From the IMG/VR virus record IMGVR_UViG_3300027782_000040: a stretch of 64,000 bases of DNA; one strand, 5' to 3'. Positions within the stretch are counted from its first letter, which is position 1; every line of letters starts with the position of its first letter. The stretch is from a virus. The notes under the pieces are model-generated. The model worked only from the letters and a program-made list of their open reading frames with translations, did no database searches and was not told the origin of the DNA. A program made the position numbers and the translations under genes. Positions 1-64,000 of this stretch are shown here, piece after piece.

Positions 1-732
1 ACTTTCATCATCAACCCATACCGATACCATACATTCCTTTAAGTTTGACGAAAATTCATCATAAGACATTTGGACCATATCTCTAAATGTAATCCAACGT
101 AATTGTGGAAACTTCAAATAAAATTCAGAAATTAATTTTCTATGTACCGCTCTATCTCTACAACTGATTGCCACATAAGGTTTTAATGGTAAATTAATTG
201 GTTTAAAATCATCTCCGATAATCGGTGGAATAATATACACTAAACTTTCAGGGAAGTAATCTAAAATGTATTTTTTTGTACTTTCAGTTGTGGTAATAAC
301 TTTATCAAATCCATATTCGCTATACCTACTACCAATTGGTAATGTCTCAAACATATATTCTTTTTGTTGTATCAATAAAACTTTAATACATCTAATACTT
401 GATAATTGTTGTAATGTGTTTCCGTAATACTCGGGAACAACTAAAACATCTTCAATTTTAATTTCAACTTTATCTTCTTTGATAGATACAATCTCTAATT
501 CACTATATTCTTCACTTAACCAAGAACTAACCCCAACATAGTTTTTATCTTCAACTAAAATTTTGGACTTTCTACCATTTCTATTAAGTGTTAATGCCAA
601 ATCGTAAATGTATTTTACAGATGCTCTCGCGTTTGTTTTAGTGTCGTATGTTAAAAAATACACAACACTTTCATTGTTATTTAATCTACCTAAAGCAGAT
701 TCTAATTTTTCTATGTTTTCGTTATTACTCAT
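1..732 (-). CDS. Glycosyltransferase (GT-B/GT4-like), truncated by the left window edge
   Basis: Not in the ORF track. Read manually: ATG at 732, open to position 1 (MSNNENIEKLESALGRL...VKYIYDLALTL...DVLVVPEYY...FDKVITTTESTKKY...IIPPIIGDDFKP...ECMVSVWVDDES). GT-B-like pattern. Confidence 0.7.
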   Translation of the reverse strand, partial: MSNNENIEKLESALGRLNNNESVVYFLTYDTKTNARASVKYIYDLALTLNRNGRKSKILVEDKNYVGVSSWLSEEYSELEIVSIKEDKVEIKIEDVLVVPEYYGNTLQQLSSIRCIKVLLIQQKEYMFETLPIGSRYSEYGFDKVITTTESTKKYILDYFPESLVYIIPPIIGDDFKPINLPLKPYVAISCRDRAVHRKLISEFYLKFPQLRWITFRDMVQMSYDEFSSNLKECMVSVWVDDES

Positions 733-1006
733 CGTCTTCTATTAATATTTGATTTTTTATTAGTGTGTTAAATGCAATTTTAAATGATGTGGTTGTGTTG
801 TTTTGTGCGAATTCACCAAGTTCTTCATCTACTTGTTCAAACTCGGCCAACACTCTATCTAAACACATTTTTATAATTTCATATTTGAAAATGTTTACCT
901 CGGTAACATCTTCTCCATCCTCGTCTTTTATATTTTTTCCTGTTCTACATTTGTCTGTGACTCCGTCAAGGTCAATGTAGTAGGTTTTTCCAAAGATTTC
1001 AACCAT
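725..1006 (-). CDS. Hypothetical protein, 93 aa
   Basis: ORF overlapping its neighbours in a same-strand operon. Confidence 0.65.
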   Translation of the reverse strand: MVEIFGKTYYIDLDGVTDKCRTGKNIKDEDGEDVTEVNIFKYEIIKMCLDRVLAEFEQVDEELGEFAQNNTTTSFKIAFNTLIKNQILIEDDE

Positions 1007-1572
1007 GGTTCTTGTATTTCAGTTAATTTAGTTATTTCTTTTTTATTTGTAAAGTATTGATTATAAGTCGTGTTAAATTTAATTACAACTTTATCACTTG
1101 GACACGAGTCAACAATTTTTTTACAATCAGTAATCCAAACATCACACTTGTTCCAATTCTCATCTAAGTTTTCAGTTTTAATTGATTTAATATTGTTACC
1201 CATAAATCCATTTTTTGATAAGAAGAAAAGTGTTGCAGGTTTTGCTTTACCTAATTCATCTAAACCAACTAATGTAAAATTATGTTCTGGATTGTCAAAA
1301 ATCATTTTATGTAAATCCGTAAATGTGGTGGAATAACTCAATCCGGCGTGACCAAATATTTCAATTGGATACTCAACAAATAAAAAATATTCAAATTCTT
1401 CTTGTGATTGAAATTTATAAGAATTTAATAAATTATCGTTTTGAATTGGTTCCGTTATGTCGTATTCAAAGACATCTTCACTTTCACTATCTAAATAAGA
1501 ATCCTTATAATGAAAGTCAAATTTTTGAATTGTGTTTCTTATAACACCATCTATACTAATAAAAATTTCCAT
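928..1572 (-). CDS. HAD-superfamily 5'-nucleotidase-like protein (NT5C-like, degenerate motif I)
   Basis: N-terminal IFISIDGVIRN resembles DxDGVL; C-terminal DVWITD and YNQY resemble phage 5'(3')-deoxyribonucleotidases. Start moved to ATG 1572. Confidence 0.6.
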   Translation of the reverse strand: MEIFISIDGVIRNTIQKFDFHYKDSYLDSESEDVFEYDITEPIQNDNLLNSYKFQSQEEFEYFLFVEYPIEIFGHAGLSYSTTFTDLHKMIFDNPEHNFTLVGLDELGKAKPATLFFLSKNGFMGNNIKSIKTENLDENWNKCDVWITDCKKIVDSCPSDKVVIKFNTTYNQYFTNKKEITKLTEIQEPWLKSLEKPTTLTLTESQTNVEQEKI

Positions 1573-1612
1573 AATAAAAATATAACACATTCATAATCAT
1601 AAGTAAATAATA

Positions 1613-1644
1613 AACCCACACCATTATGATAAACGGTGTGGGTT
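1613..1644 (-). terminator. Hairpin downstream of phoH
   Basis: AACCCACACC-N12-GGTGTGGGTT perfect 10-bp inverted repeat. Confidence 0.6.
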
Positions 1645-1668
1645 CAATTATATAATCTAATAATTATT

Positions 1669-2400
1669 TTAATCGTATCTATTCAATATTTCACCAATGA
1701 TTGGGTTTCGTACAATGTCTTGCATTCCAAATTCAAAAATCCCAATTCCCTTAACATCTTGTAATCTCATTTTAGCATCAAATAAACCAGATTTAGTTTT
1801 ATCTCTAAATTTATCTGATTGTTCCAAATCACCTGATAAGAAAAATTTGGAATTAAATCCAATACGAGTTAATAATAACTTAATCTGTGATGGGGTGGCA
1901 TTTTGTGCTTCCTCAAAAACAAGGATTGTATTATCTACGTTCCAACCTCTCATGTAAGCGAGTGCGGCAACTTCAATATAACCTTGGTCTTTTAGTTCTT
2001 CTCTCGCTTCCTTACCAATAATCTTATTTAAAAGGTAATATGACGGATAAATGTATGGGTCTAATTTCTCCTCTAAACCCCCTGGAAGTGACCCTAATTT
2101 CTCTTCAGCTTCAACTGCGGGCCTAACTATGATAATCTTCTCATACTTGTTAGAATCGTCGTATAATAGGTCCACAGCACGTTTCATTGCTATGTAGGAC
2201 TTACCTACACCTGCGGGACCGAAACATAATGTTATTTGATTTTCTCCAAGAATGTTCCAATAAATTTCTTGGTTTTTCGTTAGGAACTTTTCTTTAGGAC
2301 GTTTGATGATTTGTCTTATCCTATCCTTATGTGATATCTTCTTCTCTTCTACTAATACGGGTGGGTGGTTGGTTGTTTTGGTTCTAGTTTTATATGCCAA
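1669..2400 (-). CDS. phoH: PhoH-family ATPase
   Basis: GPAGVGKS Walker A, RPAVEAEEKLGSLPG, LAYMRG, EEAQN, LTRIG, GDLEQSD, DIVRNPII. Confidence 0.95.
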   Translation of the reverse strand: MAYKTRTKTTNHPPVLVEEKKISHKDRIRQIIKRPKEKFLTKNQEIYWNILGENQITLCFGPAGVGKSYIAMKRAVDLLYDDSNKYEKIIIVRPAVEAEEKLGSLPGGLEEKLDPYIYPSYYLLNKIIGKEAREELKDQGYIEVAALAYMRGWNVDNTILVFEEAQNATPSQIKLLLTRIGFNSKFFLSGDLEQSDKFRDKTKSGLFDAKMRLQDVKGIGIFEFGMQDIVRNPIIGEILNRYD

Positions 2401-2443
2401 AATTGATAGTTTTAAAAGTTCTGTTTATTGTTTATAAATATCA

Positions 2444-3097
2444 TCAAACACCGGTAGATCCAAATCCTCCCTCGCCTCTTTCTGTATTAGATAATTCAGG
2501 AACCTCCGTCATATATATGGTAGGATAAGGTAATATGATGATTTGAGCTCCTCTATCTCCAACTTTGTATTTAATTGAGTCCAAACCATTTGTTTTCTTA
2601 AAGGTGGCTTGTAATTCTCCTCTATATCCACTATCAATTACACCAACACAATTTGATAATATTAAATCTTGGTTTCTAACTGAAGAACGAGGGAATACTA
2701 ACCCAACATAACCTTTAGGAATTTCTATTGCAATACCAAATCCATATGATACGCTAAATGATGTATTTTCAATTTCTTTTGTGATTGTTAAATCCATACC
2801 AGCATCCCCAACTTTTGAATATGATGGAATTACAGCTTCAGGAACTAATTTTTTAACTTTAACTAAAGTACCACCTCCCGTCATTGTTGGTTGAGTGTTA
2901 ATTATGTTTTGTCTGTTAACAGGGGTATTAATATTTTTTGAAACTTCGTCATTAGTAATTTCACCAGATAATTTATTTAGAACTTCTTCTAACTCACTTA
3001 AATAACTCATATCCTGACTTTCATCAGTATCGTCATTAAGTGTTTTTTCAATCTCTTCTAATTTTTTTAGGTACTGTTCTATTTCTTCTTTTTCCAT
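2444..3097 (-). CDS. dut: Trimeric dUTPase with ~75-aa acidic N-terminal extension
   Basis: GDAGMDL, FPRSS, GVIDSGYRGEL, GDRGAQ, RGEGGFGSTG motifs. Confidence 0.95.
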   Translation of the reverse strand: MEKEEIEQYLKKLEEIEKTLNDDTDESQDMSYLSELEEVLNKLSGEITNDEVSKNINTPVNRQNIINTQPTMTGGGTLVKVKKLVPEAVIPSYSKVGDAGMDLTITKEIENTSFSVSYGFGIAIEIPKGYVGLVFPRSSVRNQDLILSNCVGVIDSGYRGELQATFKKTNGLDSIKYKVGDRGAQIIILPYPTIYMTEVPELSNTERGEGGFGSTGV

Positions 3098-3098
3098 T

Positions 3099-3311
3099 TT
3101 ATTTTTTCTTTTCTTCCAACCATTTATCTAACGCCTTTATTCTTCTTTTAAGGTCATCATCTTGGGGTCTTAAACATATTTCTACGAATAAATCAGTTAT
3201 TCGAATTAATTCTTCTAAAGTAACAGAAACACCAACTGTTGTGACATACTCTAAAGCCATTTTACTTTGTGATTGACGCATAATTTGTATTTCACGACTA
3301 TAGAATTCCAT
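3099..3311 (-). CDS. Hypothetical protein, 70 aa
   Basis: In-operon ORF abutting dut. Confidence 0.65.
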   Translation of the reverse strand: MEFYSREIQIMRQSQSKMALEYVTTVGVSVTLEELIRITDLFVEICLRPQDDDLKRRIKALDKWLEEKKK

Positions 3312-3330
3312 ATCAGTTGGTGTTTAATTG

Positions 3331-3567
3331 TTATTTACTTTTGTAATACTCTGGTGTGTTCTTACTGTCAATGATACATTCAATTGCCATTTTTGCAACT
3401 GAAATACTTTCACTTGAACGTGTGTCACCAGCTCTGTATTTTGATGCAACAATGGTTGCCTCTTCTACTGATTCCGCTTCGATAATGTACTTGTACTTTT
3501 TAACACGAGGGTTTCCTTCTCTGTCCATTTGTTCGGTTTCATAACCGATTGTAACTAAATAATGCAT
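3331..3567 (-). CDS. DUF4494-like protein
   Basis: YLVTIGYE...GNPRVKKYKYIIEAESVEEA resembles the Bacteroidota DUF4494 pattern (F.CKI.YEK...G..KKV.E.YLVDA.SF.EAE). Confidence 0.55.
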   Translation of the reverse strand: MHYLVTIGYETEQMDREGNPRVKKYKYIIEAESVEEATIVASKYRAGDTRSSESISVAKMAIECIIDSKNTPEYYKSK

Positions 3568-3573
3568 GTTGTT

Positions 3574-4794
3574 TTATTTTATTATTGATTTAAAAAATTC
3601 TACTCTATCTTGACAAACTTTTTTTAATGAATATTTGTCTTTAACTGTTTCATATAAACGATTACCTAAATCTTCAATCATATTTGGATTTTCAACTAAA
3701 CGTTTCATATGTTTTGCCCAATCCTTATGATTTCTTCTTGGGTTAACTAATAATGCGTTACCGTTATCATTAAACTTACCGTCGTTAATTGCTGAAATTA
3801 AATCTAATGTATATGGGTCAGTTTCACTTGCAATAATTGCTTTCTTATGAAACCCCGCTTCAATAACTTTTAATTGTGATTTGTTAGCGTTAAATTGAGA
3901 TTCAACTAATGGTGCCAAAGACACATCAAATGTATTATAATTTGATGCATATGTTTTAATGTCCTTTGTCCACCTTCTTCTATATGATTCATTTTCATCA
4001 TCATATGGCGTATCAACAAATGTATTTAAAAAACTTTTATATTGAGGACTTAATACTTTATAATCTTCAGTAAAGAATTTTTCATACTTATACCAAACAG
4101 TTTCTGTTGGTTGAATTGAACGTTGTCTTTGTTTTCCTTCTTGGTCAATTTCAGTCACAGTACCTCTTAAGTCAAACCCACATAACACAAATTGTACTTT
4201 ATCTTTGAAACTGTTATGTGTTGAAGAAATACCATTTGACATTAATTCAATATCATGTAAATGTGATGAACCACCTAACCAACCAAATCTAATTTTATCT
4301 GACTTAATTGTTTCTCTTTTAAACTGAGGTTCATCTTCATTAACCGCATTTGGAAAAATTTCAATATTTTTTATATGTAATTTATCTTTGATGGTTTTAG
4401 TGAAAATTGGTGTTGTCGTTGTAACATAATCAACTACTTTTAACATGTCAATTTTCATTTCACCAATCTTAGATGCTTTAACGTGATGATACATTGGGTG
4501 TCTTTGATCAACAAACCACAAATCATCAATATCCATAATAACTTTAATACCTTTGGATTGTAACCATTTTATTCTTCCAATGTTTTGTTCGTGATTTGTT
4601 TGATGTATGAATGTATGAAATACGACGATATCGTAATTTAAAAAATATTCATCATTGTTATCTGCATTATATGAGATATCAACATGGACATCATCCGAAT
4701 GATTATCACCAATAAATTGGTAAGGGTCCATCATCCTAAACTTACCTACTCCGTGTTTATCCGAGGGAATTGCTAAAATTCTAATTTTTGACAT
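3574..4794 (-). CDS. Glycosyltransferase, GT-B fold (GT4-like)
   Basis: GVGKFRMMDP, IMDIDDLW, FPNAV, RFGWLGGSSHLHD, DVSLAPLVESQFNANKSQLKVIEAG. Confidence 0.88.
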   Translation of the reverse strand: MSKIRILAIPSDKHGVGKFRMMDPYQFIGDNHSDDVHVDISYNADNNDEYFLNYDIVVFHTFIHQTNHEQNIGRIKWLQSKGIKVIMDIDDLWFVDQRHPMYHHVKASKIGEMKIDMLKVVDYVTTTTPIFTKTIKDKLHIKNIEIFPNAVNEDEPQFKRETIKSDKIRFGWLGGSSHLHDIELMSNGISSTHNSFKDKVQFVLCGFDLRGTVTEIDQEGKQRQRSIQPTETVWYKYEKFFTEDYKVLSPQYKSFLNTFVDTPYDDENESYRRRWTKDIKTYASNYNTFDVSLAPLVESQFNANKSQLKVIEAGFHKKAIIASETDPYTLDLISAINDGKFNDNGNALLVNPRRNHKDWAKHMKRLVENPNMIEDLGNRLYETVKDKYSLKKVCQDRVEFFKSIIK

Positions 4795-4813
4795 TAATTA
4801 CTATTATATGTCT

Positions 4814-4844
4814 ATAATATAAGAAATAAAAATGAGAAAACAAA
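4814..4844 (-). promoter_or_regulatory. Putative host-sigma (Bacteroidota-type) promoter of the glycosyltransferase operon
   Basis: Minus strand reads TTTG-N19-TATATTAT. Confidence 0.5.
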
Positions 4845-4845
4845 A

Positions 4846-5418
4846 TTACTTTGCTTTATTTACGCCAGTGATTTTACCTTTGAATATGGAATCACCCACT
4901 TTTAATACTAAATTTTCGTTAATTGACGCAGTGGTTGATGCTGATAATATTTGATTTAACTTTTCGTCCATTACTTTACGAACTGTATTTTCAATAAGTG
5001 TGGCAATTGCCCCCATATCAATATTATTATTATATTGTACTACTTGTTTTTGTTGTGGTTGTTTTTTACCAACACCTTCTTGTTCCATTAATCTTTTAGC
5101 ACCTTTTAAGAAATCCATATCAAGTGTGTCATTTAAAGATATTTGTTGAATTGGATTCTCAATCATTGCTTTTTTAATTGCGTCAGGTAATTTAGAATTT
5201 TGTATTTTATCAACTGACGGCATTCCCATTTGTTTTGTAGAAGATTGTTGTGGTAAATCTTGACTATTCATTAAATCTTCAGGGTTAGACCTTAACATTT
5301 CTTCATTTACATGACCTCTTTCGTAGTTTCCGCCGTCTACTTTATTCATAACCTTTTTAGCGTTAACTAATTTTTGCATTAAATCGTTAGATGATATTGT
5401 TCCTTTTCCTTGTGACAT
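4846..5418 (-). CDS. Hypothetical protein, 190 aa (possible head/scaffold-associated)
   Basis: ORF with a TATTTATT motif directly upstream; Q/N-rich. Confidence 0.7.
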   Translation of the reverse strand: MSQGKGTISSNDLMQKLVNAKKVMNKVDGGNYERGHVNEEMLRSNPEDLMNSQDLPQQSSTKQMGMPSVDKIQNSKLPDAIKKAMIENPIQQISLNDTLDMDFLKGAKRLMEQEGVGKKQPQQKQVVQYNNNIDMGAIATLIENTVRKVMDEKLNQILSASTTASINENLVLKVGDSIFKGKITGVNKAK

Positions 5419-5451
5419 ACTAATAAATATTTTATTTTAATATAATATTTT

Positions 5452-6207
5452 TTATGAAAACATTAAACGCTTAATGTTTTTAATACTTTCTTGAAGTTTT
5501 TTATTTTCATCCTCTTCTGGATTAACTTCAGGTTTTTCCTGTGGTTTTGGTTGAGGAGGTTCTTGTGTTTTAGGTTCTTCGGGTGTTGGTTGAGTCGGTT
5601 CTTTCGGTGGCGTTGGTGTCTTTGTTGGTTTTGTTTGTGGTGTTGGTTGTGGTAATTCTGTTGGTGTTGGTTCCGTAGGTTCAGTAGGTTTAACTTCAGG
5701 CTCAACTGGTTGAGGTTCTGTAGGTTGTGGTTGAACTGGTTTAGGTGTTGGTTTACTAACTGTAGGTTTAACAATCCTTGGTTTTTTAACTTCAGGTTTA
5801 TTTGTCCAATCAGCAGTTACATAAGTAACACTCATAGATTTATCATCACCTTCTTTATAGTCAGGTCTTTTTTGGTCAAACTTACTATCACTAACCTTTA
5901 AATTACTCATACGACCAACCATAAAAGTTCTCCAACCTGTTTTATCAAATCCTTTTTTGGATACTGATGGTGGTTGAACATACGCACGAACAACTAAATT
6001 ACCTTTTTTATTTAAACCTAATGCAACAGCTTCTGCGTCAATTCTATTACCTGGTTTAACACTATTTTTTGCGGGTTTTCTTGGACCACTATAAAAAAAA
6101 GATATTTTATTCCTACTTTTGATTGCGTCAACAATAGGTTTTGTTTTAGTCGTCTTTAATATATTTTGTTCTTCAATAACATCGAAGAATGTTTGATTAA
6201 AATTCAT
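5452..6207 (-). CDS. Stand-alone WYL-domain protein with Pro/Glu/Thr-rich tail
   Basis: IVDAIKSRNKISFFY...R..AEAVALG...GNLVVRAY...GWRTFMVGRMSNL matches the WYL pattern; no HTH. Confidence 0.7.
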   Translation of the reverse strand: MNFNQTFFDVIEEQNILKTTKTKPIVDAIKSRNKISFFYSGPRKPAKNSVKPGNRIDAEAVALGLNKKGNLVVRAYVQPPSVSKKGFDKTGWRTFMVGRMSNLKVSDSKFDQKRPDYKEGDDKSMSVTYVTADWTNKPEVKKPRIVKPTVSKPTPKPVQPQPTEPQPVEPEVKPTEPTEPTPTELPQPTPQTKPTKTPTPPKEPTQPTPEEPKTQEPPQPKPQEKPEVNPEEDENKKLQESIKNIKRLMFS

Positions 6208-6602
6208 TATTCGAAATCAGGATATTTGTTGGATTCACCAAATTTATTTTTATTAATAACTTGTATTCTTGTATTAATATCAGTTAATGAACCAACTTGT
6301 CCGTTATCACCAATTTGTCCTTTACCAAATTCGTCACCATCTGACATAGCATTAGGATTTGTAACACCATATCCATTTTCACCACTATATTTATTGGTTG
6401 CCATAATTTGAATTCTTGTGTTAATATCAGTTAAAGAACCGACAGTACCCGTATCACCAACTTGTCCTTTACCTAATTCATCTCCATCGGAAAGTGCGTT
6501 TTTACTTGTGATACCATAACCATTTTTTTCTGAATATCTATTAATAACAACTTCTTGTGTTCTTAATTTTTCAGCGATAACTTCTAATTGTGTCTTTGCC
6601 AT
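6207..6602 (-). CDS. Hypothetical protein with two tandem 49-aa repeats
   Basis: N(R/K)YS..NGYG.T..NA.SDGDE.GKGQ.GD.G.VGSLTDINTRIQ repeated with a 147-nt period. Confidence 0.75.
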   Translation of the reverse strand: MAKTQLEVIAEKLRTQEVVINRYSEKNGYGITSKNALSDGDELGKGQVGDTGTVGSLTDINTRIQIMATNKYSGENGYGVTNPNAMSDGDEFGKGQIGDNGQVGSLTDINTRIQVINKNKFGESNKYPDFE

Positions 6603-6603
6603 A

Positions 6604-7098
6604 TTATAACATTAATTTTTTTATTCTTTGTAATTGTTCAAACAAACCCGATAATTTAATACTTGATATTGAAGATTTATGTGAATTACTTTTCATCATA
6701 TTCAACGGAGGTAAGAAATCTGGTTTTTTTGAATGTTTTTTCAAATGACTATTTTTTCTTTCTCCAGTTATCCCACCAATATCATCAGCCTGTTTTCTTC
6801 CGTCTTTTCTATTACTCACCATATCTCTTTCACCTTGTAGGTATTGTTTGGACCATCTATCCATTAACTCACCACCAGCCAAGTCATACCTAACTCTATC
6901 ACCAATTTTATCAATATTTTGTAAGTCATGTATAATTCTTTTTAACTGTCCGTATTTAACTTTTTTATCCATTAAAAGTTTCTTGGCTCTTTGTACACCA
7001 TGAACATGTGTTCCGTTAAGACCAACGATTGTATGGTTAATCTTATCTAAAATGTTCTGCGGTATATCAAATATCCTATGTTTTAAATCCTTATTCAT
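6604..7098 (-). CDS. Hypothetical basic protein, 164 aa
   Basis: In-operon ORF; C-terminal LFEQLQRIKKLML. Confidence 0.7.
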   Translation of the reverse strand: MNKDLKHRIFDIPQNILDKINHTIVGLNGTHVHGVQRAKKLLMDKKVKYGQLKRIIHDLQNIDKIGDRVRYDLAGGELMDRWSKQYLQGERDMVSNRKDGRKQADDIGGITGERKNSHLKKHSKKPDFLPPLNMMKSNSHKSSISSIKLSGLFEQLQRIKKLML

Positions 7099-7883
7099 TA
7101 TTTTTTCAAATTAACTTCGACGTCAGATAAATATTTTACAATTGTTTCCATTGATAAATTATGATTATCCATACTATTTTTTAATGAATTAAGTTGTCTT
7201 TTAATAATTGGATGTATCTCTTTTGGTTCAACTTCTTCCTTTTCCTTTTCTAAAACATCATTATCTTTACTTCTACCTTTAAGAATACTCTCAATATATT
7301 CCTCCATATACTTCTTTGGGTTCTCAACTAATCTAACTTTATCGTCAGGTAAATTTTCGTCATATCCCATTTGATCCATTCTATCTTTAGTTTCTTCACT
7401 ATCCAAACCTAAATCTTTTTCAAAATATTCTTCAGCCTCTTCGTAATCTGCGTCATTTCCCATTGTAGCGTCAAATCCAAGAGCATCTTTCATTGCAATT
7501 TCAATTAGTTCTCCTTTGGTTAATTTACCCTCTCCCCAAAACTTTGTGTAGTTTTGAACCTTGGTCATACCATAATTACCCATCATACCTTTACCCGTTC
7601 TCACCACTTCGTCACTTGTTGAATCGGAACTAACACCTTTAGCATCTAAATCCGAAGGTTTTTTACTTGTTAAGATATTACCATTTTTATCTATAATCTC
7701 ATCCACTTCTTCTTCTTTCTCTACCTTATCAGGTATTTTACTATAATCCGTCTTATCAGAAAACTCTTTGGCCCATTTGGACCACTTCTTATTTTTACCC
7801 CCTTTGGCTTTTGCATAGAAGAATCTTTGTTGTGCTTTTGATGCAAATTTCTCCTCAATTACCTGTTTTATAAAATTATTCAT
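7098..7883 (-). CDS. Hypothetical protein, 261 aa
   Basis: ORF with TATTTATA upstream; N-terminal FASKAQQRFFYA...WAKEF motif. Confidence 0.7.
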   Translation of the reverse strand: MNNFIKQVIEEKFASKAQQRFFYAKAKGGKNKKWSKWAKEFSDKTDYSKIPDKVEKEEEVDEIIDKNGNILTSKKPSDLDAKGVSSDSTSDEVVRTGKGMMGNYGMTKVQNYTKFWGEGKLTKGELIEIAMKDALGFDATMGNDADYEEAEEYFEKDLGLDSEETKDRMDQMGYDENLPDDKVRLVENPKKYMEEYIESILKGRSKDNDVLEKEKEEVEPKEIHPIIKRQLNSLKNSMDNHNLSMETIVKYLSDVEVNLKK

Positions 7884-7898
7884 CTAAATGGACTTTTA

Positions 7899-7931
7899 TA
7901 TAAATATCAAATGTTATGAAAGATATTTATA
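7899..7931. promoter_or_regulatory. Divergent pair of putative late promoters (TATTTATA on each strand)
   Basis: TATAAATA at 7899-7906 (TATTTATA on minus) and TATTTATA at 7924-7931, between divergent genes. Confidence 0.6.
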
Positions 7932-7936
7932 TAAAC

Positions 7937-10807
7937 ATGGCTAATCAGAATATTTTAAGATTTTACGGTTCCAAACTCGATTTGAAGGTAGATTATTCCG
8001 AATTATATGACTATGAACTATCAAAAGTTCAAATGGATTATAATGAAGAGGTCTTAGATTTCGATACGGAAATAACATATACAGGACTAACAATAGATTC
8101 TTCTTGTTTAACAGGACTAACTTCACCTTGGGAAGTAGAGGTAAATAAACCATACACTGGCGGTACCTGTGATTTTACTGTTCGTAGAAGAACAGAGAAG
8201 GGTTGGACATTAGATTTAGTTTTCGATAGATTAGTAACTGGATCGACATTTTACTATTTAGGAATTAAAGATGATTTAGCCAATGGGAATTACGCGGATA
8301 ATAATTTAACATTCTCATTTACCAATAATAAAAAAATAAAATGGGAATCTTACCATTATTCGGGGTCGTGTAATCCAGATAGCGGGTACACGGAGTCATA
8401 TTACACATTAACAGGTAATACTCCTGAATTGTGTGCGAATGGAATATATGACGATTTTAATATTACAATCACATTTGATAGATACACATATCTTTATGAT
8501 TGTGAGATTGAGAATGAGGGAGGATTTAATGATTTAATATTAGGTCCGCACGCGGTTAGTTATACTGATGAATTATGGGCTCCGACGACTGGAGATACTG
8601 GTAGTTTCTTTTCGGGTTCATTTATAGGACATTCAACACAAATCACCACAGGATACACAATGACTACAGGTTCATTAAATTGGATTACGGGTGATACTGA
8701 ATATAGTTATGTTGAAGAATTAAATAAGAAATGGGCCAGCGAAAAACAAAAAAGATTAGGAACACTTAAAATTTATCATAACGGTAAAAGAATATATAAA
8801 TTAGAAAACTTTGAGGAAATAATTCCATCATTAAGGTCTTCTGAAAATGAAATCGTACAAATTTTTGGTAGTAATGGTCTTAATGGTGTTTTAAAACAAG
8901 TTAAGTATTTTGAAGAACCGTTGGATTTTGTTCATGTTAATCATCATTATTTAACATCAATTAAACCAAATTATTCAATATATGGTTGTTCAGATGTTTT
9001 ACCAAGTCCTACACCAACACCAACTCCGAGTATTACTCCAACTAAAACGGTAACACCGACCCCAACACCTACACAGACAGGAACACCAACACCAACACCA
9101 ACACCTAGTATCACACCAACCAATACTGTAACGCCAACCAATACACCAACTATAACCCCATCACCTACACAGGCACCAGTATTTGAAACAGGGTTATTTA
9201 ATTTTGATTTTGATTATATGTTATGTGAATATTTCTTTAGTGATGGTTCTGATATGGATACTATGACTTATGTATCTAATCCATTAATAATGAATAATGA
9301 CTTTACCAATGGTTTACCTGGTGATTATGTTGGAACATGTGCATCATCGTCTAATGGACCGTCTAATGGAAATTGGATTGATCCATTTTTACTTTATGGT
9401 GGTGATAATTTAGGAACAGGAACTGAGGCAATTTTATTTGATTTAAATAAATTTAAAACACAGTATCCCTCCACAACAGATTTAGAATTAACGTTTACGG
9501 CAACATGGTACGGTTCAAAAGGATTTATACCTGTTATTATGAAATCAACAATGTGGAAAGGAGGAACACCGATTCAAGATGGTTACACATTTATTAATAC
9601 AGGTGCCACTCAAACAAAATTAGTTAAATCTAACGGTACAATTATAACAAGTAATACACAAAATTGCGAGGCATTTGAAATTGTTGATAAATTTGAATTT
9701 AATATATCATCCAAAAATGGTTACTTCTTAAATGGTAATCAAACTCCAACACCAACACCTACACCAACAAATACTGAAACTCCTACCTCAACGCCAACAC
9801 CTACGGTTACACCTACCAATACACCAACACCAACAGGAAGTGAAACTCCAACACCAACACCTACTGTTACTGAAACTCCAACTAATACACCAACACCTAC
9901 TGTTACTGAAACCCCTACTAATACCCCAACACCTACGGTTACGCCTACCAATACACCAACACCAACAGGAAGTGAAACTCCAACACCTACACCAACAAAT
10001 ACGGTTACACCTACGGAGACACCTACAAATACACCAACACCAACTATAACGCCAACAAACACGGTAACACCTACTCCAACTATATTGAGTACATATACTA
10101 ACACCGCAGAGATTTTTTACGACGCTGCAAATGCTTTGTCATACTCTGGTGGTACAACATTAACAAATATTGGTACATTGGGAAATGTTAGTGGAACGTT
10201 AGGTACTATAAGTGGTGTAACATTTGAAAGTGGAATTGCTCGTGGAGTATTTAATTTTAGTGGAAACACTTTTGCAAACTTAAGAAATAAAATTACATTT
10301 GACACATTTGATTTTGGAAATGAAATGACAACTACAGCTTGGATTTATCCTCGTGATTACGAACATAACGATTATTTCATTACATTAATGTCAAATGCTG
10401 TACAAAATTCATCTAGCCCTGGATTTAAAATGGTGTGGAGACTTAATTATAATGATATTAACGCCTATTCTAATCAAATGTTGTTTGAAAATGCGGGTGC
10501 AAGCGGTGGTTCAACACGTTTTACAAGTAGCCAACCAATAATAGGAAATACTTGGCAACATATTGCATATAAGTTTGATAAGACCAATAGAAAAATTAGT
10601 TTTTACCATAATGGTATTCTTTTAGGTGCTGAACAGATTACATCTGTTGGTGTTATAACAAACCAACCTTGGGTTATTGGGTCATTTATTGATGATGCGT
10701 TCTTTATGAATGCTAATTTAGGTGAATTTAGAGTATATAAAACATTGAGAAGTGATTCCAATATTTCAGACGAATATAATAACACCAAGTCAAGATACGG
10801 TTTATAA
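7937..10807 (+). CDS. Virion adhesin/fibre-like protein: Pro-Thr linkers and C-terminal LamG/ConA-like domain
   Basis: Two (PT)n tracts; C-terminal YDAAN..SYSG...WQHIAY...FYHNG...LGEFRVY...[11 protein letters not shown]. Start likely 7937, downstream of the promoter motif (track gives 7916). Confidence 0.8.
9002..9180 (+). repeat. Pro-Thr coding repeat 1
   Basis: ACACCA-type repeats encoding PTPTPT. Confidence 0.85.
9743..10081 (+). repeat. Pro-Thr coding repeat 2 with higher-order duplications
   Basis: TPTPTVT(E)TPTN units; [23 protein letters not shown] block duplicated. Confidence 0.9.
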
Positions 10808-10829
10808 TAAAAATATATATTTATAACAT

Positions 10830-11183
10830 ATGGAATTCTTTATAAGACAAGGGGCATCTGACCCAATATTAAAATTGAGGATGATTGATGATGGTAAAAA
10901 CGACAAATCATCATTTAACGATTTATTGGAAAATGCAACAATCACATTTGACATGTTTGATGTTAGTACCGGTGAACCCGTGTTATTAAATGAAACTTGT
11001 AATATCACAACAAGAACAAAACTATATAACCAAACGACTGATGAATATTATATCATTTATAGATTTACCGAAGAACAGACATCTGAAATAGGTAAATTTG
11101 AAGGAAAGGTAAATGTGTCGTTTGATAATGGTAATAAACTTATATTACCTGTTAAAGAAAAACTTTACATTAATATTTTTTAA
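10830..11183 (+). CDS. BppU N-terminal-like adaptor domain protein
   Basis: FFIRQG...P.L...LENATITFDM...YRF...T...GKFEG.V.V.F.NG...ILP pattern. Confidence 0.6.
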   Translation: MEFFIRQGASDPILKLRMIDDGKNDKSSFNDLLENATITFDMFDVSTGEPVLLNETCNITTRTKLYNQTTDEYYIIYRFTEEQTSEIGKFEGKVNVSFDNGNKLILPVKEKLYINIF

Positions 11184-11232
11184 TTTCATTTCATTAGTAG
11201 AATTTATACTATTTATGATAAACAAAAAATAG

Positions 11233-12303
11233 ATGCCATCAACAAATCATTTTAAATTCGGAGCCTCAGGAATAAGTTCAGCAACTAGAGGCGGTTTTAG
11301 TGTTGGAGTAAAAGAAGGGGCCGATTACGGACCAACATCAACAACAGGTTTTTGGAACGGAGTAACTCCACCAGTAAGTGGATACACCATTTACGTAGAT
11401 AAAGCTTCACAAGGTCCTAGTATACACGTTGCGTCTAACAATTCACAATGTATTGGTATGTTATTGGCGATGGGTGCCACAGGTAGTACAATAGAAAATG
11501 TATTGGCGTGGGCTGATGGTCAAGCAAATATGGTAGTTTTAAGTGAAGAATTAGTTATAGGTGATTTACCAGGTGCGGGACCAAGTATTGTAACATCAGG
11601 TTTAGTATTAAACTTGGATGCTGGAAATGTTTCTTCATATTCCGGAACTGGAACAGTTTGGAATGACTTAAGTGGAAATGGATATACAGCTACAATGACT
11701 AGTTCTAACCCAACATTTGTAAGTAACGGTGCAGCTAGTTACTTTAACTTATCTAATAACAATAAATACATATACAACCACGATACAAGTGTACAAGGAT
11801 TTACATTTGCAACTAATACTGGAATACCACAAACTAATGGTTTCACAATTGAATTTATGTATTATATATCATCTTACAACTTTGGGAATGGACAAAATTC
11901 TATATTCTTAAATTCAGGTACAGGTGATGGTTATAGATTTGGTATTCTTAATGATGATTCTTTATACTTTATGATTGGAGATGGTAGTGGAACTGATAAT
12001 GCAACTGTAGGTAACGGAAGTGTAACTGTTGGAGCATGGTATCATATTGTTGGAGTATTTGATAGAACGAACGCATTAGGTGGAGGTGTTAATATATATG
12101 CATATTCAAACGGTATATCAAAAGGATCAACGGGTATTTCGCCACGTTCAGGAATGTCATTAGCAGCACCTAACATATCTTATGATGGTTGTTGTTCAGC
12201 ATTTGACGGACGATTAAATACATTAAGAGTTTATAATCGAGCATTAAATTCAACTGAAGTCACTCAAAACTTTAACACTGTAAAATCAAGATTTGGATTA
12301 TAA
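11233..12303 (+). CDS. Fibre/adhesin: shared N-terminal module + LamG domain
   Basis: IVTSGLVLNLDAGN..SYSGTGTVWNDLSGNG, WYHIVGV, RVYNRAL...EVTQNFN..KSRFGL. Confidence 0.8.
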   Translation: MPSTNHFKFGASGISSATRGGFSVGVKEGADYGPTSTTGFWNGVTPPVSGYTIYVDKASQGPSIHVASNNSQCIGMLLAMGATGSTIENVLAWADGQANMVVLSEELVIGDLPGAGPSIVTSGLVLNLDAGNVSSYSGTGTVWNDLSGNGYTATMTSSNPTFVSNGAASYFNLSNNNKYIYNHDTSVQGFTFATNTGIPQTNGFTIEFMYYISSYNFGNGQNSIFLNSGTGDGYRFGILNDDSLYFMIGDGSGTDNATVGNGSVTVGAWYHIVGVFDRTNALGGGVNIYAYSNGISKGSTGISPRSGMSLAAPNISYDGCCSAFDGRLNTLRVYNRALNSTEVTQNFNTVKSRFGL

Positions 12304-12671
12304 AATAAAACAAAAAATATATGTCACAACCAAGTACAAATCATTTTAAATTCGGAGCATCCGGAATAAGTTCAGCCACAAGAGGTGGCTTCAGCGTTGG
12401 AGTAAAGGAGGGTGCCGATTATGGCCCAACCTCATCAACAGGTTTTTGGAACGGAGTAAAACCACCAGTAGGTGGATACACCATTTACGTAGATAAAGCA
12501 TCACAAGGTCCAAGTATTCATGTGGCATCTAACAATGCTCAATGTATTGGTATGTTATTAGCAATTGGTGCTACAGGTAGTACAATAGAAAATGTATTGG
12601 CGTGGGCTGATGGTCAAGCAAATATGGCAGTTTTAAGTGCAGAATTAACTCTTGGTGATTTACCAGGTGCT
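11236..12671 (+). repeat. Direct repeat of ~340 bp (11236-11577 and 12330-12671) encoding near-identical N-termini
   Basis: PSTNHFKFGASGISSATRGGFSVGVKEGADYGPTS...GDLPGA present in both genes. Confidence 0.9.
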
Positions 12672-13148
12672 CCAGTAACTTATACTATAGGTCAAGCAGC
12701 CTTAGGTGGTATAATCGCTTATATTGATGGTGGTGGTTCTACAGGTACATCAGGATTAGTTGCTACAGTTGCAGATGTTTCTTCAGGTAATGCATCATGG
12801 GGATGTATTGGAACGGCGATATCGGGTGCAGATGGTACCGCTATAGGAACTGGAAATCAAAATACAATAGATATAATGGCTGGATGTGCTACCGCAGGAA
12901 TTGCAGCTAGAATTTGTGGAGATTTAACACAAAGTGGATATTCTGATTGGTATTTACCAAGTAAAGATGAGTTAAATGCATTATATACAAACAAAGCTTC
13001 TATTGGAGGTTTTGCGAATGACGCCTATTGGTCTTCTACGGAATATCACATTGCATCTGCAGCATATTACCAAGATTTCACTAATGGTTTTGTAACTGCA
13101 ACACCTAAGAACTCTGATTTATATGTACGTGCAGTGAGAAGCTTCTAA
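12321..13148 (+). CDS. Fibre/adhesin: shared N-terminal module + DUF1566/Lcl-like (C-type lectin fold) domain
   Basis: IGTGNQNT..I, GYSDWYLPSKDEL, YWSSTE, YVRAVRSF. Confidence 0.8.
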   Translation: MSQPSTNHFKFGASGISSATRGGFSVGVKEGADYGPTSSTGFWNGVKPPVGGYTIYVDKASQGPSIHVASNNAQCIGMLLAIGATGSTIENVLAWADGQANMAVLSAELTLGDLPGAPVTYTIGQAALGGIIAYIDGGGSTGTSGLVATVADVSSGNASWGCIGTAISGADGTAIGTGNQNTIDIMAGCATAGIAARICGDLTQSGYSDWYLPSKDELNALYTNKASIGGFANDAYWSSTEYHIASAAYYQDFTNGFVTATPKNSDLYVRAVRSF

Positions 13149-13168
13149 ACGTAAAACAAATAATTCAC

Positions 13169-13199
13169 AAGGAGGACCCAAAAAGTCCTCCTTTTTTTT
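13169..13199 (+). terminator. Rho-independent terminator
   Basis: GGAGGAC-N7-GTCCTCC followed by T8. Confidence 0.85.
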
Positions 13200-13225
13200 A
13201 TTACCGATTTTTTTATGTATATTTA

Positions 13226-13278
13226 TTAATGTAAACAAGGCAAACTGTGGTTATCCACAAGCTAATACGTCACATTAA
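13226..13278 (+). promoter_or_regulatory. Structured leader of the DNA polymerase gene, containing TTATCCACA
   Basis: Inner hairpin TGTGG-TTAT-CCACA (13246-13259); outer stem TTAATGT/ACATTAA. Confidence 0.4.
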
Positions 13279-13291
13279 AAAAATATAAAAC

Positions 13292-16189
13292 ATGAAAGAG
13301 GTTATCTCTCAGGAAGTTATTGAAGGCTTCCTCAATGGTGGTGACGACGAAATGTATATCGTCGGAGTTGAATATGACTACCCAACCAATACAATTTGGA
13401 AAATTATCCAAGACCCAATTGAAGGAAAAATTATTAAATCTGATACATTTACACCGTTTATATGGGTGGGTGATTTAACAGGATTAAATTTCTATAACAA
13501 CTCAAAGGCCATGCAAAAGAAACGTATGGGTGAGTTTGGAATATTAATTGAGAAGTTAGATACTCACGGCAACGAACGTTTAGAAAATGGTATGACCCAT
13601 ATCGTTAAGAGTATTAAATCATATACGGATTTAGTATCGTTCTTTAGAATGGGCGGATTAAATCCATGGGACGAAAAAGTAAGACATCATTTTACTGTAT
13701 TAAACCCTGTTGAACAATATCTTATACAAAAGAAAAAAAGATTATTTAAAGGTATTGATGAGTATAGTGGTGTTAATAGATTTGTATTTGATATTGAGAC
13801 CACTGGTCTTGACCCTGAAACTTGTGTTATTATATTAATAGGGGTTAAAGATAATCGTGGTATGAATGAAACCATTGCTGCATTTGGTGAAGATGGGGAA
13901 AAGAAATGTATTGAAAGATTTTTCAAATATATTAAAGATTTAAAACCAACCATTGTTGCAGGTTATAACTCCGCGTTCTTTGACTGGCCATTTATATTAA
14001 AACGTGCAGAAATACTTGGTGTTGACGTTAATGGTCTTACACAAATATTCACAACGCAAGGAATGAAAGAGAAAGAAGGAATGTTAAAACTTGCAAATGA
14101 AATTGAACCATATAAACAACACGTTATATGGGGATTCAATATTATTGATATTGCACATTCCGTAAGACGTGCTCAGGCAATCAACTCTGAAATTAAAAGT
14201 TGGGGGTTGAAATATATTACCACATATTTGGAGAAAGAAAAACCTAATCGGGTTTATGTGGATGGTGCAAAGATTTCCAAAATATATCTTGATAACGAAA
14301 GTTATTATGTAAATCCAAAGACAGGAAATTATAAACAAATTGGAGAACCTGGTACAGAAAATTTAACACAGAAATATCCTGGTAAATTTGAGATATGGAC
14401 AGGAAGAAAAATTGTAGAACAATATCTTGATGATGACTTGTACGAGACCATGGTTGTAGATGATTCATTTTCTCAATCAACATTCTTATTATCAAAACTC
14501 GTACCTACCACGTATGAAAGAATTGCAACAATGGGAACTGCAACACTATGGAAAATTATTATGTTAGCATGGTCTTATGAAAACAATTTAGCAATACCAG
14601 CAAAAGACGAGAAACGTGCAATCACTGGTGGTTTATCAAGATTACTTAACGTAGGTTATTCAAAGAATATTGTTAAGTTTGACTATGCATCACTCTATCC
14701 ATCTATTCAACTTGTATATGATGTGTTTCCTGATTGTGATGTGATGGGTGTTCAGAAATCAATGTTAAAATATTTCCGTGATATTCGTATCAAATATAAA
14801 TTACTTGCCGGTGAATTAAAAAATAGTGATCCAGTTCTTGCTGAAATGTATGATAGAAAACAATTACCAATTAAGATTTTTATCAATGCGTATTTCGGTA
14901 GTTTATCCGCACCACAAGTATTCCCTTGGGGGGATATGAATATGGGTGAAACCATTACCTGTGTTGGTCGTCAGTGTTTAAGAATGATGATTATGTTTTA
15001 TATGAAGAAAGGTTATAAACCTCTCGTAATGGACACGGATGGTGTAAACTTTGAAACACCACCGAATATTGATGATACGGTTTATATTGGTAAAGGATTA
15101 AATGAAATGGTTACATTAGGAAAAGAATATAAAGGTATTGAAGCGGATACTGCAGAGTTCAATGATATCTTTATGAGAAATGAAATGGGATTAGATATTG
15201 ATTATGTTGCACCATCATGTATTAATGTTTCTCGTAAGAACTATATCATTAAGATGATGAAGAAAGGAAAAGAGAAAATTAAATTAACAGGTAATACAAT
15301 TAAATCAAAAAAATTACAAACATATATTGTAGAGTTTTTAGATGAAGGATTAAAGTATTTGTTAAATGGTGATGGATTATCTTTTGTGGAATTATATTAT
15401 GAATTTGTAAGTAAAATTTATAATAAAGAAATTCCGTTATCAAAAATTGCAAATAAAGCTCGTGTTAAACAATCTATTAATGATTATAGAAAGTATGTTC
15501 AGAAGACAACTAAAGCTGGTTCATTAATGTCTCGTCAAGCACATATGGAATTAATTATGAGAAGTGATTATCCGGCAGGATTAGGAGACACAATCTATTA
15601 TATAAACAATGGTACAAAGAAATCATCAGGAGACGTTCAGAAAGTTAGTAGACCAAGTAAGAAAGTTTTAGAAGAATATCTTACAAAACATGGTACACCA
15701 ATGCCAGAAGATTATATTGAAGTGAATTGTTATATGATTGATGAAAAAGAAATATTAAACAATCCTGATTTAAAAGGTGATTATAATGTTCCTCGTTATC
15801 TTAATAATTTTAACAAACGTGTGGAACCATTGTTAGTTGTTTTTCATCCGTCAATTAGAGAAGATATATTAATTGAATCTCCTGACCAAAGACAATTCTT
15901 TACAAAATTACAATGTGAATTAGTTAATGGATTTCCATTAAAAGAAGAAGGTCAAGATAAATTAGATGAAGTAATGACTTTATCGGATAGTGAAGTTTTG
16001 TTTTGGAATCGTGTGGGTAGGGACCCTTACTTTATGTATGTGGAAAATAGTTTAGAACTTGCTGACCCATTTTGGGTGGACCATAATAGAAAAGTAATTT
16101 CGTTCCAAGAACAAAGTACCAAATCCAATGAAGAGGAGATTATTGAAACTAATGGTAATGATTATGCATTACACGCAATAGAAAGTTAG
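13292..16189 (+). CDS. polB: Family B DNA polymerase with 3'-5' exonuclease
   Basis: DIETTG (ExoI), GYNSAFFD (ExoII), DYASLYPS, KIFINAYFG, DTDG. Confidence 0.95.
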   Translation: MKEVISQEVIEGFLNGGDDEMYIVGVEYDYPTNTIWKIIQDPIEGKIIKSDTFTPFIWVGDLTGLNFYNNSKAMQKKRMGEFGILIEKLDTHGNERLENGMTHIVKSIKSYTDLVSFFRMGGLNPWDEKVRHHFTVLNPVEQYLIQKKKRLFKGIDEYSGVNRFVFDIETTGLDPETCVIILIGVKDNRGMNETIAAFGEDGEKKCIERFFKYIKDLKPTIVAGYNSAFFDWPFILKRAEILGVDVNGLTQIFTTQGMKEKEGMLKLANEIEPYKQHVIWGFNIIDIAHSVRRAQAINSEIKSWGLKYITTYLEKEKPNRVYVDGAKISKIYLDNESYYVNPKTGNYKQIGEPGTENLTQKYPGKFEIWTGRKIVEQYLDDDLYETMVVDDSFSQSTFLLSKLVPTTYERIATMGTATLWKIIMLAWSYENNLAIPAKDEKRAITGGLSRLLNVGYSKNIVKFDYASLYPSIQLVYDVFPDCDVMGVQKSMLKYFRDIRIKYKLLAGELKNSDPVLAEMYDRKQLPIKIFINAYFGSLSAPQVFPWGDMNMGETITCVGRQCLRMMIMFYMKKGYKPLVMDTDGVNFETPPNIDDTVYIGKGLNEMVTLGKEYKGIEADTAEFNDIFMRNEMGLDIDYVAPSCINVSRKNYIIKMMKKGKEKIKLTGNTIKSKKLQTYIVEFLDEGLKYLLNGDGLSFVELYYEFVSKIYNKEIPLSKIANKARVKQSINDYRKYVQKTTKAGSLMSRQAHMELIMRSDYPAGLGDTIYYINNGTKKSSGDVQKVSRPSKKVLEEYLTKHGTPMPEDYIEVNCYMIDEKEILNNPDLKGDYNVPRYLNNFNKRVEPLLVVFHPSIREDILIESPDQRQFFTKLQCELVNGFPLKEEGQDKLDEVMTLSDSEVLFWNRVGRDPYFMYVENSLELADPFWVDHNRKVISFQEQSTKSNEEEIIETNGNDYALHAIES

Positions 16190-17301
16190 ATAATATTAAT
16201 AGGTGCTGGCATAGCTCTAAACTTAAGAGATTTGTTTAGATTCTCTGCCTCACCTGCTTTTCTTTCAAGTATTTTGTCAGGACGTAATCTTTCTAATCTT
16301 GCCATAAGTTCTTCAACCAATTTAGATTTTTCATCTTTACCTTCAGTAATTAATGAACTGTAATCTAATTTAATTGTACTATCAGGAACTTGTAAATCAC
16401 CTGAAAACTTACCCCATATACGACCTAAACCTTCTTTAGAATAACCGATTAGATATTTTCTAACCCAATTCTGTGAAGGTTTATTTAAACTACCCCATGT
16501 TAATTCTTCCGTCATAACATCTGAAGGTAATTTAATAACATCTTTGTTTTTCTCTAAACAAGTATCTCTATCCATAGTTTCATAGTACCAATACCAAACG
16601 TTGTAGTTGTTTTTAGCGATAGAACCAAAGTCAAATTTACCACCTGGTACATTATAAAGGTGTACCAATTTCTTACCTTCAGGACCTGCAGTAATTTTAT
16701 ATGTCAAATCACCACCAATCATTCTACTCTTGAAGTTTCTGTCTTGCATCCTTAATAATAGGTCAAAACCTGGCGTCATAAAATATGAGCCAGCGGTTCC
16801 AACTTGAGCGTATCCACCCACACCACCGAAACCAACACCACCAAGTGCTCCAAAACCACCTAAAAATGGATCTACGATTGAGTCATTCAAAGTTGCACGT
16901 GTAAAGTATAATAACTCGTTAATTTCACGACCAGCAGGAATTTCATATACTTGTTGATTTTGTGAAACTGTAAAATAATCCTTCTTTAATTCACTTGTTC
17001 CACCAGCCTGTAAACCTACAATTTTGGAATACGAGTGAGTATATTGAGTTTCGTAATCTAAACTTCTTGTTGTAAAAGCCCTTGAAAGGGATTGTGTGTC
17101 TAAATCAAGACCCGCTAACGCCGACCATTGAGATTCAATTAACCAATCACTAACGTATTGTTCGTATTCTGATAGAGATAACTCTAAAAAGGTATCCATT
17201 TGTTCTTGTGTAAGTTCAATTCCACGAACTGGCATCCCCAAAAGGTGAAAAACCTGTGTATATAATTTATCTCTTTCTTCCGGTGTAATAATAGTGGGCA
17301 T
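16186..17301 (-). CDS. Neck/head-completion protein (T4 gp13-like)
   Basis: N-terminal LLGMPVRGIELTQEQM..FLELSL..Y; C-terminal WVRKY...LGRIWGKF. Confidence 0.7.
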   Translation of the reverse strand: MPTIITPEERDKLYTQVFHLLGMPVRGIELTQEQMDTFLELSLSEYEQYVSDWLIESQWSALAGLDLDTQSLSRAFTTRSLDYETQYTHSYSKIVGLQAGGTSELKKDYFTVSQNQQVYEIPAGREINELLYFTRATLNDSIVDPFLGGFGALGGVGFGGVGGYAQVGTAGSYFMTPGFDLLLRMQDRNFKSRMIGGDLTYKITAGPEGKKLVHLYNVPGGKFDFGSIAKNNYNVWYWYYETMDRDTCLEKNKDVIKLPSDVMTEELTWGSLNKPSQNWVRKYLIGYSKEGLGRIWGKFSGDLQVPDSTIKLDYSSLITEGKDEKSKLVEELMARLERLRPDKILERKAGEAENLNKSLKFRAMPAPINII

Positions 17302-17303
17302 AA

Positions 17304-17335
17304 TTTGGTATATTCTTATAAATATCTTATATTTG
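17304..17335 (+). promoter_or_regulatory. Bacteroidota-type housekeeping promoter, overlapping the opposite-strand TATTTATA motif of the neck gene
   Basis: TTTG (17304-07) - 20 nt - TATATTTG (17328-35) matches the -33/-7 consensus TTTG/TAnnTTTG. Confidence 0.65.
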
Positions 17336-17339
17336 TGTT

Positions 17340-18221
17340 ATGTCTAACACTAAACTAACTGAACTTAAAAATTATTCATCTGAAGATACGTCAGATTTTG
17401 ACTATATTTTGTCTGATGATACATTAAAAAATAAAATAATAGAACTTTGGGGTAATTTATTCTTTAGTGTTTATAGTAAACAAAAAGGAAGATGGACTAA
17501 AAGAATTAAAGAAAATGGCGGTTCTTATTATGGAGTTGTGGAGATAATAGAAGATGAAGAATATTGGGGACATATTAATAGAGGAAATACTAATTTTACG
17601 GCATTAACTCATTTTAAAAATGAAGTTAATTTTCTATTATTAAAAGATGAGATAAACGATACAATTAAATTTGATAGGGATTATACTAATAATTTTAACA
17701 ATATTAAAAAGATGTTTAGATATGCTGAAACATATAAAACACATTTAATATCTGATAAAAATGAGTTTTATTGGGAACTAAGAGAATATTGTTTTCGTTC
17801 ATGGTTAGCAGGACAAGAACATACTAAAGATTGGAAAAAAAATTGGAAATATTATTTTCCTGAAGCATTTGCGATGGAGATGAAAGACGATTTACCTGGA
17901 GACCCAATTGATATGTTTAACGGACACGATTGTATTATGTATGTTAAAGGTAAAAATACGGGAGAAACAATTTTTTGTGGAACACAAATTAAAGGAGTTT
18001 CTAAATGTGAATTGAGGGGAGAAGATTACTATGTTAGAGTTTCAATGACATTAAAGAATTATAATGATGTAATATTATTTGTTTTTTATGTCCCAAAAGA
18101 AAAAGAAATTTACATTTTTAAAAATGATAAAAAAAGTATTGAAAGATTAACTGAATATGGAAAACCTGTTTTTAAATTTCCATCTAAATTATTTATTAAA
18201 AAAGTAAGTAAAAATGACTAA
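17340..18221 (+). CDS. Hypothetical protein, possible PD-(D/E)xK nuclease
   Basis: GDPIDMFNGHD...TQIK resembles a D...D...(Q/E)xK active site; very AT-rich; inserted between conserved genes. Confidence 0.45.
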   Translation: MSNTKLTELKNYSSEDTSDFDYILSDDTLKNKIIELWGNLFFSVYSKQKGRWTKRIKENGGSYYGVVEIIEDEEYWGHINRGNTNFTALTHFKNEVNFLLLKDEINDTIKFDRDYTNNFNNIKKMFRYAETYKTHLISDKNEFYWELREYCFRSWLAGQEHTKDWKKNWKYYFPEAFAMEMKDDLPGDPIDMFNGHDCIMYVKGKNTGETIFCGTQIKGVSKCELRGEDYYVRVSMTLKNYNDVILFVFYVPKEKEIYIFKNDKKSIERLTEYGKPVFKFPSKLFIKKVSKND

Positions 18222-18414
18222 CACATTATTAGATTTATTTGAAACTGCGGGTAAGAACAATTTTGAATTTAACTACAAAACAGGTGAAGGTGAAAACGTT
18301 CTAACTTTGGATTTGGAAAATAAAATAGTAACTTTATTAATAGGTAACCCTGAAGATAAAGATTTAGAATTGACTTTAAGGGACGCAATAATAAAGATTA
18401 AAGGAGGCTTTTAA
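18214..18414 (+). CDS. Hypothetical protein, 66 aa
   Basis: Overlaps the upstream stop; plausible composition. Confidence 0.55.
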   Translation: MTNTLLDLFETAGKNNFEFNYKTGEGENVLTLDLENKIVTLLIGNPEDKDLELTLRDAIIKIKGGF

Positions 18415-20149
18415 GTAAATCCTTACTAAACGATTCAGAGTATTCTCCATCTCCCATAACTTGGTCTATAATTCCTTTTTTCTTTTGTAATATATTATAG
18501 ATAATTTTTTCAACCGTATTCTCAAACACGGGATAATAAACCAACACACTATTCTGTTGACCGTAACGATATGCTCTATCTTCGGCTTGACTGTGATGAG
18601 CTGGTACAAATGATAAATCATTCATTACAACAACCTCACCTGCAGTTAATGTAATACCAACACCACCTGCAATAATATTTGAGATAAATATTTTTACCTT
18701 ATCTTCATTTTGAAATCTATCAACACTCTCTTGTTTCTTTTCTTTAGACATACTACCATTCAATATTACAGAGTTCTTTTTATATTTCTCATGTAACATA
18801 TCTAATGACATTGTAAAGTTAGTGAATACAATTACTTTCTTTCCTTGATCTAAACATTTATCTATAATTTCACAAGTGTATGGAATTTTTTCGTAAGCAA
18901 TAAGTTGTCTAATTTTCATTAAACGATTTAAGGTTACACTAATAGTTTCGTTGTCCTTCTTATCATTACTAATTCTTGTAAACTCTTCTAACTCCTCATC
19001 ATACATTTTACTACTTAATTCTACAAAGACAGGTGTAACAATTTTTTCAGGTAAATCTAAAATATCTGTTTTCATTCTACGAAGAACATATGACTTTGTT
19101 CTTTCTCTTAACTCATCCAAATTACTTGCCCCACTTGTGTTCCACACTTTTCTATTTCCAACAGTGAATTGATAACCTTTACAATATCTACGAACATAAG
19201 ATTGCCAATTTAATGTTAAAGGTGAATCAACAATCTTTAATAAATTAAAATAATTTATTGGTCTTGATGTCATTGGGGTTCCCGTTAATAACCAAACTCG
19301 TGGTATGGTTTCTAATACGTCATTTAATAAACGAGTTCTGTTCGCGGTACTATTACTTACATAATGTGCTTCATCCACAATTGCTAAATCAAACTTTTCA
19401 TTTACTAATAATTTATAGTCATCACTATCTTCACTTTTTTCTGTGGTGTGATAATTTTTTAATATATCATAATTGATAATATAATAATCAAAAGTAGACC
19501 CCCATTTACGACCTTCAACTATTAAAACTTTTCTATCTGTGTAATTTTTAATCTCTCTATCCCAATTTATTTTAAGAGATGCAGGACAAACAATTAAAAC
19601 TTTCTTTGCTCCACTTTCCATCGATGCAATAACCGCTGCCGTCGTTTTTCCGAGACCCATATCGTCAGCTAATATAAACTTATTGTTAGCCAATAACTTC
19701 TCAATGGCAACCTTTTGATGTTCCATAGGAGGACGATTATCATACGGACTATAATCAATTACACGATTTAACTTTTTCTCATCTTGAACAATTGCAGACT
19801 TAGGTAACCACATTGCACTCATTTGGTCACTATCTAAAACTTTACCCCATATATGAAACGCTTTATCAGATTCACATAACAATTTTTCACACCAAATTTT
19901 TTCAGGGGGAATGGGTAATAACCTTTCTTCCATAATTTTTTCTCCAAATGTGGAAACCAAATTAATATATTTTCTAGCGACCTTTGGACTCAATTCGTAA
20001 TATTTCATTACATATTCAGATTGGGGTCTGGTTAACTTAAAATTTTTAACCTCATCTATCTTTCTTTTCCAATCCAATAATTGGTTATTGGAACCTTCGT
20101 AAGTTAATAATATTGTTCTCGCTTCAATCTCGGGAATTTTTATCTCCAT
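18398..20149 (-). CDS. SNF2-family (SMARCAL1/HARP-like) helicase
   Basis: LADDMGLGKT, IVCPASL, DEAH, LTGTP, LRRMK, GVGITL, QAEDRAYRYGQ. Confidence 0.92.
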   Translation of the reverse strand: MEIKIPEIEARTILLTYEGSNNQLLDWKRKIDEVKNFKLTRPQSEYVMKYYELSPKVARKYINLVSTFGEKIMEERLLPIPPEKIWCEKLLCESDKAFHIWGKVLDSDQMSAMWLPKSAIVQDEKKLNRVIDYSPYDNRPPMEHQKVAIEKLLANNKFILADDMGLGKTTAAVIASMESGAKKVLIVCPASLKINWDREIKNYTDRKVLIVEGRKWGSTFDYYIINYDILKNYHTTEKSEDSDDYKLLVNEKFDLAIVDEAHYVSNSTANRTRLLNDVLETIPRVWLLTGTPMTSRPINYFNLLKIVDSPLTLNWQSYVRRYCKGYQFTVGNRKVWNTSGASNLDELRERTKSYVLRRMKTDILDLPEKIVTPVFVELSSKMYDEELEEFTRISNDKKDNETISVTLNRLMKIRQLIAYEKIPYTCEIIDKCLDQGKKVIVFTNFTMSLDMLHEKYKKNSVILNGSMSKEKKQESVDRFQNEDKVKIFISNIIAGGVGITLTAGEVVVMNDLSFVPAHHSQAEDRAYRYGQQNSVLVYYPVFENTVEKIIYNILQKKKGIIDQVMGDGEYSESFSKDLLKSLL

Positions 20150-20203
20150 ATAATATATATAATATAACTAAATAGAATGAAATATTAAACTATTTATAAG
20201 GAT

Positions 20204-20716
20204 ATGAATAATAAATTACCGATAACGAGAATGTCCAAATTCCTTTCTCAGGATGACTTTGATTTAAATATTCAAATGGGTCAGGAATACCTTCATGGTG
20301 ATTTGGGGATAAAATTGGTATTATATCGTGTAGATAAACAAAAAACAGAAAACGACGACGTTTACGCTGAAGTTGGGGTGGATGAAATTAAATATTTCCC
20401 ACCAATTGAGTTTTATGCATTAGTTAAAATAGAGGAACCAAAGAACAGTTCATATAAAGGTGGATTATTAAGATACAACGAACCGGGTAATATGACATTA
20501 TCAGTTTATATAAAACATTTGGAAGAATTAAAGGTTGATATAAAATACGGAGATTTTATTGGATACCCTGAATCTGAAACAAGAACAAGATATTATAACG
20601 TTTCAAACGACGGAAAAGTAACATCAGATAATAAACATAATATGTTTGGTTACAAACCATATTATAGAAACATTGTATGTACAGCAGTACAAGACAATAC
20701 ATTTAGAGGAGTATAA
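20204..20716 (+). CDS. Head-closure/neck protein (gp14-like)
   Basis: Position before the tail terminator and sheath; DDVYAE...F, IKYGDFI pattern; late motif upstream. Confidence 0.55.
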   Translation: MNNKLPITRMSKFLSQDDFDLNIQMGQEYLHGDLGIKLVLYRVDKQKTENDDVYAEVGVDEIKYFPPIEFYALVKIEEPKNSSYKGGLLRYNEPGNMTLSVYIKHLEELKVDIKYGDFIGYPESETRTRYYNVSNDGKVTSDNKHNMFGYKPYYRNIVCTAVQDNTFRGV

Positions 20717-20717
20717 C

Positions 20718-21998
20718 ATGGGAATACCTAAAAGAAAAACAAATATTGAAATCTATAAAGGTTCTGAACTCACTAAAAGGAGACAGGAACTTTTGGATAA
20801 TATTACCAAATCAGATACGAATCTTCCCGATTCTATATTACACGATGATTTAGATAGGGGTATGTTAGATTATGTTACGAAAACATTTAAGGTCGTAACT
20901 GATGGTAAACAAATCCCAATTATAAATAAAATTCTAACAATACAAAGATGGGGAGAGTTTATGCAGAATTGGTCGTTTAGTGATGAAGACGGTAACATGC
21001 AACTTCCATTTATTGCAACCATTAGAAAACCCGACGTTCAATTTGGAACAAATCCATCGGTTCAAAGAACAATACCTGACAGATATCAAGTTTATTACGC
21101 TTCAGTTCCGAATTGGAATGGTTCACAATTGGGCGCGGACATTTACACAATACCACAACCTATCCCTGTGGATATTACATATGACGTAACAATTATATGT
21201 AATAAATTTAGAGATTTAAACAAGTTTAATAAAATCATATTACGTCACTTTGCGTCAAGACAAGATTATACAACAATTAAAGGACATTACATTCCTATTG
21301 TTCTTGATAAGATTGAAGATAATAGTCCAATTGAAACGATTGACGGACGTAGATTTTACGTTCAGAATTATCAATTTACAATGTTAGGTTATTTGATAGA
21401 TAGTGAGGAGTTTGAAGTGAAACCCGCCATTAATAGATTATTTACCATGTTTGAGTTTATAAAAGATAACCCCAAATTTGGTGTCAATAAAGTTGTTAAT
21501 ACTAATGATATAATACAAACTGTAAATTTAGTTTGTGACGGAATTCAAAGTGTTTTTGATGTTGGTGAAAGTATTGGTACATTATTCGGTGTTTATGTAA
21601 ATGATGTATTACAAACAAAAAATACAAATTATTTACATATTGCTTACACTTCAAAAATAGAATTTGTTTCTCCATATATCCCAACCGCCGGAAGTAAACT
21701 CACTATTGTTTATTATAAAAGTAAGAATAGTAGAATAGTAGGAACATCAGGTACAATTTTTAGTTTTGTTAGAGAAGAGTTTCAATTCACAGGTTCGGGA
21801 TCTTTTTTTGACCCACCAACCAATAATAGACCAATGTTTGATACAAATGAAATGATTAATAGTGTTGTTACAGTTGAGATTAATGGATTGGCGGAACAAC
21901 AAGGTATCGGATTTATCGTTTCAGATGATAACTCGTATATTATTTTATCAGATAAACCATCCATAAATTCAAATATATCAGTAGGATATTTGTATTAA
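20718..21998 (+). CDS. Tail terminator/completion protein (gp15-like) with C-terminal beta-repeat domains
   Basis: LPFIATIR, IPQPIPVDITYDVTI, FTMLGYL. ATG at 20718 directly follows the upstream stop. Confidence 0.6.
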   Translation: MGIPKRKTNIEIYKGSELTKRRQELLDNITKSDTNLPDSILHDDLDRGMLDYVTKTFKVVTDGKQIPIINKILTIQRWGEFMQNWSFSDEDGNMQLPFIATIRKPDVQFGTNPSVQRTIPDRYQVYYASVPNWNGSQLGADIYTIPQPIPVDITYDVTIICNKFRDLNKFNKIILRHFASRQDYTTIKGHYIPIVLDKIEDNSPIETIDGRRFYVQNYQFTMLGYLIDSEEFEVKPAINRLFTMFEFIKDNPKFGVNKVVNTNDIIQTVNLVCDGIQSVFDVGESIGTLFGVYVNDVLQTKNTNYLHIAYTSKIEFVSPYIPTAGSKLTIVYYKSKNSRIVGTSGTIFSFVREEFQFTGSGSFFDPPTNNRPMFDTNEMINSVVTVEINGLAEQQGIGFIVSDDNSYIILSDKPSINSNISVGYLY

Positions 21999-22008
21999 AC
22001 CATAATCT

Positions 22009-22512
22009 ATGTACGAATTTATAAAAGATAATGTTGTTTCAAGTCAGAGTCAAAACATGCCGATTAATATAATGACGGTCAGTTTTATTGCAGACGGAAC
22101 ACAAACTAATTTTAGTGTTGGAACTAATATCGGAACCTTATTTTCAGTTTCAATGAACGGTATTGGTCAAATAAGAGATTTAAGTTTTACGTTTATAAAC
22201 TTTACAAGTACGATTACTTTTATTGAACCTCCAATAAATAACTCAATAATAACGATACAATTTTATAAAGGAATTAATAGTGTAATTTTAGACAATAAGG
22301 GTAAATTATTACAATTTGAAAAACAAGAGTTTATTTATACCGCATCAAGAGTGTTTAACTTAAGTAATTCCATCAATAGTTTAATAACGGTTGAAACCAA
22401 TGGATTAGCTGAAGAAGAGTCAGTTGGGTTTGATATTACTGGAGACGATGAAATTACATATCTCTCCAATCCTAAAGTTGGGTCAAAAATTAGTATATCT
22501 TATTTATACTAA
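22009..22512 (+). CDS. Paralog of the C-terminal half of the preceding protein
   Basis: MYEFIKDN vs internal MFEFIKDN; shared IGTLF.V, INS..TVE.NGLAE...GF and IS..YLY. Confidence 0.8.
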   Translation: MYEFIKDNVVSSQSQNMPINIMTVSFIADGTQTNFSVGTNIGTLFSVSMNGIGQIRDLSFTFINFTSTITFIEPPINNSIITIQFYKGINSVILDNKGKLLQFEKQEFIYTASRVFNLSNSINSLITVETNGLAEEESVGFDITGDDEITYLSNPKVGSKISISYLY

Positions 22513-22667
22513 TCGTCACCATAAATGTCTTTCTTTTTAGGTTTACAAAGTTCCTCAATGTGTTTTTCCAATACTTTATAAATTTTTAATCCATTTTTAT
22601 CACAATAATTTTTTAACATTTCGTGGTGTTTCTGACCTATTTTAACATTTTTTTGTTTGTTTTCCAT
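22509..22667 (-). CDS. Small ribbon-helix-helix-like DNA-binding protein, 52 aa
   Basis: Not in the track. Manual translation MENKQKNVKIGQKHHEMLKNYCDKNGLKIYKVLEKHIEELCKPKKKDIYGDD; beta-helix-helix pattern. Confidence 0.65.
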   Translation of the reverse strand: MENKQKNVKIGQKHHEMLKNYCDKNGLKIYKVLEKHIEELCKPKKKDIYGDD

Positions 22668-22783
22668 ATAAAAGATAATTAAAGATAAATAACTATCTTT
22701 TTAAGAAAAGTTCGGAAATCTTTGGTGAAAACAAAGATATTTATAAGATAAGTAATAAAAACAATTTAACCAAACAACAATCG

Positions 22784-25222
22784 ATGGCAAATTCAAACAG
22801 AGTATTCGTTTCTCCAGGTGTTTATACATCAGAGAAGGATTTAACATTCGTAGCACAAAGTATAGGTGTTACAACATTGGGATTAGTGGGAGAAACCTTA
22901 AAAGGTCCAGCTAATGAACCAATATTAATTTCAAATTTTGACGAATTTAAAACATATTTCGGAAGTACATCACCTGAAAAAGATGGTAATGGTAATCCAA
23001 AATATGAATTAGGTTATGTCGCTAAATCTTATTTACAAGAGTCAAATCAATTATTTGTAACAAGAGTATTAGGTAAGACAGGTTATAAAGCAGGTAAAAC
23101 ATTCGGTATTAAAACATTAGGTACAGATGCAGATATTGTAGTGGTAGCATTAAGATCAAGAGGACATTATTCAGGAGAAACTTTAGTATTTGAAGTTACT
23201 GGAAATACATCCTTCGTTCTTAGTGGTGCAACATTAACAACTAATCCATTATCTGAATTTGATATTCATGTTACAGGTGCAACAGGTGGAGCTAAAGTTT
23301 TTACTTGTAGTTTAGACGTTACATCATCAAAATATATAACTAAAGTTTTAGGAACAAGTCCATATGATAAAGATAGAAGTGATGTTCCTTTATATGTTCA
23401 CGAAGTATATCCAAACTTAACTAAAAATTTATATCACCAAGGTATGATTAGTGGTTTAAGTTTTACTGAAGTATATAACGCTGAAGGTGACAATTTTTCA
23501 AATCCTTGGGCTTTTCCAACGTCACCTACTATAGTTTCTGAAGTAAGAGGTGGTAAAGTTGATGATTTATTTGATATAACCACAATTTCAGACGGAAACG
23601 CTGCAAATGAAGAAGTTAAAATTACAATTCAAAATATCAATATTGAAACAGGTGAATTTGACATACTAGTTAGAGATTTTAACGATACAGATGAAAACAT
23701 GTCAGTTTTAGAAAAATTCTCAAGATGTTCAATGAATCCTGATGTTGCGGGATATGTTGCTAGAAAGGTAGGAACATCAAATGGTGATTATACTTTGAAT
23801 TCTAAATATATTATGTTAAGTATGGACCCTAATGCACCATCAAATGCGTTCCCTGCTGGATTTAAAGGGTTTACAAACGCAACTTTATCAGGGTCAACAA
23901 AATTAGGTAATGTTCTTTATAAAACTGAATTTTTTGATTCAGGAGATGCGATTGGTCCAGCTGGATCACCATATTCAGCAACAACAAGTAACGGAGACAA
24001 ATATAGAAAAACATCTTTAGGTTTATCTTCAGATAGTAATTTTAGTTTTGACGCAGATTTGTTCAAATATAAAGGTTCAGGAACATTGAATAGTACTGAT
24101 GGATTTCACTTATCAACTAATGCATCTTCAATTACAGGTACAACATATCAAACAACGGGTTATGATTTGGAAGGTCAAACAGACGCCGCTAACAACAAAT
24201 TAACCAATATTAATTATCGTAAATTTACATTTGCAGTATGTGGTGGTTTTGATGGTTGGGATATCTACAGAAGAGTAAGAACATATGGAGATGCGTATAT
24301 ATTTGGAAAAACAACATACATTTCAGGTCTTACAACAAATGGTGGATTGTTTGACACTGCAAATGGAAACTCCGATTATTATGCTTATTTAGAAGGAATT
24401 CAAACATATGCAAACCCTGAAGCAATAGATATTAACGTATTCGCAACTCCAGGTATTAACTTCTACGACCATAGTTCATTAACAACTCAAGCAATTGACA
24501 TGATTGAAACCGATAGAGCGGATTCAATTTATATTATCGGAGCCCCAAATGAAACTGATGCAACTAACGTTATTGACGATTTAGACGGTATTGCGGTTGA
24601 TTCTAACTATTCAGCCACATATTGGCCTTGGATTCAAGTAAGAGACACAGATAACGCAACTCAATTATATATCCCACCAACAGGTGAGGTTGTTAAGAAT
24701 ATTGCCTTAACTGATAACGTATCTTATCCTTGGTTCGCAGTTGCGGGTTACAGTAGAGGTTTGGTAAACGCAATCAAAGCACAAAAGAAACTTACTCTTG
24801 ACGAAAGAGATGAGTTATATAAGGCAAGAATCAACCCAATTGCAACATTCTCTGATACAGGTACCATTATATGGGGTAACAAAACGTTACAAGTTAGAGA
24901 GTCAGCTTTAGATAGAATCAACGTAAGAAGATTGTTATTAAGAGCAAGGAAATTGATATCTGCAGTCGCTGTAAGGTTATTATTTGAACAAAATGACGAC
25001 CAAGTAAGACAAGAGTTCTTAAGATTGGTAAACCCTATCTTGGAATCAATTAAGAAAGAAAGAGGTTTATATGACTTCCGTGTAAGTGTATCTAATGACC
25101 CAGAGGACATCGATGCTAACACATTAAGAGGTAAGATTTACATCAAACCAACTCGTTCTTTAGAATTCATTGATTTGGAATTTGTAATCACTCCAACAGG
25201 AGCTTCATTCGACAATATCTAA
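22784..25222 (+). CDS. Contractile tail sheath protein (gp18-like)
   Basis: FVSPGVYTSEKD, GETLKGP, YSATYWPW, PWFAVAGYSRG, WGNKTLQ...LDRINVRRLL, FEQND, IKPTRSLEFI. Confidence 0.96.
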   Translation: MANSNRVFVSPGVYTSEKDLTFVAQSIGVTTLGLVGETLKGPANEPILISNFDEFKTYFGSTSPEKDGNGNPKYELGYVAKSYLQESNQLFVTRVLGKTGYKAGKTFGIKTLGTDADIVVVALRSRGHYSGETLVFEVTGNTSFVLSGATLTTNPLSEFDIHVTGATGGAKVFTCSLDVTSSKYITKVLGTSPYDKDRSDVPLYVHEVYPNLTKNLYHQGMISGLSFTEVYNAEGDNFSNPWAFPTSPTIVSEVRGGKVDDLFDITTISDGNAANEEVKITIQNINIETGEFDILVRDFNDTDENMSVLEKFSRCSMNPDVAGYVARKVGTSNGDYTLNSKYIMLSMDPNAPSNAFPAGFKGFTNATLSGSTKLGNVLYKTEFFDSGDAIGPAGSPYSATTSNGDKYRKTSLGLSSDSNFSFDADLFKYKGSGTLNSTDGFHLSTNASSITGTTYQTTGYDLEGQTDAANNKLTNINYRKFTFAVCGGFDGWDIYRRVRTYGDAYIFGKTTYISGLTTNGGLFDTANGNSDYYAYLEGIQTYANPEAIDINVFATPGINFYDHSSLTTQAIDMIETDRADSIYIIGAPNETDATNVIDDLDGIAVDSNYSATYWPWIQVRDTDNATQLYIPPTGEVVKNIALTDNVSYPWFAVAGYSRGLVNAIKAQKKLTLDERDELYKARINPIATFSDTGTIIWGNKTLQVRESALDRINVRRLLLRARKLISAVAVRLLFEQNDDQVRQEFLRLVNPILESIKKERGLYDFRVSVSNDPEDIDANTLRGKIYIKPTRSLEFIDLEFVITPTGASFDNI

Positions 25223-25246
25223 TCTAAAAGGAGATATAAAAAGAAG

Positions 25247-25275
25247 AAGAGTATCAGAAATGGTGCTCTTTTTTT
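25247..25275 (+). terminator. Rho-independent terminator after the sheath gene
   Basis: AAGAGTATCA-GAAA-TGGTGCTCTT followed by a T-run. Confidence 0.8.
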
Positions 25276-25276
25276 A

Positions 25277-25495
25277 TGCTCCACGTAGAACCATATTATA
25301 TAACAATTATACTATTATATTATACCCAGAATACTGGAACTATATATACTAGTATTTATTATTGAAATATTAAATTATTAAAGGAGAGTATTAAACTGGA
25401 ACTATATACTGGAGCCTGTAAAAAACTACGAAAAATAATTGACATAAACAAGTATTTCCAATAAAAAACTTAAAATAAAATTATTTTCCAATATA
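25277..25495. other. Non-coding AT-rich region with a parS-like site and direct repeats (candidate origin)
   Basis: TGCTCCACGTAGAACC (13/16 match to TGTTCCACGTGGAACA); ACTGGAACTATATA at 25333 and 25395; TTTCCAATA twice. Confidence 0.4.
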
Positions 25496-25544
25496 GATAT
25501 ATTTATAAGAAAGTAAATAACTTAAAAACTTTAACAAATACAAT

Positions 25545-26033
25545 ATGGCAGATTTATTAATGAAAATGCCGGTTCCTTACGAACCGAAAAGAAAAAATAG
25601 ATTTATCCTAAGATTTCCATCATCTTTAGGAATAAATGAGTGGTATGTATTCTCCACAGCGAGACCATCTGCTAAAATTAAATCAGTTGAGATTCCTTTC
25701 TTGAACACAAAAACTTATGTTGCTGGTCAATTTGAGTGGGAAGAGATTAAAGTTCAATTTAAAGACCCAATTGGTCCTTCAGCTTCTCAAGCACTTATGG
25801 AATGGTTCCGTTTACATGCGGAGTCAGTTACAGGTCGTATGGGATATGCTGCGGGTTATAAGAAAGACATTGAATTGGAGATGTTAGACCCAACGGGAGT
25901 TGTGGTTGAAAAATGGATTTTACAAGGTTGTTTCTTAACAAGTTTGAACTTCGGTGATTTAGATTACTCAAGAGATGATTTGGCGACAATTGACGCTTCA
26001 TTAAGAATGGACCGTTGTATTCAAGTTTATTAA
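25545..26033 (+). CDS. Tail tube protein (gp19-like)
   Basis: YEPKRKNRF, RPS...VEIPFLN, W..I.V.F.DP, YKKDIELEMLDP.G.VVEKW.L.G. Confidence 0.92.
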   Translation: MADLLMKMPVPYEPKRKNRFILRFPSSLGINEWYVFSTARPSAKIKSVEIPFLNTKTYVAGQFEWEEIKVQFKDPIGPSASQALMEWFRLHAESVTGRMGYAAGYKKDIELEMLDPTGVVVEKWILQGCFLTSLNFGDLDYSRDDLATIDASLRMDRCIQVY

Positions 26034-26054
26034 TATAATAATTTTTCATATGAG

Positions 26055-26089
26055 AAACCGATATACCAGAAATGGGTGTCGGTTTTTTT
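26055..26089 (+). terminator. Rho-independent terminator after the tube gene
   Basis: AAACCGATAT(A)CCA-GAAA-TGGGTGTCGGTTT followed by a T-run. Confidence 0.85.
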
Positions 26090-26134
26090 ATTTAAAAACT
26101 TTACTTTCTCATAGTTATAGTATAAACTTATATT

Positions 26135-26884
26135 ATGGACGAAACAAGAATAGACCCAACAATCGCATACGATGTGGTGGAATTACCAACTAAAGGTATC
26201 CATTATAAAAACAAAAATAAATCAGTTAGAGTTGCATACCTAACCGCAAGTGACGAAAACATTCTATCATCACCAAGTTTAATTGGTTCTGGTTTAGTTG
26301 TTGATGAATTACTAAAAAGAAAAATATTAGACAAAACGTTATCTGTTGATGAAATTGTTGATGAAGATAGACAAGCAATTCTTATATTTTTAAGAAATAC
26401 TGCTTTTGGTTCAGAATATACAATTACGGTAACTGACCCAAAGACAAATGAACCATTTACGGTTGATGTTGATTTAAGTGAAATTAAAGTGAAAGATTTT
26501 AAGTTAGAAGAAGATTCTAATGGTGAATATAAGTACTTCATGGAGAAAAGTAAAAATGATATTACATTTACTTTTTTATCATTAAAACAAGAAAAAGAAA
26601 TTGATGAAATTAGAAAAAGTTGGAATGGTAATGGAGTTGCTCCGATTATCACCAAACAACTTGAAATGATGATTAAGTCAGTTAATGGAAATAAAGATTT
26701 AATGAATATTAGAAATTTGATTGAAACCTTACCAATTAAGGATTCACAAAGTTTTAGAAAATTCATTAACCAAGTTAAACCGGGGTTGGATCTAACCCAA
26801 AATGTTACAACCCCGTCCGGAGAGACAATCCAAGTTGAAATTGGATTCGGGGTAGAATTTTTTCGTCCTTTCTACGGATTATAA
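26135..26884 (+). CDS. Tail/baseplate hub assembly chaperone (gp26-like)
   Basis: VELPTKG..Y, LTASDENIL, DRQAILIFLR..AFGSEY, C-terminal EFFRP; lies between tube and tape measure. Confidence 0.8.
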   Translation: MDETRIDPTIAYDVVELPTKGIHYKNKNKSVRVAYLTASDENILSSPSLIGSGLVVDELLKRKILDKTLSVDEIVDEDRQAILIFLRNTAFGSEYTITVTDPKTNEPFTVDVDLSEIKVKDFKLEEDSNGEYKYFMEKSKNDITFTFLSLKQEKEIDEIRKSWNGNGVAPIITKQLEMMIKSVNGNKDLMNIRNLIETLPIKDSQSFRKFINQVKPGLDLTQNVTTPSGETIQVEIGFGVEFFRPFYGL

Positions 26885-27017
26885 AAAAGGACAATTAGAC
26901 GAAATTTTATTTTTGGTTAAAAGAGGGTTCTCTTATGGGGACATCTTATCTATGCCAGTGTATATTAGAAGATACTATATTAATTATATGATAGAGAAAG
27001 AGACTGAAAATAGTTAA
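26862..27017 (+). CDS. +1-frame extension of the chaperone (gp51/GT-like), probably made by frameshifting
   Basis: FVLSTDYKKGQLDEILFLVKRGFSYGDILSMPVYIRRYYINYMIEKETENS; no suitable start; bounded upstream by an in-frame TAG at 26853. Confidence 0.75.
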   Translation, partial: FVLSTDYKKGQLDEILFLVKRGFSYGDILSMPVYIRRYYINYMIEKETENS

Positions 27018-27034
27018 TCAGTCTATTTATATGT

Positions 27035-28960
27035 ATGGCAGATGTTTTAAAATATACAAAAGGAGCTAAAAGTGCAGAAGCGGCAGCAACGGCATTTAAA
27101 ATTGGTGAAGGACGTATGCCAGATACGAATGAAGCAATCCAAATAGGTAACGCTTTTAATCCATTAAAAGACTCAAATACTGCTCGTTGGTCTGAAAATG
27201 TTTCAAAAAATATAGGGGGTGATAACCTATCCACTTTTGTAAATACAAAAATGGGGTATGTAGGTAAAGCAATGGGATTAGCAAGTGACGCCGTTAAATT
27301 TTTAGCGGACGGAACCAACCAAATTTTTAAATCTCAAATGGGTATACCGGAAGAAAATCCTGCAATGAGTAAAGTTTTGGAGATGGTTAAGGGAGGAGGA
27401 CTTAACCCCTTAGAACTAATGTCAAGTTTTGTTAAAGGGGCATTTACCGAAATATTAGATCAGTTATCCCAAGAATCAGCATTACTTTCAAGTGTAAATA
27501 GAGAAACAGGTATAAGTGGTAAACTATCTGAAGCATTAAGAGATGACATGAAAGAAGCATCTATAGAAGGTGCAAGATTTGGTTTTAAATTAAAAGATAT
27601 TGGAGATTTTTATATAAAGTTAACGTCAGAATCTGGTAAATTTTCCTTAATAAATAAATCATTAACAGATGATACGATTAAAGTCGCGGGTGCATTAGGT
27701 AGAACATTACCTGAAATGGCTGTGAGTATTGGTGAATTTGAAAAAGTAGGTTTAGGTGCGGATAAAACAATTAAGACGTTAGGAGATTCGGCAACAAAAT
27801 TAACATCATTAGGTTTAAGTGCTAGAAAGGTAACAACTGATTTACAATCAAATTTAGGTAAACTTAATGAGTATGGATTTAAAAATGGTGTTCAGGGTCT
27901 TGAGACTATGGCGAAGAAGGCTAGTGAGTTTAGAATGGAAATGCAATCTACATTTACAATTGCAGATAAAGTATTTAATCCTGAAGGTGCAATAGATTTG
28001 GTTGCTAATTTACAAGTTTTAGGTGGTGCAATTGGTGATTTTAATGACCCACTTAAATTGATGTATGATGCAACAAACAACGTAGAAGGACTACAAGACG
28101 CATTAATAAAGGCATCAGGTTCGTTAGCAACATATAACCAACAACAAGGTAGATTTGAAGTTACCGGTATTAATTTAAGGAAGGCCAAGGAAATGGCAAG
28201 TGCATTAGGAATCACAATGGGTGAATTGAATAAGATTTCAATTGCAGCAGCTGAAAGGACTCAAGCAACTACAGCATTAATGGCAACTGGTTTAGTGATG
28301 AAAGACGAAGATAGAGAGTTTTTAACAAACTTATCTCGTATGGATGGTGGTGAAATGAAAATCACAGTACCAGCGTCCTTAATGAAAGAATTAGGATTAA
28401 AAGAACAATCGTTAGCATTAAAAGATTTGTTACCTAATCAACAAAAAATATTATTAGCTAATAAAGAAGCGTTTGAGAAAATGAACCCTAAAGATATGGC
28501 GATGGCTCAACTTACCGAAACACAACAAATGTCAAGAGGTATTGATGTGATTGCTTCATATTATAAAGTAAGGGGTGCTGAAATGGCTAGAGGGATTGCT
28601 AAAGGTACTGGAGGAAAAGAATTTGAAGAACTTAGAGCTACAATTGATAACTATTCTGCAAGTTTATCATCGGCCCAAAAATCAACAATAGAAAAAGATG
28701 CCGAAAAGTTCGGTGATAAAGCTAGAAATGTAATAAGCAAGGTGGTACACCCTATTGATACCATTAAAAATTATATGAATAGAGCAAGTCAATACCAATC
28801 AGAACCCCCTCCACCAAAAAATTCAGAAGTAACAGTAAAACATCAGTTAATTGGAATGCAGGAGATGACAGTGTTTAATAGAGAAATTATGAAAAACCCA
28901 TCCTCTTTTAATTTATTTGATTTTAAAAATCCAAAGGAATATGGAAACTCTAATGTTTAA
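27035..28960 (+). CDS. Tape measure protein
   Basis: Ala/Gly/Leu-rich helical 641-aa protein immediately after the tail chaperones. Confidence 0.75.
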   Translation: MADVLKYTKGAKSAEAAATAFKIGEGRMPDTNEAIQIGNAFNPLKDSNTARWSENVSKNIGGDNLSTFVNTKMGYVGKAMGLASDAVKFLADGTNQIFKSQMGIPEENPAMSKVLEMVKGGGLNPLELMSSFVKGAFTEILDQLSQESALLSSVNRETGISGKLSEALRDDMKEASIEGARFGFKLKDIGDFYIKLTSESGKFSLINKSLTDDTIKVAGALGRTLPEMAVSIGEFEKVGLGADKTIKTLGDSATKLTSLGLSARKVTTDLQSNLGKLNEYGFKNGVQGLETMAKKASEFRMEMQSTFTIADKVFNPEGAIDLVANLQVLGGAIGDFNDPLKLMYDATNNVEGLQDALIKASGSLATYNQQQGRFEVTGINLRKAKEMASALGITMGELNKISIAAAERTQATTALMATGLVMKDEDREFLTNLSRMDGGEMKITVPASLMKELGLKEQSLALKDLLPNQQKILLANKEAFEKMNPKDMAMAQLTETQQMSRGIDVIASYYKVRGAEMARGIAKGTGGKEFEELRATIDNYSASLSSAQKSTIEKDAEKFGDKARNVISKVVHPIDTIKNYMNRASQYQSEPPPPKNSEVTVKHQLIGMQEMTVFNREIMKNPSSFNLFDFKNPKEYGNSNV

Positions 28961-28997
28961 CAAAATAGTATTAAACCTATTTATAATAAAATAAAAA

Positions 28998-31900
28998 ATG
29001 CCGAGTTATTTAGATTTTAATACAACAAAACAGTTTAGAAACCATATATTAGGTAAGACCTTACAAAAACCTAATGGACCTCAAACGTTTACAAATAGTT
29101 CATATGTTGAACAAAATCTAAGTGATATCCCTAATTTATTACAAGGTCAGGTAGACACTAATAGAATTAGTGATTTAACAATACCAAAGAACTCAAACAT
29201 ATATAAACCTGACGAATATTTTATTGGTGAAGTTATTAATACATTACCTCGTTCAGTTAATTTAAAGTTATACCCAAGTTTTGTTCAAACAGATTTAAGT
29301 TTATTCGGTATTATTAGTAATTCAAATTATGAAACTGAATCTGAATTAGTTAAGTTTTCAACTAGTTTAATTAAAAATGACCCACAAGGACCCGTTTATA
29401 GTAGAATAGCTCAAAATGTAGAAAAAAATACATTGGGTCGTGTAAGAATAATGGACGCCCTTAATGGTAATACAACTACTGCGGTTAACATATTAACAGG
29501 TAGAGAACCATTAATTGAATCAAACTACACAATCACGGTTGATAATACGTTAAGTATACCAGGTCAAGCGATTGATTTTCTAAAAACTGTTTCAGGTATA
29601 CAATTACCCTTTAGTCAAATACCAGGGGATTATTTAAGTAACCCAAGAAACCCGATAAACTATAGACCACAAGCGTCATCACAATTAGGTGCATTATTTC
29701 AAGACATAACAGGTGTATTAGGTTCATTAATAGGGATACAAAGACGACCATTGTTGTCAAGGAAACCATCCGACCTTTTGATTGAACATATGGGAAGTGG
29801 TCAAAAAAACAGGTTATATGACTTATTATCCTATTCAACATATGCACCAAATTATACCACAACCGCAAGATCACAAAACACATCTAAAATTTTTAATTTT
29901 ATTGATAAGGTTGCACAAGGGGTAAAAAACATTTTAGGTGTTGAGGCACCATCAGGTATCGCCTATATTGGAGACGATAGAGGTGAGGATGTAAAATATG
30001 CGATGAATGATTTTAATGATAGACCCGTAAGGAGTAACTATTATTTAACGTTAATGTTTGATAAAGTGTCAGCTGAATTATTTCACACAAATAAAAATAT
30101 TACAGAGGGAGGTTCAATCGGAGGTAAGTTAACTTGGATAAGTAATAAAGGATCCACCACAGATATAAATTTTCAAAACGTTAATGATGATTTATCTGTA
30201 AAATATGAGTTTAGACCTGATTCAATTTTAGGTAAAACACAAGAATTATTAAATTCAATGCCATCAGACGGAGGATCTCGTCGTTCACATGTTGCAAATG
30301 TTATTGACCAAACAAGTAAAGTATTTCAAGATGGGGATACAAGAATATCAAGAGGTTCCGCAGTTAAGTATACGGACAAATTTACAGGTGAAGAAAGTGG
30401 AGTTGAATATGCTAGAGTTTGGACGAAAGATAGACCATATATGACAAATTATGATACGATGCCGTTGGCAACAAATCAAAAAGATATTAACACAAAAAAA
30501 TACAAACAAACAGGAAGAAAATATAGAAGAGGTAATGTTAGAAGGTTTGAATCAAGTGTATTAAATGACACTTGGAATTTAAACATGGCACCAATGTCTA
30601 ATGGTAAAAAATCATTTGACGGATCAACAAATATTGTAGAGAAAAATGTAGGTTTAGGTGATTTTTATGCAAAGAAATATATGTTCTCAATTGAGAACTT
30701 AGCATGGAAAACATCTAACTTATCTGGATTCCAAGTAAGTGATTTACCTGCATGTGAAAAAGGAAATAATGGAGGTAGAGTTATGTGGTTTCCACCATAC
30801 GACTTAAAGATGAGCGAACAAAATAATGCAAATTGGGAAAAGAACTCATTTGTCGGAAGACCGGAACCAATTTATACATATCAAAATACTGAAAGAACTG
30901 GTCAAGTTTCATTTAAAGTTGTCGTTGACCATCCGAGTATTATGAATTTGTTAGTTAGAGAACATTTCAAAGGAATGTCAGATGAAGAATCCGATAACTA
31001 TATAAATGCATTTTTTGCTGGCGCACAAGACATTGATTTTTATTCATTAATACAAACATATACTACTTTAGATCAAAACGATAGAGATTTAATTCAACAA
31101 TACCTAAATGCTGGTGTTAAAAAAGAAACAATTGAAACAATTAAATATACTACCGAACAATTACCTAATGATGCTAATACTGATGTAAATAAAAATGAAC
31201 CTGTTAATTATGACACAAATAACATATTCTACTTTAAAAATGCTGAACCACCTGTAAATGGAAAAGTATTAACACAATCTCCCGATTATTATAGTAATTA
31301 TTATACACAATATATTGGAAGTCAATCGACATACATTACCAATTTAACATCCGCGATGAATAGTGCATTGTCTAATGCTGATAAAATTTTATTAATCGGT
31401 GACACAGGATCAACATCAAACCCAAGTGTTATCTCAGGACAAACTAATCAAATAATAACTGCATTTAGTGGGTTAACTACAAATTTTGAGGCATTAAATA
31501 AACAAATACTTGATTTAAAAACGGCATTATCTGGAAAAACAATTATTTCAGACACAAAAATAACAATATATACATCAACATCGGAAGCGGGAGATAACGA
31601 TAAGAATTTCTACTTAGGAATAAGAAGGGCGCATTCATTATTCCAACACATTTGGAATGAATTAGGAACATTCAAATATACGTGGTTTACCGAAAAGGAA
31701 TTAGCAACGTATGCCAAAAGTGGTTTACCTTTAAATACAAAAACAATCACTATAAAATATAAAGATATAGGATATGAATTAGATGGTAATATTATATTTG
31801 ATATAGGAACAATAGGTGAAAATAGTACATCACTAAATGGAACTAGTGTTGATTGTACAAAAGTATTTACTAATACCAATTTAAAAATATATTCCCCAAC

Positions 31901-33713
31901 GGCGTTTTACTGTAGACAGGGGTATGTTAAAATAAAATACGAAAAATCGTATGGTGAAAAAACACCACAAAAGATAAATAACCCAATTAGAAAACCGGTG
32001 GTTTTAAAGGATACTGTTGATATTACAATAAAGAAACCATCCATTGATGTAATGAAAAGAATCATTATGAAAACATTATCAGAATGTTTTTATTTTAAGA
32101 AATTAGAAGAAGATTCACCAGTGGCATTTAAATCTTTAACAGAAAAATTAAAATATTTTCATCCGGCTTTTCACTCTACAACGCCAGAAGGATTAAATGG
32201 TAGATTAACATTCTTATTACAATGTTTAAGACCTGGAGATACCATACCAATTAAAGGTCTTTCAGATAACACAGATATTGGGGCAAGAAATACAACTTTC
32301 GGACCACCACCAATTTGTGTATTAAGAATTGGTGATTTTTATCATTCAAAAATTATTATTAAAGATGTTAATATAACATACGAAGAAGGGGTTTGGGATT
32401 TTAATCCTGAGGGCATAGGTGTACAACCTATGATTGCCAACGTTCAATTACAAATAACATTTATTGGTGGACAAGGATTAGATAGACCTGTTGAAAAATT
32501 ACAAAATGCGTTATCATCAAATTTCTTTGCAAATACGGAAATGTATGATGAGAGGTCAATACCAACAGACGGTAGGATTGGTTATGAGAATAAAGAAAAA
32601 TTCACAAAAGAATTTTTACAGACATTAAATAATTTTGATATTGCAAAAACCGCATCAGTTCCTACAGATACAAATAAACCAACACAAGGTGAATTTATTG
32701 GAACGGGTATCGGTACTAAATTAGTATATACAACTATTGTTGATGATTTTTACACCAAATCTGTAAATTATACTAATATATATAAATCAGCATACGAACA
32801 AATTTATAAATCATATGGACCTAAAGTAAGTGGTTTATTTTTCTCACCAAATTATAGAACAATATTTGAAGCAACAATAGCAGGTGGTTATTCACCATTA
32901 CCAATGTTTGGACAATACTCAGGAACAACTGTATTATTAGATTATATGGATAACTTTAAAGAATCTATGTATAATTCCATATCGGCAAATTTAATGATGG
33001 ATTTACTTGGATTTAATTTAGGTGGAGGAGATATACAAGCCCAAGCTGAAAGTATAATAACACCTATTATTATAAAAATAGTAAATGATAAAATTGATGA
33101 ATTTAGTAATCTAACTCCGATAAAAGATTTAGAAAAGTCTAGAAATGAAATGGTCGGTTTAATCGACAAGTTAAATTATGTTGTTTCAGTTTCTGGAGAT
33201 ACAAAAATTTCAGGAACGACATTAATTAAATTAACATTTCCGACTGGTTTTAATACAATTGATTTCACATTAAATTATGATAATGTAATTGAATATTTAA
33301 GAACATTTAATAATAATAGAGATAATCTTTATGATTCGGGTTTTGACTTTAATACTTTGACAACAATAAATGTGGACGATTTAAAAGATATTTTAAAATT
33401 ATTTTTAGTTAATAGTAAATCAGAAATTATTAGACCATTAATTGATTCATTTAATGAAGACGACATGATGATAGGAATTATAGAAACTTTTTATGGTATT
33501 TTTGATACATTTGTTAGTCCTGACCCATTAATACTCATAAATTCTATAATTACATTAGAAACCGCACCACTAAAAAGAAACAGTAATTCAATTGAATATG
33601 AAACATCAGTAGATAGTCCATATACAATTGAAATAGAAGACCCTAATGATGATATATTCAAAATATTCTCACCAAAAAATAACCTTGGAGCAACTTTAAA
33701 TTTTTATAGATAA
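28998..33713 (+). CDS. Large baseplate/tube-initiator-like protein with an inserted OmpA-like segment
   Basis: FPPYDL..SE...ANW....VGRPEPIYTY.NTER and PPICVLRIGD...VNITY...W are halves of a tube-like domain; N..LG.RRA motif lies between them. Confidence 0.6.
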   Translation: MPSYLDFNTTKQFRNHILGKTLQKPNGPQTFTNSSYVEQNLSDIPNLLQGQVDTNRISDLTIPKNSNIYKPDEYFIGEVINTLPRSVNLKLYPSFVQTDLSLFGIISNSNYETESELVKFSTSLIKNDPQGPVYSRIAQNVEKNTLGRVRIMDALNGNTTTAVNILTGREPLIESNYTITVDNTLSIPGQAIDFLKTVSGIQLPFSQIPGDYLSNPRNPINYRPQASSQLGALFQDITGVLGSLIGIQRRPLLSRKPSDLLIEHMGSGQKNRLYDLLSYSTYAPNYTTTARSQNTSKIFNFIDKVAQGVKNILGVEAPSGIAYIGDDRGEDVKYAMNDFNDRPVRSNYYLTLMFDKVSAELFHTNKNITEGGSIGGKLTWISNKGSTTDINFQNVNDDLSVKYEFRPDSILGKTQELLNSMPSDGGSRRSHVANVIDQTSKVFQDGDTRISRGSAVKYTDKFTGEESGVEYARVWTKDRPYMTNYDTMPLATNQKDINTKKYKQTGRKYRRGNVRRFESSVLNDTWNLNMAPMSNGKKSFDGSTNIVEKNVGLGDFYAKKYMFSIENLAWKTSNLSGFQVSDLPACEKGNNGGRVMWFPPYDLKMSEQNNANWEKNSFVGRPEPIYTYQNTERTGQVSFKVVVDHPSIMNLLVREHFKGMSDEESDNYINAFFAGAQDIDFYSLIQTYTTLDQNDRDLIQQYLNAGVKKETIETIKYTTEQLPNDANTDVNKNEPVNYDTNNIFYFKNAEPPVNGKVLTQSPDYYSNYYTQYIGSQSTYITNLTSAMNSALSNADKILLIGDTGSTSNPSVISGQTNQIITAFSGLTTNFEALNKQILDLKTALSGKTIISDTKITIYTSTSEAGDNDKNFYLGIRRAHSLFQHIWNELGTFKYTWFTEKELATYAKSGLPLNTKTITIKYKDIGYELDGNIIFDIGTIGENSTSLNGTSVDCTKVFTNTNLKIYSPTAFYCRQGYVKIKYEKSYGEKTPQKINNPIRKPVVLKDTVDITIKKPSIDVMKRIIMKTLSECFYFKKLEEDSPVAFKSLTEKLKYFHPAFHSTTPEGLNGRLTFLLQCLRPGDTIPIKGLSDNTDIGARNTTFGPPPICVLRIGDFYHSKIIIKDVNITYEEGVWDFNPEGIGVQPMIANVQLQITFIGGQGLDRPVEKLQNALSSNFFANTEMYDERSIPTDGRIGYENKEKFTKEFLQTLNNFDIAKTASVPTDTNKPTQGEFIGTGIGTKLVYTTIVDDFYTKSVNYTNIYKSAYEQIYKSYGPKVSGLFFSPNYRTIFEATIAGGYSPLPMFGQYSGTTVLLDYMDNFKESMYNSISANLMMDLLGFNLGGGDIQAQAESIITPIIIKIVNDKIDEFSNLTPIKDLEKSRNEMVGLIDKLNYVVSVSGDTKISGTTLIKLTFPTGFNTIDFTLNYDNVIEYLRTFNNNRDNLYDSGFDFNTLTTINVDDLKDILKLFLVNSKSEIIRPLIDSFNEDDMMIGIIETFYGIFDTFVSPDPLILINSIITLETAPLKRNSNSIEYETSVDSPYTIEIEDPNDDIFKIFSPKNNLGATLNFYR

Positions 33714-34039
33714 TGAGTAGAAACTATTACAATAGATACCAAGATTATATTACTGATGGAAAATTTAGAATTGTTCCAGGAATTGAGATACCAATCAAAC
33801 CAACAGACAAATATTTACAATATAAAAAAGGAAAACACAGAATGGACATTTTATCACAAGAATATTATGGTTCACCTATGTTTGGATGGTTAATATTGTT
33901 AGCCAACCCATCGGTTGGTAGTATTGAATTTGAAATACCTGATAATTCTTATATAAGGGTACCATTTCCTTTATTAACCTCTTTACAAGATTATAAAAAC
34001 GGTGTAGAATTGTATAACTTATATTATGGCGAACAATAA
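33713..34039 (+). CDS. Baseplate wedge LysM-like protein (gp53/tail X-like)
   Basis: RMDILSQEYYGSP..GWLILLANP...IRVP. Confidence 0.8.
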   Translation: MSRNYYNRYQDYITDGKFRIVPGIEIPIKPTDKYLQYKKGKHRMDILSQEYYGSPMFGWLILLANPSVGSIEFEIPDNSYIRVPFPLLTSLQDYKNGVELYNLYYGEQ

Positions 34040-37000
34040 TTTAAATGGTAGTGAAAATATATTAGTTAAAGTTGATGAAAATAATTTAATATATATTGAC
34101 CCAAACAGTATAGTTAACGGAGATACCGTTGAACCTAGAGGTGTGAGTCCAGAAAATTACGTCATGTATGTTAATTTAGAGGCGGACTTAGTCCCAAGAT
34201 CTATTTTAACCGCACCAGGAGATCAAAAATTAAGTGGAAAATTACAATCAATTGCAAAGGGAACATTAAATTTTCTAAAAAATCAAAATGGACAAGATTA
34301 TGATACATCTTGGACTGAAGCATTTTCACAGGTTAAACAAGATAAAGATAGTGAAGGAAAAGAATTTAATTATCAAAACGATTCGTCAGGACAATCTTTT
34401 GGTATTGATAGTATTAACATTTCAATTAAGGGCGCAAACTTTATTCCACAAATTACAATAAATTTTATTGACGTTAGAGGTAAAACATTATTTGAATCAC
34501 CTCAAAATTCACCATATAAGGCATTTTTTCATTTACCATGGCCAATATTTTATTTAACAATAAAAGGTTATTACGGTAAGGCTATAAGATATCGTTTACA
34601 TATGACTAAGTTTACGTCTAAGTACAATGAATCAAATGGTAATTTTGATATAACTACAACATTTGTTGGATCAACATATGCTTATTTGAACGATATACCA
34701 TTAACAGGTATATTAAATGCACCATATATGTTTTACATTGAAAGTGATAGTAGATTAACTTTCAATCCACAAACAGGAACATACGAAAAGAGAATAAAAA
34801 AGTCATCAAAAGGATATTCAACACTTAAAACAGTATATGATGAATATAAAACTAAAGGTTTAATACCTAAAGATTTTCCAGTTAAAACACTTAGGGAAGT
34901 TATTACAATTGCTAAAAGTTTAGATAAAATTTTAGAAAGAACTATTTTTGACAAAGTTGTAGATTTTAAATTATTTAATGGAGTTAAAGAGTTTGAGAAA
35001 ATAATTATTGAATTTGAAACCTCAATAAATAATTGGTCAGATACAAATTTAACAAATCAAATTATAACTTTTACCGATAATCCAAAAGTGGATTACTTTA
35101 TACAAAAAGGAAACGAAAAGGAAAGAGGTTCTTTAATTAAAATAACTGGAGCAACAACAAATGAAAGTGGGTCATTAAAAATGTTAATAGCAAATTATAA
35201 AAAGGCATTAAACGACACTAAAATATCTTCATCTGACTTAATTAAAGATAAAGAAATTGATGCTAATTTTAAAAATGTGAAGATTGATATTAGAGAAATT
35301 GACCAATATTACAAACAAAGTGTATCTCAATATGTTGTTGCTAAAGAACTAATAATAGATGATATAAAAAAAATTCAAACATCCTTTGTTCAAGAAAGAG
35401 ACAAGTTACAAAAAAGTGTGGAAGAAAAAATGAATACCATCATAAAAAATAAAACTACAGGTATTGGATTTGACCCAACAATTAGAAATATTTTTGCAAT
35501 AATATTAGCAAACGCAGATGTATACATTAGATTATTGAAAGATGTTCATAAATCGGCTTTTGACGCTTCAGAAAAAAGAAAAAAATATTTTGCTGGTTTG
35601 ATAGATGAGGCACCTGGTGGTAACGACTACCAAATATATCCATGGCCAGAAGTTAAAAAACTAACGGGGACAGATAAAAGAAAAGTAATAGCTTATCCTG
35701 GAGATTCTGATTTATTAAAAAAACTAAAATCAGATGACAAAAATCTATGGCCCGAAGTTGATTTTGTGGAAAATTTTGTTGGGGTATCAACTAAAAGAAT
35801 TGATACATTGGCGGAAAAAGAAGGAGGAGTTGGAAATGTAAATTTTATTTTTGAATCAAATGATAAAAATGATAAGTACTTACCAACATCAAATTTATTA
35901 AGTTTGTCAGTTGGATCACCATATAGTAATAAATCACCGGCTAATATTTTTTATGAAATATATGAAAGAGCAAAAATGACAACATTGTTAGATAAGTTTG
36001 GTGATAATAACACGCTACATGAATTGGCGAATATTGAATTTGATAATATAAAATATTCATTTAATGAAGACTATGATTTAGTCAATTTAATTAAAGGATT
36101 ATCAACAGTAGATATATTAAAAAATAATCTTTCACTATATTCACCTGTTGAGCGTTACCCATATTATAAAGACCAATTACCAACCGTATCGTATATTAAA
36201 GATTTATTAGAAAATTCATTTGAAATAAAACAATCTTATGGTGATGAATTTAAAACAGATAAATCAAGTTCATTTGGTAGATTAAGTGCCGTATTAGAGA
36301 ATTATAAAGTTGAAGATTATAGAAAAAACATTTATCCATTTAATTCTACCGAGTATTTAACTTATTTAAATAAAACATCTTTTGAAAGCAGTTTGGAGTT
36401 CACAAAATTATTTCAGATTAATACAAAATCAGGATTTATTCGTACACCGATTGAACCCAAATCTTGGGTTAAAAGTGATTATACTACAAATTTATTTAGT
36501 CAAAAATTAGAAATAGGTGATTCAAAAATTAACATACTTAATACTCCATATTTTCATAAACAATTATTTAACGATAACTTCACAAAATCAGCTGGAAAAT
36601 ATGTCGGTTCGGCATATTTGTTATTAAACTCATTACCATTTAAAGATTTAGAAGATACATTAACATTTAGTGTCCCAAGTAGTTCGGTTAATATGGCATC
36701 TATGTTTAAAGAAGTCGGGTCAACACATTATGTCCCATATCATTTGATGTTGAAATGGGGGTCTATTTACCATAGATATAAAAAATATATTATAGATGGT
36801 ATTGATATATTAACTGGATTTACAACATCAAACGTTAGTACCACCACAACATCAATTAATGGTTCGTTGTTTTTTAGCGGTTCAACATATACGGGGACAA
36901 CGTATAACACCTTTACTATAAGTGGCACAAATATTAACTACTCAACTGAAATTGGAATTCATCCGTATTATGAAAATATATTTCATGAGGTTATTAATGA

Positions 37001-39791
37001 TAATCCTTTTTATGACTATACTTTAGGAAATACATCATTTTCGGCGATAACCGCCGATGGAACGTATGTTAGTAGAAATAGACTGGTAAATGAAATAAAT
37101 TATCGGACGACTTATATTGACAACTCTAAAATTTATTCAGGTAGTACGTATTATACGTTATTACCATGTGACGGAGCAAACGCAAAAACTAATTTAAATA
37201 CATATGATGATTATTTAAAAGGAGAACAATCCAATTTTAGAGTGATTTGGTCAGATGAACAAATTACAGATGTTTTCTCAGGTAAAACATTTAATACACC
37301 TAAACAATATGTGAGAAGTTCATCGAATAATAATTATTCAATTAGTAATAACAATAAAAAAGTTATAGATTTAATTGCAACATTTAGTCCTGATATTTTA
37401 AGTACATTTGAATCATTTTTTATTGAGTTTGCTTCAGAAAGATTAAATGTGGAGGTAGAAAGAAAAATATTACCTAATTATACCGAACCCGCACCGTCAG
37501 AAAATAGACATTATATAAGATATGATAATTTTCAAAATCTTTTAAAATCTATTGTTACAGTTGATAAAACTAAAATAGACTCAACTGATTTATATACCTC
37601 AATTCAAAAAGAACAAGAGAATAATCTAAAAACAATTACAGAAAATATATTAAATTCAGATAATTTAATTAAGATTACATTAGGGAACCCTAAAGAAATT
37701 AATCCACATGTTTGGGACGGATTTACAAAATTTTCAATCGGTAATACTTTTACATATGATGAATATAATGAATTACAATATGCCGATAATTTAAAATATA
37801 TTACATTATATATAGGAGAGGTCCCACTGAATAGTGATAATTATTATAAACAATTTTTTACGGTAAATAATATAGAATTATCTGAAGAAAATATTTTACA
37901 ATTTAGACCTTTAGTATTGATATTTGCTGGATGGTTAAAAAGTAAAGGTTTATCATACACCCCATCAAAGAGTGATTTCCAATCATATATTGCGACAAAT
38001 GTTCTCTCAACGGCAGAAGATAGATTAGTAAAATATTTGACACAAATTTTAAGGAAAATAAATTCTAATGAATTCATATCCGACATATCGTCTAATAATA
38101 AAATAACCCCAACAAGTGGGTATAATGACGCTTTATTAAAAGTTGAATTGTATAACCATTTTAAGTCATTTAACGATAAATGGGTAGCAGGAAATTCAAT
38201 CGGACAACGAGGACTATTAGAAGAATTTTTATTTTTAGATAAGGCAAATAAAGATATTGGAAGTTTAGCATATCTTAGTTTAGATAAGTTAATAGCTTTA
38301 GAAGACCCAAAAAATGATAACGCAGACTTATATAGTGTTATTAGTATGTTACTATCAGGTACGGGATTTGATATGAGAGCTTTACCGGCATATGTTAATT
38401 TTTATGGAACTAACTTTACAAATAAATCTAAAGTAACTTCATCAAAACAAGTTGCTAAAAATATATTTGGAACATTTTTAGAAGTAGACTATCAGGAATC
38501 TTCACCAAAAATAGTTGTTCAATATACGGGACCAACATCTAAACATTTAGAGTTATCCGATATTAGTAAAGATTATAAATTTAAAAATGATAGTGGTAAT
38601 TTATTTAATGGACAAGGTGGACCTTTAACTATAACAATACCCGATGTATTTGCCACAGGAGACTTAGCTAAATCAAATAAAGTGGTTGCTTTTGAAGTTA
38701 GCGTCGGAGATCAAAATCAAGGAATATTCAAAGGAGTTAGACTTGACCAAACTTCAATTAGAAATACAAGTGAATCATTTTCAGTTATTGAAAATATGGG
38801 ACGTTCTGAAAGTGGAGCGGGAACATATAACGTAGATATTGGTTTATTTGACATCTATAGACAAGCATCATATAGTTGCGAAGTTTCGTGTATGGGAAAT
38901 GTTATGATTCAACCGACAATGTTCTTTTATTTAAAAAACATACCAATGTTCAGAGGTTCATATTGGATAACGGAAGTTTCACATAACATCCAAGGAAATA
39001 AAATTAATACAACATTTAAAGGGTCTAGAATTCCGTACGCGTCATTACCTGATCCTAAGGATTCCTTCTTCTCAAGTTATAGAGTTTATTTTGATAAAAT
39101 AACAAATGATGCGGTGGCTAAAGTAAAACAAGCGTCAGAATTGGGAACAACAAACGAAATACCTTACGAAGGGTTTGATGGACGTTCATCAACAATTGAC
39201 ATGGGACCAAAAGAGAAACATAAAGATGTAAAACCCGTAGGAGATATTGGAGTTACTAATTATGGAATACCATATAATGGTTACGAAGGTGAAAAGTATA
39301 TACAACTTGTAAGTAAACCAGGTATAGAAGGAAAATGGTTAAGAGCAAGAGCAATAGAGATGGGTGGTAGTAAAAATGATTTATCAGACGATACACAGAT
39401 GCAATTATTAATAGATGCGGATAAATGGGGAGATAAAGATGGTAATTTTTTAACAATAGATAAATCTGTATTAACGTGGAAATTAGTTAAAGGAGCTTCA
39501 AGTAAAAGATATTTTTACGCAACCAAATTTTTACACAAAACAGTCGCAAACGAAAACCATATAATATCAACAAAAACAGTATTTAAAAACCCTAATAGTG
39601 GAAAAACGGTAACCGTACCCCCAATTGGTCAATCACCAATGACACTTAATAATTTAACTGGACCAATTAGTGTTGGTCCGGCAGAAGATGGTTATGGTAT
39701 TACATTATCTAAAAAATTAATGATTGATTTAGGGTTAAAAGACGGAGACGAGATATTTTTTAGAGACGATTACGACGTTATATACAAATAA
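34026..39791 (+). CDS. Very large baseplate hub-like structural protein, 1921 aa
   Basis: Position after the LysM wedge gene; FGIDSINI...ITINFIDVRG at the N-terminus; C-terminal MGNVMIQP..FFYL...F.GSYWITEVSHNI hub-type motif. Confidence 0.6.
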   Translation: MANNNLNGSENILVKVDENNLIYIDPNSIVNGDTVEPRGVSPENYVMYVNLEADLVPRSILTAPGDQKLSGKLQSIAKGTLNFLKNQNGQDYDTSWTEAFSQVKQDKDSEGKEFNYQNDSSGQSFGIDSINISIKGANFIPQITINFIDVRGKTLFESPQNSPYKAFFHLPWPIFYLTIKGYYGKAIRYRLHMTKFTSKYNESNGNFDITTTFVGSTYAYLNDIPLTGILNAPYMFYIESDSRLTFNPQTGTYEKRIKKSSKGYSTLKTVYDEYKTKGLIPKDFPVKTLREVITIAKSLDKILERTIFDKVVDFKLFNGVKEFEKIIIEFETSINNWSDTNLTNQIITFTDNPKVDYFIQKGNEKERGSLIKITGATTNESGSLKMLIANYKKALNDTKISSSDLIKDKEIDANFKNVKIDIREIDQYYKQSVSQYVVAKELIIDDIKKIQTSFVQERDKLQKSVEEKMNTIIKNKTTGIGFDPTIRNIFAIILANADVYIRLLKDVHKSAFDASEKRKKYFAGLIDEAPGGNDYQIYPWPEVKKLTGTDKRKVIAYPGDSDLLKKLKSDDKNLWPEVDFVENFVGVSTKRIDTLAEKEGGVGNVNFIFESNDKNDKYLPTSNLLSLSVGSPYSNKSPANIFYEIYERAKMTTLLDKFGDNNTLHELANIEFDNIKYSFNEDYDLVNLIKGLSTVDILKNNLSLYSPVERYPYYKDQLPTVSYIKDLLENSFEIKQSYGDEFKTDKSSSFGRLSAVLENYKVEDYRKNIYPFNSTEYLTYLNKTSFESSLEFTKLFQINTKSGFIRTPIEPKSWVKSDYTTNLFSQKLEIGDSKINILNTPYFHKQLFNDNFTKSAGKYVGSAYLLLNSLPFKDLEDTLTFSVPSSSVNMASMFKEVGSTHYVPYHLMLKWGSIYHRYKKYIIDGIDILTGFTTSNVSTTTTSINGSLFFSGSTYTGTTYNTFTISGTNINYSTEIGIHPYYENIFHEVINDNPFYDYTLGNTSFSAITADGTYVSRNRLVNEINYRTTYIDNSKIYSGSTYYTLLPCDGANAKTNLNTYDDYLKGEQSNFRVIWSDEQITDVFSGKTFNTPKQYVRSSSNNNYSISNNNKKVIDLIATFSPDILSTFESFFIEFASERLNVEVERKILPNYTEPAPSENRHYIRYDNFQNLLKSIVTVDKTKIDSTDLYTSIQKEQENNLKTITENILNSDNLIKITLGNPKEINPHVWDGFTKFSIGNTFTYDEYNELQYADNLKYITLYIGEVPLNSDNYYKQFFTVNNIELSEENILQFRPLVLIFAGWLKSKGLSYTPSKSDFQSYIATNVLSTAEDRLVKYLTQILRKINSNEFISDISSNNKITPTSGYNDALLKVELYNHFKSFNDKWVAGNSIGQRGLLEEFLFLDKANKDIGSLAYLSLDKLIALEDPKNDNADLYSVISMLLSGTGFDMRALPAYVNFYGTNFTNKSKVTSSKQVAKNIFGTFLEVDYQESSPKIVVQYTGPTSKHLELSDISKDYKFKNDSGNLFNGQGGPLTITIPDVFATGDLAKSNKVVAFEVSVGDQNQGIFKGVRLDQTSIRNTSESFSVIENMGRSESGAGTYNVDIGLFDIYRQASYSCEVSCMGNVMIQPTMFFYLKNIPMFRGSYWITEVSHNIQGNKINTTFKGSRIPYASLPDPKDSFFSSYRVYFDKITNDAVAKVKQASELGTTNEIPYEGFDGRSSTIDMGPKEKHKDVKPVGDIGVTNYGIPYNGYEGEKYIQLVSKPGIEGKWLRARAIEMGGSKNDLSDDTQMQLLIDADKWGDKDGNFLTIDKSVLTWKLVKGASSKRYFYATKFLHKTVANENHIISTKTVFKNPNSGKTVTVPPIGQSPMTLNNLTGPISVGPAEDGYGITLSKKLMIDLGLKDGDEIFFRDDYDVIYK

Positions 39792-39839
39792 TTGAATAAT
39801 AACAATATTTAGGATATTTATATTAATAAAAGAAATATT

Positions 39840-40043
39840 ATGGAAAATAATAAATTAAATAACACAGTAAATCAATTCTTAAACCCTAAACAGGTTAAAA
39901 GTATGTCCCAAGACGGAATGGAAAGAGAAGAATGTGATTTGATGACTGGTGAATGTTATACAATCAGAGAAAAAGACGGAATAGTAGAAAGAATAAATAA
40001 AAAATACGTTACAAACGACGGTAGACAATTATTACAAGATTAA
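39840..40043 (+). CDS. Hypothetical protein, 67 aa (ECDLMTGEC)
   Basis: ORF with TATTTATA upstream. Confidence 0.7.
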   Translation: MENNKLNNTVNQFLNPKQVKSMSQDGMEREECDLMTGECYTIREKDGIVERINKKYVTNDGRQLLQD

Positions 40044-40047
40044 AGCC

Positions 40048-40689
40048 ATGTTAGAGAAAAAATTACAAGAAGAATTAAATCGTTATAATGCCATTAATAA
40101 ATATGGTAAAACGATGATAATCGAGCAAGATGCACCTACAGATCCGGCTCCTGAATTACCACCAGCAGGTCCTACAGATCCAGCGGCGGCACCTACAGAT
40201 GATGCAACAGTACCTATGGACGCTGCAGCACCATTAGATGCGGCTGCACCTGCACCTGAAATGGACAGTACAGAAGAAATTGATATCACAGATTTAGTTG
40301 GCATGACTAAAAGTATAAAGAGAGATTTAGAGAATAAACAACAAGACCACGGTACTATTGTTAGTAAAATGGATGACGTATTTACTAAATTAGGTGACTT
40401 AGAACAAAAACTTGCTCAAATGGATCAAGTGATGGCTAAAATTGACCAATTAGGTGTTGAGGTTCAACAAATGAAACCTGAAACTCCTGTTGAGAAATTA
40501 GAAATGCGTTCATTAGATTCGTACCCATTTAATGAAAAACCGTCTGAATTTTTTGACCACAAACAAGGTGAAATGAGAGCTAGTGGAAAAAATGAATACA
40601 TTTTAACTAAAGATGATGTTGAAAATTATAACCCAACAATAAAGGCATCGTTTAACCCAGAAGAAGAGAAAGATGAATATAGCTACTAA
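40048..40689 (+). CDS. Acidic coiled-coil protein, possible scaffold/internal head protein
   Basis: LQEELNRY N-terminus, P/A/D-rich linker, heptad region. Confidence 0.65.
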   Translation: MLEKKLQEELNRYNAINKYGKTMIIEQDAPTDPAPELPPAGPTDPAAAPTDDATVPMDAAAPLDAAAPAPEMDSTEEIDITDLVGMTKSIKRDLENKQQDHGTIVSKMDDVFTKLGDLEQKLAQMDQVMAKIDQLGVEVQQMKPETPVEKLEMRSLDSYPFNEKPSEFFDHKQGEMRASGKNEYILTKDDVENYNPTIKASFNPEEEKDEYSY

Positions 40690-41044
40690 AGTAAAGTTCC
40701 TTTTGGAGGTTCAAGTACAATTCAGGATTAATCATTGGCAAACTAAAGAGTTCTCAAGACATAATGCATTTGGTGGAATATATGATGCATTAGGAGATTT
40801 AATTGACAGGTTTGTTGAAGAGTCAATGGGAAAATATGGTAGATTCGTTTTAGATGATGAAAGTAAAACAATCAATTTACAGAACTTAGCGGAACTCGAC
40901 CTTAAAGGAATGTTAAAAACAACTAAAGACGCTTTAATTCAATTTACAGAAGAATTTGAATCTACAGATACTAATCTTATGAACATAAGAGATGAAATCT
41001 TAGGTGAAGTAAATAAACTACAATATCTATTAACATTAGAATAA
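40673..41044 (+). CDS. Ferritin/Dps-like protein (DUF5856-like)
   Basis: HWQT...RHNAFGGIYD.L..LIDRFVE; C-terminal NIRDEILGEVNKLQYLLTL. Confidence 0.75.
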   Translation: MNIATKVKFLLEVQVQFRINHWQTKEFSRHNAFGGIYDALGDLIDRFVEESMGKYGRFVLDDESKTINLQNLAELDLKGMLKTTKDALIQFTEEFESTDTNLMNIRDEILGEVNKLQYLLTLE

Positions 41045-41064
41045 AAATTAAAAAATATTAAAAA

Positions 41065-41292
41065 ATGCAATCAGGATCAGCAGCTAGAACAGCGTCAAAT
41101 ACATCAACAGGGTCGTTAGCTTATATTGATGGTTTAATATCAGGGGCAACATCTCAAGGACTATATCAAATTACCTTAGACCCAAGATACGTGAATGACG
41201 CGATAGTAACCACATTAACAAATTATGGTTATAAAATTCAGACTAAGAACAATTTTATGGGTACCAATAACGATTATGTGATTAGTTGGTAA
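41065..41292 (+). CDS. Hypothetical protein, 75 aa
   Basis: In-operon ORF followed by a terminator. Confidence 0.65.
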   Translation: MQSGSAARTASNTSTGSLAYIDGLISGATSQGLYQITLDPRYVNDAIVTTLTNYGYKIQTKNNFMGTNNDYVISW

Positions 41293-41317
41293 CAAAAAAA
41301 TACTTTAAAAATAATTC

Positions 41318-41346
41318 AACCCAGATTTCACAGTCTGGGTTTTTTT
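41318..41346 (+). terminator. Rho-independent terminator
   Basis: AACCCAGAT-N6-GTCTGGGTT followed by a T-run. Confidence 0.8.
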
Positions 41347-41393
41347 ATGTATATTATATCATAAATGATTATTAAAATTTAAATCAAAATCAC

Positions 41394-42236
41394 ATGTCTA
41401 CATTTGACGCAGTACTTGCACAGTACGAGAAAAACAAAAACGCCACAAGTGGCAACAGCAACAAAATGTCCTCAGAGGACAGAATGAAACGTTATTTCAC
41501 AACCGTATTACCTAAGGGTTCTAAGGGTGAAGAAAGACGTATTCGTATTTTACCTACAAAAGACGGTTCTTCTCCGTTTGTAGAGGTTTACTTCCACGAA
41601 ATTCAAGTGGATGGAAAATGGGTTAAATTATATGACCCAAAACAAGAAGGAAAACGTTCACCATTAAATGAGGTTAATGAAGCTTTAATGGGTACAGGTG
41701 TTGAGGCTGATAGAGAAGCTGCACGTCAATATCGTTCTCGTAAATTCTATATCGTTAAAGTTATAGATAGAGACCACGAATCAGACGGAGTTAAATTTTG
41801 GAGATTTAAACACAACCATAAAGGTGATGGTGTTATCGACAAAGTATTCCCAATCTTCCGTAATAAGGGCGATGTTACCAATGCGGAAACAGGTCGTGAT
41901 TTAATCTTGTCTTTAACCTTAACAAAGGCGGGTACAGGAAAAGAATACACTGTTATTAATTCAGTATTAAATGATGACCCAAGTCCATTACATACTGACG
42001 CTGACGTTGCAAAAACGTGGTTAGAAGATGAATTAACTTGGTCTGATGTTTACTCTAAAAAGGGTGAAGATTATTTGGAAATGGTTGCAAGAGGTGAGGT
42101 TCCACGTTGGGACACAGCAAGTAGCAAATGGGTTTCTAATTTGACAACAGAAGAAACTATCGGAGCACCGAAATCTTCTACACCTGTGGTTGACCCACAA
42201 GATGATGCGGATGTAGATTCAGATCTTCCGTTCTAA
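41394..42236 (+). CDS. Single-stranded DNA-binding protein (T4 gp32-like)
   Basis: RIRILP, PF.EVYFH, VIDRD....GVKFWRF, GRDL.L; acidic tail DDADVDSDLPF. Confidence 0.85.
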   Translation: MSTFDAVLAQYEKNKNATSGNSNKMSSEDRMKRYFTTVLPKGSKGEERRIRILPTKDGSSPFVEVYFHEIQVDGKWVKLYDPKQEGKRSPLNEVNEALMGTGVEADREAARQYRSRKFYIVKVIDRDHESDGVKFWRFKHNHKGDGVIDKVFPIFRNKGDVTNAETGRDLILSLTLTKAGTGKEYTVINSVLNDDPSPLHTDADVAKTWLEDELTWSDVYSKKGEDYLEMVARGEVPRWDTASSKWVSNLTTEETIGAPKSSTPVVDPQDDADVDSDLPF

Positions 42237-42246
42237 TTATTTAACG

Positions 42247-42272
42247 GGGTGGTGAAATATCCACCCTATTTT
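42247..42272 (+). terminator. Hairpin/partial terminator between ssb and recA
   Basis: GGGTGG-N8-CCACCC followed by TATTTT. Confidence 0.55.
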
Positions 42273-42285
42273 TAAAAACAAAAAC

Positions 42286-43266
42286 ATGGCAGGTATTAAA
42301 AAAACAGATTTTTCGGCAATCAAAAAGAAATTCTCAAAAGAGGCAGAATATAAACCAGACCGTTTCTTCGATTTGGGTGATGCTTTCTTGGATGCTTGTG
42401 GTATTCCAGGTCCTGCAATGGGACACATCAATATGTTATTAGGACATAGTGATACGGGTAAAACTACGGCATTAGTAAAGGCGGCTGTGGATGCACAAAA
42501 GAAAGGAGTTGTTCCTGTATTTGTCATCACAGAACAAAAATGGAGTTGGGACCACGCCGAATTGATGGGGTTTAATAAAGACGGAGACTACCTTTTTAAT
42601 AGTGATTTTGAGTATATTGAACAAATTACAGAATATATAAATGAACTATTAGATGCACAAGAAAAAGGAGATTTACCTCACGATTTATTAATTCTTTGGG
42701 ATTCGGTTGGTTCAGTTCCATGTAAGATGACTTATGATGGTAAAGGTGGTAAACAACACAATGCGTCAGTATTAGCTGACAAAATTGGAATGGGTATCAA
42801 TCAACGTATCTCAGGTTCAAGAAGGACAGATAAACCTTATACAAACACATTAATCATTGTTAACCAACCTTGGGTAGAATTACCTGATAATCCTTTTGGA
42901 CAACCAAAGATTAAAGCAAAAGGTGGTGAAGCGATTTGGTTAAACTCAAGTATTGTATTCTTATTTGGTAATCAAAAAGGTGCGGGTACAACTAAAATCT
43001 CCATCACTAAAGATAAGAGAAAAGTTAAAATAGCAACAAGAACAAAAATCTCAATTATGAAAAACCACATCAATGGTTTAGGATATGAGGATGGACGTAT
43101 CTTGGTTACATCACACGGATTTATGCCAGGTAGAGAAGATGTTGAAGAGAAGAAATCTATCGAGGAATATAAAAAAGAAAGTGGTGATTACATCAGTAAG
43201 ATGTTAGGTGTTAATGTTACAGACATCGTAGATGTAGAAGTTGTAACAGAAGAAAGTGATCTATAA
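42286..43266 (+). CDS. uvsX: RecA/UvsX-like recombinase
   Basis: GHSDTGKTT, WDSVGS, IIVNQ, KGGEA, KNHING. Confidence 0.88.
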   Translation: MAGIKKTDFSAIKKKFSKEAEYKPDRFFDLGDAFLDACGIPGPAMGHINMLLGHSDTGKTTALVKAAVDAQKKGVVPVFVITEQKWSWDHAELMGFNKDGDYLFNSDFEYIEQITEYINELLDAQEKGDLPHDLLILWDSVGSVPCKMTYDGKGGKQHNASVLADKIGMGINQRISGSRRTDKPYTNTLIIVNQPWVELPDNPFGQPKIKAKGGEAIWLNSSIVFLFGNQKGAGTTKISITKDKRKVKIATRTKISIMKNHINGLGYEDGRILVTSHGFMPGREDVEEKKSIEEYKKESGDYISKMLGVNVTDIVDVEVVTEESDL

Positions 43267-43276
43267 ATTATTTTAA

Positions 43277-44281
43277 ATGTCGGTTTTACTTGTTGATGGA
43301 GACAATCTACTCACAATTGGTTTCTACGGTGTCAAAAATGCTTTTCATAAAGGACAACATGTTGGGGGAATATATCATTTCCTTAATACTCTTAGGAGAG
43401 CGTTTGAGTACTACCATTTAGATAAGATTGTAGTATTTTGGGACGGTCATGAAGGTTCACAAAACCGAAAGAAAATATACATTCATTACAAGGAAAACCG
43501 ACGTTCAAGATTAAGGTCGGAAGAAGAATTACAATCTTATCTCTCTCAAAGAGATAGAGTTAAACAATATCTTGAGGAATTATATGTAAGACAGGGTGAA
43601 TATGAATTTTGTGAGACAGACGATAACATTGCTTATTACACACAAAACTCACCAAATGAAAATAAAATAATTTATTCTTCGGATGGAGACCTTACCCAAT
43701 TGGTTTCAGAAAACACACAAATTTACAATCCGTCTCACGGAAAGTTATACAAACAAAATGATACGATAGTTTATGACAAAGAAGACATCTTAATTGAAAA
43801 CGTTAGGTTGGTTAAGATGATATGTGGTGATTCGTCAGACAACATTGCAGGAATTAAAGGAATGGGTGTTAAAAGATTTCTATCTTTTTTCCCTGAACTT
43901 AGAACCGAATCAATCTCCGTTCAACAAGTTAAAGAAAGGAGTGAACTTCTTTTTGAACAAGACAAACACAACAAATTAATTACAAATTTACTAACAGGTG
44001 TTACTAAACACGGAGTATTTGGGGAAGAGTTCTTTGACGTAAACAATCGTATCGTGAGTTTGGATGAACCTTTTTTAAGTGATGAGGCAAAAGAAAACAT
44101 TGACCTTCTAATAAATGAGTCATTAGACCAAGAAGGAAGATCTTATAAAAACGCGATGAAAATGATGATGGACGATGGACTGTTTAATATGTTACCAAAA
44201 TCAGATGACGCATGGACAAAATTTTTAAATCCATTCTTACGTTTAACAAGAAAAGAAAAAAATAAAAACAAAAACAATTAA
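43277..44281 (+). CDS. 5'-3' exonuclease / flap endonuclease (T4 RNase H / PolI N-terminal-like)
   Basis: LLVDGDNL, YKENR, ETDDNIA, SSDGDLTQL, GDSSDNIAGIKGMG. Confidence 0.92.
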   Translation: MSVLLVDGDNLLTIGFYGVKNAFHKGQHVGGIYHFLNTLRRAFEYYHLDKIVVFWDGHEGSQNRKKIYIHYKENRRSRLRSEEELQSYLSQRDRVKQYLEELYVRQGEYEFCETDDNIAYYTQNSPNENKIIYSSDGDLTQLVSENTQIYNPSHGKLYKQNDTIVYDKEDILIENVRLVKMICGDSSDNIAGIKGMGVKRFLSFFPELRTESISVQQVKERSELLFEQDKHNKLITNLLTGVTKHGVFGEEFFDVNNRIVSLDEPFLSDEAKENIDLLINESLDQEGRSYKNAMKMMMDDGLFNMLPKSDDAWTKFLNPFLRLTRKEKNKNKNN

Positions 44282-44292
44282 AGTAAAAACCA

Positions 44293-44751
44293 ATGAGTAG
44301 AGATTACCAAAACCAAGACAACATTACGAAATTTGAATTTCTTTTGTCTTTAGAAGGACACATTGTGTGTCAAAGATTTTTTAATGTGAGAGACCACGTT
44401 GACCAAGCAAGATGTTCAATGGACCTTCACTACTATATAAAAAATATTTGTGAAGATATTTCACACGATTTGAAAATAAAAAGTTCCAACTACCTATGTG
44501 AGAATCAAAACTATATCCTCAATATGGACTCTGTGGAAAGTGATGAAACCAAAGAAAAAGAACATTTTTTAATGGAAATTAAGTTGGGTGACGATGTATT
44601 TATTCAAAGGATATTCCCCGCATATTATTACCATCCAAAAGTAAGATATACGGTAGACATTCGTCCGAGATTGAAAACAATTTTGTCAGATTTAACTGAC
44701 ATTTTATCAACCGAAGAATTAGAGACGAAATATCTACAACACGAGCTATAA
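44293..44751 (+). CDS. Hypothetical protein, 152 aa
   Basis: In-operon ORF in the replication module. Confidence 0.7.
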   Translation: MSRDYQNQDNITKFEFLLSLEGHIVCQRFFNVRDHVDQARCSMDLHYYIKNICEDISHDLKIKSSNYLCENQNYILNMDSVESDETKEKEHFLMEIKLGDDVFIQRIFPAYYYHPKVRYTVDIRPRLKTILSDLTDILSTEELETKYLQHEL

Positions 44752-44776
44752 TTTAAAACATATATAAAAACAAAAC

Positions 44777-46162
44777 ATGGAAGAAAGGAATTTTGGGTAT
44801 TTGGGATTTTCGTTTCAACAATCCCTAATAAAAGCGATTATTGAAGATAAGAAATATGGTGAGACCATTATTGATGTATTAGAAAGTAAATTTTTTGATA
44901 ACAGTTCATTTAAATTTATAATGGAAAATACGAAGGAATTATATAAGGCATATAATAAAATTCCCGATTACAACACATTAGCGCAGAAAATTATGGCTGA
45001 AGGTGGTAACAAAGATTCTTCCAAAGTTCACGTAGATACATTAGAGGCGATTAAAAATAATGAATCACAAATTGAATATGTAAAAGATACTGCACTTAAT
45101 TTCTGTAAACAACAAAACCTGAAAAGAGAGTTAAAAAACGTACAGAGTATTATTGAAAGTGGTGAATTTGAAGCATATAATAAGATTGAAGAAATTATTC
45201 AAAAAGCATTACAAGTTGGTATTTCTAATGATGAAACAACTGATGTATTCCACGATATTGATGCGGCGTTAGAACAGGACTTTAGACACCCATTACCGAC
45301 AGGTATTGTTGGGATTGACAACTTACTTAAAGGTGGGTTGGGGATAGGAGAATTAGGGGTTGTATTAGCACCTACTGGTACTGGTAAAACTACTTTACTT
45401 ACCAAGTTTGCAAATACTGCGTATAACTTAGGATATAACGTCGTTCAAATATTTTTTGAAGACAATCCAGGTAATATCAAAAGAAAACATTATACTATTT
45501 GGTCAGAAATTGCACCAGACCAACAACCAGAATTTAAAGACATGGTTAAAGAAAAAGTTGAAGAGGCTCAAACAAGATCAAAAGGAAGTTTGAAATTATT
45601 GAAATTAGCGAGTGATAATGTAACTGTTTCTGAAATTAAAAATAAAATCAGAAAAATGAATTCAGATGGAATTAAAGTGGATTTATTAGTATTAGATTAT
45701 GTTGATTGTATTTCATCTGACAAATCAACAAATGGTGAAGAATGGAAAGGAGAAGGTTCGGTTATGAGAAGTTTAGAATCTATGACAGGTGAATTTGAAA
45801 TGGCAATATGGACGGCAACACAAGGTAACCGTGAATCTATTTCAAGTGAAGTTGTAACTGGTGACCAAATGGGAGGTTCAATTAAGAAAGCTCAAATTGC
45901 TCACGTTATATTATCTATTGGTAAAACATTAGAACAAAAGGAACATAATTTGGCAACACTTACATTATTGAAATCACGTATTGGTAAAGATGGTGTTGTA
46001 TTTCAAAATTGTAAATTTAATAATGAATTTTTAATTATTGATACGGAATCACAAAATACCTTATTAGGTCATGAACAAGATGAGGTACTAAAAAGAGCTA
46101 ATAGAGTTGCCGAAGTTTACAAAAAGGCACAAGAGAAGAAGACACAAATAATAAGTAAATAA
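44777..46162 (+). CDS. dnaB: Replicative DNA helicase (DnaB/gp41-like)
   Basis: LAPTGTGKT, LDYVD, WTATQGNR, LLKSRIG. Confidence 0.92.
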   Translation: MEERNFGYLGFSFQQSLIKAIIEDKKYGETIIDVLESKFFDNSSFKFIMENTKELYKAYNKIPDYNTLAQKIMAEGGNKDSSKVHVDTLEAIKNNESQIEYVKDTALNFCKQQNLKRELKNVQSIIESGEFEAYNKIEEIIQKALQVGISNDETTDVFHDIDAALEQDFRHPLPTGIVGIDNLLKGGLGIGELGVVLAPTGTGKTTLLTKFANTAYNLGYNVVQIFFEDNPGNIKRKHYTIWSEIAPDQQPEFKDMVKEKVEEAQTRSKGSLKLLKLASDNVTVSEIKNKIRKMNSDGIKVDLLVLDYVDCISSDKSTNGEEWKGEGSVMRSLESMTGEFEMAIWTATQGNRESISSEVVTGDQMGGSIKKAQIAHVILSIGKTLEQKEHNLATLTLLKSRIGKDGVVFQNCKFNNEFLIIDTESQNTLLGHEQDEVLKRANRVAEVYKKAQEKKTQIISK

Positions 46163-46179
46163 AAAAACAAAGTTTAGAA

Positions 46180-48450
46180 ATGCAGAAAGGTAAAAAATTT
46201 CTGAGTGACTTGAAGTTACACTCGGACTATTTCAAATGGTTGGAAGATAAAGGAAGATATGAAACATGGGAAGATGCTTGTGAAAATATCATAGATGGAC
46301 ACAGAAAAAAATATGTGAACTATAAAAAAACGGTGGAACCGTATTTAGAGTCGGCATTAGAAAGTATGAAAGATCAGGCGGTATTAGCATCACAAAGAAA
46401 TTTACAATATAGATATGAACAAATAATGAAACACAATACGAGAATGTTTAACTGTACATCAGGACACATTGCTCGTAATAGAGTATTCCAAGAGATATTT
46501 TATCTTGCCTTATCTGGTTGTGGGTTCGGCGGAGGACTATCAATTCCATTTGTTAATAATTTAAGTAAAATTCAAAAAAGAACTTTAGGTACTAAAACAT
46601 ATGTAATTGAAGATAGTATTGAAGGATGGGCAAATTCGTTAGGAGTTATTATGTCGTCATATTTTGTTGATGAACAACCTTTCCCTGAATTTGCTGGATA
46701 TGAAGTAAAATTTGATTATTCACAAATCAGAGAAAAGGGCGCATTTATTAGTGGTGGATTTAAAGCACCTGGCCCTGAAGGATTAAAACAATCTTTAGAA
46801 AAAATTGAACAATTACTTGAAAAATGGTTAACTAATGAAGGAAATAAAATCAGACCAATTTTAGCGTTTGATATTATTTGTCATTCAGCTGACGCTGTAT
46901 TATCAGGTGGGGTTAGACGTTCAGCGTTGAATATGATTGTTGACCCTAACGATACTGAAATGATTCATGCAAAGACAGGTAATTGGAGAATGGAAAACCC
47001 ACAAAGAGGTCGTAGTAATAACTCAGTTTTGTTATTAAGAAGTGAAGTTCAAAAAGAACAATTTAATTACTTGGTACAACTTAATGATGGGGCTAATGAC
47101 ATTGGATTTGTATTTGCAAACAGTTGGTTTGATATGTTCAATCCATGTTTTGAAATCTTAAAAATACCAGTATTAGATACTGTGGATTTTTCTAAAATCA
47201 AATATGATGATGTTGAAGAATATGTTAAAAACAATAAAGAAAAATTTGGTATTCAAGGTTGTAACTTAACAGAAATTAATGCGGAGAAGGCAACTACTAA
47301 AGATAAATTTTTAAAGGCATGTAAAGATGCATCTATCTTAGGTACACTACAAGCGGGATATACAAGTTTCCCTTATTTAGGTGAAACAAGTAGAAAGATT
47401 TTTGAAAGAGAAGCGTTGTTAGGTGTTAGTATTACAGGTTGGATGAACAATCCAAAATTGTTCAACGCAGAATTATTAGAAGAAGGTGCTCAAATGGTAA
47501 AAGACACAAATAAAGAAGTTGCTGCGGTAATTGGTATTAACCAAGCAGCAAGAACTACTTGTGTTAAACCTTCAGGTAATGCGTCAGTCGTATTAGGAAC
47601 TGCTTCAGGTATTCATCCTGAACACTCTGAAAAGTATTTCCGTATTATGCAATTGAATAAAGAAAGTAACACAGCAAATTGGTTAGTTGATAATATGGGA
47701 TTCTTATTAGAAGAAAGTGTATGGTCATCAACTAAATCAGATTACGTTGTTTTTGTTCCTGTTGAAAATCCAAAAGTTGGTTTATTCAAAAAGGACATGA
47801 AAGGAATTAAACATCTTGAATTAATTAAGTTAGTTCAACAACATTGGGTAAATGCCGGAACTAATCACGAATTATGTGCTTACAAAGGAGTTAATCATAA
47901 TACATCTTGTACCGTTATTATAGATGACAAAGACGCAATTGTTGATTACATTTGGGAAGAAAGAGATTTCTTCACAGCGGTAAGTTTTATGTCTGATTAC
48001 GGAGATAAAGATTTTAATCAAGCACCATTCACTTCGGTATTGAATTTGGAAGACATTATTGAACAATATGGTAAAGGTTCAATTTTAGCTTCAGGATTAA
48101 TTATTGATGGATTACATTACTTCAATCAAAACTTATGGTTGGCTTGTGATACGTTATTAGATAGAAGTATTCAATTAACAGGGACTAGAGAACAAGTTCT
48201 ATTAAAAGAATATTGGTTGTCAAGAGCGAAGAAATTTGCTAAAAACTACTTTAAGAATGATATGAAGAAAATGGTTTATTGTTTAAAAGACGTTCATTTA
48301 TTTTATAAGTGGGAAACCGTTACCCGTCAATTCAAAGAAGTTAATTTTGGTGAAATCTTAAATAAACCTCAATATAAAGATATTAGTGACTTTGCAGCTC
48401 AAGCCTGTAGTGGAACTGATGGTTCTTGCGATATAACAAGAATTAATTAA
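46180..48450 (+). CDS. nrdJ: Class II (adenosylcobalamin-dependent, RTPR-type) ribonucleotide reductase
   Basis: FNC, GCGFG, DSIEGWA, DYSQIR..GA, GGVRRSA, NPCFEI, CNLTE, TCVKPSGNAS, C-terminal CSGTDGSC; no beta subunit adjacent. Confidence 0.85.
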   Translation: MQKGKKFLSDLKLHSDYFKWLEDKGRYETWEDACENIIDGHRKKYVNYKKTVEPYLESALESMKDQAVLASQRNLQYRYEQIMKHNTRMFNCTSGHIARNRVFQEIFYLALSGCGFGGGLSIPFVNNLSKIQKRTLGTKTYVIEDSIEGWANSLGVIMSSYFVDEQPFPEFAGYEVKFDYSQIREKGAFISGGFKAPGPEGLKQSLEKIEQLLEKWLTNEGNKIRPILAFDIICHSADAVLSGGVRRSALNMIVDPNDTEMIHAKTGNWRMENPQRGRSNNSVLLLRSEVQKEQFNYLVQLNDGANDIGFVFANSWFDMFNPCFEILKIPVLDTVDFSKIKYDDVEEYVKNNKEKFGIQGCNLTEINAEKATTKDKFLKACKDASILGTLQAGYTSFPYLGETSRKIFEREALLGVSITGWMNNPKLFNAELLEEGAQMVKDTNKEVAAVIGINQAARTTCVKPSGNASVVLGTASGIHPEHSEKYFRIMQLNKESNTANWLVDNMGFLLEESVWSSTKSDYVVFVPVENPKVGLFKKDMKGIKHLELIKLVQQHWVNAGTNHELCAYKGVNHNTSCTVIIDDKDAIVDYIWEERDFFTAVSFMSDYGDKDFNQAPFTSVLNLEDIIEQYGKGSILASGLIIDGLHYFNQNLWLACDTLLDRSIQLTGTREQVLLKEYWLSRAKKFAKNYFKNDMKKMVYCLKDVHLFYKWETVTRQFKEVNFGEILNKPQYKDISDFAAQACSGTDGSCDITRIN

Positions 48451-48614
48451 TGGTAGAAGGGGTAGATTATTACATAGATGAGAAGTCAGGGCTTATGGTT
48501 CTGACTTCTCTTTTTTTATTAAAGAGAGGGTACTGTTGTGGTAACGGATGTTCAGGATGCCCTTACTTACCCCCATATCAAAAGGGAAACACAAAAATAA
48601 AAGAAGATACATAA
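48450..48614 (+). CDS. Small Cys-rich protein (DUF5522-like), 54 aa
   Basis: Not in the track. MVEGVDYYIDEKSGLMVLTSLFLLKRGYCCGNGCSGCPYLPP...; start overlaps the nrdJ stop. Confidence 0.8.
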   Translation: MVEGVDYYIDEKSGLMVLTSLFLLKRGYCCGNGCSGCPYLPPYQKGNTKIKEDT

Positions 48615-48644
48615 CCATTTTCGTATTGTTTATATTTATTGAAT

Positions 48645-49097
48645 ATGGCAGCAACCTATGGAATAGATTTCCCATTTAGGGATAGTTTAGAAGGAAAGTT
48701 TTTAAAGATGACTGGTACTCCCGAAAGAGAGATTAGAGCGGATTTAATACACCTCCTATTGACAAAGAAGGGTAGTAGATATTTTCTACCTGATTTTGGT
48801 ACTAGATTGTATCAATACATCTTTGACCAAAACGACGCTGTTACATTTGGATTAATTGAAAGTGAAATTCGTGATTCTGTAAAAAAATATATCCCTAATT
48901 TGGATTTAACCTCAATAGTAGTGGTTTCAGCAGAAGACGACCCAGACCAAATTAATTCACTACAAGAAAATGAAGATAATAGACTTTTTAGGGTTTCTAG
49001 TCATTCTGAAAAACCACATACGGCTGTAGTTAAAATTGAATATACAGTAAATAACGGAGCATTTACGTCTTCGGATTTTATAATACTAAACATTTAA
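48645..49097 (+). CDS. Baseplate wedge subunit (gp25-like)
   Basis: GIDFPF, LLLTKKGSRYFLPDFGTRLYQYIFD. Confidence 0.9.
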   Translation: MAATYGIDFPFRDSLEGKFLKMTGTPEREIRADLIHLLLTKKGSRYFLPDFGTRLYQYIFDQNDAVTFGLIESEIRDSVKKYIPNLDLTSIVVVSAEDDPDQINSLQENEDNRLFRVSSHSEKPHTAVVKIEYTVNNGAFTSSDFIILNI

Positions 49098-49098
49098 G

Positions 49099-50931
49099 AT
49101 GAGTAAAAAAATATCATACGCAACAAGAGATTTTGCGGGTTTAAGGGAAGAGTTAGTAAATCTAACCACACAATATTATCCTGACTTGGTTAAGAACACC
49201 AACGACGCATCAATATTTTCAGTATTATTAGATTTAAATGCTGCGGTTGCAGATAACCTACACTTTCATATAGATAGAGTTTGGCAAGAAACAATGTTAG
49301 ATTTTGCTCAACAAAGACAATCGTTATTTCATATTGCGAAAACTTATGGTATGAAAATACCATGTAAAAGACCTTCAGTTGCGTTATGTGACTTTTCAAT
49401 GAATGTTCCGGTTAGAGGTGATAAAGAAGATGAAAGATATTTGGGAATTATGAGATCAGGAACACAAGTATCGGGAGGAGGACAAATTTTTGAAACAGTA
49501 GAGGATGTAGATTTTTCAAATCCATTTAATAGTAAAGGTGAACCAAATAGATTAAAAATACCAAATTTTAATGCTAATAATCAATTAGTGTCTTATACAA
49601 TCACAAAAAGAGAGGCGGTAGTTAATGGAGTTACAAGAATATATAGGAGAGTAATTACATCATTAGACCAAAAGCCATTTTTAAAATTATATTTACCTGA
49701 ACAAGATGTGTTAGGTGTTAGTAGTATCATACATAAAGATGGTACTAACTTTGGTGCAAATCCTACCTCAAATGAATTTAGTGATTTAACAAATAAATGG
49801 TATGAAGTTAAAAGTTTGGTACAGGATAAAGTTTTTGTTCCAGACCCAACCGCAGTATCGGATAAAAATAATTTTAAGGCGGGAACCAATAAAACCGTTA
49901 CAAATAAATTCATAACTGAATACACACCAGAAGGATATTTTTCAGTTACATTCGGTTCAGGTAATGTTGACCCATTAGATAATTTAGATAGTCATATGAA
50001 TGGTACAATGAAAGTTAACCTTTCAACCTATCTTAATAATATGTCATTGGGTGCAATACCAAAATCAAGTACAACCTTATTCATAAAATACAGAGTTGGT
50101 GGAGGTAAAGATTCCAATTTAGGTGTGAATGTTATCACGAGTATTGATAATATGGAATTGGACGTTAACGGACCTATATCTTCTATTAACACACAAGTGA
50201 CTCAATCTATGAGAGTTACAAATATAACACCTGCTGTCGGTGGTGCGGACCAACCAACAATTGAAGAATTAAGAAACATGATTTCTTTTAACTTTGCCGC
50301 ACAAAATAGAGCGGTAACATTGAACGATTATAAATCAATAATTGAGTTGATGCCAGCAACATTCGGAGCACCAGCAAAAGTGAATGTCATTGAAGAAGAT
50401 AATAAGGTAAAAATTAAAATTTTATCTTATGACGATAATGGTAATTTATCTGATACAGTTTCAAATACATTAAAAAGTAATATAATTGAATATCTTTCTG
50501 AATATAGAATGATAAATGACTATATTGACATTGCAAGTGGGGAAGTTATTGACTTATCATTGGAAATGGATATTGTCATCGATAAAAACGAAAACCCGAC
50601 AGATGTCATTAAAACAGCAATTAACGATACCATAGATTTCTTTGATAATTCTAAAAGAAAAATGGGTGACCCATTATTTGTTGGAGATTTAATTAGACAT
50701 ATTGGTCAAATACCTGGTGTAGTGAATGTAATCGATATCAGGGCATATAATAAGATTGGTGGGTTATATTCATCATCGGAAACTGCAATGGCATATAAAG
50801 ACACTTTAACCAAGGAAATTTTACAGTCAGATATGACCATTTTTATGAAGTCTAACCAAATATTCCAAATAAGGTTCCCTAATAGTGATATTAGAGTTAG
50901 AACTAAAACATTAGGAACGACTACATATTAA
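49099..50931 (+). CDS. Baseplate wedge subunit (gp6/J-like)
   Basis: YATRDF, FGSG, YRVGGG..SN, GGAD, AQNRAVTLNDY, IPGV. Confidence 0.9.
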   Translation: MSKKISYATRDFAGLREELVNLTTQYYPDLVKNTNDASIFSVLLDLNAAVADNLHFHIDRVWQETMLDFAQQRQSLFHIAKTYGMKIPCKRPSVALCDFSMNVPVRGDKEDERYLGIMRSGTQVSGGGQIFETVEDVDFSNPFNSKGEPNRLKIPNFNANNQLVSYTITKREAVVNGVTRIYRRVITSLDQKPFLKLYLPEQDVLGVSSIIHKDGTNFGANPTSNEFSDLTNKWYEVKSLVQDKVFVPDPTAVSDKNNFKAGTNKTVTNKFITEYTPEGYFSVTFGSGNVDPLDNLDSHMNGTMKVNLSTYLNNMSLGAIPKSSTTLFIKYRVGGGKDSNLGVNVITSIDNMELDVNGPISSINTQVTQSMRVTNITPAVGGADQPTIEELRNMISFNFAAQNRAVTLNDYKSIIELMPATFGAPAKVNVIEEDNKVKIKILSYDDNGNLSDTVSNTLKSNIIEYLSEYRMINDYIDIASGEVIDLSLEMDIVIDKNENPTDVIKTAINDTIDFFDNSKRKMGDPLFVGDLIRHIGQIPGVVNVIDIRAYNKIGGLYSSSETAMAYKDTLTKEILQSDMTIFMKSNQIFQIRFPNSDIRVRTKTLGTTTY

Positions 50932-50985
50932 AATGTTTTTTGTTTATAATAGTAGAAAATCTCCTTTTTTCTATTTATTAAAAGA

Positions 50986-53900
50986 ATGATACAGAAGCAT
51001 AGAATATCCACAAACATTGGGAAGGACCAAATAGTCAATCTTGAATTAAAACAAGATTTTGATTTTTTGGAAGTTCTATCATTAAGATTCACTCAAAAGG
51101 ATGTTTATTCATCAATGTGTTCGGATTACGGTGTGGTATGTGGTAGAATTACTGTTAACAATGGTTTAGGTGTACCAAACGCCAGAGTATCGTTATTTGT
51201 TCCACAATTACAAATTCATTCAAATGATCCAGTTATATCTGCGTTATATCCATATACAGAAATTGGGGACAAAGACAGTAACAATTATAGATACAATTTG
51301 TTACCATCAAGAAAACAACATGGCGGACATGAACCAACCGGTACATTTTTTGACCAAGAAGATATTTTAACAAGAGAAGAAGTTTTAGAAGTGTATGAAA
51401 CTTATTATTCGTATACAGTTAAAACTAATAGTTCTGGTGATTTTATGATTTGGGGGGTTCCATTAGGACAACAAACAATTCACGTTGATGTTGATTTATC
51501 TGATATTGGTTGTTTCTCTTTAAGACCTGATGATTTTATTAGACAAGGTGCTGGTTTAGACCAATTTAAAACATCATACGCTTTTAAAGCATCAGAAGAT
51601 TTAAATTCGTTACCACAAATTGTTTCATTTGATAAAACGATTGAAGTTTATCCTTTTTGGGGTAATAATGATTTTTGTGAAATTGGTTTAACAAGAACTG
51701 ATTTTGATTTATCCGATAAAGGTGTAAGAATTGAACCAAAAGCAATTTTATTAGGTTCAATATTTTCTGACCAAGGGAATAGTACTGTAAATAAAAATTG
51801 TACTTTAAGAGATGGAATGGGTAATAAATGTAACTTAATAACCGAACCAGCAACGGTTGAAATATTAAGATTTACAAATAAAAAAGACGAAAATAATAGA
51901 CCAATATTGGAACTTATGGAAACAAGTGAAGATATTGATGATAGTGGTTCGTTTATGATTTCAGTTCCAATGAATATGGAATATGTTTACACAAACGAAT
52001 TTGGTGAGAACGAAATTACAAACGACCCAAATAAAGGGGTACCAACATCCGCATGTTATAGATTTAGAGTATCAACAAAAAATGAATCATTAGGTAGGGT
52101 TAGAACTGTAGCTTCTTATTTAATTCCAAATATTAGGGAATATGCAACAACGGAATCAGAAATTGATAAATCATATACTTGGTCAACAAATTGGAATGAT
52201 TATCCGACGGGGGCAACAAACAATAACATCCTTTTTAATAATGTTAATGGGTCATATTACCCACAAGATTATTTTTATAGATTTAATTATAATAAAATTT
52301 ATAGTGTATCGTCATTTTTTGGATCTTATAGTGAAGGTAATTTAGGGATTACACAAATAGCACCAAAGGAGGAAGACGATTGTCAAAACAATTCACTCAC
52401 ACCTCCAATTAATCATGCGACACAAACAGTTACCTTCGCAATTTTATTGGCTATAATATTGAACACATTCGAAAGAATAAGTTATTACACAATCATTGCG
52501 GCTATACAGGTTTTAATTGTTCCATTTCAAGCATTATATAATTGGCACATATACATACGTGCTTTAAAAGTAACATTGATAGATTATTATCCATTTAGGG
52601 CGGGTGGTATTATTGATGTTGATACTAAAGTTATTGAACCATTACAAAGATTCGGTACTGTTCGTTTAGGTATTGCAATATATCCTGAATGTGAAACATG
52701 TGACAACTTAGATTATATAAATGATTTGCCAACAACAACGACAGATCCAGAATTAACGTTTCTTAAAGTTGCAACAGGAACAGGTGTTACGGATACATCT
52801 TTATACGCCACATGTGGGGTTGAGATTTTTGACGAATCAAGTGTTAGGATATTTTTATCAATTCCAACTACTGGAACCACATGTGCATCCGTATCACCTA
52901 TCTTCACAACGACAGGTACCACTATAACTAATATTATTGATAATCCAGGTAGATACATTATAAAATTTAACGATACAGGAGAATATGGAAATCTTAGTGT
53001 TTATGGGTATGACATATCGGGATCAGGAACAACAGCATATTATTACGATGATACAACGGGTTTAAGTTATACAGGTCAAACATTACCGACAGGAAGTATA
53101 GGATATGAAATATTTGATTCACTATCATTTTTAATTGGAGGTTCAAATACTTCAGGATTAAATAGTGAATTAGAAGGAGGATGTCAACAATATGTTACCG
53201 TGTATAAAGAATCAATTGTTTATGGAACATATTGTGCTAGTAACGCATCTACACCATATAGTGGATTAACATCGGCAAATATAAAATTAGGTACTGTTTG
53301 TACCACAGGTATAACCGTTGGTCAAGTTATTGCTGGTGTTAATAGTAATCCTTGTGGTACATGTGGCACACACAGTGGATTTTCTGAATTTAGATATGGA
53401 TTATTTACAATTATACCGGCGGCGGCAATTGCCAATTGGGGAGATAATTTTGATGCAATTACCGAATACGCAAGAAGAAAACTTGTTGCTAAAGTGTTCT
53501 GTGGTGGTATAGCAAATTATAAATTTATTGACAATTGGTTGACCGGTTCATTATATATGTTTCCATTTAAAGCAAAAGTTAGATGGGATAATGAGGAAAC
53601 ATTAGATTTAAATGTTAGAAGAACAAAATATTGTCCAGATTTAGTTTATTTTAAAGCAGGTACGGTGGAAAATCCTGATAAAAGATTTTATTATAGATCT
53701 ACATATTTTAATGGTACAACATTTAGTAGAAGTAGTAGAGAAAGTTTAGGTCACCCAACAACAATTGTTGATTTAGGACCAAGAGATGAATTTATAAAAG
53801 AAATATGTGTGGACCCACAATTAGACCCAAACTGTTCGGTTGTTAGAGATATTGGACCAACATCCTATCAAAATTTTAAAGAGATGTTAGGGTTATATAT

Positions 53901-54801
53901 TAATTATAAATTAGATTATTTAGCAACAGACCAAAATACAACAGGTGATTACAATTCATTTTTTGAAAACAATGGATACGGTGTACCTGGAACGGTAATG
54001 AATGGGGACATTCTTCAACTAATTTCAATAAATAATGAAGTTGGCATTGAAGAATTTGATTTACAAAATAGAAATTACGCAGCATATAATCCACAAGTGT
54101 TGGATGTTGAACAATATCCTGGATTATTGGATGGAGGACCACTACCAATAAATCTCGTATTAGATGATGGTGAAGGATATAGAGTTAGGGCATGTTTAAA
54201 TGAACCCGGAAGATTGACTGAATCATCACAAAAAGTTCCATTTTACTTGTGGGAAAAAGGTGGTACAGGTTTTGGTTCGAGTGTTAATCAACATTGGGAC
54301 TATACTACACCAATCTCAACTGCAAATGGTAATTTACAACCATTACAAGGTATGACCTATAATTACAAATACAGTGGAGATACGACACACAAATATTTGT
54401 TATTACCAATGACAAAACAATATAGTGGTGATACGTTTACATATACAGGTGTAACATATAATGATGTGTATGCGGATATTGAAACAACAGGAGCAACACA
54501 TACAACTTATAATAATCAAGAAGAAGGATTCACAGTACTCGAAATTGCCACAGGCACATTAGATAATCCATTAACGGGAACACTATGGATTAGAACGGGA
54601 GAAACAAGTAATTGGGCATCAAAGGCATGGACAAACGACCTTGATTTTATGGTAAAACCAACATCAACAAATTACGATGGTACAAAACAAATACTATCAA
54701 CACCATTTCTGTTTTATTTTGGATTAAGACCAGGTAAAACCGCAATAGATAAACTAATAGAAAAATACGGACCAAAAGGTGCGTTCCCGTCTGCTGAATA
54801 A
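50986..54801 (+). CDS. Large virion protein, 1271 aa (Cys-rich, with a hydrophobic segment)
   Basis: Follows the wedge genes; N-terminal GVVCGRI...GVPNARVS...TNSSGDFMIWGVP beta-sandwich-like motif. Confidence 0.65.
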   Translation: MIQKHRISTNIGKDQIVNLELKQDFDFLEVLSLRFTQKDVYSSMCSDYGVVCGRITVNNGLGVPNARVSLFVPQLQIHSNDPVISALYPYTEIGDKDSNNYRYNLLPSRKQHGGHEPTGTFFDQEDILTREEVLEVYETYYSYTVKTNSSGDFMIWGVPLGQQTIHVDVDLSDIGCFSLRPDDFIRQGAGLDQFKTSYAFKASEDLNSLPQIVSFDKTIEVYPFWGNNDFCEIGLTRTDFDLSDKGVRIEPKAILLGSIFSDQGNSTVNKNCTLRDGMGNKCNLITEPATVEILRFTNKKDENNRPILELMETSEDIDDSGSFMISVPMNMEYVYTNEFGENEITNDPNKGVPTSACYRFRVSTKNESLGRVRTVASYLIPNIREYATTESEIDKSYTWSTNWNDYPTGATNNNILFNNVNGSYYPQDYFYRFNYNKIYSVSSFFGSYSEGNLGITQIAPKEEDDCQNNSLTPPINHATQTVTFAILLAIILNTFERISYYTIIAAIQVLIVPFQALYNWHIYIRALKVTLIDYYPFRAGGIIDVDTKVIEPLQRFGTVRLGIAIYPECETCDNLDYINDLPTTTTDPELTFLKVATGTGVTDTSLYATCGVEIFDESSVRIFLSIPTTGTTCASVSPIFTTTGTTITNIIDNPGRYIIKFNDTGEYGNLSVYGYDISGSGTTAYYYDDTTGLSYTGQTLPTGSIGYEIFDSLSFLIGGSNTSGLNSELEGGCQQYVTVYKESIVYGTYCASNASTPYSGLTSANIKLGTVCTTGITVGQVIAGVNSNPCGTCGTHSGFSEFRYGLFTIIPAAAIANWGDNFDAITEYARRKLVAKVFCGGIANYKFIDNWLTGSLYMFPFKAKVRWDNEETLDLNVRRTKYCPDLVYFKAGTVENPDKRFYYRSTYFNGTTFSRSSRESLGHPTTIVDLGPRDEFIKEICVDPQLDPNCSVVRDIGPTSYQNFKEMLGLYINYKLDYLATDQNTTGDYNSFFENNGYGVPGTVMNGDILQLISINNEVGIEEFDLQNRNYAAYNPQVLDVEQYPGLLDGGPLPINLVLDDGEGYRVRACLNEPGRLTESSQKVPFYLWEKGGTGFGSSVNQHWDYTTPISTANGNLQPLQGMTYNYKYSGDTTHKYLLLPMTKQYSGDTFTYTGVTYNDVYADIETTGATHTTYNNQEEGFTVLEIATGTLDNPLTGTLWIRTGETSNWASKAWTNDLDFMVKPTSTNYDGTKQILSTPFLFYFGLRPGKTAIDKLIEKYGPKGAFPSAE

Positions 54802-56582
54802 TGGAAAAGAAACAAATCATATTACCAAGTAAAAAGTTCGCAAAGGCGGATGACCAAGAATTAGAATTAAAACTAAATCTTGATAATAGTGATACACTTA
54901 TGCGAATAGGTGAAAGGGATATAATATTAGATATAGATGAACAATATTATAAAGAACGTAATGAAAGTATAAATTATAAGATATACGGAAAATTAAAAAT
55001 GATTTTTAGAAATTTATATTCCGGTAGTACAGGTTCATATGAACCTTTAACGAAGAGTCTTTATTTAAATGGTGATGGTAGTGATAATAATTTCAATGGA
55101 TTTTTACCATATGATGAATTTGCATTTTTAAGAAGGGACGTTTATAGGGAAGTAAATTTACCAGTAACTGGAAATACAATAGGGACCTTTACACCAAATA
55201 TAGTAAAATCAGGATCAACGGCACACACAACTATAACACCAATATCGGCACCATATCAAAATTGGAATTTATATTTAAGTTATGTGTATAGTGGTGATAG
55301 TAATTTTAATATGGTTTATACGTTAACAGGTGTAACAGGTAGTACGAAAGTTAGTTTTACCGCTAAAGATGGTATACCATTTAGGGTTGTAAATTATAAC
55401 ACATACTATGAATTGACATCACCAGTTGAACATGGAATGAACGAAGGAGAACACGTGGTTTTATCAGGTGGAACGTTAACAGGATTATCAAACCCAACTG
55501 GTTCAACATTTTATATTAATTCAGTTGGTAATGAAACATTTGACTCTGGAAAATATGTTATTAATATTTTAAAGTCACAAATAAAAACAGGAACAACACT
55601 CAATACAATTATGTTAGGTAAAAGATGTAAAGATTTTACCAATATCGTTCCCTCAACATCTAAATATTACGTTCACAAACATAAAACATTAACTAACACA
55701 GGTGGATATATAATGGATTCACTTGGATTTGAAAGTCCAGTGTTTGAAGATGAGAAAAAATTGTTACTTGAAAATAGTGCAGGAATAAATGATGTTGTGG
55801 TTGAAAGAAATAGAATGGAATCTGTTTTATACGATTTTAAAGAACCATTTAAATTAAGCGGATTAACAAATAATTTAGGATTTAGTCCAACAAATGTTTT
55901 TGTTACTGCAATTTTTAGAAATGGAAATGGATATTTTAATTATCCACCAAAGGTTGGATATAAATTTAATTTCCACGATACGTGGATTGATGAACATTTT
56001 AGTGGAACTACGTCAAACGAAACAAGTTTAACAAGTTCTGGATTTACAAAAAGTGGAGTTACATTTTTAAGTGGTCAAACATTACCAATCGGTTCAATAT
56101 TAAATGGTGCCTTTGTTGAGTATAATCCAAAAGAAATGACCGAAAGAATTGTTAGTGAAGCATTTCATAAAATCACAAATCCCACAAATATATTTGACCA
56201 TAATCAAGATATGAATGTAGATGGTTTTAGTGGTGCCACATCTGGAAATACAATGGGATTAATATACCAACCACATTATAGAATTAAATTAAGAGAATTA
56301 TCACCATATACTGAAACGGCAAATACTAATGATATTTTCAACTTACCTGAAAATGCAAAGTATGACCCATATGATAAAGTTTGGAGATGGAGAGATATAT
56401 ATGACCATGGTTATGTTGATTCCGATGGATTCGGAACAGATTTTCCTTTTATGAATGGAAATCATTATGTTAAAGCAAACATTAATTTCTATTTAAGAAA
56501 TGAAAGATATTATAAAAATAAATCAAATGGAATAATGAATTTCATGGATGTAAATAATAAAAATAGTAATTCAGATTGTTAA
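54801..56582 (+). CDS. Putative virion structural protein, 593 aa
   Basis: Translationally coupled within the structural operon; rich in (S/T)GxT. Confidence 0.65.
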   Translation: MEKKQIILPSKKFAKADDQELELKLNLDNSDTLMRIGERDIILDIDEQYYKERNESINYKIYGKLKMIFRNLYSGSTGSYEPLTKSLYLNGDGSDNNFNGFLPYDEFAFLRRDVYREVNLPVTGNTIGTFTPNIVKSGSTAHTTITPISAPYQNWNLYLSYVYSGDSNFNMVYTLTGVTGSTKVSFTAKDGIPFRVVNYNTYYELTSPVEHGMNEGEHVVLSGGTLTGLSNPTGSTFYINSVGNETFDSGKYVINILKSQIKTGTTLNTIMLGKRCKDFTNIVPSTSKYYVHKHKTLTNTGGYIMDSLGFESPVFEDEKKLLLENSAGINDVVVERNRMESVLYDFKEPFKLSGLTNNLGFSPTNVFVTAIFRNGNGYFNYPPKVGYKFNFHDTWIDEHFSGTTSNETSLTSSGFTKSGVTFLSGQTLPIGSILNGAFVEYNPKEMTERIVSEAFHKITNPTNIFDHNQDMNVDGFSGATSGNTMGLIYQPHYRIKLRELSPYTETANTNDIFNLPENAKYDPYDKVWRWRDIYDHGYVDSDGFGTDFPFMNGNHYVKANINFYLRNERYYKNKSNGIMNFMDVNNKNSNSDC

Positions 56583-56583
56583 C

Positions 56584-58395
56584 ATGAAAATATTAAGAAA
56601 AGATACTGATTTAAATATATTATTGAATACTGAAACTGATTTTCAAACAAATCTCGGTTGGGAAGAAAACTTGAAAGAATTTGAAACTGAAATATTAAGT
56701 GATATTATTAACCCAATTGAAAATTATGAAACGGTTAGATATATTCATAAACCATATACGTCTAGTGGAGTAACACAAACCGATATTTGGTTTTATTTTT
56801 ATTTTCAAAGCGGTGGAACATATGTTCAAGATTATACCCCACAAGGTATAAGTTCACAAGAAAATGAACATATGTTAAAACAGGCGACTGAGAGTTTTTT
56901 TAGATTAGAGTTTTTTAAAACACCAGGAACTGTATCAAGTAATATATTAACATGTGAACCACCAACAAGACAAAATAGAAAATTAATATTTGCAAAAAAT
57001 TTGTCATTACCGTTAGGTGAGAAAATGTTTTATAATCCACTTAATGGTTATATACATTTACCTGTTTTTAGAGGATCAAATTATAGTAATAAAGAAAATA
57101 TGTATTTCTTTTGGTTCCAAGATGAAAGTGTTTTAACTGAAACTAATTTAAGTGGTACAACAACAGGTAACACCTTCTTTATGACAGCAAAGTTTTATAA
57201 TGCAAAAGAAGGTACAATTTTAGATTTTACAAATGATTGTTACAGTACGGGTCACACTATTACTGAACAAAATGATATGTACTATCAAGTTGATATTAAT
57301 AAAACAGATTATTCGTATCAAGTTTATTATTACAATGGTGTAGTAAAATGTGAAGAAGTTGGTTTTACAAACAAACCAATAATGTTTTTTGAAAGAGGAG
57401 GTGGAACGGCACCAACTAACATAGTATATCACACATGTTCAAATGTAACACCTACACCGACACCAACTGCAACCCGTGTAGCAACACCAACACCAACTCC
57501 AACTCCAACACAAACTCAAACACCAAGTGGATCATCATCGGGACCAACTTATTATAGTGATGTTGTTGGTCGGAGCGCATCGTCAGTAAGTGATGCTTGT
57601 AGTCAAGTAAGTACAATTGGGGTTACGGGAAGTGGAACCTTATTCTGTAATTCGGCAACATTTACATCTACGGACGGATATTCAATGGGTACTGGAAATT
57701 ATTATTTATCAAACGGTTCAAAATATGTACAAGTATCACATACTATTTATACGAATCTATTTACTGTCATCGGTGGTGGTTGTACAACATGTCCTGGCGT
57801 AACAATATACGATTGGTACACACTTGAAAATTGTTGGGACCAAACTACTGGTTATACAACAGGTCTTACAGTAGGAACATATGCTGTAAATAATAGAGTA
57901 ACAACATTTTTAGATATTGGTACAATATGGAAAGTAATTGCAATTAGCTCAAGTAATCCGGCACCATTAATAAATAAAATATCTGTCGCACCAAGTTTAG
58001 ATTATTTTAGTGCAATACAAAATGGTTGTCCACCAATATTTGAATATTTTTTAAGTGATCCATATACAGGTACCACATTATTCTGTTCATCACCTGGTAA
58101 ATCAACTGGAACATTAATAAAAACGTTTTCACCTACAATATCAGAAATTTTAAATTATCCAGTTTATAATTCAAGTAAAGTTTTATTTGAAGGTGCGGGT
58201 AATGATTATAATTATTTTATTTCCACCTCTGCTGGTGTAAATTCATATACAAACGGTAGCACACCTTTAAGTAACAATAGAATATTAATAAAAATTGACG
58301 GTACAATAACAAACAACGGTGCAGGAACCCCTGGTTACGTTTTAGATGTATATTCAACACCTTGTAGTGGAGGTGGCGGAGGAGGAAACTTATAA
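56584..58395 (+). CDS. Putative virion protein with Pro-Thr linker and Cys-rich modules
   Basis: TPTPTPT linker, paired Cys, Gly-rich end. Confidence 0.65.
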   Translation: MKILRKDTDLNILLNTETDFQTNLGWEENLKEFETEILSDIINPIENYETVRYIHKPYTSSGVTQTDIWFYFYFQSGGTYVQDYTPQGISSQENEHMLKQATESFFRLEFFKTPGTVSSNILTCEPPTRQNRKLIFAKNLSLPLGEKMFYNPLNGYIHLPVFRGSNYSNKENMYFFWFQDESVLTETNLSGTTTGNTFFMTAKFYNAKEGTILDFTNDCYSTGHTITEQNDMYYQVDINKTDYSYQVYYYNGVVKCEEVGFTNKPIMFFERGGGTAPTNIVYHTCSNVTPTPTPTATRVATPTPTPTPTQTQTPSGSSSGPTYYSDVVGRSASSVSDACSQVSTIGVTGSGTLFCNSATFTSTDGYSMGTGNYYLSNGSKYVQVSHTIYTNLFTVIGGGCTTCPGVTIYDWYTLENCWDQTTGYTTGLTVGTYAVNNRVTTFLDIGTIWKVIAISSSNPAPLINKISVAPSLDYFSAIQNGCPPIFEYFLSDPYTGTTLFCSSPGKSTGTLIKTFSPTISEILNYPVYNSSKVLFEGAGNDYNYFISTSAGVNSYTNGSTPLSNNRILIKIDGTITNNGAGTPGYVLDVYSTPCSGGGGGGNL

Positions 58396-58404
58396 AAAAT
58401 AATA

Positions 58405-59280
58405 ATGAAAAGAATTAACCATACCATTAAAAGAAAAAAAATACCTGAAGTGAAATTAGTTTCATTAACAGGTAAGACATGGTACGATTCAAATAATAAC
58501 CCAACACCATGGACGGGTGACACTGAATTTTTAGTTACAGGTTTTACACCCGACACAGGTTATGTTGTTTATAACGTAACCGGTGGAACTGTAGATGGTG
58601 GTTATTATTATAAATGGAATACACCAACAGAAGACACATGGAATTTAATTGTTGGTACAGGTACGACAGAACAAGAAATAGAAACCCATGTTAATAGCCA
58701 AATACATGAAGATTTTCAACTACCATTATTTTTAGAAGCAACGGCTGATGAAATGGGAGATATGGTTGATTTTGATAAAAATATTGGACATAATGAAATT
58801 AGTGCAAACTTCGCATATGAAAGTGTTTGTACTGAAACTGGTAGTACAATAACAATTAACAACACAACAACATATCAATTAGTTAATATAATTTTGGCTA
58901 ATGATACGAATCCAGACGGAACAACGAATGTAACGAGTGTTAGAAGATTGGCTACAGAAATATCCGAACAAAATGTTTTAGACGAATTAGAAGATTTTTT
59001 AGTGGTTGATGGACAAGATTTTTCAATATCGGGATCATCATTTACGGTACATTGGGGAGACGAAACAACATCACCAATTGGAATTAATGGTAGTGTAACA
59101 AAATCATTTGATGTTGCCGAAGAAAAAACAATTAGAATAGTTTTTGAGTCACCATATTTAACAAATCAAGTGGTTAAAGTTGTTAATTGTGGTGAAACTG
59201 CAGTGAGTTACATGAGAATTAATACCGAAAACAATGACCCTATTCAAAGTGAAAATAATAATTACATAAATGTCGATTAG
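58405..59280 (+). CDS. Putative virion protein with PKD-like C-terminus
   Basis: FTVHWGD motif; operon position. Confidence 0.55.
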   Translation: MKRINHTIKRKKIPEVKLVSLTGKTWYDSNNNPTPWTGDTEFLVTGFTPDTGYVVYNVTGGTVDGGYYYKWNTPTEDTWNLIVGTGTTEQEIETHVNSQIHEDFQLPLFLEATADEMGDMVDFDKNIGHNEISANFAYESVCTETGSTITINNTTTYQLVNIILANDTNPDGTTNVTSVRRLATEISEQNVLDELEDFLVVDGQDFSISGSSFTVHWGDETTSPIGINGSVTKSFDVAEEKTIRIVFESPYLTNQVVKVVNCGETAVSYMRINTENNDPIQSENNNYINVD

Positions 59281-59318
59281 AATCAAAAACTAATATATTT
59301 ATTAGTTAATCAATAGCT

Positions 59319-61664
59319 ATGGCAGGACTAGATAAAAAAATTAGTGAATTACTCGAATTTTCGGGAGATACCTCAGGTTCATGGTTAATTGTAAATAATA
59401 GTAGTGAAACGGCAACATCTAAAATTAGAAGGGAAGCTTTTCTAAGTGGATTTAGCGGTGGAAGTAATGGTACATCAGGTTCTTCAGGTTCTAATGGAAC
59501 TAGTGGAACAAATGGAACTTCCGGAACAAATGGTACATCGGGAACTAATGGTTCATCTGGAACTAGTGGTTCGTCAGGTTCATCTGGAACTAGTGGTTCA
59601 TCAGGAACTAGTGGTAGTTCAGGTTCTTCAGGAACAAGTGGAAGTTCTGGAACTAGTGGTTCGTCAGGTTCATCTGGAACTAGTGGTTCATCAGGAACTA
59701 GTGGTTCATCAGGAACTAGTGGTTCTAACGGAACAGACGGAACTTCTGGTTCTAATGGTACTGATGGTAGTTCTGGAACAAGTGGATCTAATGGTACAGA
59801 CGGCACATCGGGAAGCAATGGTACGGATGGAACGAGTGGTTCTAATGGTACCGATGGTTCTTCAGGAAGTAACGGTACTAACGGTTCTTCTGGAACATCA
59901 GGAGATTCATTATTTGCCGAAACAGGTTCATATTGGTATACAAAAAATAATATACAAATAGATGGTACGTTAACAGCTAAAGAATATTATGTTACATTAA
60001 TATCTTCTTCAGTAATGTTTGTATCAGGGTCAAATAACTTTGGTAACACATTAGATGACAATCATAATTTTACAGGCTCAGTTAATATATCAGGTTCATT
60101 AACAATAAACGGAACATCATATACCGCGGCAACTTCAGGAACTAGCGGTAGTAATGGAACCGATGGTTCTTCTGGTTCATCAGGTTCATCAGGTTCAAAC
60201 GGTACAGACGGTTCATCAGGTACTAGTGGTAGTAATGGAACAGACGGGTCTTCAGGAACTAGTGGAAGTAATGGTACTGACGGTTCATCAGGTTCCAATG
60301 GTACAGACGGAACTTCAGGTACATCAGGTTCTAATGGTACTGATGGTTCATCAGGTACTAGTGGAAGCAATGGTACAGATGGTTCTTCAGGAACTAGTGG
60401 AAGCAATGGTACAGATGGTTCTTCAGGAACTAGTGGAAGCAATGGTACAGATGGTTCTTCAGGAACTAGTGGTTCTAATGGTACAGACGGAAGTTCAGGT
60501 ACATCAGGTTCTAATGGTACAGATGGTAGTTCTGGTACTAGTGGTTCTAACGGTACAGACGGAAGTTCAGGTTCTTCAGGTAGTAATGGAACAGACGGTT
60601 CTTCAGGTACTAGTGGAAGTAATGGAACAGATGGTAGCTCAGGTTCTTCAGGTTCTAATGGTACTGACGGGTCTTCTGGTTCTTCAGGTTCAAATGGTAC
60701 AGATGGTTCTTCAGGTAGTAATGGTACAGACGGAAGTTCCGGAACATCAGGTTCTAATGGTACCGATGGGTCTTCAGGAACTAGTGGTTCTAATGGTACA
60801 GATGGTTCTTCAGGTACTAGTGGTTCTAATGGTACAGATGGTTCTTCAGGTACTAGTGGAAGCAATGGAACAGATGGGACTAGTGGTTCTAATGGTACAT
60901 CAGGTGATTCATTATTTGTGTCGGGTGCTGGATTTTATTATACAACAAATAATTTACAAATTACAGGTTCAGTAAAAATTAAAGGTACAATTACGGCTGA
61001 AGAATATAATGTTACATTAGTATCTTCTTCTGTTTTATATTCATCAGGATCAACAAAATTTGGTGACACATCTGATGACACACATCAATTTACTGGTTCA
61101 GTATTAGTTGAAGGAAAAGTTAATGCTAGTTCATTAACGGGTTCAATTAATTTTAATAATTTAACAAATGTTCCTTCATTAGTATCGGGTTCATCACAAG
61201 TATCATTCGGTGGTATAACAGGTGTTCCGTCAGGTATTGTATCTAGTTCATTACAAATAAAAAATTATGGAGATTTTGCTACAACCGGTTCAAATACATT
61301 TAAAGGAAATCAAATAATTTCAGGGTCATTAACTGTTACAGGTAGTGTAAGTGCCGCGGCGTATTATGAAGTATCGGATATTAGATATAAAGATATTATT
61401 TCAGTTAATCCAAATGTAGATTTATCAACATTAGATGTGATTCAATTTACACTTAAAGGTGATAGTCAAGTAAGATATGGTTATTCGGCTCAAAGTGTTA
61501 AAGAAGCTTGTTCTGACTTAGTCGTTGGTGATTTACCAATGAGTGTCAATTATAACGATGTCCATACTCTCAAAATACACCAATTGGAAAATAAAATAAA
61601 ACAATTAGAAAATAAATTAGAGTCATTGTATGTCATTATCATGGACAGGGATAACCAAAAATAA
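59319..61664 (+). CDS. Tail fibre with Gly-X-Y (GTS/GSS/GSN/GTD) repeats and a C-terminal peptidase S74-like chaperone domain
   Basis: Two long Gly-every-third tracts; SDIRYKD...YGYSAQ.V...VNY followed by a coiled coil. Confidence 0.8.
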   Translation: MAGLDKKISELLEFSGDTSGSWLIVNNSSETATSKIRREAFLSGFSGGSNGTSGSSGSNGTSGTNGTSGTNGTSGTNGSSGTSGSSGSSGTSGSSGTSGSSGSSGTSGSSGTSGSSGSSGTSGSSGTSGSSGTSGSNGTDGTSGSNGTDGSSGTSGSNGTDGTSGSNGTDGTSGSNGTDGSSGSNGTNGSSGTSGDSLFAETGSYWYTKNNIQIDGTLTAKEYYVTLISSSVMFVSGSNNFGNTLDDNHNFTGSVNISGSLTINGTSYTAATSGTSGSNGTDGSSGSSGSSGSNGTDGSSGTSGSNGTDGSSGTSGSNGTDGSSGSNGTDGTSGTSGSNGTDGSSGTSGSNGTDGSSGTSGSNGTDGSSGTSGSNGTDGSSGTSGSNGTDGSSGTSGSNGTDGSSGTSGSNGTDGSSGSSGSNGTDGSSGTSGSNGTDGSSGSSGSNGTDGSSGSSGSNGTDGSSGSNGTDGSSGTSGSNGTDGSSGTSGSNGTDGSSGTSGSNGTDGSSGTSGSNGTDGTSGSNGTSGDSLFVSGAGFYYTTNNLQITGSVKIKGTITAEEYNVTLVSSSVLYSSGSTKFGDTSDDTHQFTGSVLVEGKVNASSLTGSINFNNLTNVPSLVSGSSQVSFGGITGVPSGIVSSSLQIKNYGDFATTGSNTFKGNQIISGSLTVTGSVSAAAYYEVSDIRYKDIISVNPNVDLSTLDVIQFTLKGDSQVRYGYSAQSVKEACSDLVVGDLPMSVNYNDVHTLKIHQLENKIKQLENKLESLYVIIMDRDNQK
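59461..59904 (+). repeat. Gly-X-Y repeat tract 1
   Basis: 9-nt periodic GGN-WSN-NNN repeats. Confidence 0.9.
60134..60905 (+). repeat. Gly-X-Y repeat tract 2 (36-nt unit, GSNGTDGSSGTS)
   Basis: Tandem degenerate 27/36-nt units. Confidence 0.9.
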
Positions 61665-62949
61665 AATATTAACTGATAGTGATATTAATAGAGCCGCTGA
61701 AGATGGTTTTTTAACATCAAAAACAACGATTCCAACAACAGATAAAGGAGTTACAAAAGAACGTGCACTACAATATATTAATATTAACCCCCTACATGTT
61801 TCATATACTGGAAAATCGTCCAATCAATTAATTACTAAAGAAGATATTAAAAAACCTTGTGATGAATGTACATCATATAACATCGTTATTAATCAGAGTG
61901 ATTTAAACGATATATCAGGTAACACCGATAATAAGATTTATTTATATTATTATCCTTGTGGAACTTATAGTGGAGTTACACCATATATAACTTTTTCATA
62001 TCCAGGAACATTTACAGATTATATTTGTGCTCAAAGTTGTGCCGTTACAGAACCATATTTATTTTCAAGTTTTGATGAAGGTAAAATATTAACAGATTCA
62101 AGTTATGTTGAATTAGCAGGAAATTGTGCAACATCAACATTTAGAAGCGTTTCTTGTAGTGGTACCACAGTTTATAATGTTGCATCTGAAGGATTTAATT
62201 ACCCACCTACACAATTTGATTTAGGACAAACTTATGGTAATGTAGATATTACAATTAGTATTAGTGGAAATACAAATTCAAACAACGAAATATTCATCGG
62301 TAATAGAGCTGAGAGTTATGGTACAACATATGCATTCGGTACAGGTAATCAAAGTATATCAGATACAGTAGGTTTTATTAGTAATACAACTAAAACAACA
62401 TTAGACGTTGTGGTTTATTCAACTACAACAGGTAATACATTTACACCATTTAATGTGGTATTTACTGCGTCATGTCCTGCAAGTGATGACACTTGTTCAA
62501 TTGCAACAACAGGTGGTACATATTATAGTGGGACAACAATTAACGTAACAGCAATAGGAAATATTAAATACGAAACAACAACTGGAATGGTATTTAAAAA
62601 CATAACATCAACTGGAACGTACACAATAAACGATTGTATATTAATCAATTCAATATCACCAGGTTATCCACTAATTAGTGTTGCAGCATATAATAATGTT
62701 GTTACGGGAAGTAGTTGTAGTTCGGTTACAGTAGATACGTCAGGTTCAGAATCATCATCAACAGGAACAACAGGAAACTGTAGAACCATAACATTTAATG
62801 CAAATCAAGGATTTAGTGCCACCACATATTGGATAGATTGTGACGGCATTATACGAACAAGATTTGTCGATAGAGGAACCATATTCACAACCACAGGACA
62901 AGATGGTAGTGCGTCGGGATTACCATTAACATATGGGGCATTTTTATAA
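61630..62949 (+). CDS. Putative Cys/Thr-rich virion fibre-associated protein
   Basis: Operon position; many Cys and (S/T)GxT motifs. Confidence 0.65.
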   Translation: MSLSWTGITKNKILTDSDINRAAEDGFLTSKTTIPTTDKGVTKERALQYININPLHVSYTGKSSNQLITKEDIKKPCDECTSYNIVINQSDLNDISGNTDNKIYLYYYPCGTYSGVTPYITFSYPGTFTDYICAQSCAVTEPYLFSSFDEGKILTDSSYVELAGNCATSTFRSVSCSGTTVYNVASEGFNYPPTQFDLGQTYGNVDITISISGNTNSNNEIFIGNRAESYGTTYAFGTGNQSISDTVGFISNTTKTTLDVVVYSTTTGNTFTPFNVVFTASCPASDDTCSIATTGGTYYSGTTINVTAIGNIKYETTTGMVFKNITSTGTYTINDCILINSISPGYPLISVAAYNNVVTGSSCSSVTVDTSGSESSSTGTTGNCRTITFNANQGFSATTYWIDCDGIIRTRFVDRGTIFTTTGQDGSASGLPLTYGAFL

Positions 62950-62960
62950 AATAAAATAAC

Positions 62961-63257
62961 ATGAGTACAACATATACAACCATACCTATAAAACAAATAA
63001 GTAACAATTTTGGAACTGTTAATAAAGTTATTTGGTTTGATGTTACAAATATTCAAGGTACGTTTGGGGTTAATTTATTTATCACACCAAATCAATCTAC
63101 AGATATGAATATTGTAATATTTAATAAAGGGAGTAATGAAGAAATGTATAGAAAAACATATAATAAATCATCTGATAGTTCAGTTATAACTGATACTGTT
63201 AAATTAAGACATGTTCCTGGTCAAAAATCGGCAACTTACGGAATTAAAAGTTTATAA
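62961..63257 (+). CDS. Hypothetical protein, 98 aa
   Basis: In-operon ORF. Confidence 0.65.
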   Translation: MSTTYTTIPIKQISNNFGTVNKVIWFDVTNIQGTFGVNLFITPNQSTDMNIVIFNKGSNEEMYRKTYNKSSDSSVITDTVKLRHVPGQKSATYGIKSL

Positions 63258-63259
63258 AA

Positions 63260-64000
63260 ATGAGTATAACCGGAGGTACATTCAGTGTTGATTGTTTAAT
63301 AAGTGATGTCTCATCATCAACAAACGATTGTGGAGTTCAAAAAACTTTAACATGGTCTAATGCTGGTACCAAATCAAATATACAAAGTTATTTCTTCAAT
63401 TATAATCAATTAAATAACAAAATTCCGGTTTATGTTTTCATAAAACCAAAAGTCAAAAAGTTATTTAAATTTACATTCACACCAGGTTCAAATAACGGTT
63501 CAAATATTACTATTAATATTAATCAAAAAATAAACGGTGTTTATACGTTAGTAGATGTTGAAAATTTAAATACGCTATCTACTGAGACTTCAAAATATAT
63601 TACACTTTATTTTGATGAAAATAAAAATGATGACATTTCACTAACTTTAGATATCATTACATCAGGTGGAACGAGCGGACAAATGTATTGTGAAATTGAT
63701 TGTGACCCTGCAATAATAAGTGCTGAATTTTGTACTGGATTTACGAACTCAAATTATTATTGTACAACATGCCCAACAGTTGTAAAATTATATAGAGCTA
63801 AAACACCTAATTTACCACCAATAAATGGTATTTTGAATATTAATTCTGGATTTAGTAATTTCTCACCTTTCACAACAGGACCTTGGTATTTGGATAATGG
63901 ATTAACAATTGAAGCACCTTCAGGTGTAACATATTCTTATGCTTCTGGAGATATTGCAAAAAGATCAATATACACATATAATCCATCTACACATTCTTTT
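63260..64000 (+). CDS. Putative virion protein, truncated by the right window edge
   Basis: Not in the track. ATG at 63260, open to the end (MSITGGTFSVDCLISD...). Confidence 0.7.
   Translation, partial: MSITGGTFSVDCLISDVSSSTNDCGVQKTLTWSNAGTKSNIQSYFFNYNQLNNKIPVYVFIKPKVKKLFKFTFTPGSNNGSNITININQKINGVYTLVDVENLNTLSTETSKYITLYFDENKNDDISLTLDIITSGGTSGQMYCEIDCDPAIISAEFCTGFTNSNYYCTTCPTVVKLYRAKTPNLPPINGILNINSGFSNFSPFTTGPWYLDNGLTIEAPSGVTYSYASGDIAKRSIYTYNPSTHSF

Follow-up and report, generated by a model that had tools for sequence, protein, structure and literature searches.

A [Ser/Thr]-Gly-x-Thr motif dispersed over the outer tail proteins of an uncultured jumbo phage, possibly a modification sequon

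A four-residue motif, [ST]-G-x-T with a hydrophobic residue before it and Thr, rarely Ser, at +3, recurs in the outer tail proteins of an uncultured jumbo (giant) T4-like phage, where ten proteins encoded in the 64-kb window (the whole stretch of DNA that was analysed) carry it at ~4-20 times the level of composition-matched or local shuffles. A genome-wide on/off regime, with motif-rich (ON) and motif-free (OFF) phages, selects the hydroxyl residue at exposed strand-turn sites. The best-fitting reading, given a probability of about 0.4, is that hydrophobic-[Ser/Thr]-Gly-x-Thr may be a modification sequon, i.e. a short linear acceptor motif. To our knowledge, this phage lineage has no cultured member.

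Enrichment was defined as the observed number of [ST]G.[ST] against the mean of 1000 shuffles of each protein. The carriers are non-homologous, outward-facing tail proteins, comprising the outer domains of the sheath, peripheral baseplate and fibre proteins, and lectin-domain proteins, as listed here with observed against expected counts:

54801-56582, plus strand: orphan tail/baseplate-periphery protein, 593 aa; the densest carrier, 17 vs 1.4 (z 13; further test z 18.5; local shuffles z 11-13), 15 of the 17 being [ST]GxT
50986-54801, plus strand: 1271-aa protein in a gp7-like position directly after the gp6-like wedge gene; 15 vs 3.1 (z 7)
56584-58395, plus strand: orphan tail protein, 603 aa, with tandem SGxT-TGxT pairs; 10 vs 2.8
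58405-59280, plus strand: orphan tail protein, 291 aa; 7 vs 0.8 (z 7; local shuffles z 6-7)
61630-62949, plus strand: orphan tail or fibre protein, 439 aa; 11 vs 3.1
63260-64000, plus strand: N-terminal 247 aa of a very large protein; 5 vs 0.85 (the full-length orthologue in the relative G002, 1989 aa, has 20)
7916-10807, plus strand: 963 aa, rich in the motif over its N-terminal third, with PT linkers at residues 622-715 and ending in a ConA-like lectin domain (Laminin_G_3, 7e-14); 14 vs 4.3 (z 5)
22784-25222, plus strand: tail sheath, 812 aa, with 8 motifs in inserted outer domains and 1 in the C-terminal core; 9 vs 2.2 (z 4.7)
28998-33713, plus strand: tail protein, 1571 aa, moderately enriched; 7 vs 2.9 (further test z 4.4)
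34026-39791, plus strand: tail protein, 1921 aa; 9 vs 3.1
11233-13148, plus strand: two lectin-type paralogues that share an N-terminus and end in Laminin_G_3 or Lcl_C; 5 and 4 motifs, enrichment borderline (p ~0.05)

An earlier note on this DNA had counted the motif by hand, and its figures for 54801 (17), 61630 (11), 58405 (7), 50986 (15) and the first 258 aa of 7916-10807 (9) proved accurate, as did the cluster it saw in 34026-39791, located at residues 930-1085. Its view that the carriers are unrelated, and a shared structural repeat unlikely, also held, since BLAST detected neither internal nor mutual similarity among them and no shared homology, domain or internal repeat was found; the six densest carriers have no repeat or domain match in Pfam or PHROG, and 54801-56582 has none in Pfam, PHROG or PDB. 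Nor do the motif copies mark the conserved sites of a recognisable repeat; the families tested were collagen G-X-Y, phage fibre repeats and Ig-like domains. Orthologues retain the motif, and it turns up again, in the same sequence context, in a second clade of phages that is only distantly related. Among 21 orthologues of 54801-56582 (58-90% identity), each with 7-19 motifs, ~20 motif columns are conserved and lie at Gly-containing turns, and sporadic sites occur at about the chance level.

In an unbiased scan of all a-b-x-c patterns over the structural set (~7000 patterns), TGxT (53 vs 9.8) and SGxT (45 vs 8.0) ranked highest apart from PT linker repeats, while enrichment was sought and not found for TGxS, NGxT and TNxT; position 0 is Ser or Thr and not Asn. 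Position +3 is Thr in 92 cases vs Ser in 18, position +1 is always Gly, and position -1, mostly hydrophobic or aromatic, is Tyr, Thr, Leu, Ile or Val. An origin of the pattern in composition, low-complexity repeats or a DNA-level motif has a negligible probability. The carriers do have a high content of Thr, Ser and Gly, and PT and collagen-like repeats also occur; against this, the excess persists when shuffling is confined to 10- and 20-residue blocks, with z of 4-13 remaining after per-protein and 10-residue block shuffles, and neither five large S/T/G-rich proteins of G002 (97-112 kb) nor the collagen-like fibre of the window shows it. It is not a DNA motif, because codons at the motif positions follow background usage; the signal acts at the protein level. 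The shuffle, codon and repeat controls thus refuted an artefact, and the excess of structural over non-structural proteins for which the earlier note had proposed a shuffled background survived control for S/T/G composition.

The sheath was identified by PF04984 (Phage_sheath_1, 43.7 bits), PF17482 (Phage_sheath_1C, 32.6 bits) and phrog_23 (9e-68), and belongs to a family of >8000 members in the protein library; a profile of its insert retrieves only other sheaths. Its AF2 model (pLDDT 87.6) matches T4 gp18 chains at E 7e-29. As had been noted from the sequence, eight copies fall in the middle region (residues 130-517) and one in the C-terminal core. Mapping onto the model, which the earlier note had expected to reveal exposed loops, placed the motifs at strand ends and turns, all in outer domains. 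Their predicted conformations include a 2-residue hairpin, longer loops, a strand end and a mid-loop site, so no single turn type accounts for them; S130-G-E-T133 is a 2-residue beta-hairpin and most of the others are not. Co-linear sheath orthologues from G007 (42% identity) and Mel-JY01 (31% identity) have one motif each and carry other residues at the corresponding sites.

The motif is limited to outer tail proteins and does not extend to all virion proteins, as illustrated by two structural proteins of the window:

49099-50931, plus strand: gp6-like baseplate wedge protein, 610 aa, an internal virion protein with 0 motifs
59319-61664, plus strand: collagen-like fibre, depleted in [ST]GxT (2 vs 12.5) and rich in S-G-x-S from its G-X-Y repeat

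The proposed restriction to virion proteins therefore stands for outward-facing tail proteins only, the gp6-like wedge and the capsid protein of G008 (a motif-rich phage of another, distant clade; 2 vs 0.35 expected, reported as chance level) being non-carriers. The baseplate hub has one motif, and the probable tail-tube gene after the sheath (162 aa, identified by position only) has none. Replication enzymes are at the chance level, and the low counts reported for PolB (1), DnaB (1) and NrdJ (0) were borne out; all 11 minus-strand genes at 1-7883 lack the motif. Non-tail proteins of ON phages show motif ratios of 1.0-1.7, without the avoidance that a promiscuous cytoplasmic enzyme might be expected to impose, and this was counted against a sequon.

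Comparison with relatives separated the two states. ON phages include that of the window (102 vs 28.6 expected), its near relative G002 (63% complete, proteins 86-98% identical), G008 (163 vs 46) and 23 loci of the P0176 clade at ratios of 2-7. The three motif-free related jumbo phages comprise two complete genomes, G009 being one, and one that is ~70% complete; G007 (15 vs 11), G009 (54 vs 45), G010 (71 vs 49) and nearly all P0184-clade loci (ratios 0-1.6, one at 2.7) are OFF. Sheath and neighbouring genes agree in motif state (Spearman 0.58 over 36 loci, uncorrected for relatedness). The G007 homologues of 50986, 34026 and 28998 contain no motif: the 709-aa homologue of 50986-54801 aligns only to its motif-less N-terminal 349 residues, and that of 34026-39791 (1486 aa) has, at one aligned site, YIGNT opposite YTGPT. 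Since motif-free relatives have homologous proteins that do without it, the motif is not a requirement of the fold. G-x-T is ~2-fold enriched in the tail proteins of ON phages and of OFF G007 alike. What differs is the residue before it, which is Ser/Thr in 63-70% of the ON cases, in 0 of 35 in G007 tail proteins and in 13% in the OFF clade; OFF tail proteins have Ile, Tyr, Asn or Lys there instead. Judged from these residue preferences, the ON/OFF switch sits on the hydroxyl residue. The [ST]GxT pattern is also mildly over-represented (1.3-1.9 fold) in every phage tested, and is among the six highest-ranking patterns of a pelagiphage, a cyanophage and a flavobacterial phage, all cultured. Given this ~2-fold excess in cultured phages and the sharing of G-x-T alone, the signal is in part structural.

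A whole-genome on/off overlay on non-homologous outer proteins that is not required by their folds behaves as a sequon would. We infer the modification itself, its glycan nature, its acceptor residue and the enzyme writing it. The sequon would be displayed on solvent-exposed strand-turn sites in the outer domains of the sheath and in the peripheral baseplate, fibres and lectin-domain proteins. Its hydroxyl residue at position 0 would be the target of a phage-encoded transferase acting in the cytoplasm, the modification most likely being an O-linked sugar that further phage enzymes might extend into a glycan coat on the tail. More broadly, and just as tentatively, motif-directed O-modification of the tail, possibly with methylated or sulfated glycans, may be shared across a large set of AT-rich jumbo myoviruses from aquatic habitats, by a system gained or lost whole several times so that motif-free sister phages retain the same proteins. 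Were the motif a modification site, uncultured lake and ocean phages in their thousands would sugar-decorate the moving, host-contacting part of the virion at predictable positions; a glycan coat based on a sequon would be a first for a phage tail, with bearing on host recognition, evasion of host proteases or receptor mimics and particle stability, and a new cytoplasmic O-sequon for glyco-engineering. The existence of ON and OFF sister phages makes the modification question directly testable.

Two genes of the window were considered as writers:

3574-4794, minus strand: probable GT-B (GT4/RfaG-like) glycosyltransferase, with sub-threshold profile matches and viral GT1 atlas neighbours
1-732, minus strand: glycosyltransferase-like gene, C-terminally truncated here (354 aa in G002), with a sub-threshold match

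The earlier note had called both GT-B enzymes, an assignment that now rests on matches below threshold: Glyco_trans_1_4 at E 7.6e-4 (20.2 bits vs a cut-off of 27) and an HpsO C-terminus at 8e-5 for the former, and Glycos_transf_1 at 13.6 bits (E 0.049) for the full-length G002 form of the latter. The atlas neighbours of 3574-4794 are viral GT family 1 clusters, in some of which 56-90% of members have PF00534. Its family occurs in both motif-rich clades, in every ON contig >90 kb and in 0 of 10 OFF contigs of the P0184 clade, and it is the only window enzyme whose distribution partly follows the motif. The proposed co-occurrence of glycosyltransferases and motif thus holds for 3574-4794 in three of four lineages and fails where an apparently intact homologue is found in OFF G007; the 1-732 gene, with an adjacent GT2 gene, is conserved at 29-36% identity in the complete OFF genome G009 and does not track the motif. 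Among the window and the relatives compared, no enzyme family gives a clean division between ON and OFF. The link between the motif and the two glycosyltransferases of the window is weak, and 3574-4794 is the best candidate writer within the window.

A 15-kb sugar island in G002 encodes a DegT aminotransferase, two epimerase/dehydratases, O- and C-methyltransferases and at least eight glycosyltransferases, among them GT1 (two), GT2 (five), TOD1/MUCI70-like and Anp1-like enzymes; it is common to motif-free Mel-JY01 and missing from ON G008. The idea of a dedicated glycan sequon is accordingly retained in part: the motif behaves like a sequon and relatives have sugar islands, but the glycosyltransferase link is weak and the signal partly structural. 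The presence of 3574-4794 in G007, of 1-732 in G009 and of the island in Mel-JY01 but not in ON G008 was counted against a sequon, together with the mild excess in all phages, the positional conservation at Gly turns and the two non-carrier virion proteins. No above-threshold GT1 or GT2 match was found in the mildly enriched pelagiphage and cyanophage.

The motif may alternatively be an unmodified, lineage-specific structural idiom, a serious rival, though somewhat less favoured, in which Ser/Thr-Gly-x-Thr is the preferred strand-turn-strand junction of Thr/Ser/Gly-rich beta proteins, the Ser/Thr side chain capping, Gly occupying the turn and Thr starting the next strand, spread by descent and by convergent selection for stable, uncharged surfaces. 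Type II' two-residue beta-hairpin turns have Gly at the first loop position, and the present motif resembles them in having beta-branched or hydroxyl residues on either side of a Gly at a tight turn; in the sheath model, S130-G-E-T133 matches this hairpin exactly. An idiom of this kind is favoured by the shared G-x-T enrichment, the strand-end and turn positions in the sheath model, the ~20 positionally conserved sites beside sporadic ones near chance, the baseline of 1.3-1.9 fold in every phage tested with its top-6 rank in three cultured aquatic phages, and the want of a clean enzyme correlate. It does not explain why unrelated families in one genome switch together while OFF homologues fold without the motif, why sheath motifs adopt several local geometries, why OFF tail proteins keep G-x-T but not the preceding Ser/Thr (a genome-wide presence or absence that turn preference alone does not predict), or why the 5-20 fold excess over local composition so greatly exceeds the general baseline. 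A purely structural motif would be an unusually sharp lineage-wide sequence idiom of limited interest.

Non-covalent recognition is improbable. Exposed Thr/Ser hydroxyl arrays at turns might bind host polysaccharide weakly, or dock the phage's own ConA-like lectin-domain proteins or assembly factors, which is consistent with the confinement of the motif to outward-facing parts and with the ConA-like (Laminin_G_3) proteins, among the few families common to ON G002 and G008 and absent from OFF G007, G009 and Mel-JY01 and from T4. This co-occurrence may be trivial, because lectin-domain proteins carry the motif themselves, and a scattered four-residue motif on non-homologous folds makes no defined binding surface. 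We know of no precedent for such a recognition motif. Slightly more improbable still is another covalent modification at the same sites, e.g. O-sulfation or a sulfated glycan, with PAPS supplied by phage enzymes. An APS kinase and an adjacent HIGH-type nucleotidyltransferase are the only enzyme pair common to ON G002 and G008/G012 and are absent from all OFF contigs, the two complete genomes included; in G008 the pair shares one operon with a Sulfotransfer_2 enzyme, four glycosyltransferases and an FkbM methyltransferase. On the other side, the number of independent ON lineages behind this is only two, the 63% of G002 available yielded no sulfotransferase, and cultured phages show a 2-fold excess without the pair.

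For the sequon reading, known systems offer partial parallels. The general O-glycosylation sequon of Bacteroidota, D-(S/T)-(A/I/L/V/M/T), is likewise short, Ser/Thr-centred, countable in proteomes and enriched in surface proteins; it requires Asp at -1, which is not among the six commonest -1 residues here, and acts in the periplasm, whereas tail assembly is cytoplasmic. In the chlorovirus PBCV-1, the capsid is glycosylated at atypical N-T-x-T sequons (302NTGT, 399NTET and 406NTAT; PMC9614988). These resemble the present motif as virus-specific, non-canonical four-residue sequons that have Thr at +3; the glycosyltransferases that serve them in the cytoplasm, and the sugar-nucleotide enzymes, are encoded by the virus, and the G002 island is comparable to this set. 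They differ in the N-linked Asn acceptor, the major capsid protein as target and the eukaryotic host, in place of Ser/Thr, Gly at +1 and a tail. The tailed mycobacteriophages Che8, Corndog and Myrna O-glycosylate assembled virion surfaces with their own cytoplasmic glycosyltransferases, according to the summary of Freeman et al. 2023 in PMC12363180; modification of the present motif, if it occurs, would be a process of this kind. That summary gives capsid and tail tube as targets and mentions no dispersed tetrapeptide sequon; here the outer tail proteins bear a dispersed motif, known from sequence alone, and the phages carrying it are AT-rich aquatic jumbo myoviruses, unlike the mycobacteriophages.

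The window belongs to the genome of an uncultured jumbo T4-like myovirus, AT-rich at ~31% GC, whose genes are arranged as follows.

Minus-strand block: PhoH, dUTPase and glycosyltransferase (GT)-like genes
Replication genes: PolB, DnaB-like helicase, UvsX-like recombinase and ribonucleotide reductase
Late block: tail sheath; baseplate hub, then two giant proteins; gp6-like wedge protein, then a series of orphan proteins, with a collagen-like fibre

The closest cultured phage is Microcystis phage Mel-JY01, with a sheath identity of only 31%. Orthologues of the 593-aa protein (54801-56582) were found in 27 IMG/VR contigs at 58-90% identity, including G002 (211,784 bp, ~63% complete), most of whose proteins share 74-99% identity with those of the window; genome-wide statements are drawn from relatives, chiefly G002, rather than from the window's own genome. 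Immediately upstream of the sheath gene, 20646-22512 is a local duplication, the last 183 residues of the 450-aa product of 20646-21998 being 38% identical to the entire next protein (22009-22512).

The expected number of [ST]G.[ST] motifs was taken as the mean of 1000 shuffles of each protein. Measured in this way, the motif occurs 17 times versus 1.4 expected in 54801-56582 (z 13), 15 versus 3.1 in 50986-54801, 7 versus 0.8 in 58405-59280, 14 versus 4.3 in 7916-10807, 9 versus 2.2 in the sheath, 11 versus 3.1 in 61630-62949, 10 versus 2.8 in 56584-58395, 5 versus 0.85 in 63260-64000, 9 versus 3.1 in 34026-39791 and 7 versus 2.9 in 28998-33713, while each replication or minus-strand protein of the window has 0 or 1. 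The hand counts of the earlier note were thus accurate when recounted over the window proteins, and the enrichment that it proposed holds against a composition-shuffled background. The excess persisted after shuffling inside 10- or 20-residue blocks. In an unbiased scan of all a-b-x-c patterns in the structural set, TGxT (53 versus 9.8) and SGxT (45 versus 8.0) ranked just behind PT linker repeats; the PTxT and TPxP patterns lead the scan because of three TPT-x-TPT linker tracts at 9779-10060 (residues 622-715 of a 963-aa protein), which separate the domains of that protein. Since codon usage at motif positions matches the background of the same genes, the signal lies at the protein and not the DNA level, and a DNA-level motif was ruled out as an explanation. 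The pattern is real and narrower than the [ST]-G-x-[TS] originally described: position +3 is Thr in 92 cases and Ser in 18, TGxS showed no enrichment, x is unconstrained, and Tyr, Leu, Ile, Val or Thr occupies the position before the Ser/Thr (-1).

The motif is carried by the sheath, in its inserted outer domains, by the proteins encoded after the gp6-like wedge gene, by the two giant tail proteins and by proteins containing a ConA-like lectin domain. The wedge protein itself has 0 motifs in 610 aa, and the baseplate hub, the product of the 162-aa gene after the sheath, the collagen-like fibre (2 versus 12.5 expected) and five large S/T/G-rich G002 proteins are likewise not carriers. The capsid protein of the distant motif-rich phage G008, with 2 motifs versus 0.35 expected, is also classed among the non-carriers. 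The motif had been called virion-restricted; it is indeed confined to outer tail parts, but the wedge, hub, collagen-like fibre and G008 capsid are virion proteins that do not share in it. Non-virion proteins of motif-rich phages were examined for a deficit of the motif, and none was seen. Adjoining the head genes of G008, and beside the non-enriched capsid protein, a 427-aa orphan protein at 137304-138587 (L155:17304-18587) bears 14 motifs versus 0.7 expected (z 16); a role in head decoration or as a neck fibre is possible.

BLAST between and within carriers revealed neither mutual similarity nor internal repeats, Pfam and PHROG gave no family common to them, and an iterated profile built from a motif-rich sheath insert matched other sheaths exclusively. 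A hidden domain shared among carriers was accordingly rejected at the sensitivity of BLAST and iterated HMMs, in line with the initial view that the carriers have unrelated folds and that a shared structural repeat is unlikely. PDB sequence searches with the 50986 protein and a profile of the 54801 protein, as well as PHROG searches with motif-rich G008 proteins, returned no match. In the 593-aa protein, 21 orthologues retain 7-19 motifs; their alignment contains ~20 columns with the motif in most sequences, where Ser and Thr swap freely at the first position and x varies, and sporadic sites appear at about the chance rate.

The AF2 model of the sheath, based on a 103-sequence alignment (pLDDT 87.6, pTM 0.85), matches T4 gp18 and places the eight motifs in the inserted domains, which face outward in gp18-type sheaths. 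S130-G-E-T133 forms a two-residue hairpin joining strands 127-130 and 133-136 in the model, T164-G-A-T lies at the end of strand 159-165 with a short loop next, S147 ends a strand followed by an 11-residue loop, T139 is in mid-loop, 369-372 and 451-454 are loops preceding strands, and 223-226 is within a strand. With local settings as different as those modelled, one turn geometry does not explain the sheath motifs. The 54801 model (17-sequence alignment) reached a pLDDT of only 36.6, at which motifs were not mappable. The G002 sheath at 183919-186750 (L041:3919-6750), 87-95% identical to that of the window (22784-25222), has an additional 131-residue insertion domain after residue 113 bearing five further motifs; homologous inserts recur in a further 56 members of the sheath family.

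A HMMER search with the sheath yielded 150 representatives at 33-72% identity. Motif load is unevenly scattered over the sheath tree, sister pairs carrying, for example, 5 versus 0 and 7 versus 0. Contigs encoding motif-poor and motif-rich sheaths were compared over their full length, with ORFs called mechanically, and the contrasts represent about four independent lineages. The motif-free relative G007 (210 kb; sheath 42% and PolB 39% identical) possesses homologues of 50986, 54801, 34026 and 28998, yet has 15 motifs versus 11.3 expected over 167 ORFs and none in any large tail protein; its sheath reads SGNV, ENIS, IVNS and NGLN at aligned motif sites, and an Asn-based substitute (NGxN and similar) was sought in this very AT-rich genome and not found. 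G009 (339 kb; 54 versus 45) and G010 (373 kb; 71 versus 49), both complete and from another clade, are flat, whereas G008 (232 kb), from a third, distant clade, has 163 versus 46, ten of its proteins reaching z 4-16, and a motif context like that of the window (hydrophobic -1; +3 Thr 114 versus Ser 22). Sheath and neighbouring-gene ratios correlate over 36 loci (Spearman 0.58, uncorrected for relatedness), the latter being ~2-8 in motif-rich loci and 0-1.4 in motif-free loci with one exception. Scanning viral contigs with P0146, a motif-poor sheath, gave no match. Given motif-free relatives with homologous proteins, a motif-rich distant clade and the agreement between sheath and neighbours, the motif is a property of the genome rather than of a protein family or fold.

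A generic property of phage tail proteins was rejected, as T4, Mel-JY01, G007, G009 and G010 have no enriched protein, save one small one in G010; in T4 and Mel-JY01, TGxT and SGxT both ranked below 350. SGxT ranks second in Pelagibacter phage HTVC008M (47 versus 20), where the excess centres on big proteins adjoining wedge genes, and TGxT sixth in both Synechococcus phage S-RIM2 and Flavobacterium phage immuto; the excess in these three cultured phages, which are partial carriers (through gp055 and gp056 in HTVC008M), is two-fold, and a baseline ratio of 1.3-1.9 was found in every phage tested. A mild structural preference therefore exists, amplified 3-10 fold further in the window lineage.

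Taken by itself, G-x-T exceeds expectation roughly two-fold in the tail proteins of both motif-rich (window 2.0, G008 2.2) and motif-free (G007 1.97) phages. Ser/Thr precedes it in 63-70% of instances among motif-rich carriers and in 42-55% across all large ORFs of other motif-rich loci; the corresponding values are 0/35 for the tail proteins of G007, 13% for the motif-free clade and 12-23% elsewhere, set against an S+T content of 11-21%. The window has YTGPT at one aligned site where G007 has YIGNT. Since G-x-T is common to both groups and the preceding Ser/Thr differs, G-x-T looks like a shared scaffold and the hydroxyl residue just before it like the feature selected in motif-rich phages.

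Two GT-B glycosyltransferases had been assigned to the window. Profile matches of both 3574-4794 and 1-732 are sub-threshold, although in a protein atlas 3574-4794 lies next to viral GT1 clusters. Motif-free G009 conserves the 1-732 gene together with the GT2 gene beside it, so neither of the two follows the motif. The 3574-4794 family occurs in all motif-rich contigs >90 kb of both motif-rich clades (41-98% identity) and in 0/10 motif-free contigs of the P0184 clade, two complete genomes among them, but motif-free G007 has a homologue (32-38% identical) with intact conserved blocks; the family follows the motif only in part. Counts of GT1 and GT2 genes did not separate motif-rich from motif-free genomes.

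A 15-kb sugar island in G002 (21-36 kb; L033:1013-16112) encodes two GT1, five GT2, TOD1/MUCI70-like and Anp1-like proteins, a DegT aminotransferase, two NDP-sugar epimerase/dehydratases, a rhamnosyl-type O-methyltransferase and a sugar C-methyltransferase, and adjoins a collagen-like fibre bearing a Peptidase_S74 chaperone domain. Its synteny (29-65% identity) with islands of immuto and motif-free Mel-JY01 suggests exchange among freshwater phages; it is missing in motif-rich G008. Within the island, an 87-aa ORF at 23848-24111 (L033:3848-4111) aligns with the central part of T4-type major capsid proteins (Gp23 family, E 6e-12; 46-53% identical to capsid proteins of several phages) and may be an oddly located capsid gene fragment or small domain copy. 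An APS kinase and an adjacent HIGH-type nucleotidyltransferase (G002 49650-50470, L034:9650-10470; G008 L156:18039-19078), possibly a PAPS-making pair, are the sole enzymes that the two motif-rich lineages of G002 and G008 have in common and that no motif-free contig encodes, two complete genomes included. The two genes stand at the end of an operon in G008 that also encodes two GT2, GT25, GT10, Sulfotransfer_2 and an FkbM methyltransferase, so the phage may make a glycan that is both sulfated and methylated; sulfotransferase families PF03567 and PF13469 were not found in G002 (~63% complete).

The motif is real, specific, restricted to the outer tail, independent of fold and on or off genome-wide, with the switch on the hydroxyl residue; an artefact is negligible as an explanation. 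The best-supported reading, held tentatively at a probability of roughly 0.42, is a linear acceptor motif for phage-directed O-modification: its Ser/Thr, displayed on exposed tail surfaces, would be modified, most likely by glycosylation, and we infer chemistry, acceptor residue and writer alike. The main rival, a lineage-wide structural idiom built upon the shared G-x-T turn scaffold, is a serious if doubtful contender, favoured by the positional conservation of motif sites, the baseline excess across all phages tested and the failure to find a clean enzyme correlate. Recognition of the motif without modification is improbable, and a different modification such as sulfation slightly more so.

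If the acceptor reading is correct, the principle would be common to known systems: mycobacteriophage capsid and tail tube proteins are described as glycosylated by the phages' own transferases (PMC12363180), and chlorovirus PBCV-1 uses an atypical N-T-x-T sequon on its capsid protein (PMC9614988). The present case would differ from both in its Ser/Thr-Gly acceptor, its outer-tail target and its occurrence in aquatic jumbo phages. It also departs from the D-S/T-hydrophobic sequon of Bacteroidota in its defining features, with no Asp at -1.

Two adjacent genes of the window, at 11233-13148, share a 115-residue N-terminus at 91% identity and differ in their lectin-type ends (Laminin_G_3 versus Lcl_C), an arrangement which resembles exchangeable receptor-binding tips on a common anchor.

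Follow-up and report, generated by a model that had tools for sequence, protein, structure and literature searches.

A candidate programmed +1 frameshift at a conserved UUU_Y site in phage genes of the T4 gp26/gp51 family

Recoded tail assembly chaperones and +1 shift sites

Frameshifted pairs of tail assembly chaperones (TACs) are regarded as near-universal in long-tailed phages, with T4 as the named exception (PMC5009743). [quoted passage not shown] Here we describe a locus of comparable layout in a 64,000-nt stretch of DNA from a large lake phage (IMG/VR record IMGVR_UViG_3300027782_000040; hereafter, the window), in which a short product would likewise come from normal decoding and a rare extension from a shift near the 3' end, the second ORF likewise lacks its own start, and the gene lies between a tube gene and what is, by position, a probable tape measure gene. 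Direction and signal set it apart from lambda, with a proposed +1 shift on UUU_Y in place of a -1 shift on an X_XXY_YYZ heptamer. It also shows no detectable sequence similarity to gpG, a protein of ~140 aa, whereas the product here has 249 aa and belongs to PF12322. An earlier note on this DNA, made from the sequence alone, had drawn the analogy to G/GT. The analogy is supported by the overlapping startless ORF, the conserved offset and the conserved slippery site near the 3' end, the offset being +1 and not the usual -1.

A +1 direction has been proposed before for the archaeal myovirus HSTV-2 (PMC5009743). In bacteria, UUU_Ynn is prone to +1 shifting even without a stop codon, and UUU_Y sites of this kind are found in E. 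coli argI and Yersinia YopN-TyeA (PMC5009743). As in argI and YopN-TyeA, the site described here is an in-frame UUU with a pyrimidine after it; the A site holds no stop codon, and an RNA structure is not obligatory. Unlike them, it forms part of a conserved cassette of 12 nt, UUU YUU UGG/UAY/CGY CCU, shared across phages from four or more bacterial phyla. The earlier note had regarded the motif as one otherwise known from eukaryotic viruses, which is incorrect, since UUU_Y is a known bacterial +1 shift site (PMC5009743). Its comparison was with the UUU_CGN of influenza A PA-X and the amalgaviruses, and the UUU_CGU_C of the window does have the same core letters. Those viral sites are read by eukaryotic ribosomes, on which CGU is slow. 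In the present family, CGY occurs in 34 of 193 distinct members and the conserved element is UUU_Y; CGU is moreover the second commonest Arg codon of the window.

The T4 members of the family, gp26 and gp51, are listed as hub assembly chaperones, of which gp51 is essential and absent from the particle (PMC3004832). A full-text literature search that covered few subscription journals returned no paper linking gp26 or gp51 to a frameshift. Frameshifted chaperones as such are well known; what is added here comprises the TAC-like fold, the codon statistics at the site, the tally of 240 in 241 loci, and the finding of both -1 variants and members in Firmicute phages.

The chaperone gene, its neighbors and its reading frames

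By its profile matches, the gene at 26135-26884 is a member of the T4 gp26/gp51 family (PF12322, phrog_150). The 249-aa product scored 36.6 bits against PF12322 (T4_baseplate; cut-off 24.5) and matched phrog_150 ('baseplate hub') at 7e-12, or at 4.6e-13 when the fusion described below was used. Upstream are the sheath gene and then the tube gene, and downstream is a gene for a 641-aa protein (Table 1). The slot of the latter is annotated as tape measure in Flavobacterium phage immuto, Bacillus phage HSE3 and Listeria phage LIS04. The 641-aa protein itself gave no match in Pfam, PHROG or NCBIfam, nor did BLASTP align it with the tape measure of immuto, and blastn of the locus DNA against cultured phages returned no match. 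Further downstream, residues 590-655 (30765-30965) of a 1571-aa ORF (28998-33713) form a 66-residue segment in common with immuto gp235 (E 4e-5), and no other link was seen when the large downstream proteins of the window and of immuto were compared.

Table 1. Features of the chaperone locus and its surroundings in the window
Feature	Coordinates	Strand	Size or basis
Tail sheath gene	22784..25222	+	PF04984 and PF17482; phrog_23 at 8.8e-68
Tail tube gene, T4 gp19-like	25545..26033	+	phrog_4542 4.2e-26; PF06841 1.4e-5, 25.4 bits, under the 28.2-bit cut-off
0-frame ORF, gp26/gp51-family chaperone (short gp26-like product)	26135..26884	+	249 aa
TAG closing the +1 frame (5' limit of the shift window)	26853..26855	+	sequence
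Shift cassette TTT TTT CGT CCT	26858..26869	+	TTT_Y at the same two codons in 191/191 distinct +1 relatives
+1-frame extension, 50 codons + TAA (putative gp51-like C-terminal helical domain)	26865..27017	+	profile match and model
Probable tape measure gene, 641 aa	27035..28960	+	position only

In the 0 frame, the gene ends with GTA (26852) GAA TTT (26858) TTT (26861) CGT (26864) CCT TTC TAC GGA TTA TAA (26882-84). The +1 frame is closed by the TAG at 26853-55 and then stays open for ~53-54 codons (NFFVLSTDYKKGQLDEILFLVKRGFSYGDILSMPVYIRRYYINYMIEKETENS) as far as the TAA at 27015-17, and the -1 frame meets a stop ~12 codons past the T run. The earliest ATG, GTG or TTG of the +1 ORF is a TTG at 26913, which lies 3' of the conserved LSTDYKKGQLDEI. 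Because the TAG closes the +1 frame upstream and no start precedes LSTDYKKGQLDEI, a shift must fall in 26856-26881. Coordinates were re-read from the sequence, and the earlier note proved accurate on the frame layout, on the interval in which a shift is needed and on the lack of a usable start, a point on which the comparative data agree. A shift at TTT_C yields a 293-aa fusion (P0003). An open +1 frame of ~54 codons has a chance of ~1% in DNA of 31% GC (estimated from base composition); the decisive evidence is the conserved +1 offset in 240 of 241 related loci, not the length of the open frame.

Conservation of the offset and of the slip site

Related loci were taken from IMG/VR in three scans seeded with the window, the 484-kb phage LR756508 and immuto, and the N-domain and C-peptide of each were placed by HMMs in all frames. 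Joint alignment of the short +1 peptides with the N-domains misplaced the peptides and was left out. Among the 241 loci with both domains, the C-peptide was in the +1 frame in 240, in the -1 frame in one and in frame in none; three further loci were cut by the contig end. The relatives thereby support the +1 fusion read in the earlier note and show the frame offset to be conserved. The 120 listed protein homologues (98% down to 73% identity) were 249 aa long, apart from one of 227 aa, and covered 83% of the fusion. When the 53-aa +1 peptide was searched against 1.84 billion representative proteins, 29 clusters were recovered, small ORFs bar three longer ones, and none of the representatives was a full-length in-frame fusion. 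The layout is common to the cultured phages Microcystis Mel-JY01 and Flavobacterium immuto and is the same in Bacillus HSE3, Bacillus SP-15, Listeria LIS04 and Streptococcus GXN1.

The overlapping frames might be put down to decay of the gene by mutation or to an indel that arose in T6 during assembly, given that homopolymer runs are error-prone and that one database entry, P0126, is in frame after a frame change ~10 codons upstream. Against such an artefact, the same offset is seen in 240 independent assemblies, whose proteins range from 25 to 98% identity, as well as in genomes of isolates that different groups sequenced. An assembly indel in T6 is excluded because 240 of 241 related loci share the +1 offset, and we consider the probability of artefact or decay to be negligible. 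P0126, a 158-aa fragment and one of the three longer entries among the 29 clusters, was the sole case of in-frame read-through. The change of frame lies 5' of the FF codons, between GEQVTLE and STLGLTFFALS; either a sequencing error or a natural fusion could account for it.

The four codons of the cassette were compared in 198 unique ORFs. The first was TTT in 194 and TTC in 4; the second was TTT in 174, CTT in 22, CTA in one and TTC in one; the third was TGG in 134, CGY in 40, TAY in 21 and TTC in 3; and the fourth was CCT in 195. TTC makes up 23% of the Phe codons elsewhere in the same genes (Fisher p ~1e-16, relatedness not corrected for). The wobble positions of the T run are thus held at the nucleotide level, because the TTT excess is far beyond the Phe codon bias of these genes. 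An in-frame TTT followed by a pyrimidine was present within the two codons in all 191 distinct +1 members, and the window has both TTT_T and TTT_C. The variants TTC TTT CGC, TTC TTT TGG, TTT CTT TGG and TTT CTA TTC each retain one in-frame TTT_Y. Only the second Phe codon is usable in TTC TTT CGC (L036), TTC TTT TGG and TTC TTT CGT (HSE3, GXN1), and also in L146, while only the first is usable in TTT CTA (L084) and TTT TTT AGT (LIS04). The shifting codon is therefore not fixed across the family, and re-pairing of tRNA-Phe from UUU to UUY is the sole rule that fits all +1 members.

The sequence in most relatives is UUU_UUU_UGG_CCU. In 193 distinct members, the A-site codon was TGG in 132, CGY in 34 and TAY in 21; apart from two Firmicute phages, CGY was confined to the clade of the window. 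When the conservation of TTT CG(N) was examined, as the earlier note had proposed, CGN was not the part that is kept, the A site being mostly TGG. The note had also allowed for a -2 shift. Such a shift is possible in the window, but as a general route it is ruled out by the relatives with TTC TTT CGC.

We think it likely that programmed +1 ribosomal slippage at UUU_Y gives rise to a G/GT-like pair of proteins. Most ribosomes would stay in frame and stop at 26882-84, releasing the 249-aa gp26-like protein. A minority would pause with tRNA-Phe on the UUU at 26861-63 in the P site and CGU in the A site, and the P-site UUU would then re-pair to UUC (26862-64). The slipped ribosomes would go on to make the 293-aa protein with its predicted three-helix, gp51-like C-terminal domain. 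By analogy to lambda G/GT, both forms may bind the tape measure or the hub complex, and the extra domain of the rare long form may recruit the next component.

The same product sequence would result if RNA polymerase dropped one U in the T run, so that some mRNAs encoded the fusion in frame. TTT TTT is present at the site in 169 of 193 distinct relatives, in most of which the run extends to T7 or T8, and the window has T6. Runs of 6-7 are short for efficient transcriptional slippage. The +1 layout is, however, kept in 28 distinct members with interrupted runs (21 with TTT CTT, six with TTC TTT and one with TTT CTA), in which the longest runs are of 3-4 T, and the -1 variants described below use ribosomal heptamers. 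Transcriptional slippage cannot account for these 28 members and is an improbable explanation for the family, though in members with T7 it could play a part.

A further alternative to ribosomal slippage is that no recoding takes place and that the +1 ORF is made alone, either through termination-coupled reinitiation at the upstream stop or from a start of non-canonical type. Annotators do place small ORFs at the +1 region, some upstream ATG, GTG or TTG exists within the open +1 window in 111 of 177 distinct contexts, and L084 has an ATG just ahead of the site. Nevertheless, in 59 of the 177 contexts there is no +1 ATG, GTG or TTG until more than five codons past the site, hence none before the L-[ST]-x-[DE]-Y motif, and the window likewise has no start before it. 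The earlier note had named an independent start in homologues as evidence against a frameshift; such a start is absent from these 59 contexts. What is conserved also speaks for the fusion. Conservation of the +1 peptide begins exactly at the FF codons, with Leu at position 2 in 174 of 177 distinct contexts followed by [ST]-x-[DE]-Y, while the 0 frame stops 1-8 codons past CCT and its residues there are variable. Separate translation is further opposed by the wobble conservation of the T run, far above codon bias, and by T4 gp51, in which the homologous domain is fused in frame.

The argument is extended by lineages in which the frame has changed and a -1 heptamer has been gained at the same spot. 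In one locus, L158, the downstream frame is -1 and a canonical heptamer, A_AAU_UUC, is present at the FF site (L158:2140-2300). With this proper heptamer, L158 was not taken for an assembly error. In the 595-kb phage LR756511 (L254:1880-2120), the frame is also -1, with G_GGU_UUU or U_UUU_UUC at the FF site. The two are not each other's relatives on the N-domain tree, and on this evidence the direction of recoding has apparently switched at least twice. The conserved thing, as read from these sequences, is the fusion and not one mechanism. A change of direction with the fusion retained is hard to explain except by recoding, and we regard separate translation of the +1 ORF as very improbable, less so only than an artefact.

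Candidate stimulators of slippage were also sought. Neither folding nor alifold revealed a conserved RNA structure around the site. RNA folding around the site of the window gave a z of -0.9, and a 7-bp hairpin that starts at the A-site codon (GUCCUUU/AAAGGAC, 14-nt loop, 26865-26892) was not significant; alifold retrieved it neither in the window's clade nor in two wider clades, which also showed no shared structure. An RNA stimulator was rejected on these two grounds. A Shine-Dalgarno-like GGGGU, 8 nt ahead of the second UUU, is invariant in the clade of the window alone and absent from the other clades, and no such element is conserved across the whole family. As a family feature, such a stimulator was discarded, being confined to one clade and, at 8 nt, too far away for a prfB-type effect. 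The site differs from prfB-type +1 sites in having a sense codon in the A site and GGGGU 8 nt, not 3 nt, upstream. Within the window's clade, TTY GGG GTN (26846-26856 in the window) is invariant though the +1 frame is non-coding there; GGG is a rare Gly codon in the window (4.7 per 1000, vs 40 for GGT). CGU is not a rare codon in the window, where at 5.1 per 1000 it is the second commonest for Arg, and slowness of the A site at CGU is therefore an assumption. CGC does not occur in the 42 long ORFs of the window. About half of the relatives in its clade (L036-L082) nevertheless have CGC in the A site, a pattern consistent with slow decoding of the codon at which the shift would take place.

The two predicted products, T4 gp26 and gp51, and the predicted fold

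The phrog_150 profile has 282 positions. The 0-frame product of the window aligns with positions 13-233 and T4 gp26 (208 aa) with 14-235, and the fusion and T4 gp51 (249 aa) both align with 13-280; the +1 extension adds +3.9 bits. The C-terminus of T4 gp26 (...KEFFELL) lies just past the same EFF motif, and gp51 runs on in frame into a domain that can be aligned with the +1 peptide. The family of the gp51 C-terminus, phrog_634, was the top family for 2 of 21 +1 peptides (best E 0.0012), and hhalign placed the +1-peptide profile on gp51 residues 218-246 (E 0.047). These matches weakly suggest that the extension is homologous to the gp51 C-terminus. The gp51-like nature ascribed to it in the earlier note is upheld, with the fusion spanning phrog_150 as gp51 does and the phrog_634 and hhalign matches being weak.

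T4 has two members of the same family, of which gp26 ends at the profile position of the 0-frame product and gp51 carries an additional C-terminal domain. The gp51 gene is located just upstream of genes 27-28-29. The T4 arrangement differs in that two separate genes are used without a frameshift; gp26 has TTC TTT G, which is not UUU_Y, and gene 25 comes directly next. LR756508 has one PF12322 gene against the two of T4, and one was also found in the virus record nearest to the window (212 kb, 63% complete).

The fusion was modelled with AlphaFold2 from an alignment of 71 relatives (pLDDT 90, pTM 0.77), and the extension was predicted as three helices (pLDDT 78-87). In a fold search of core residues 55-240 against 48,161 PDB chains, the best three were 3fgx (Z 5.8, 91/96 residues aligned), B. 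subtilis YqbN (3klu; Z 5.3), which we take to be an XkdN-type TAC, and the HK97 tail assembly chaperone (2ob9; Z 5.0, 96/104 aligned). Between 71 and 95% of each of these targets was covered, with Z under 8 and so below the tool's own safe level. The lower rows began with 5ir0 (4.4) and continued at 4.2 or less, most others at 3.3 or less; after the top three, two small mobile-element proteins appeared among unrelated chains. No match came from the PDB with Foldseek, nor from its sequences when these were searched by profile. The fold match is weak but specific, and the modelled core, which resembles those of the HK97 and XkdN-type TACs, likely has a tail-assembly-chaperone-like fold.

Taken together, an ancestral FF-site frameshift in PF12322, a gene split in T4 and a sense-codon stimulator make up a tentative joint reading, to which we would assign slightly less than an even chance. 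In T4-type myophages and many jumbo myophages, the PF12322 proteins would serve as tail assembly chaperones, expressed ancestrally by frameshifting at the FF codons, in most cases by +1 on the UUU_Y of UUU_YUU_UGG_CCU. T4 would have resolved one recoded gene into two paralogues, by which its status as an exception would be explained. The conserved aromatic or Arg codon that follows the slip codon, together with CCU, would be a new +1 sense-codon stimulator, active in Bacteroidota, Cyanobacteria and Firmicutes.

If this is true, the T4 exception vanishes, with gp26 as the short form and gp51 as the long form, separately encoded, and two T4 proteins that are essential but of still unclear role (PMC3004832) acquire a testable model. 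The family would be among the largest and most deeply conserved cases of +1 sense-codon frameshifting in bacteria, with a 12-nt signal that works without a stop codon or RNA structure in phages of at least four phyla. In phage genomes numbering in the thousands, gene callers would be misannotating the locus as a small hypothetical ORF next to a hub subunit.

Two Cys-x-x-Cys pairs, zinc-ribbon-like in appearance, are present in T4 gp26 and gp51 and in the proteins of LR756508, LR756511 and HSE3. All four Cys are gone in the window's clade (P0001 residues ~100-108 and 225-232), in immuto and in Mel-JY01, and in this respect the protein of the window differs from both gp26 and gp51 of T4, each of which keeps the four.
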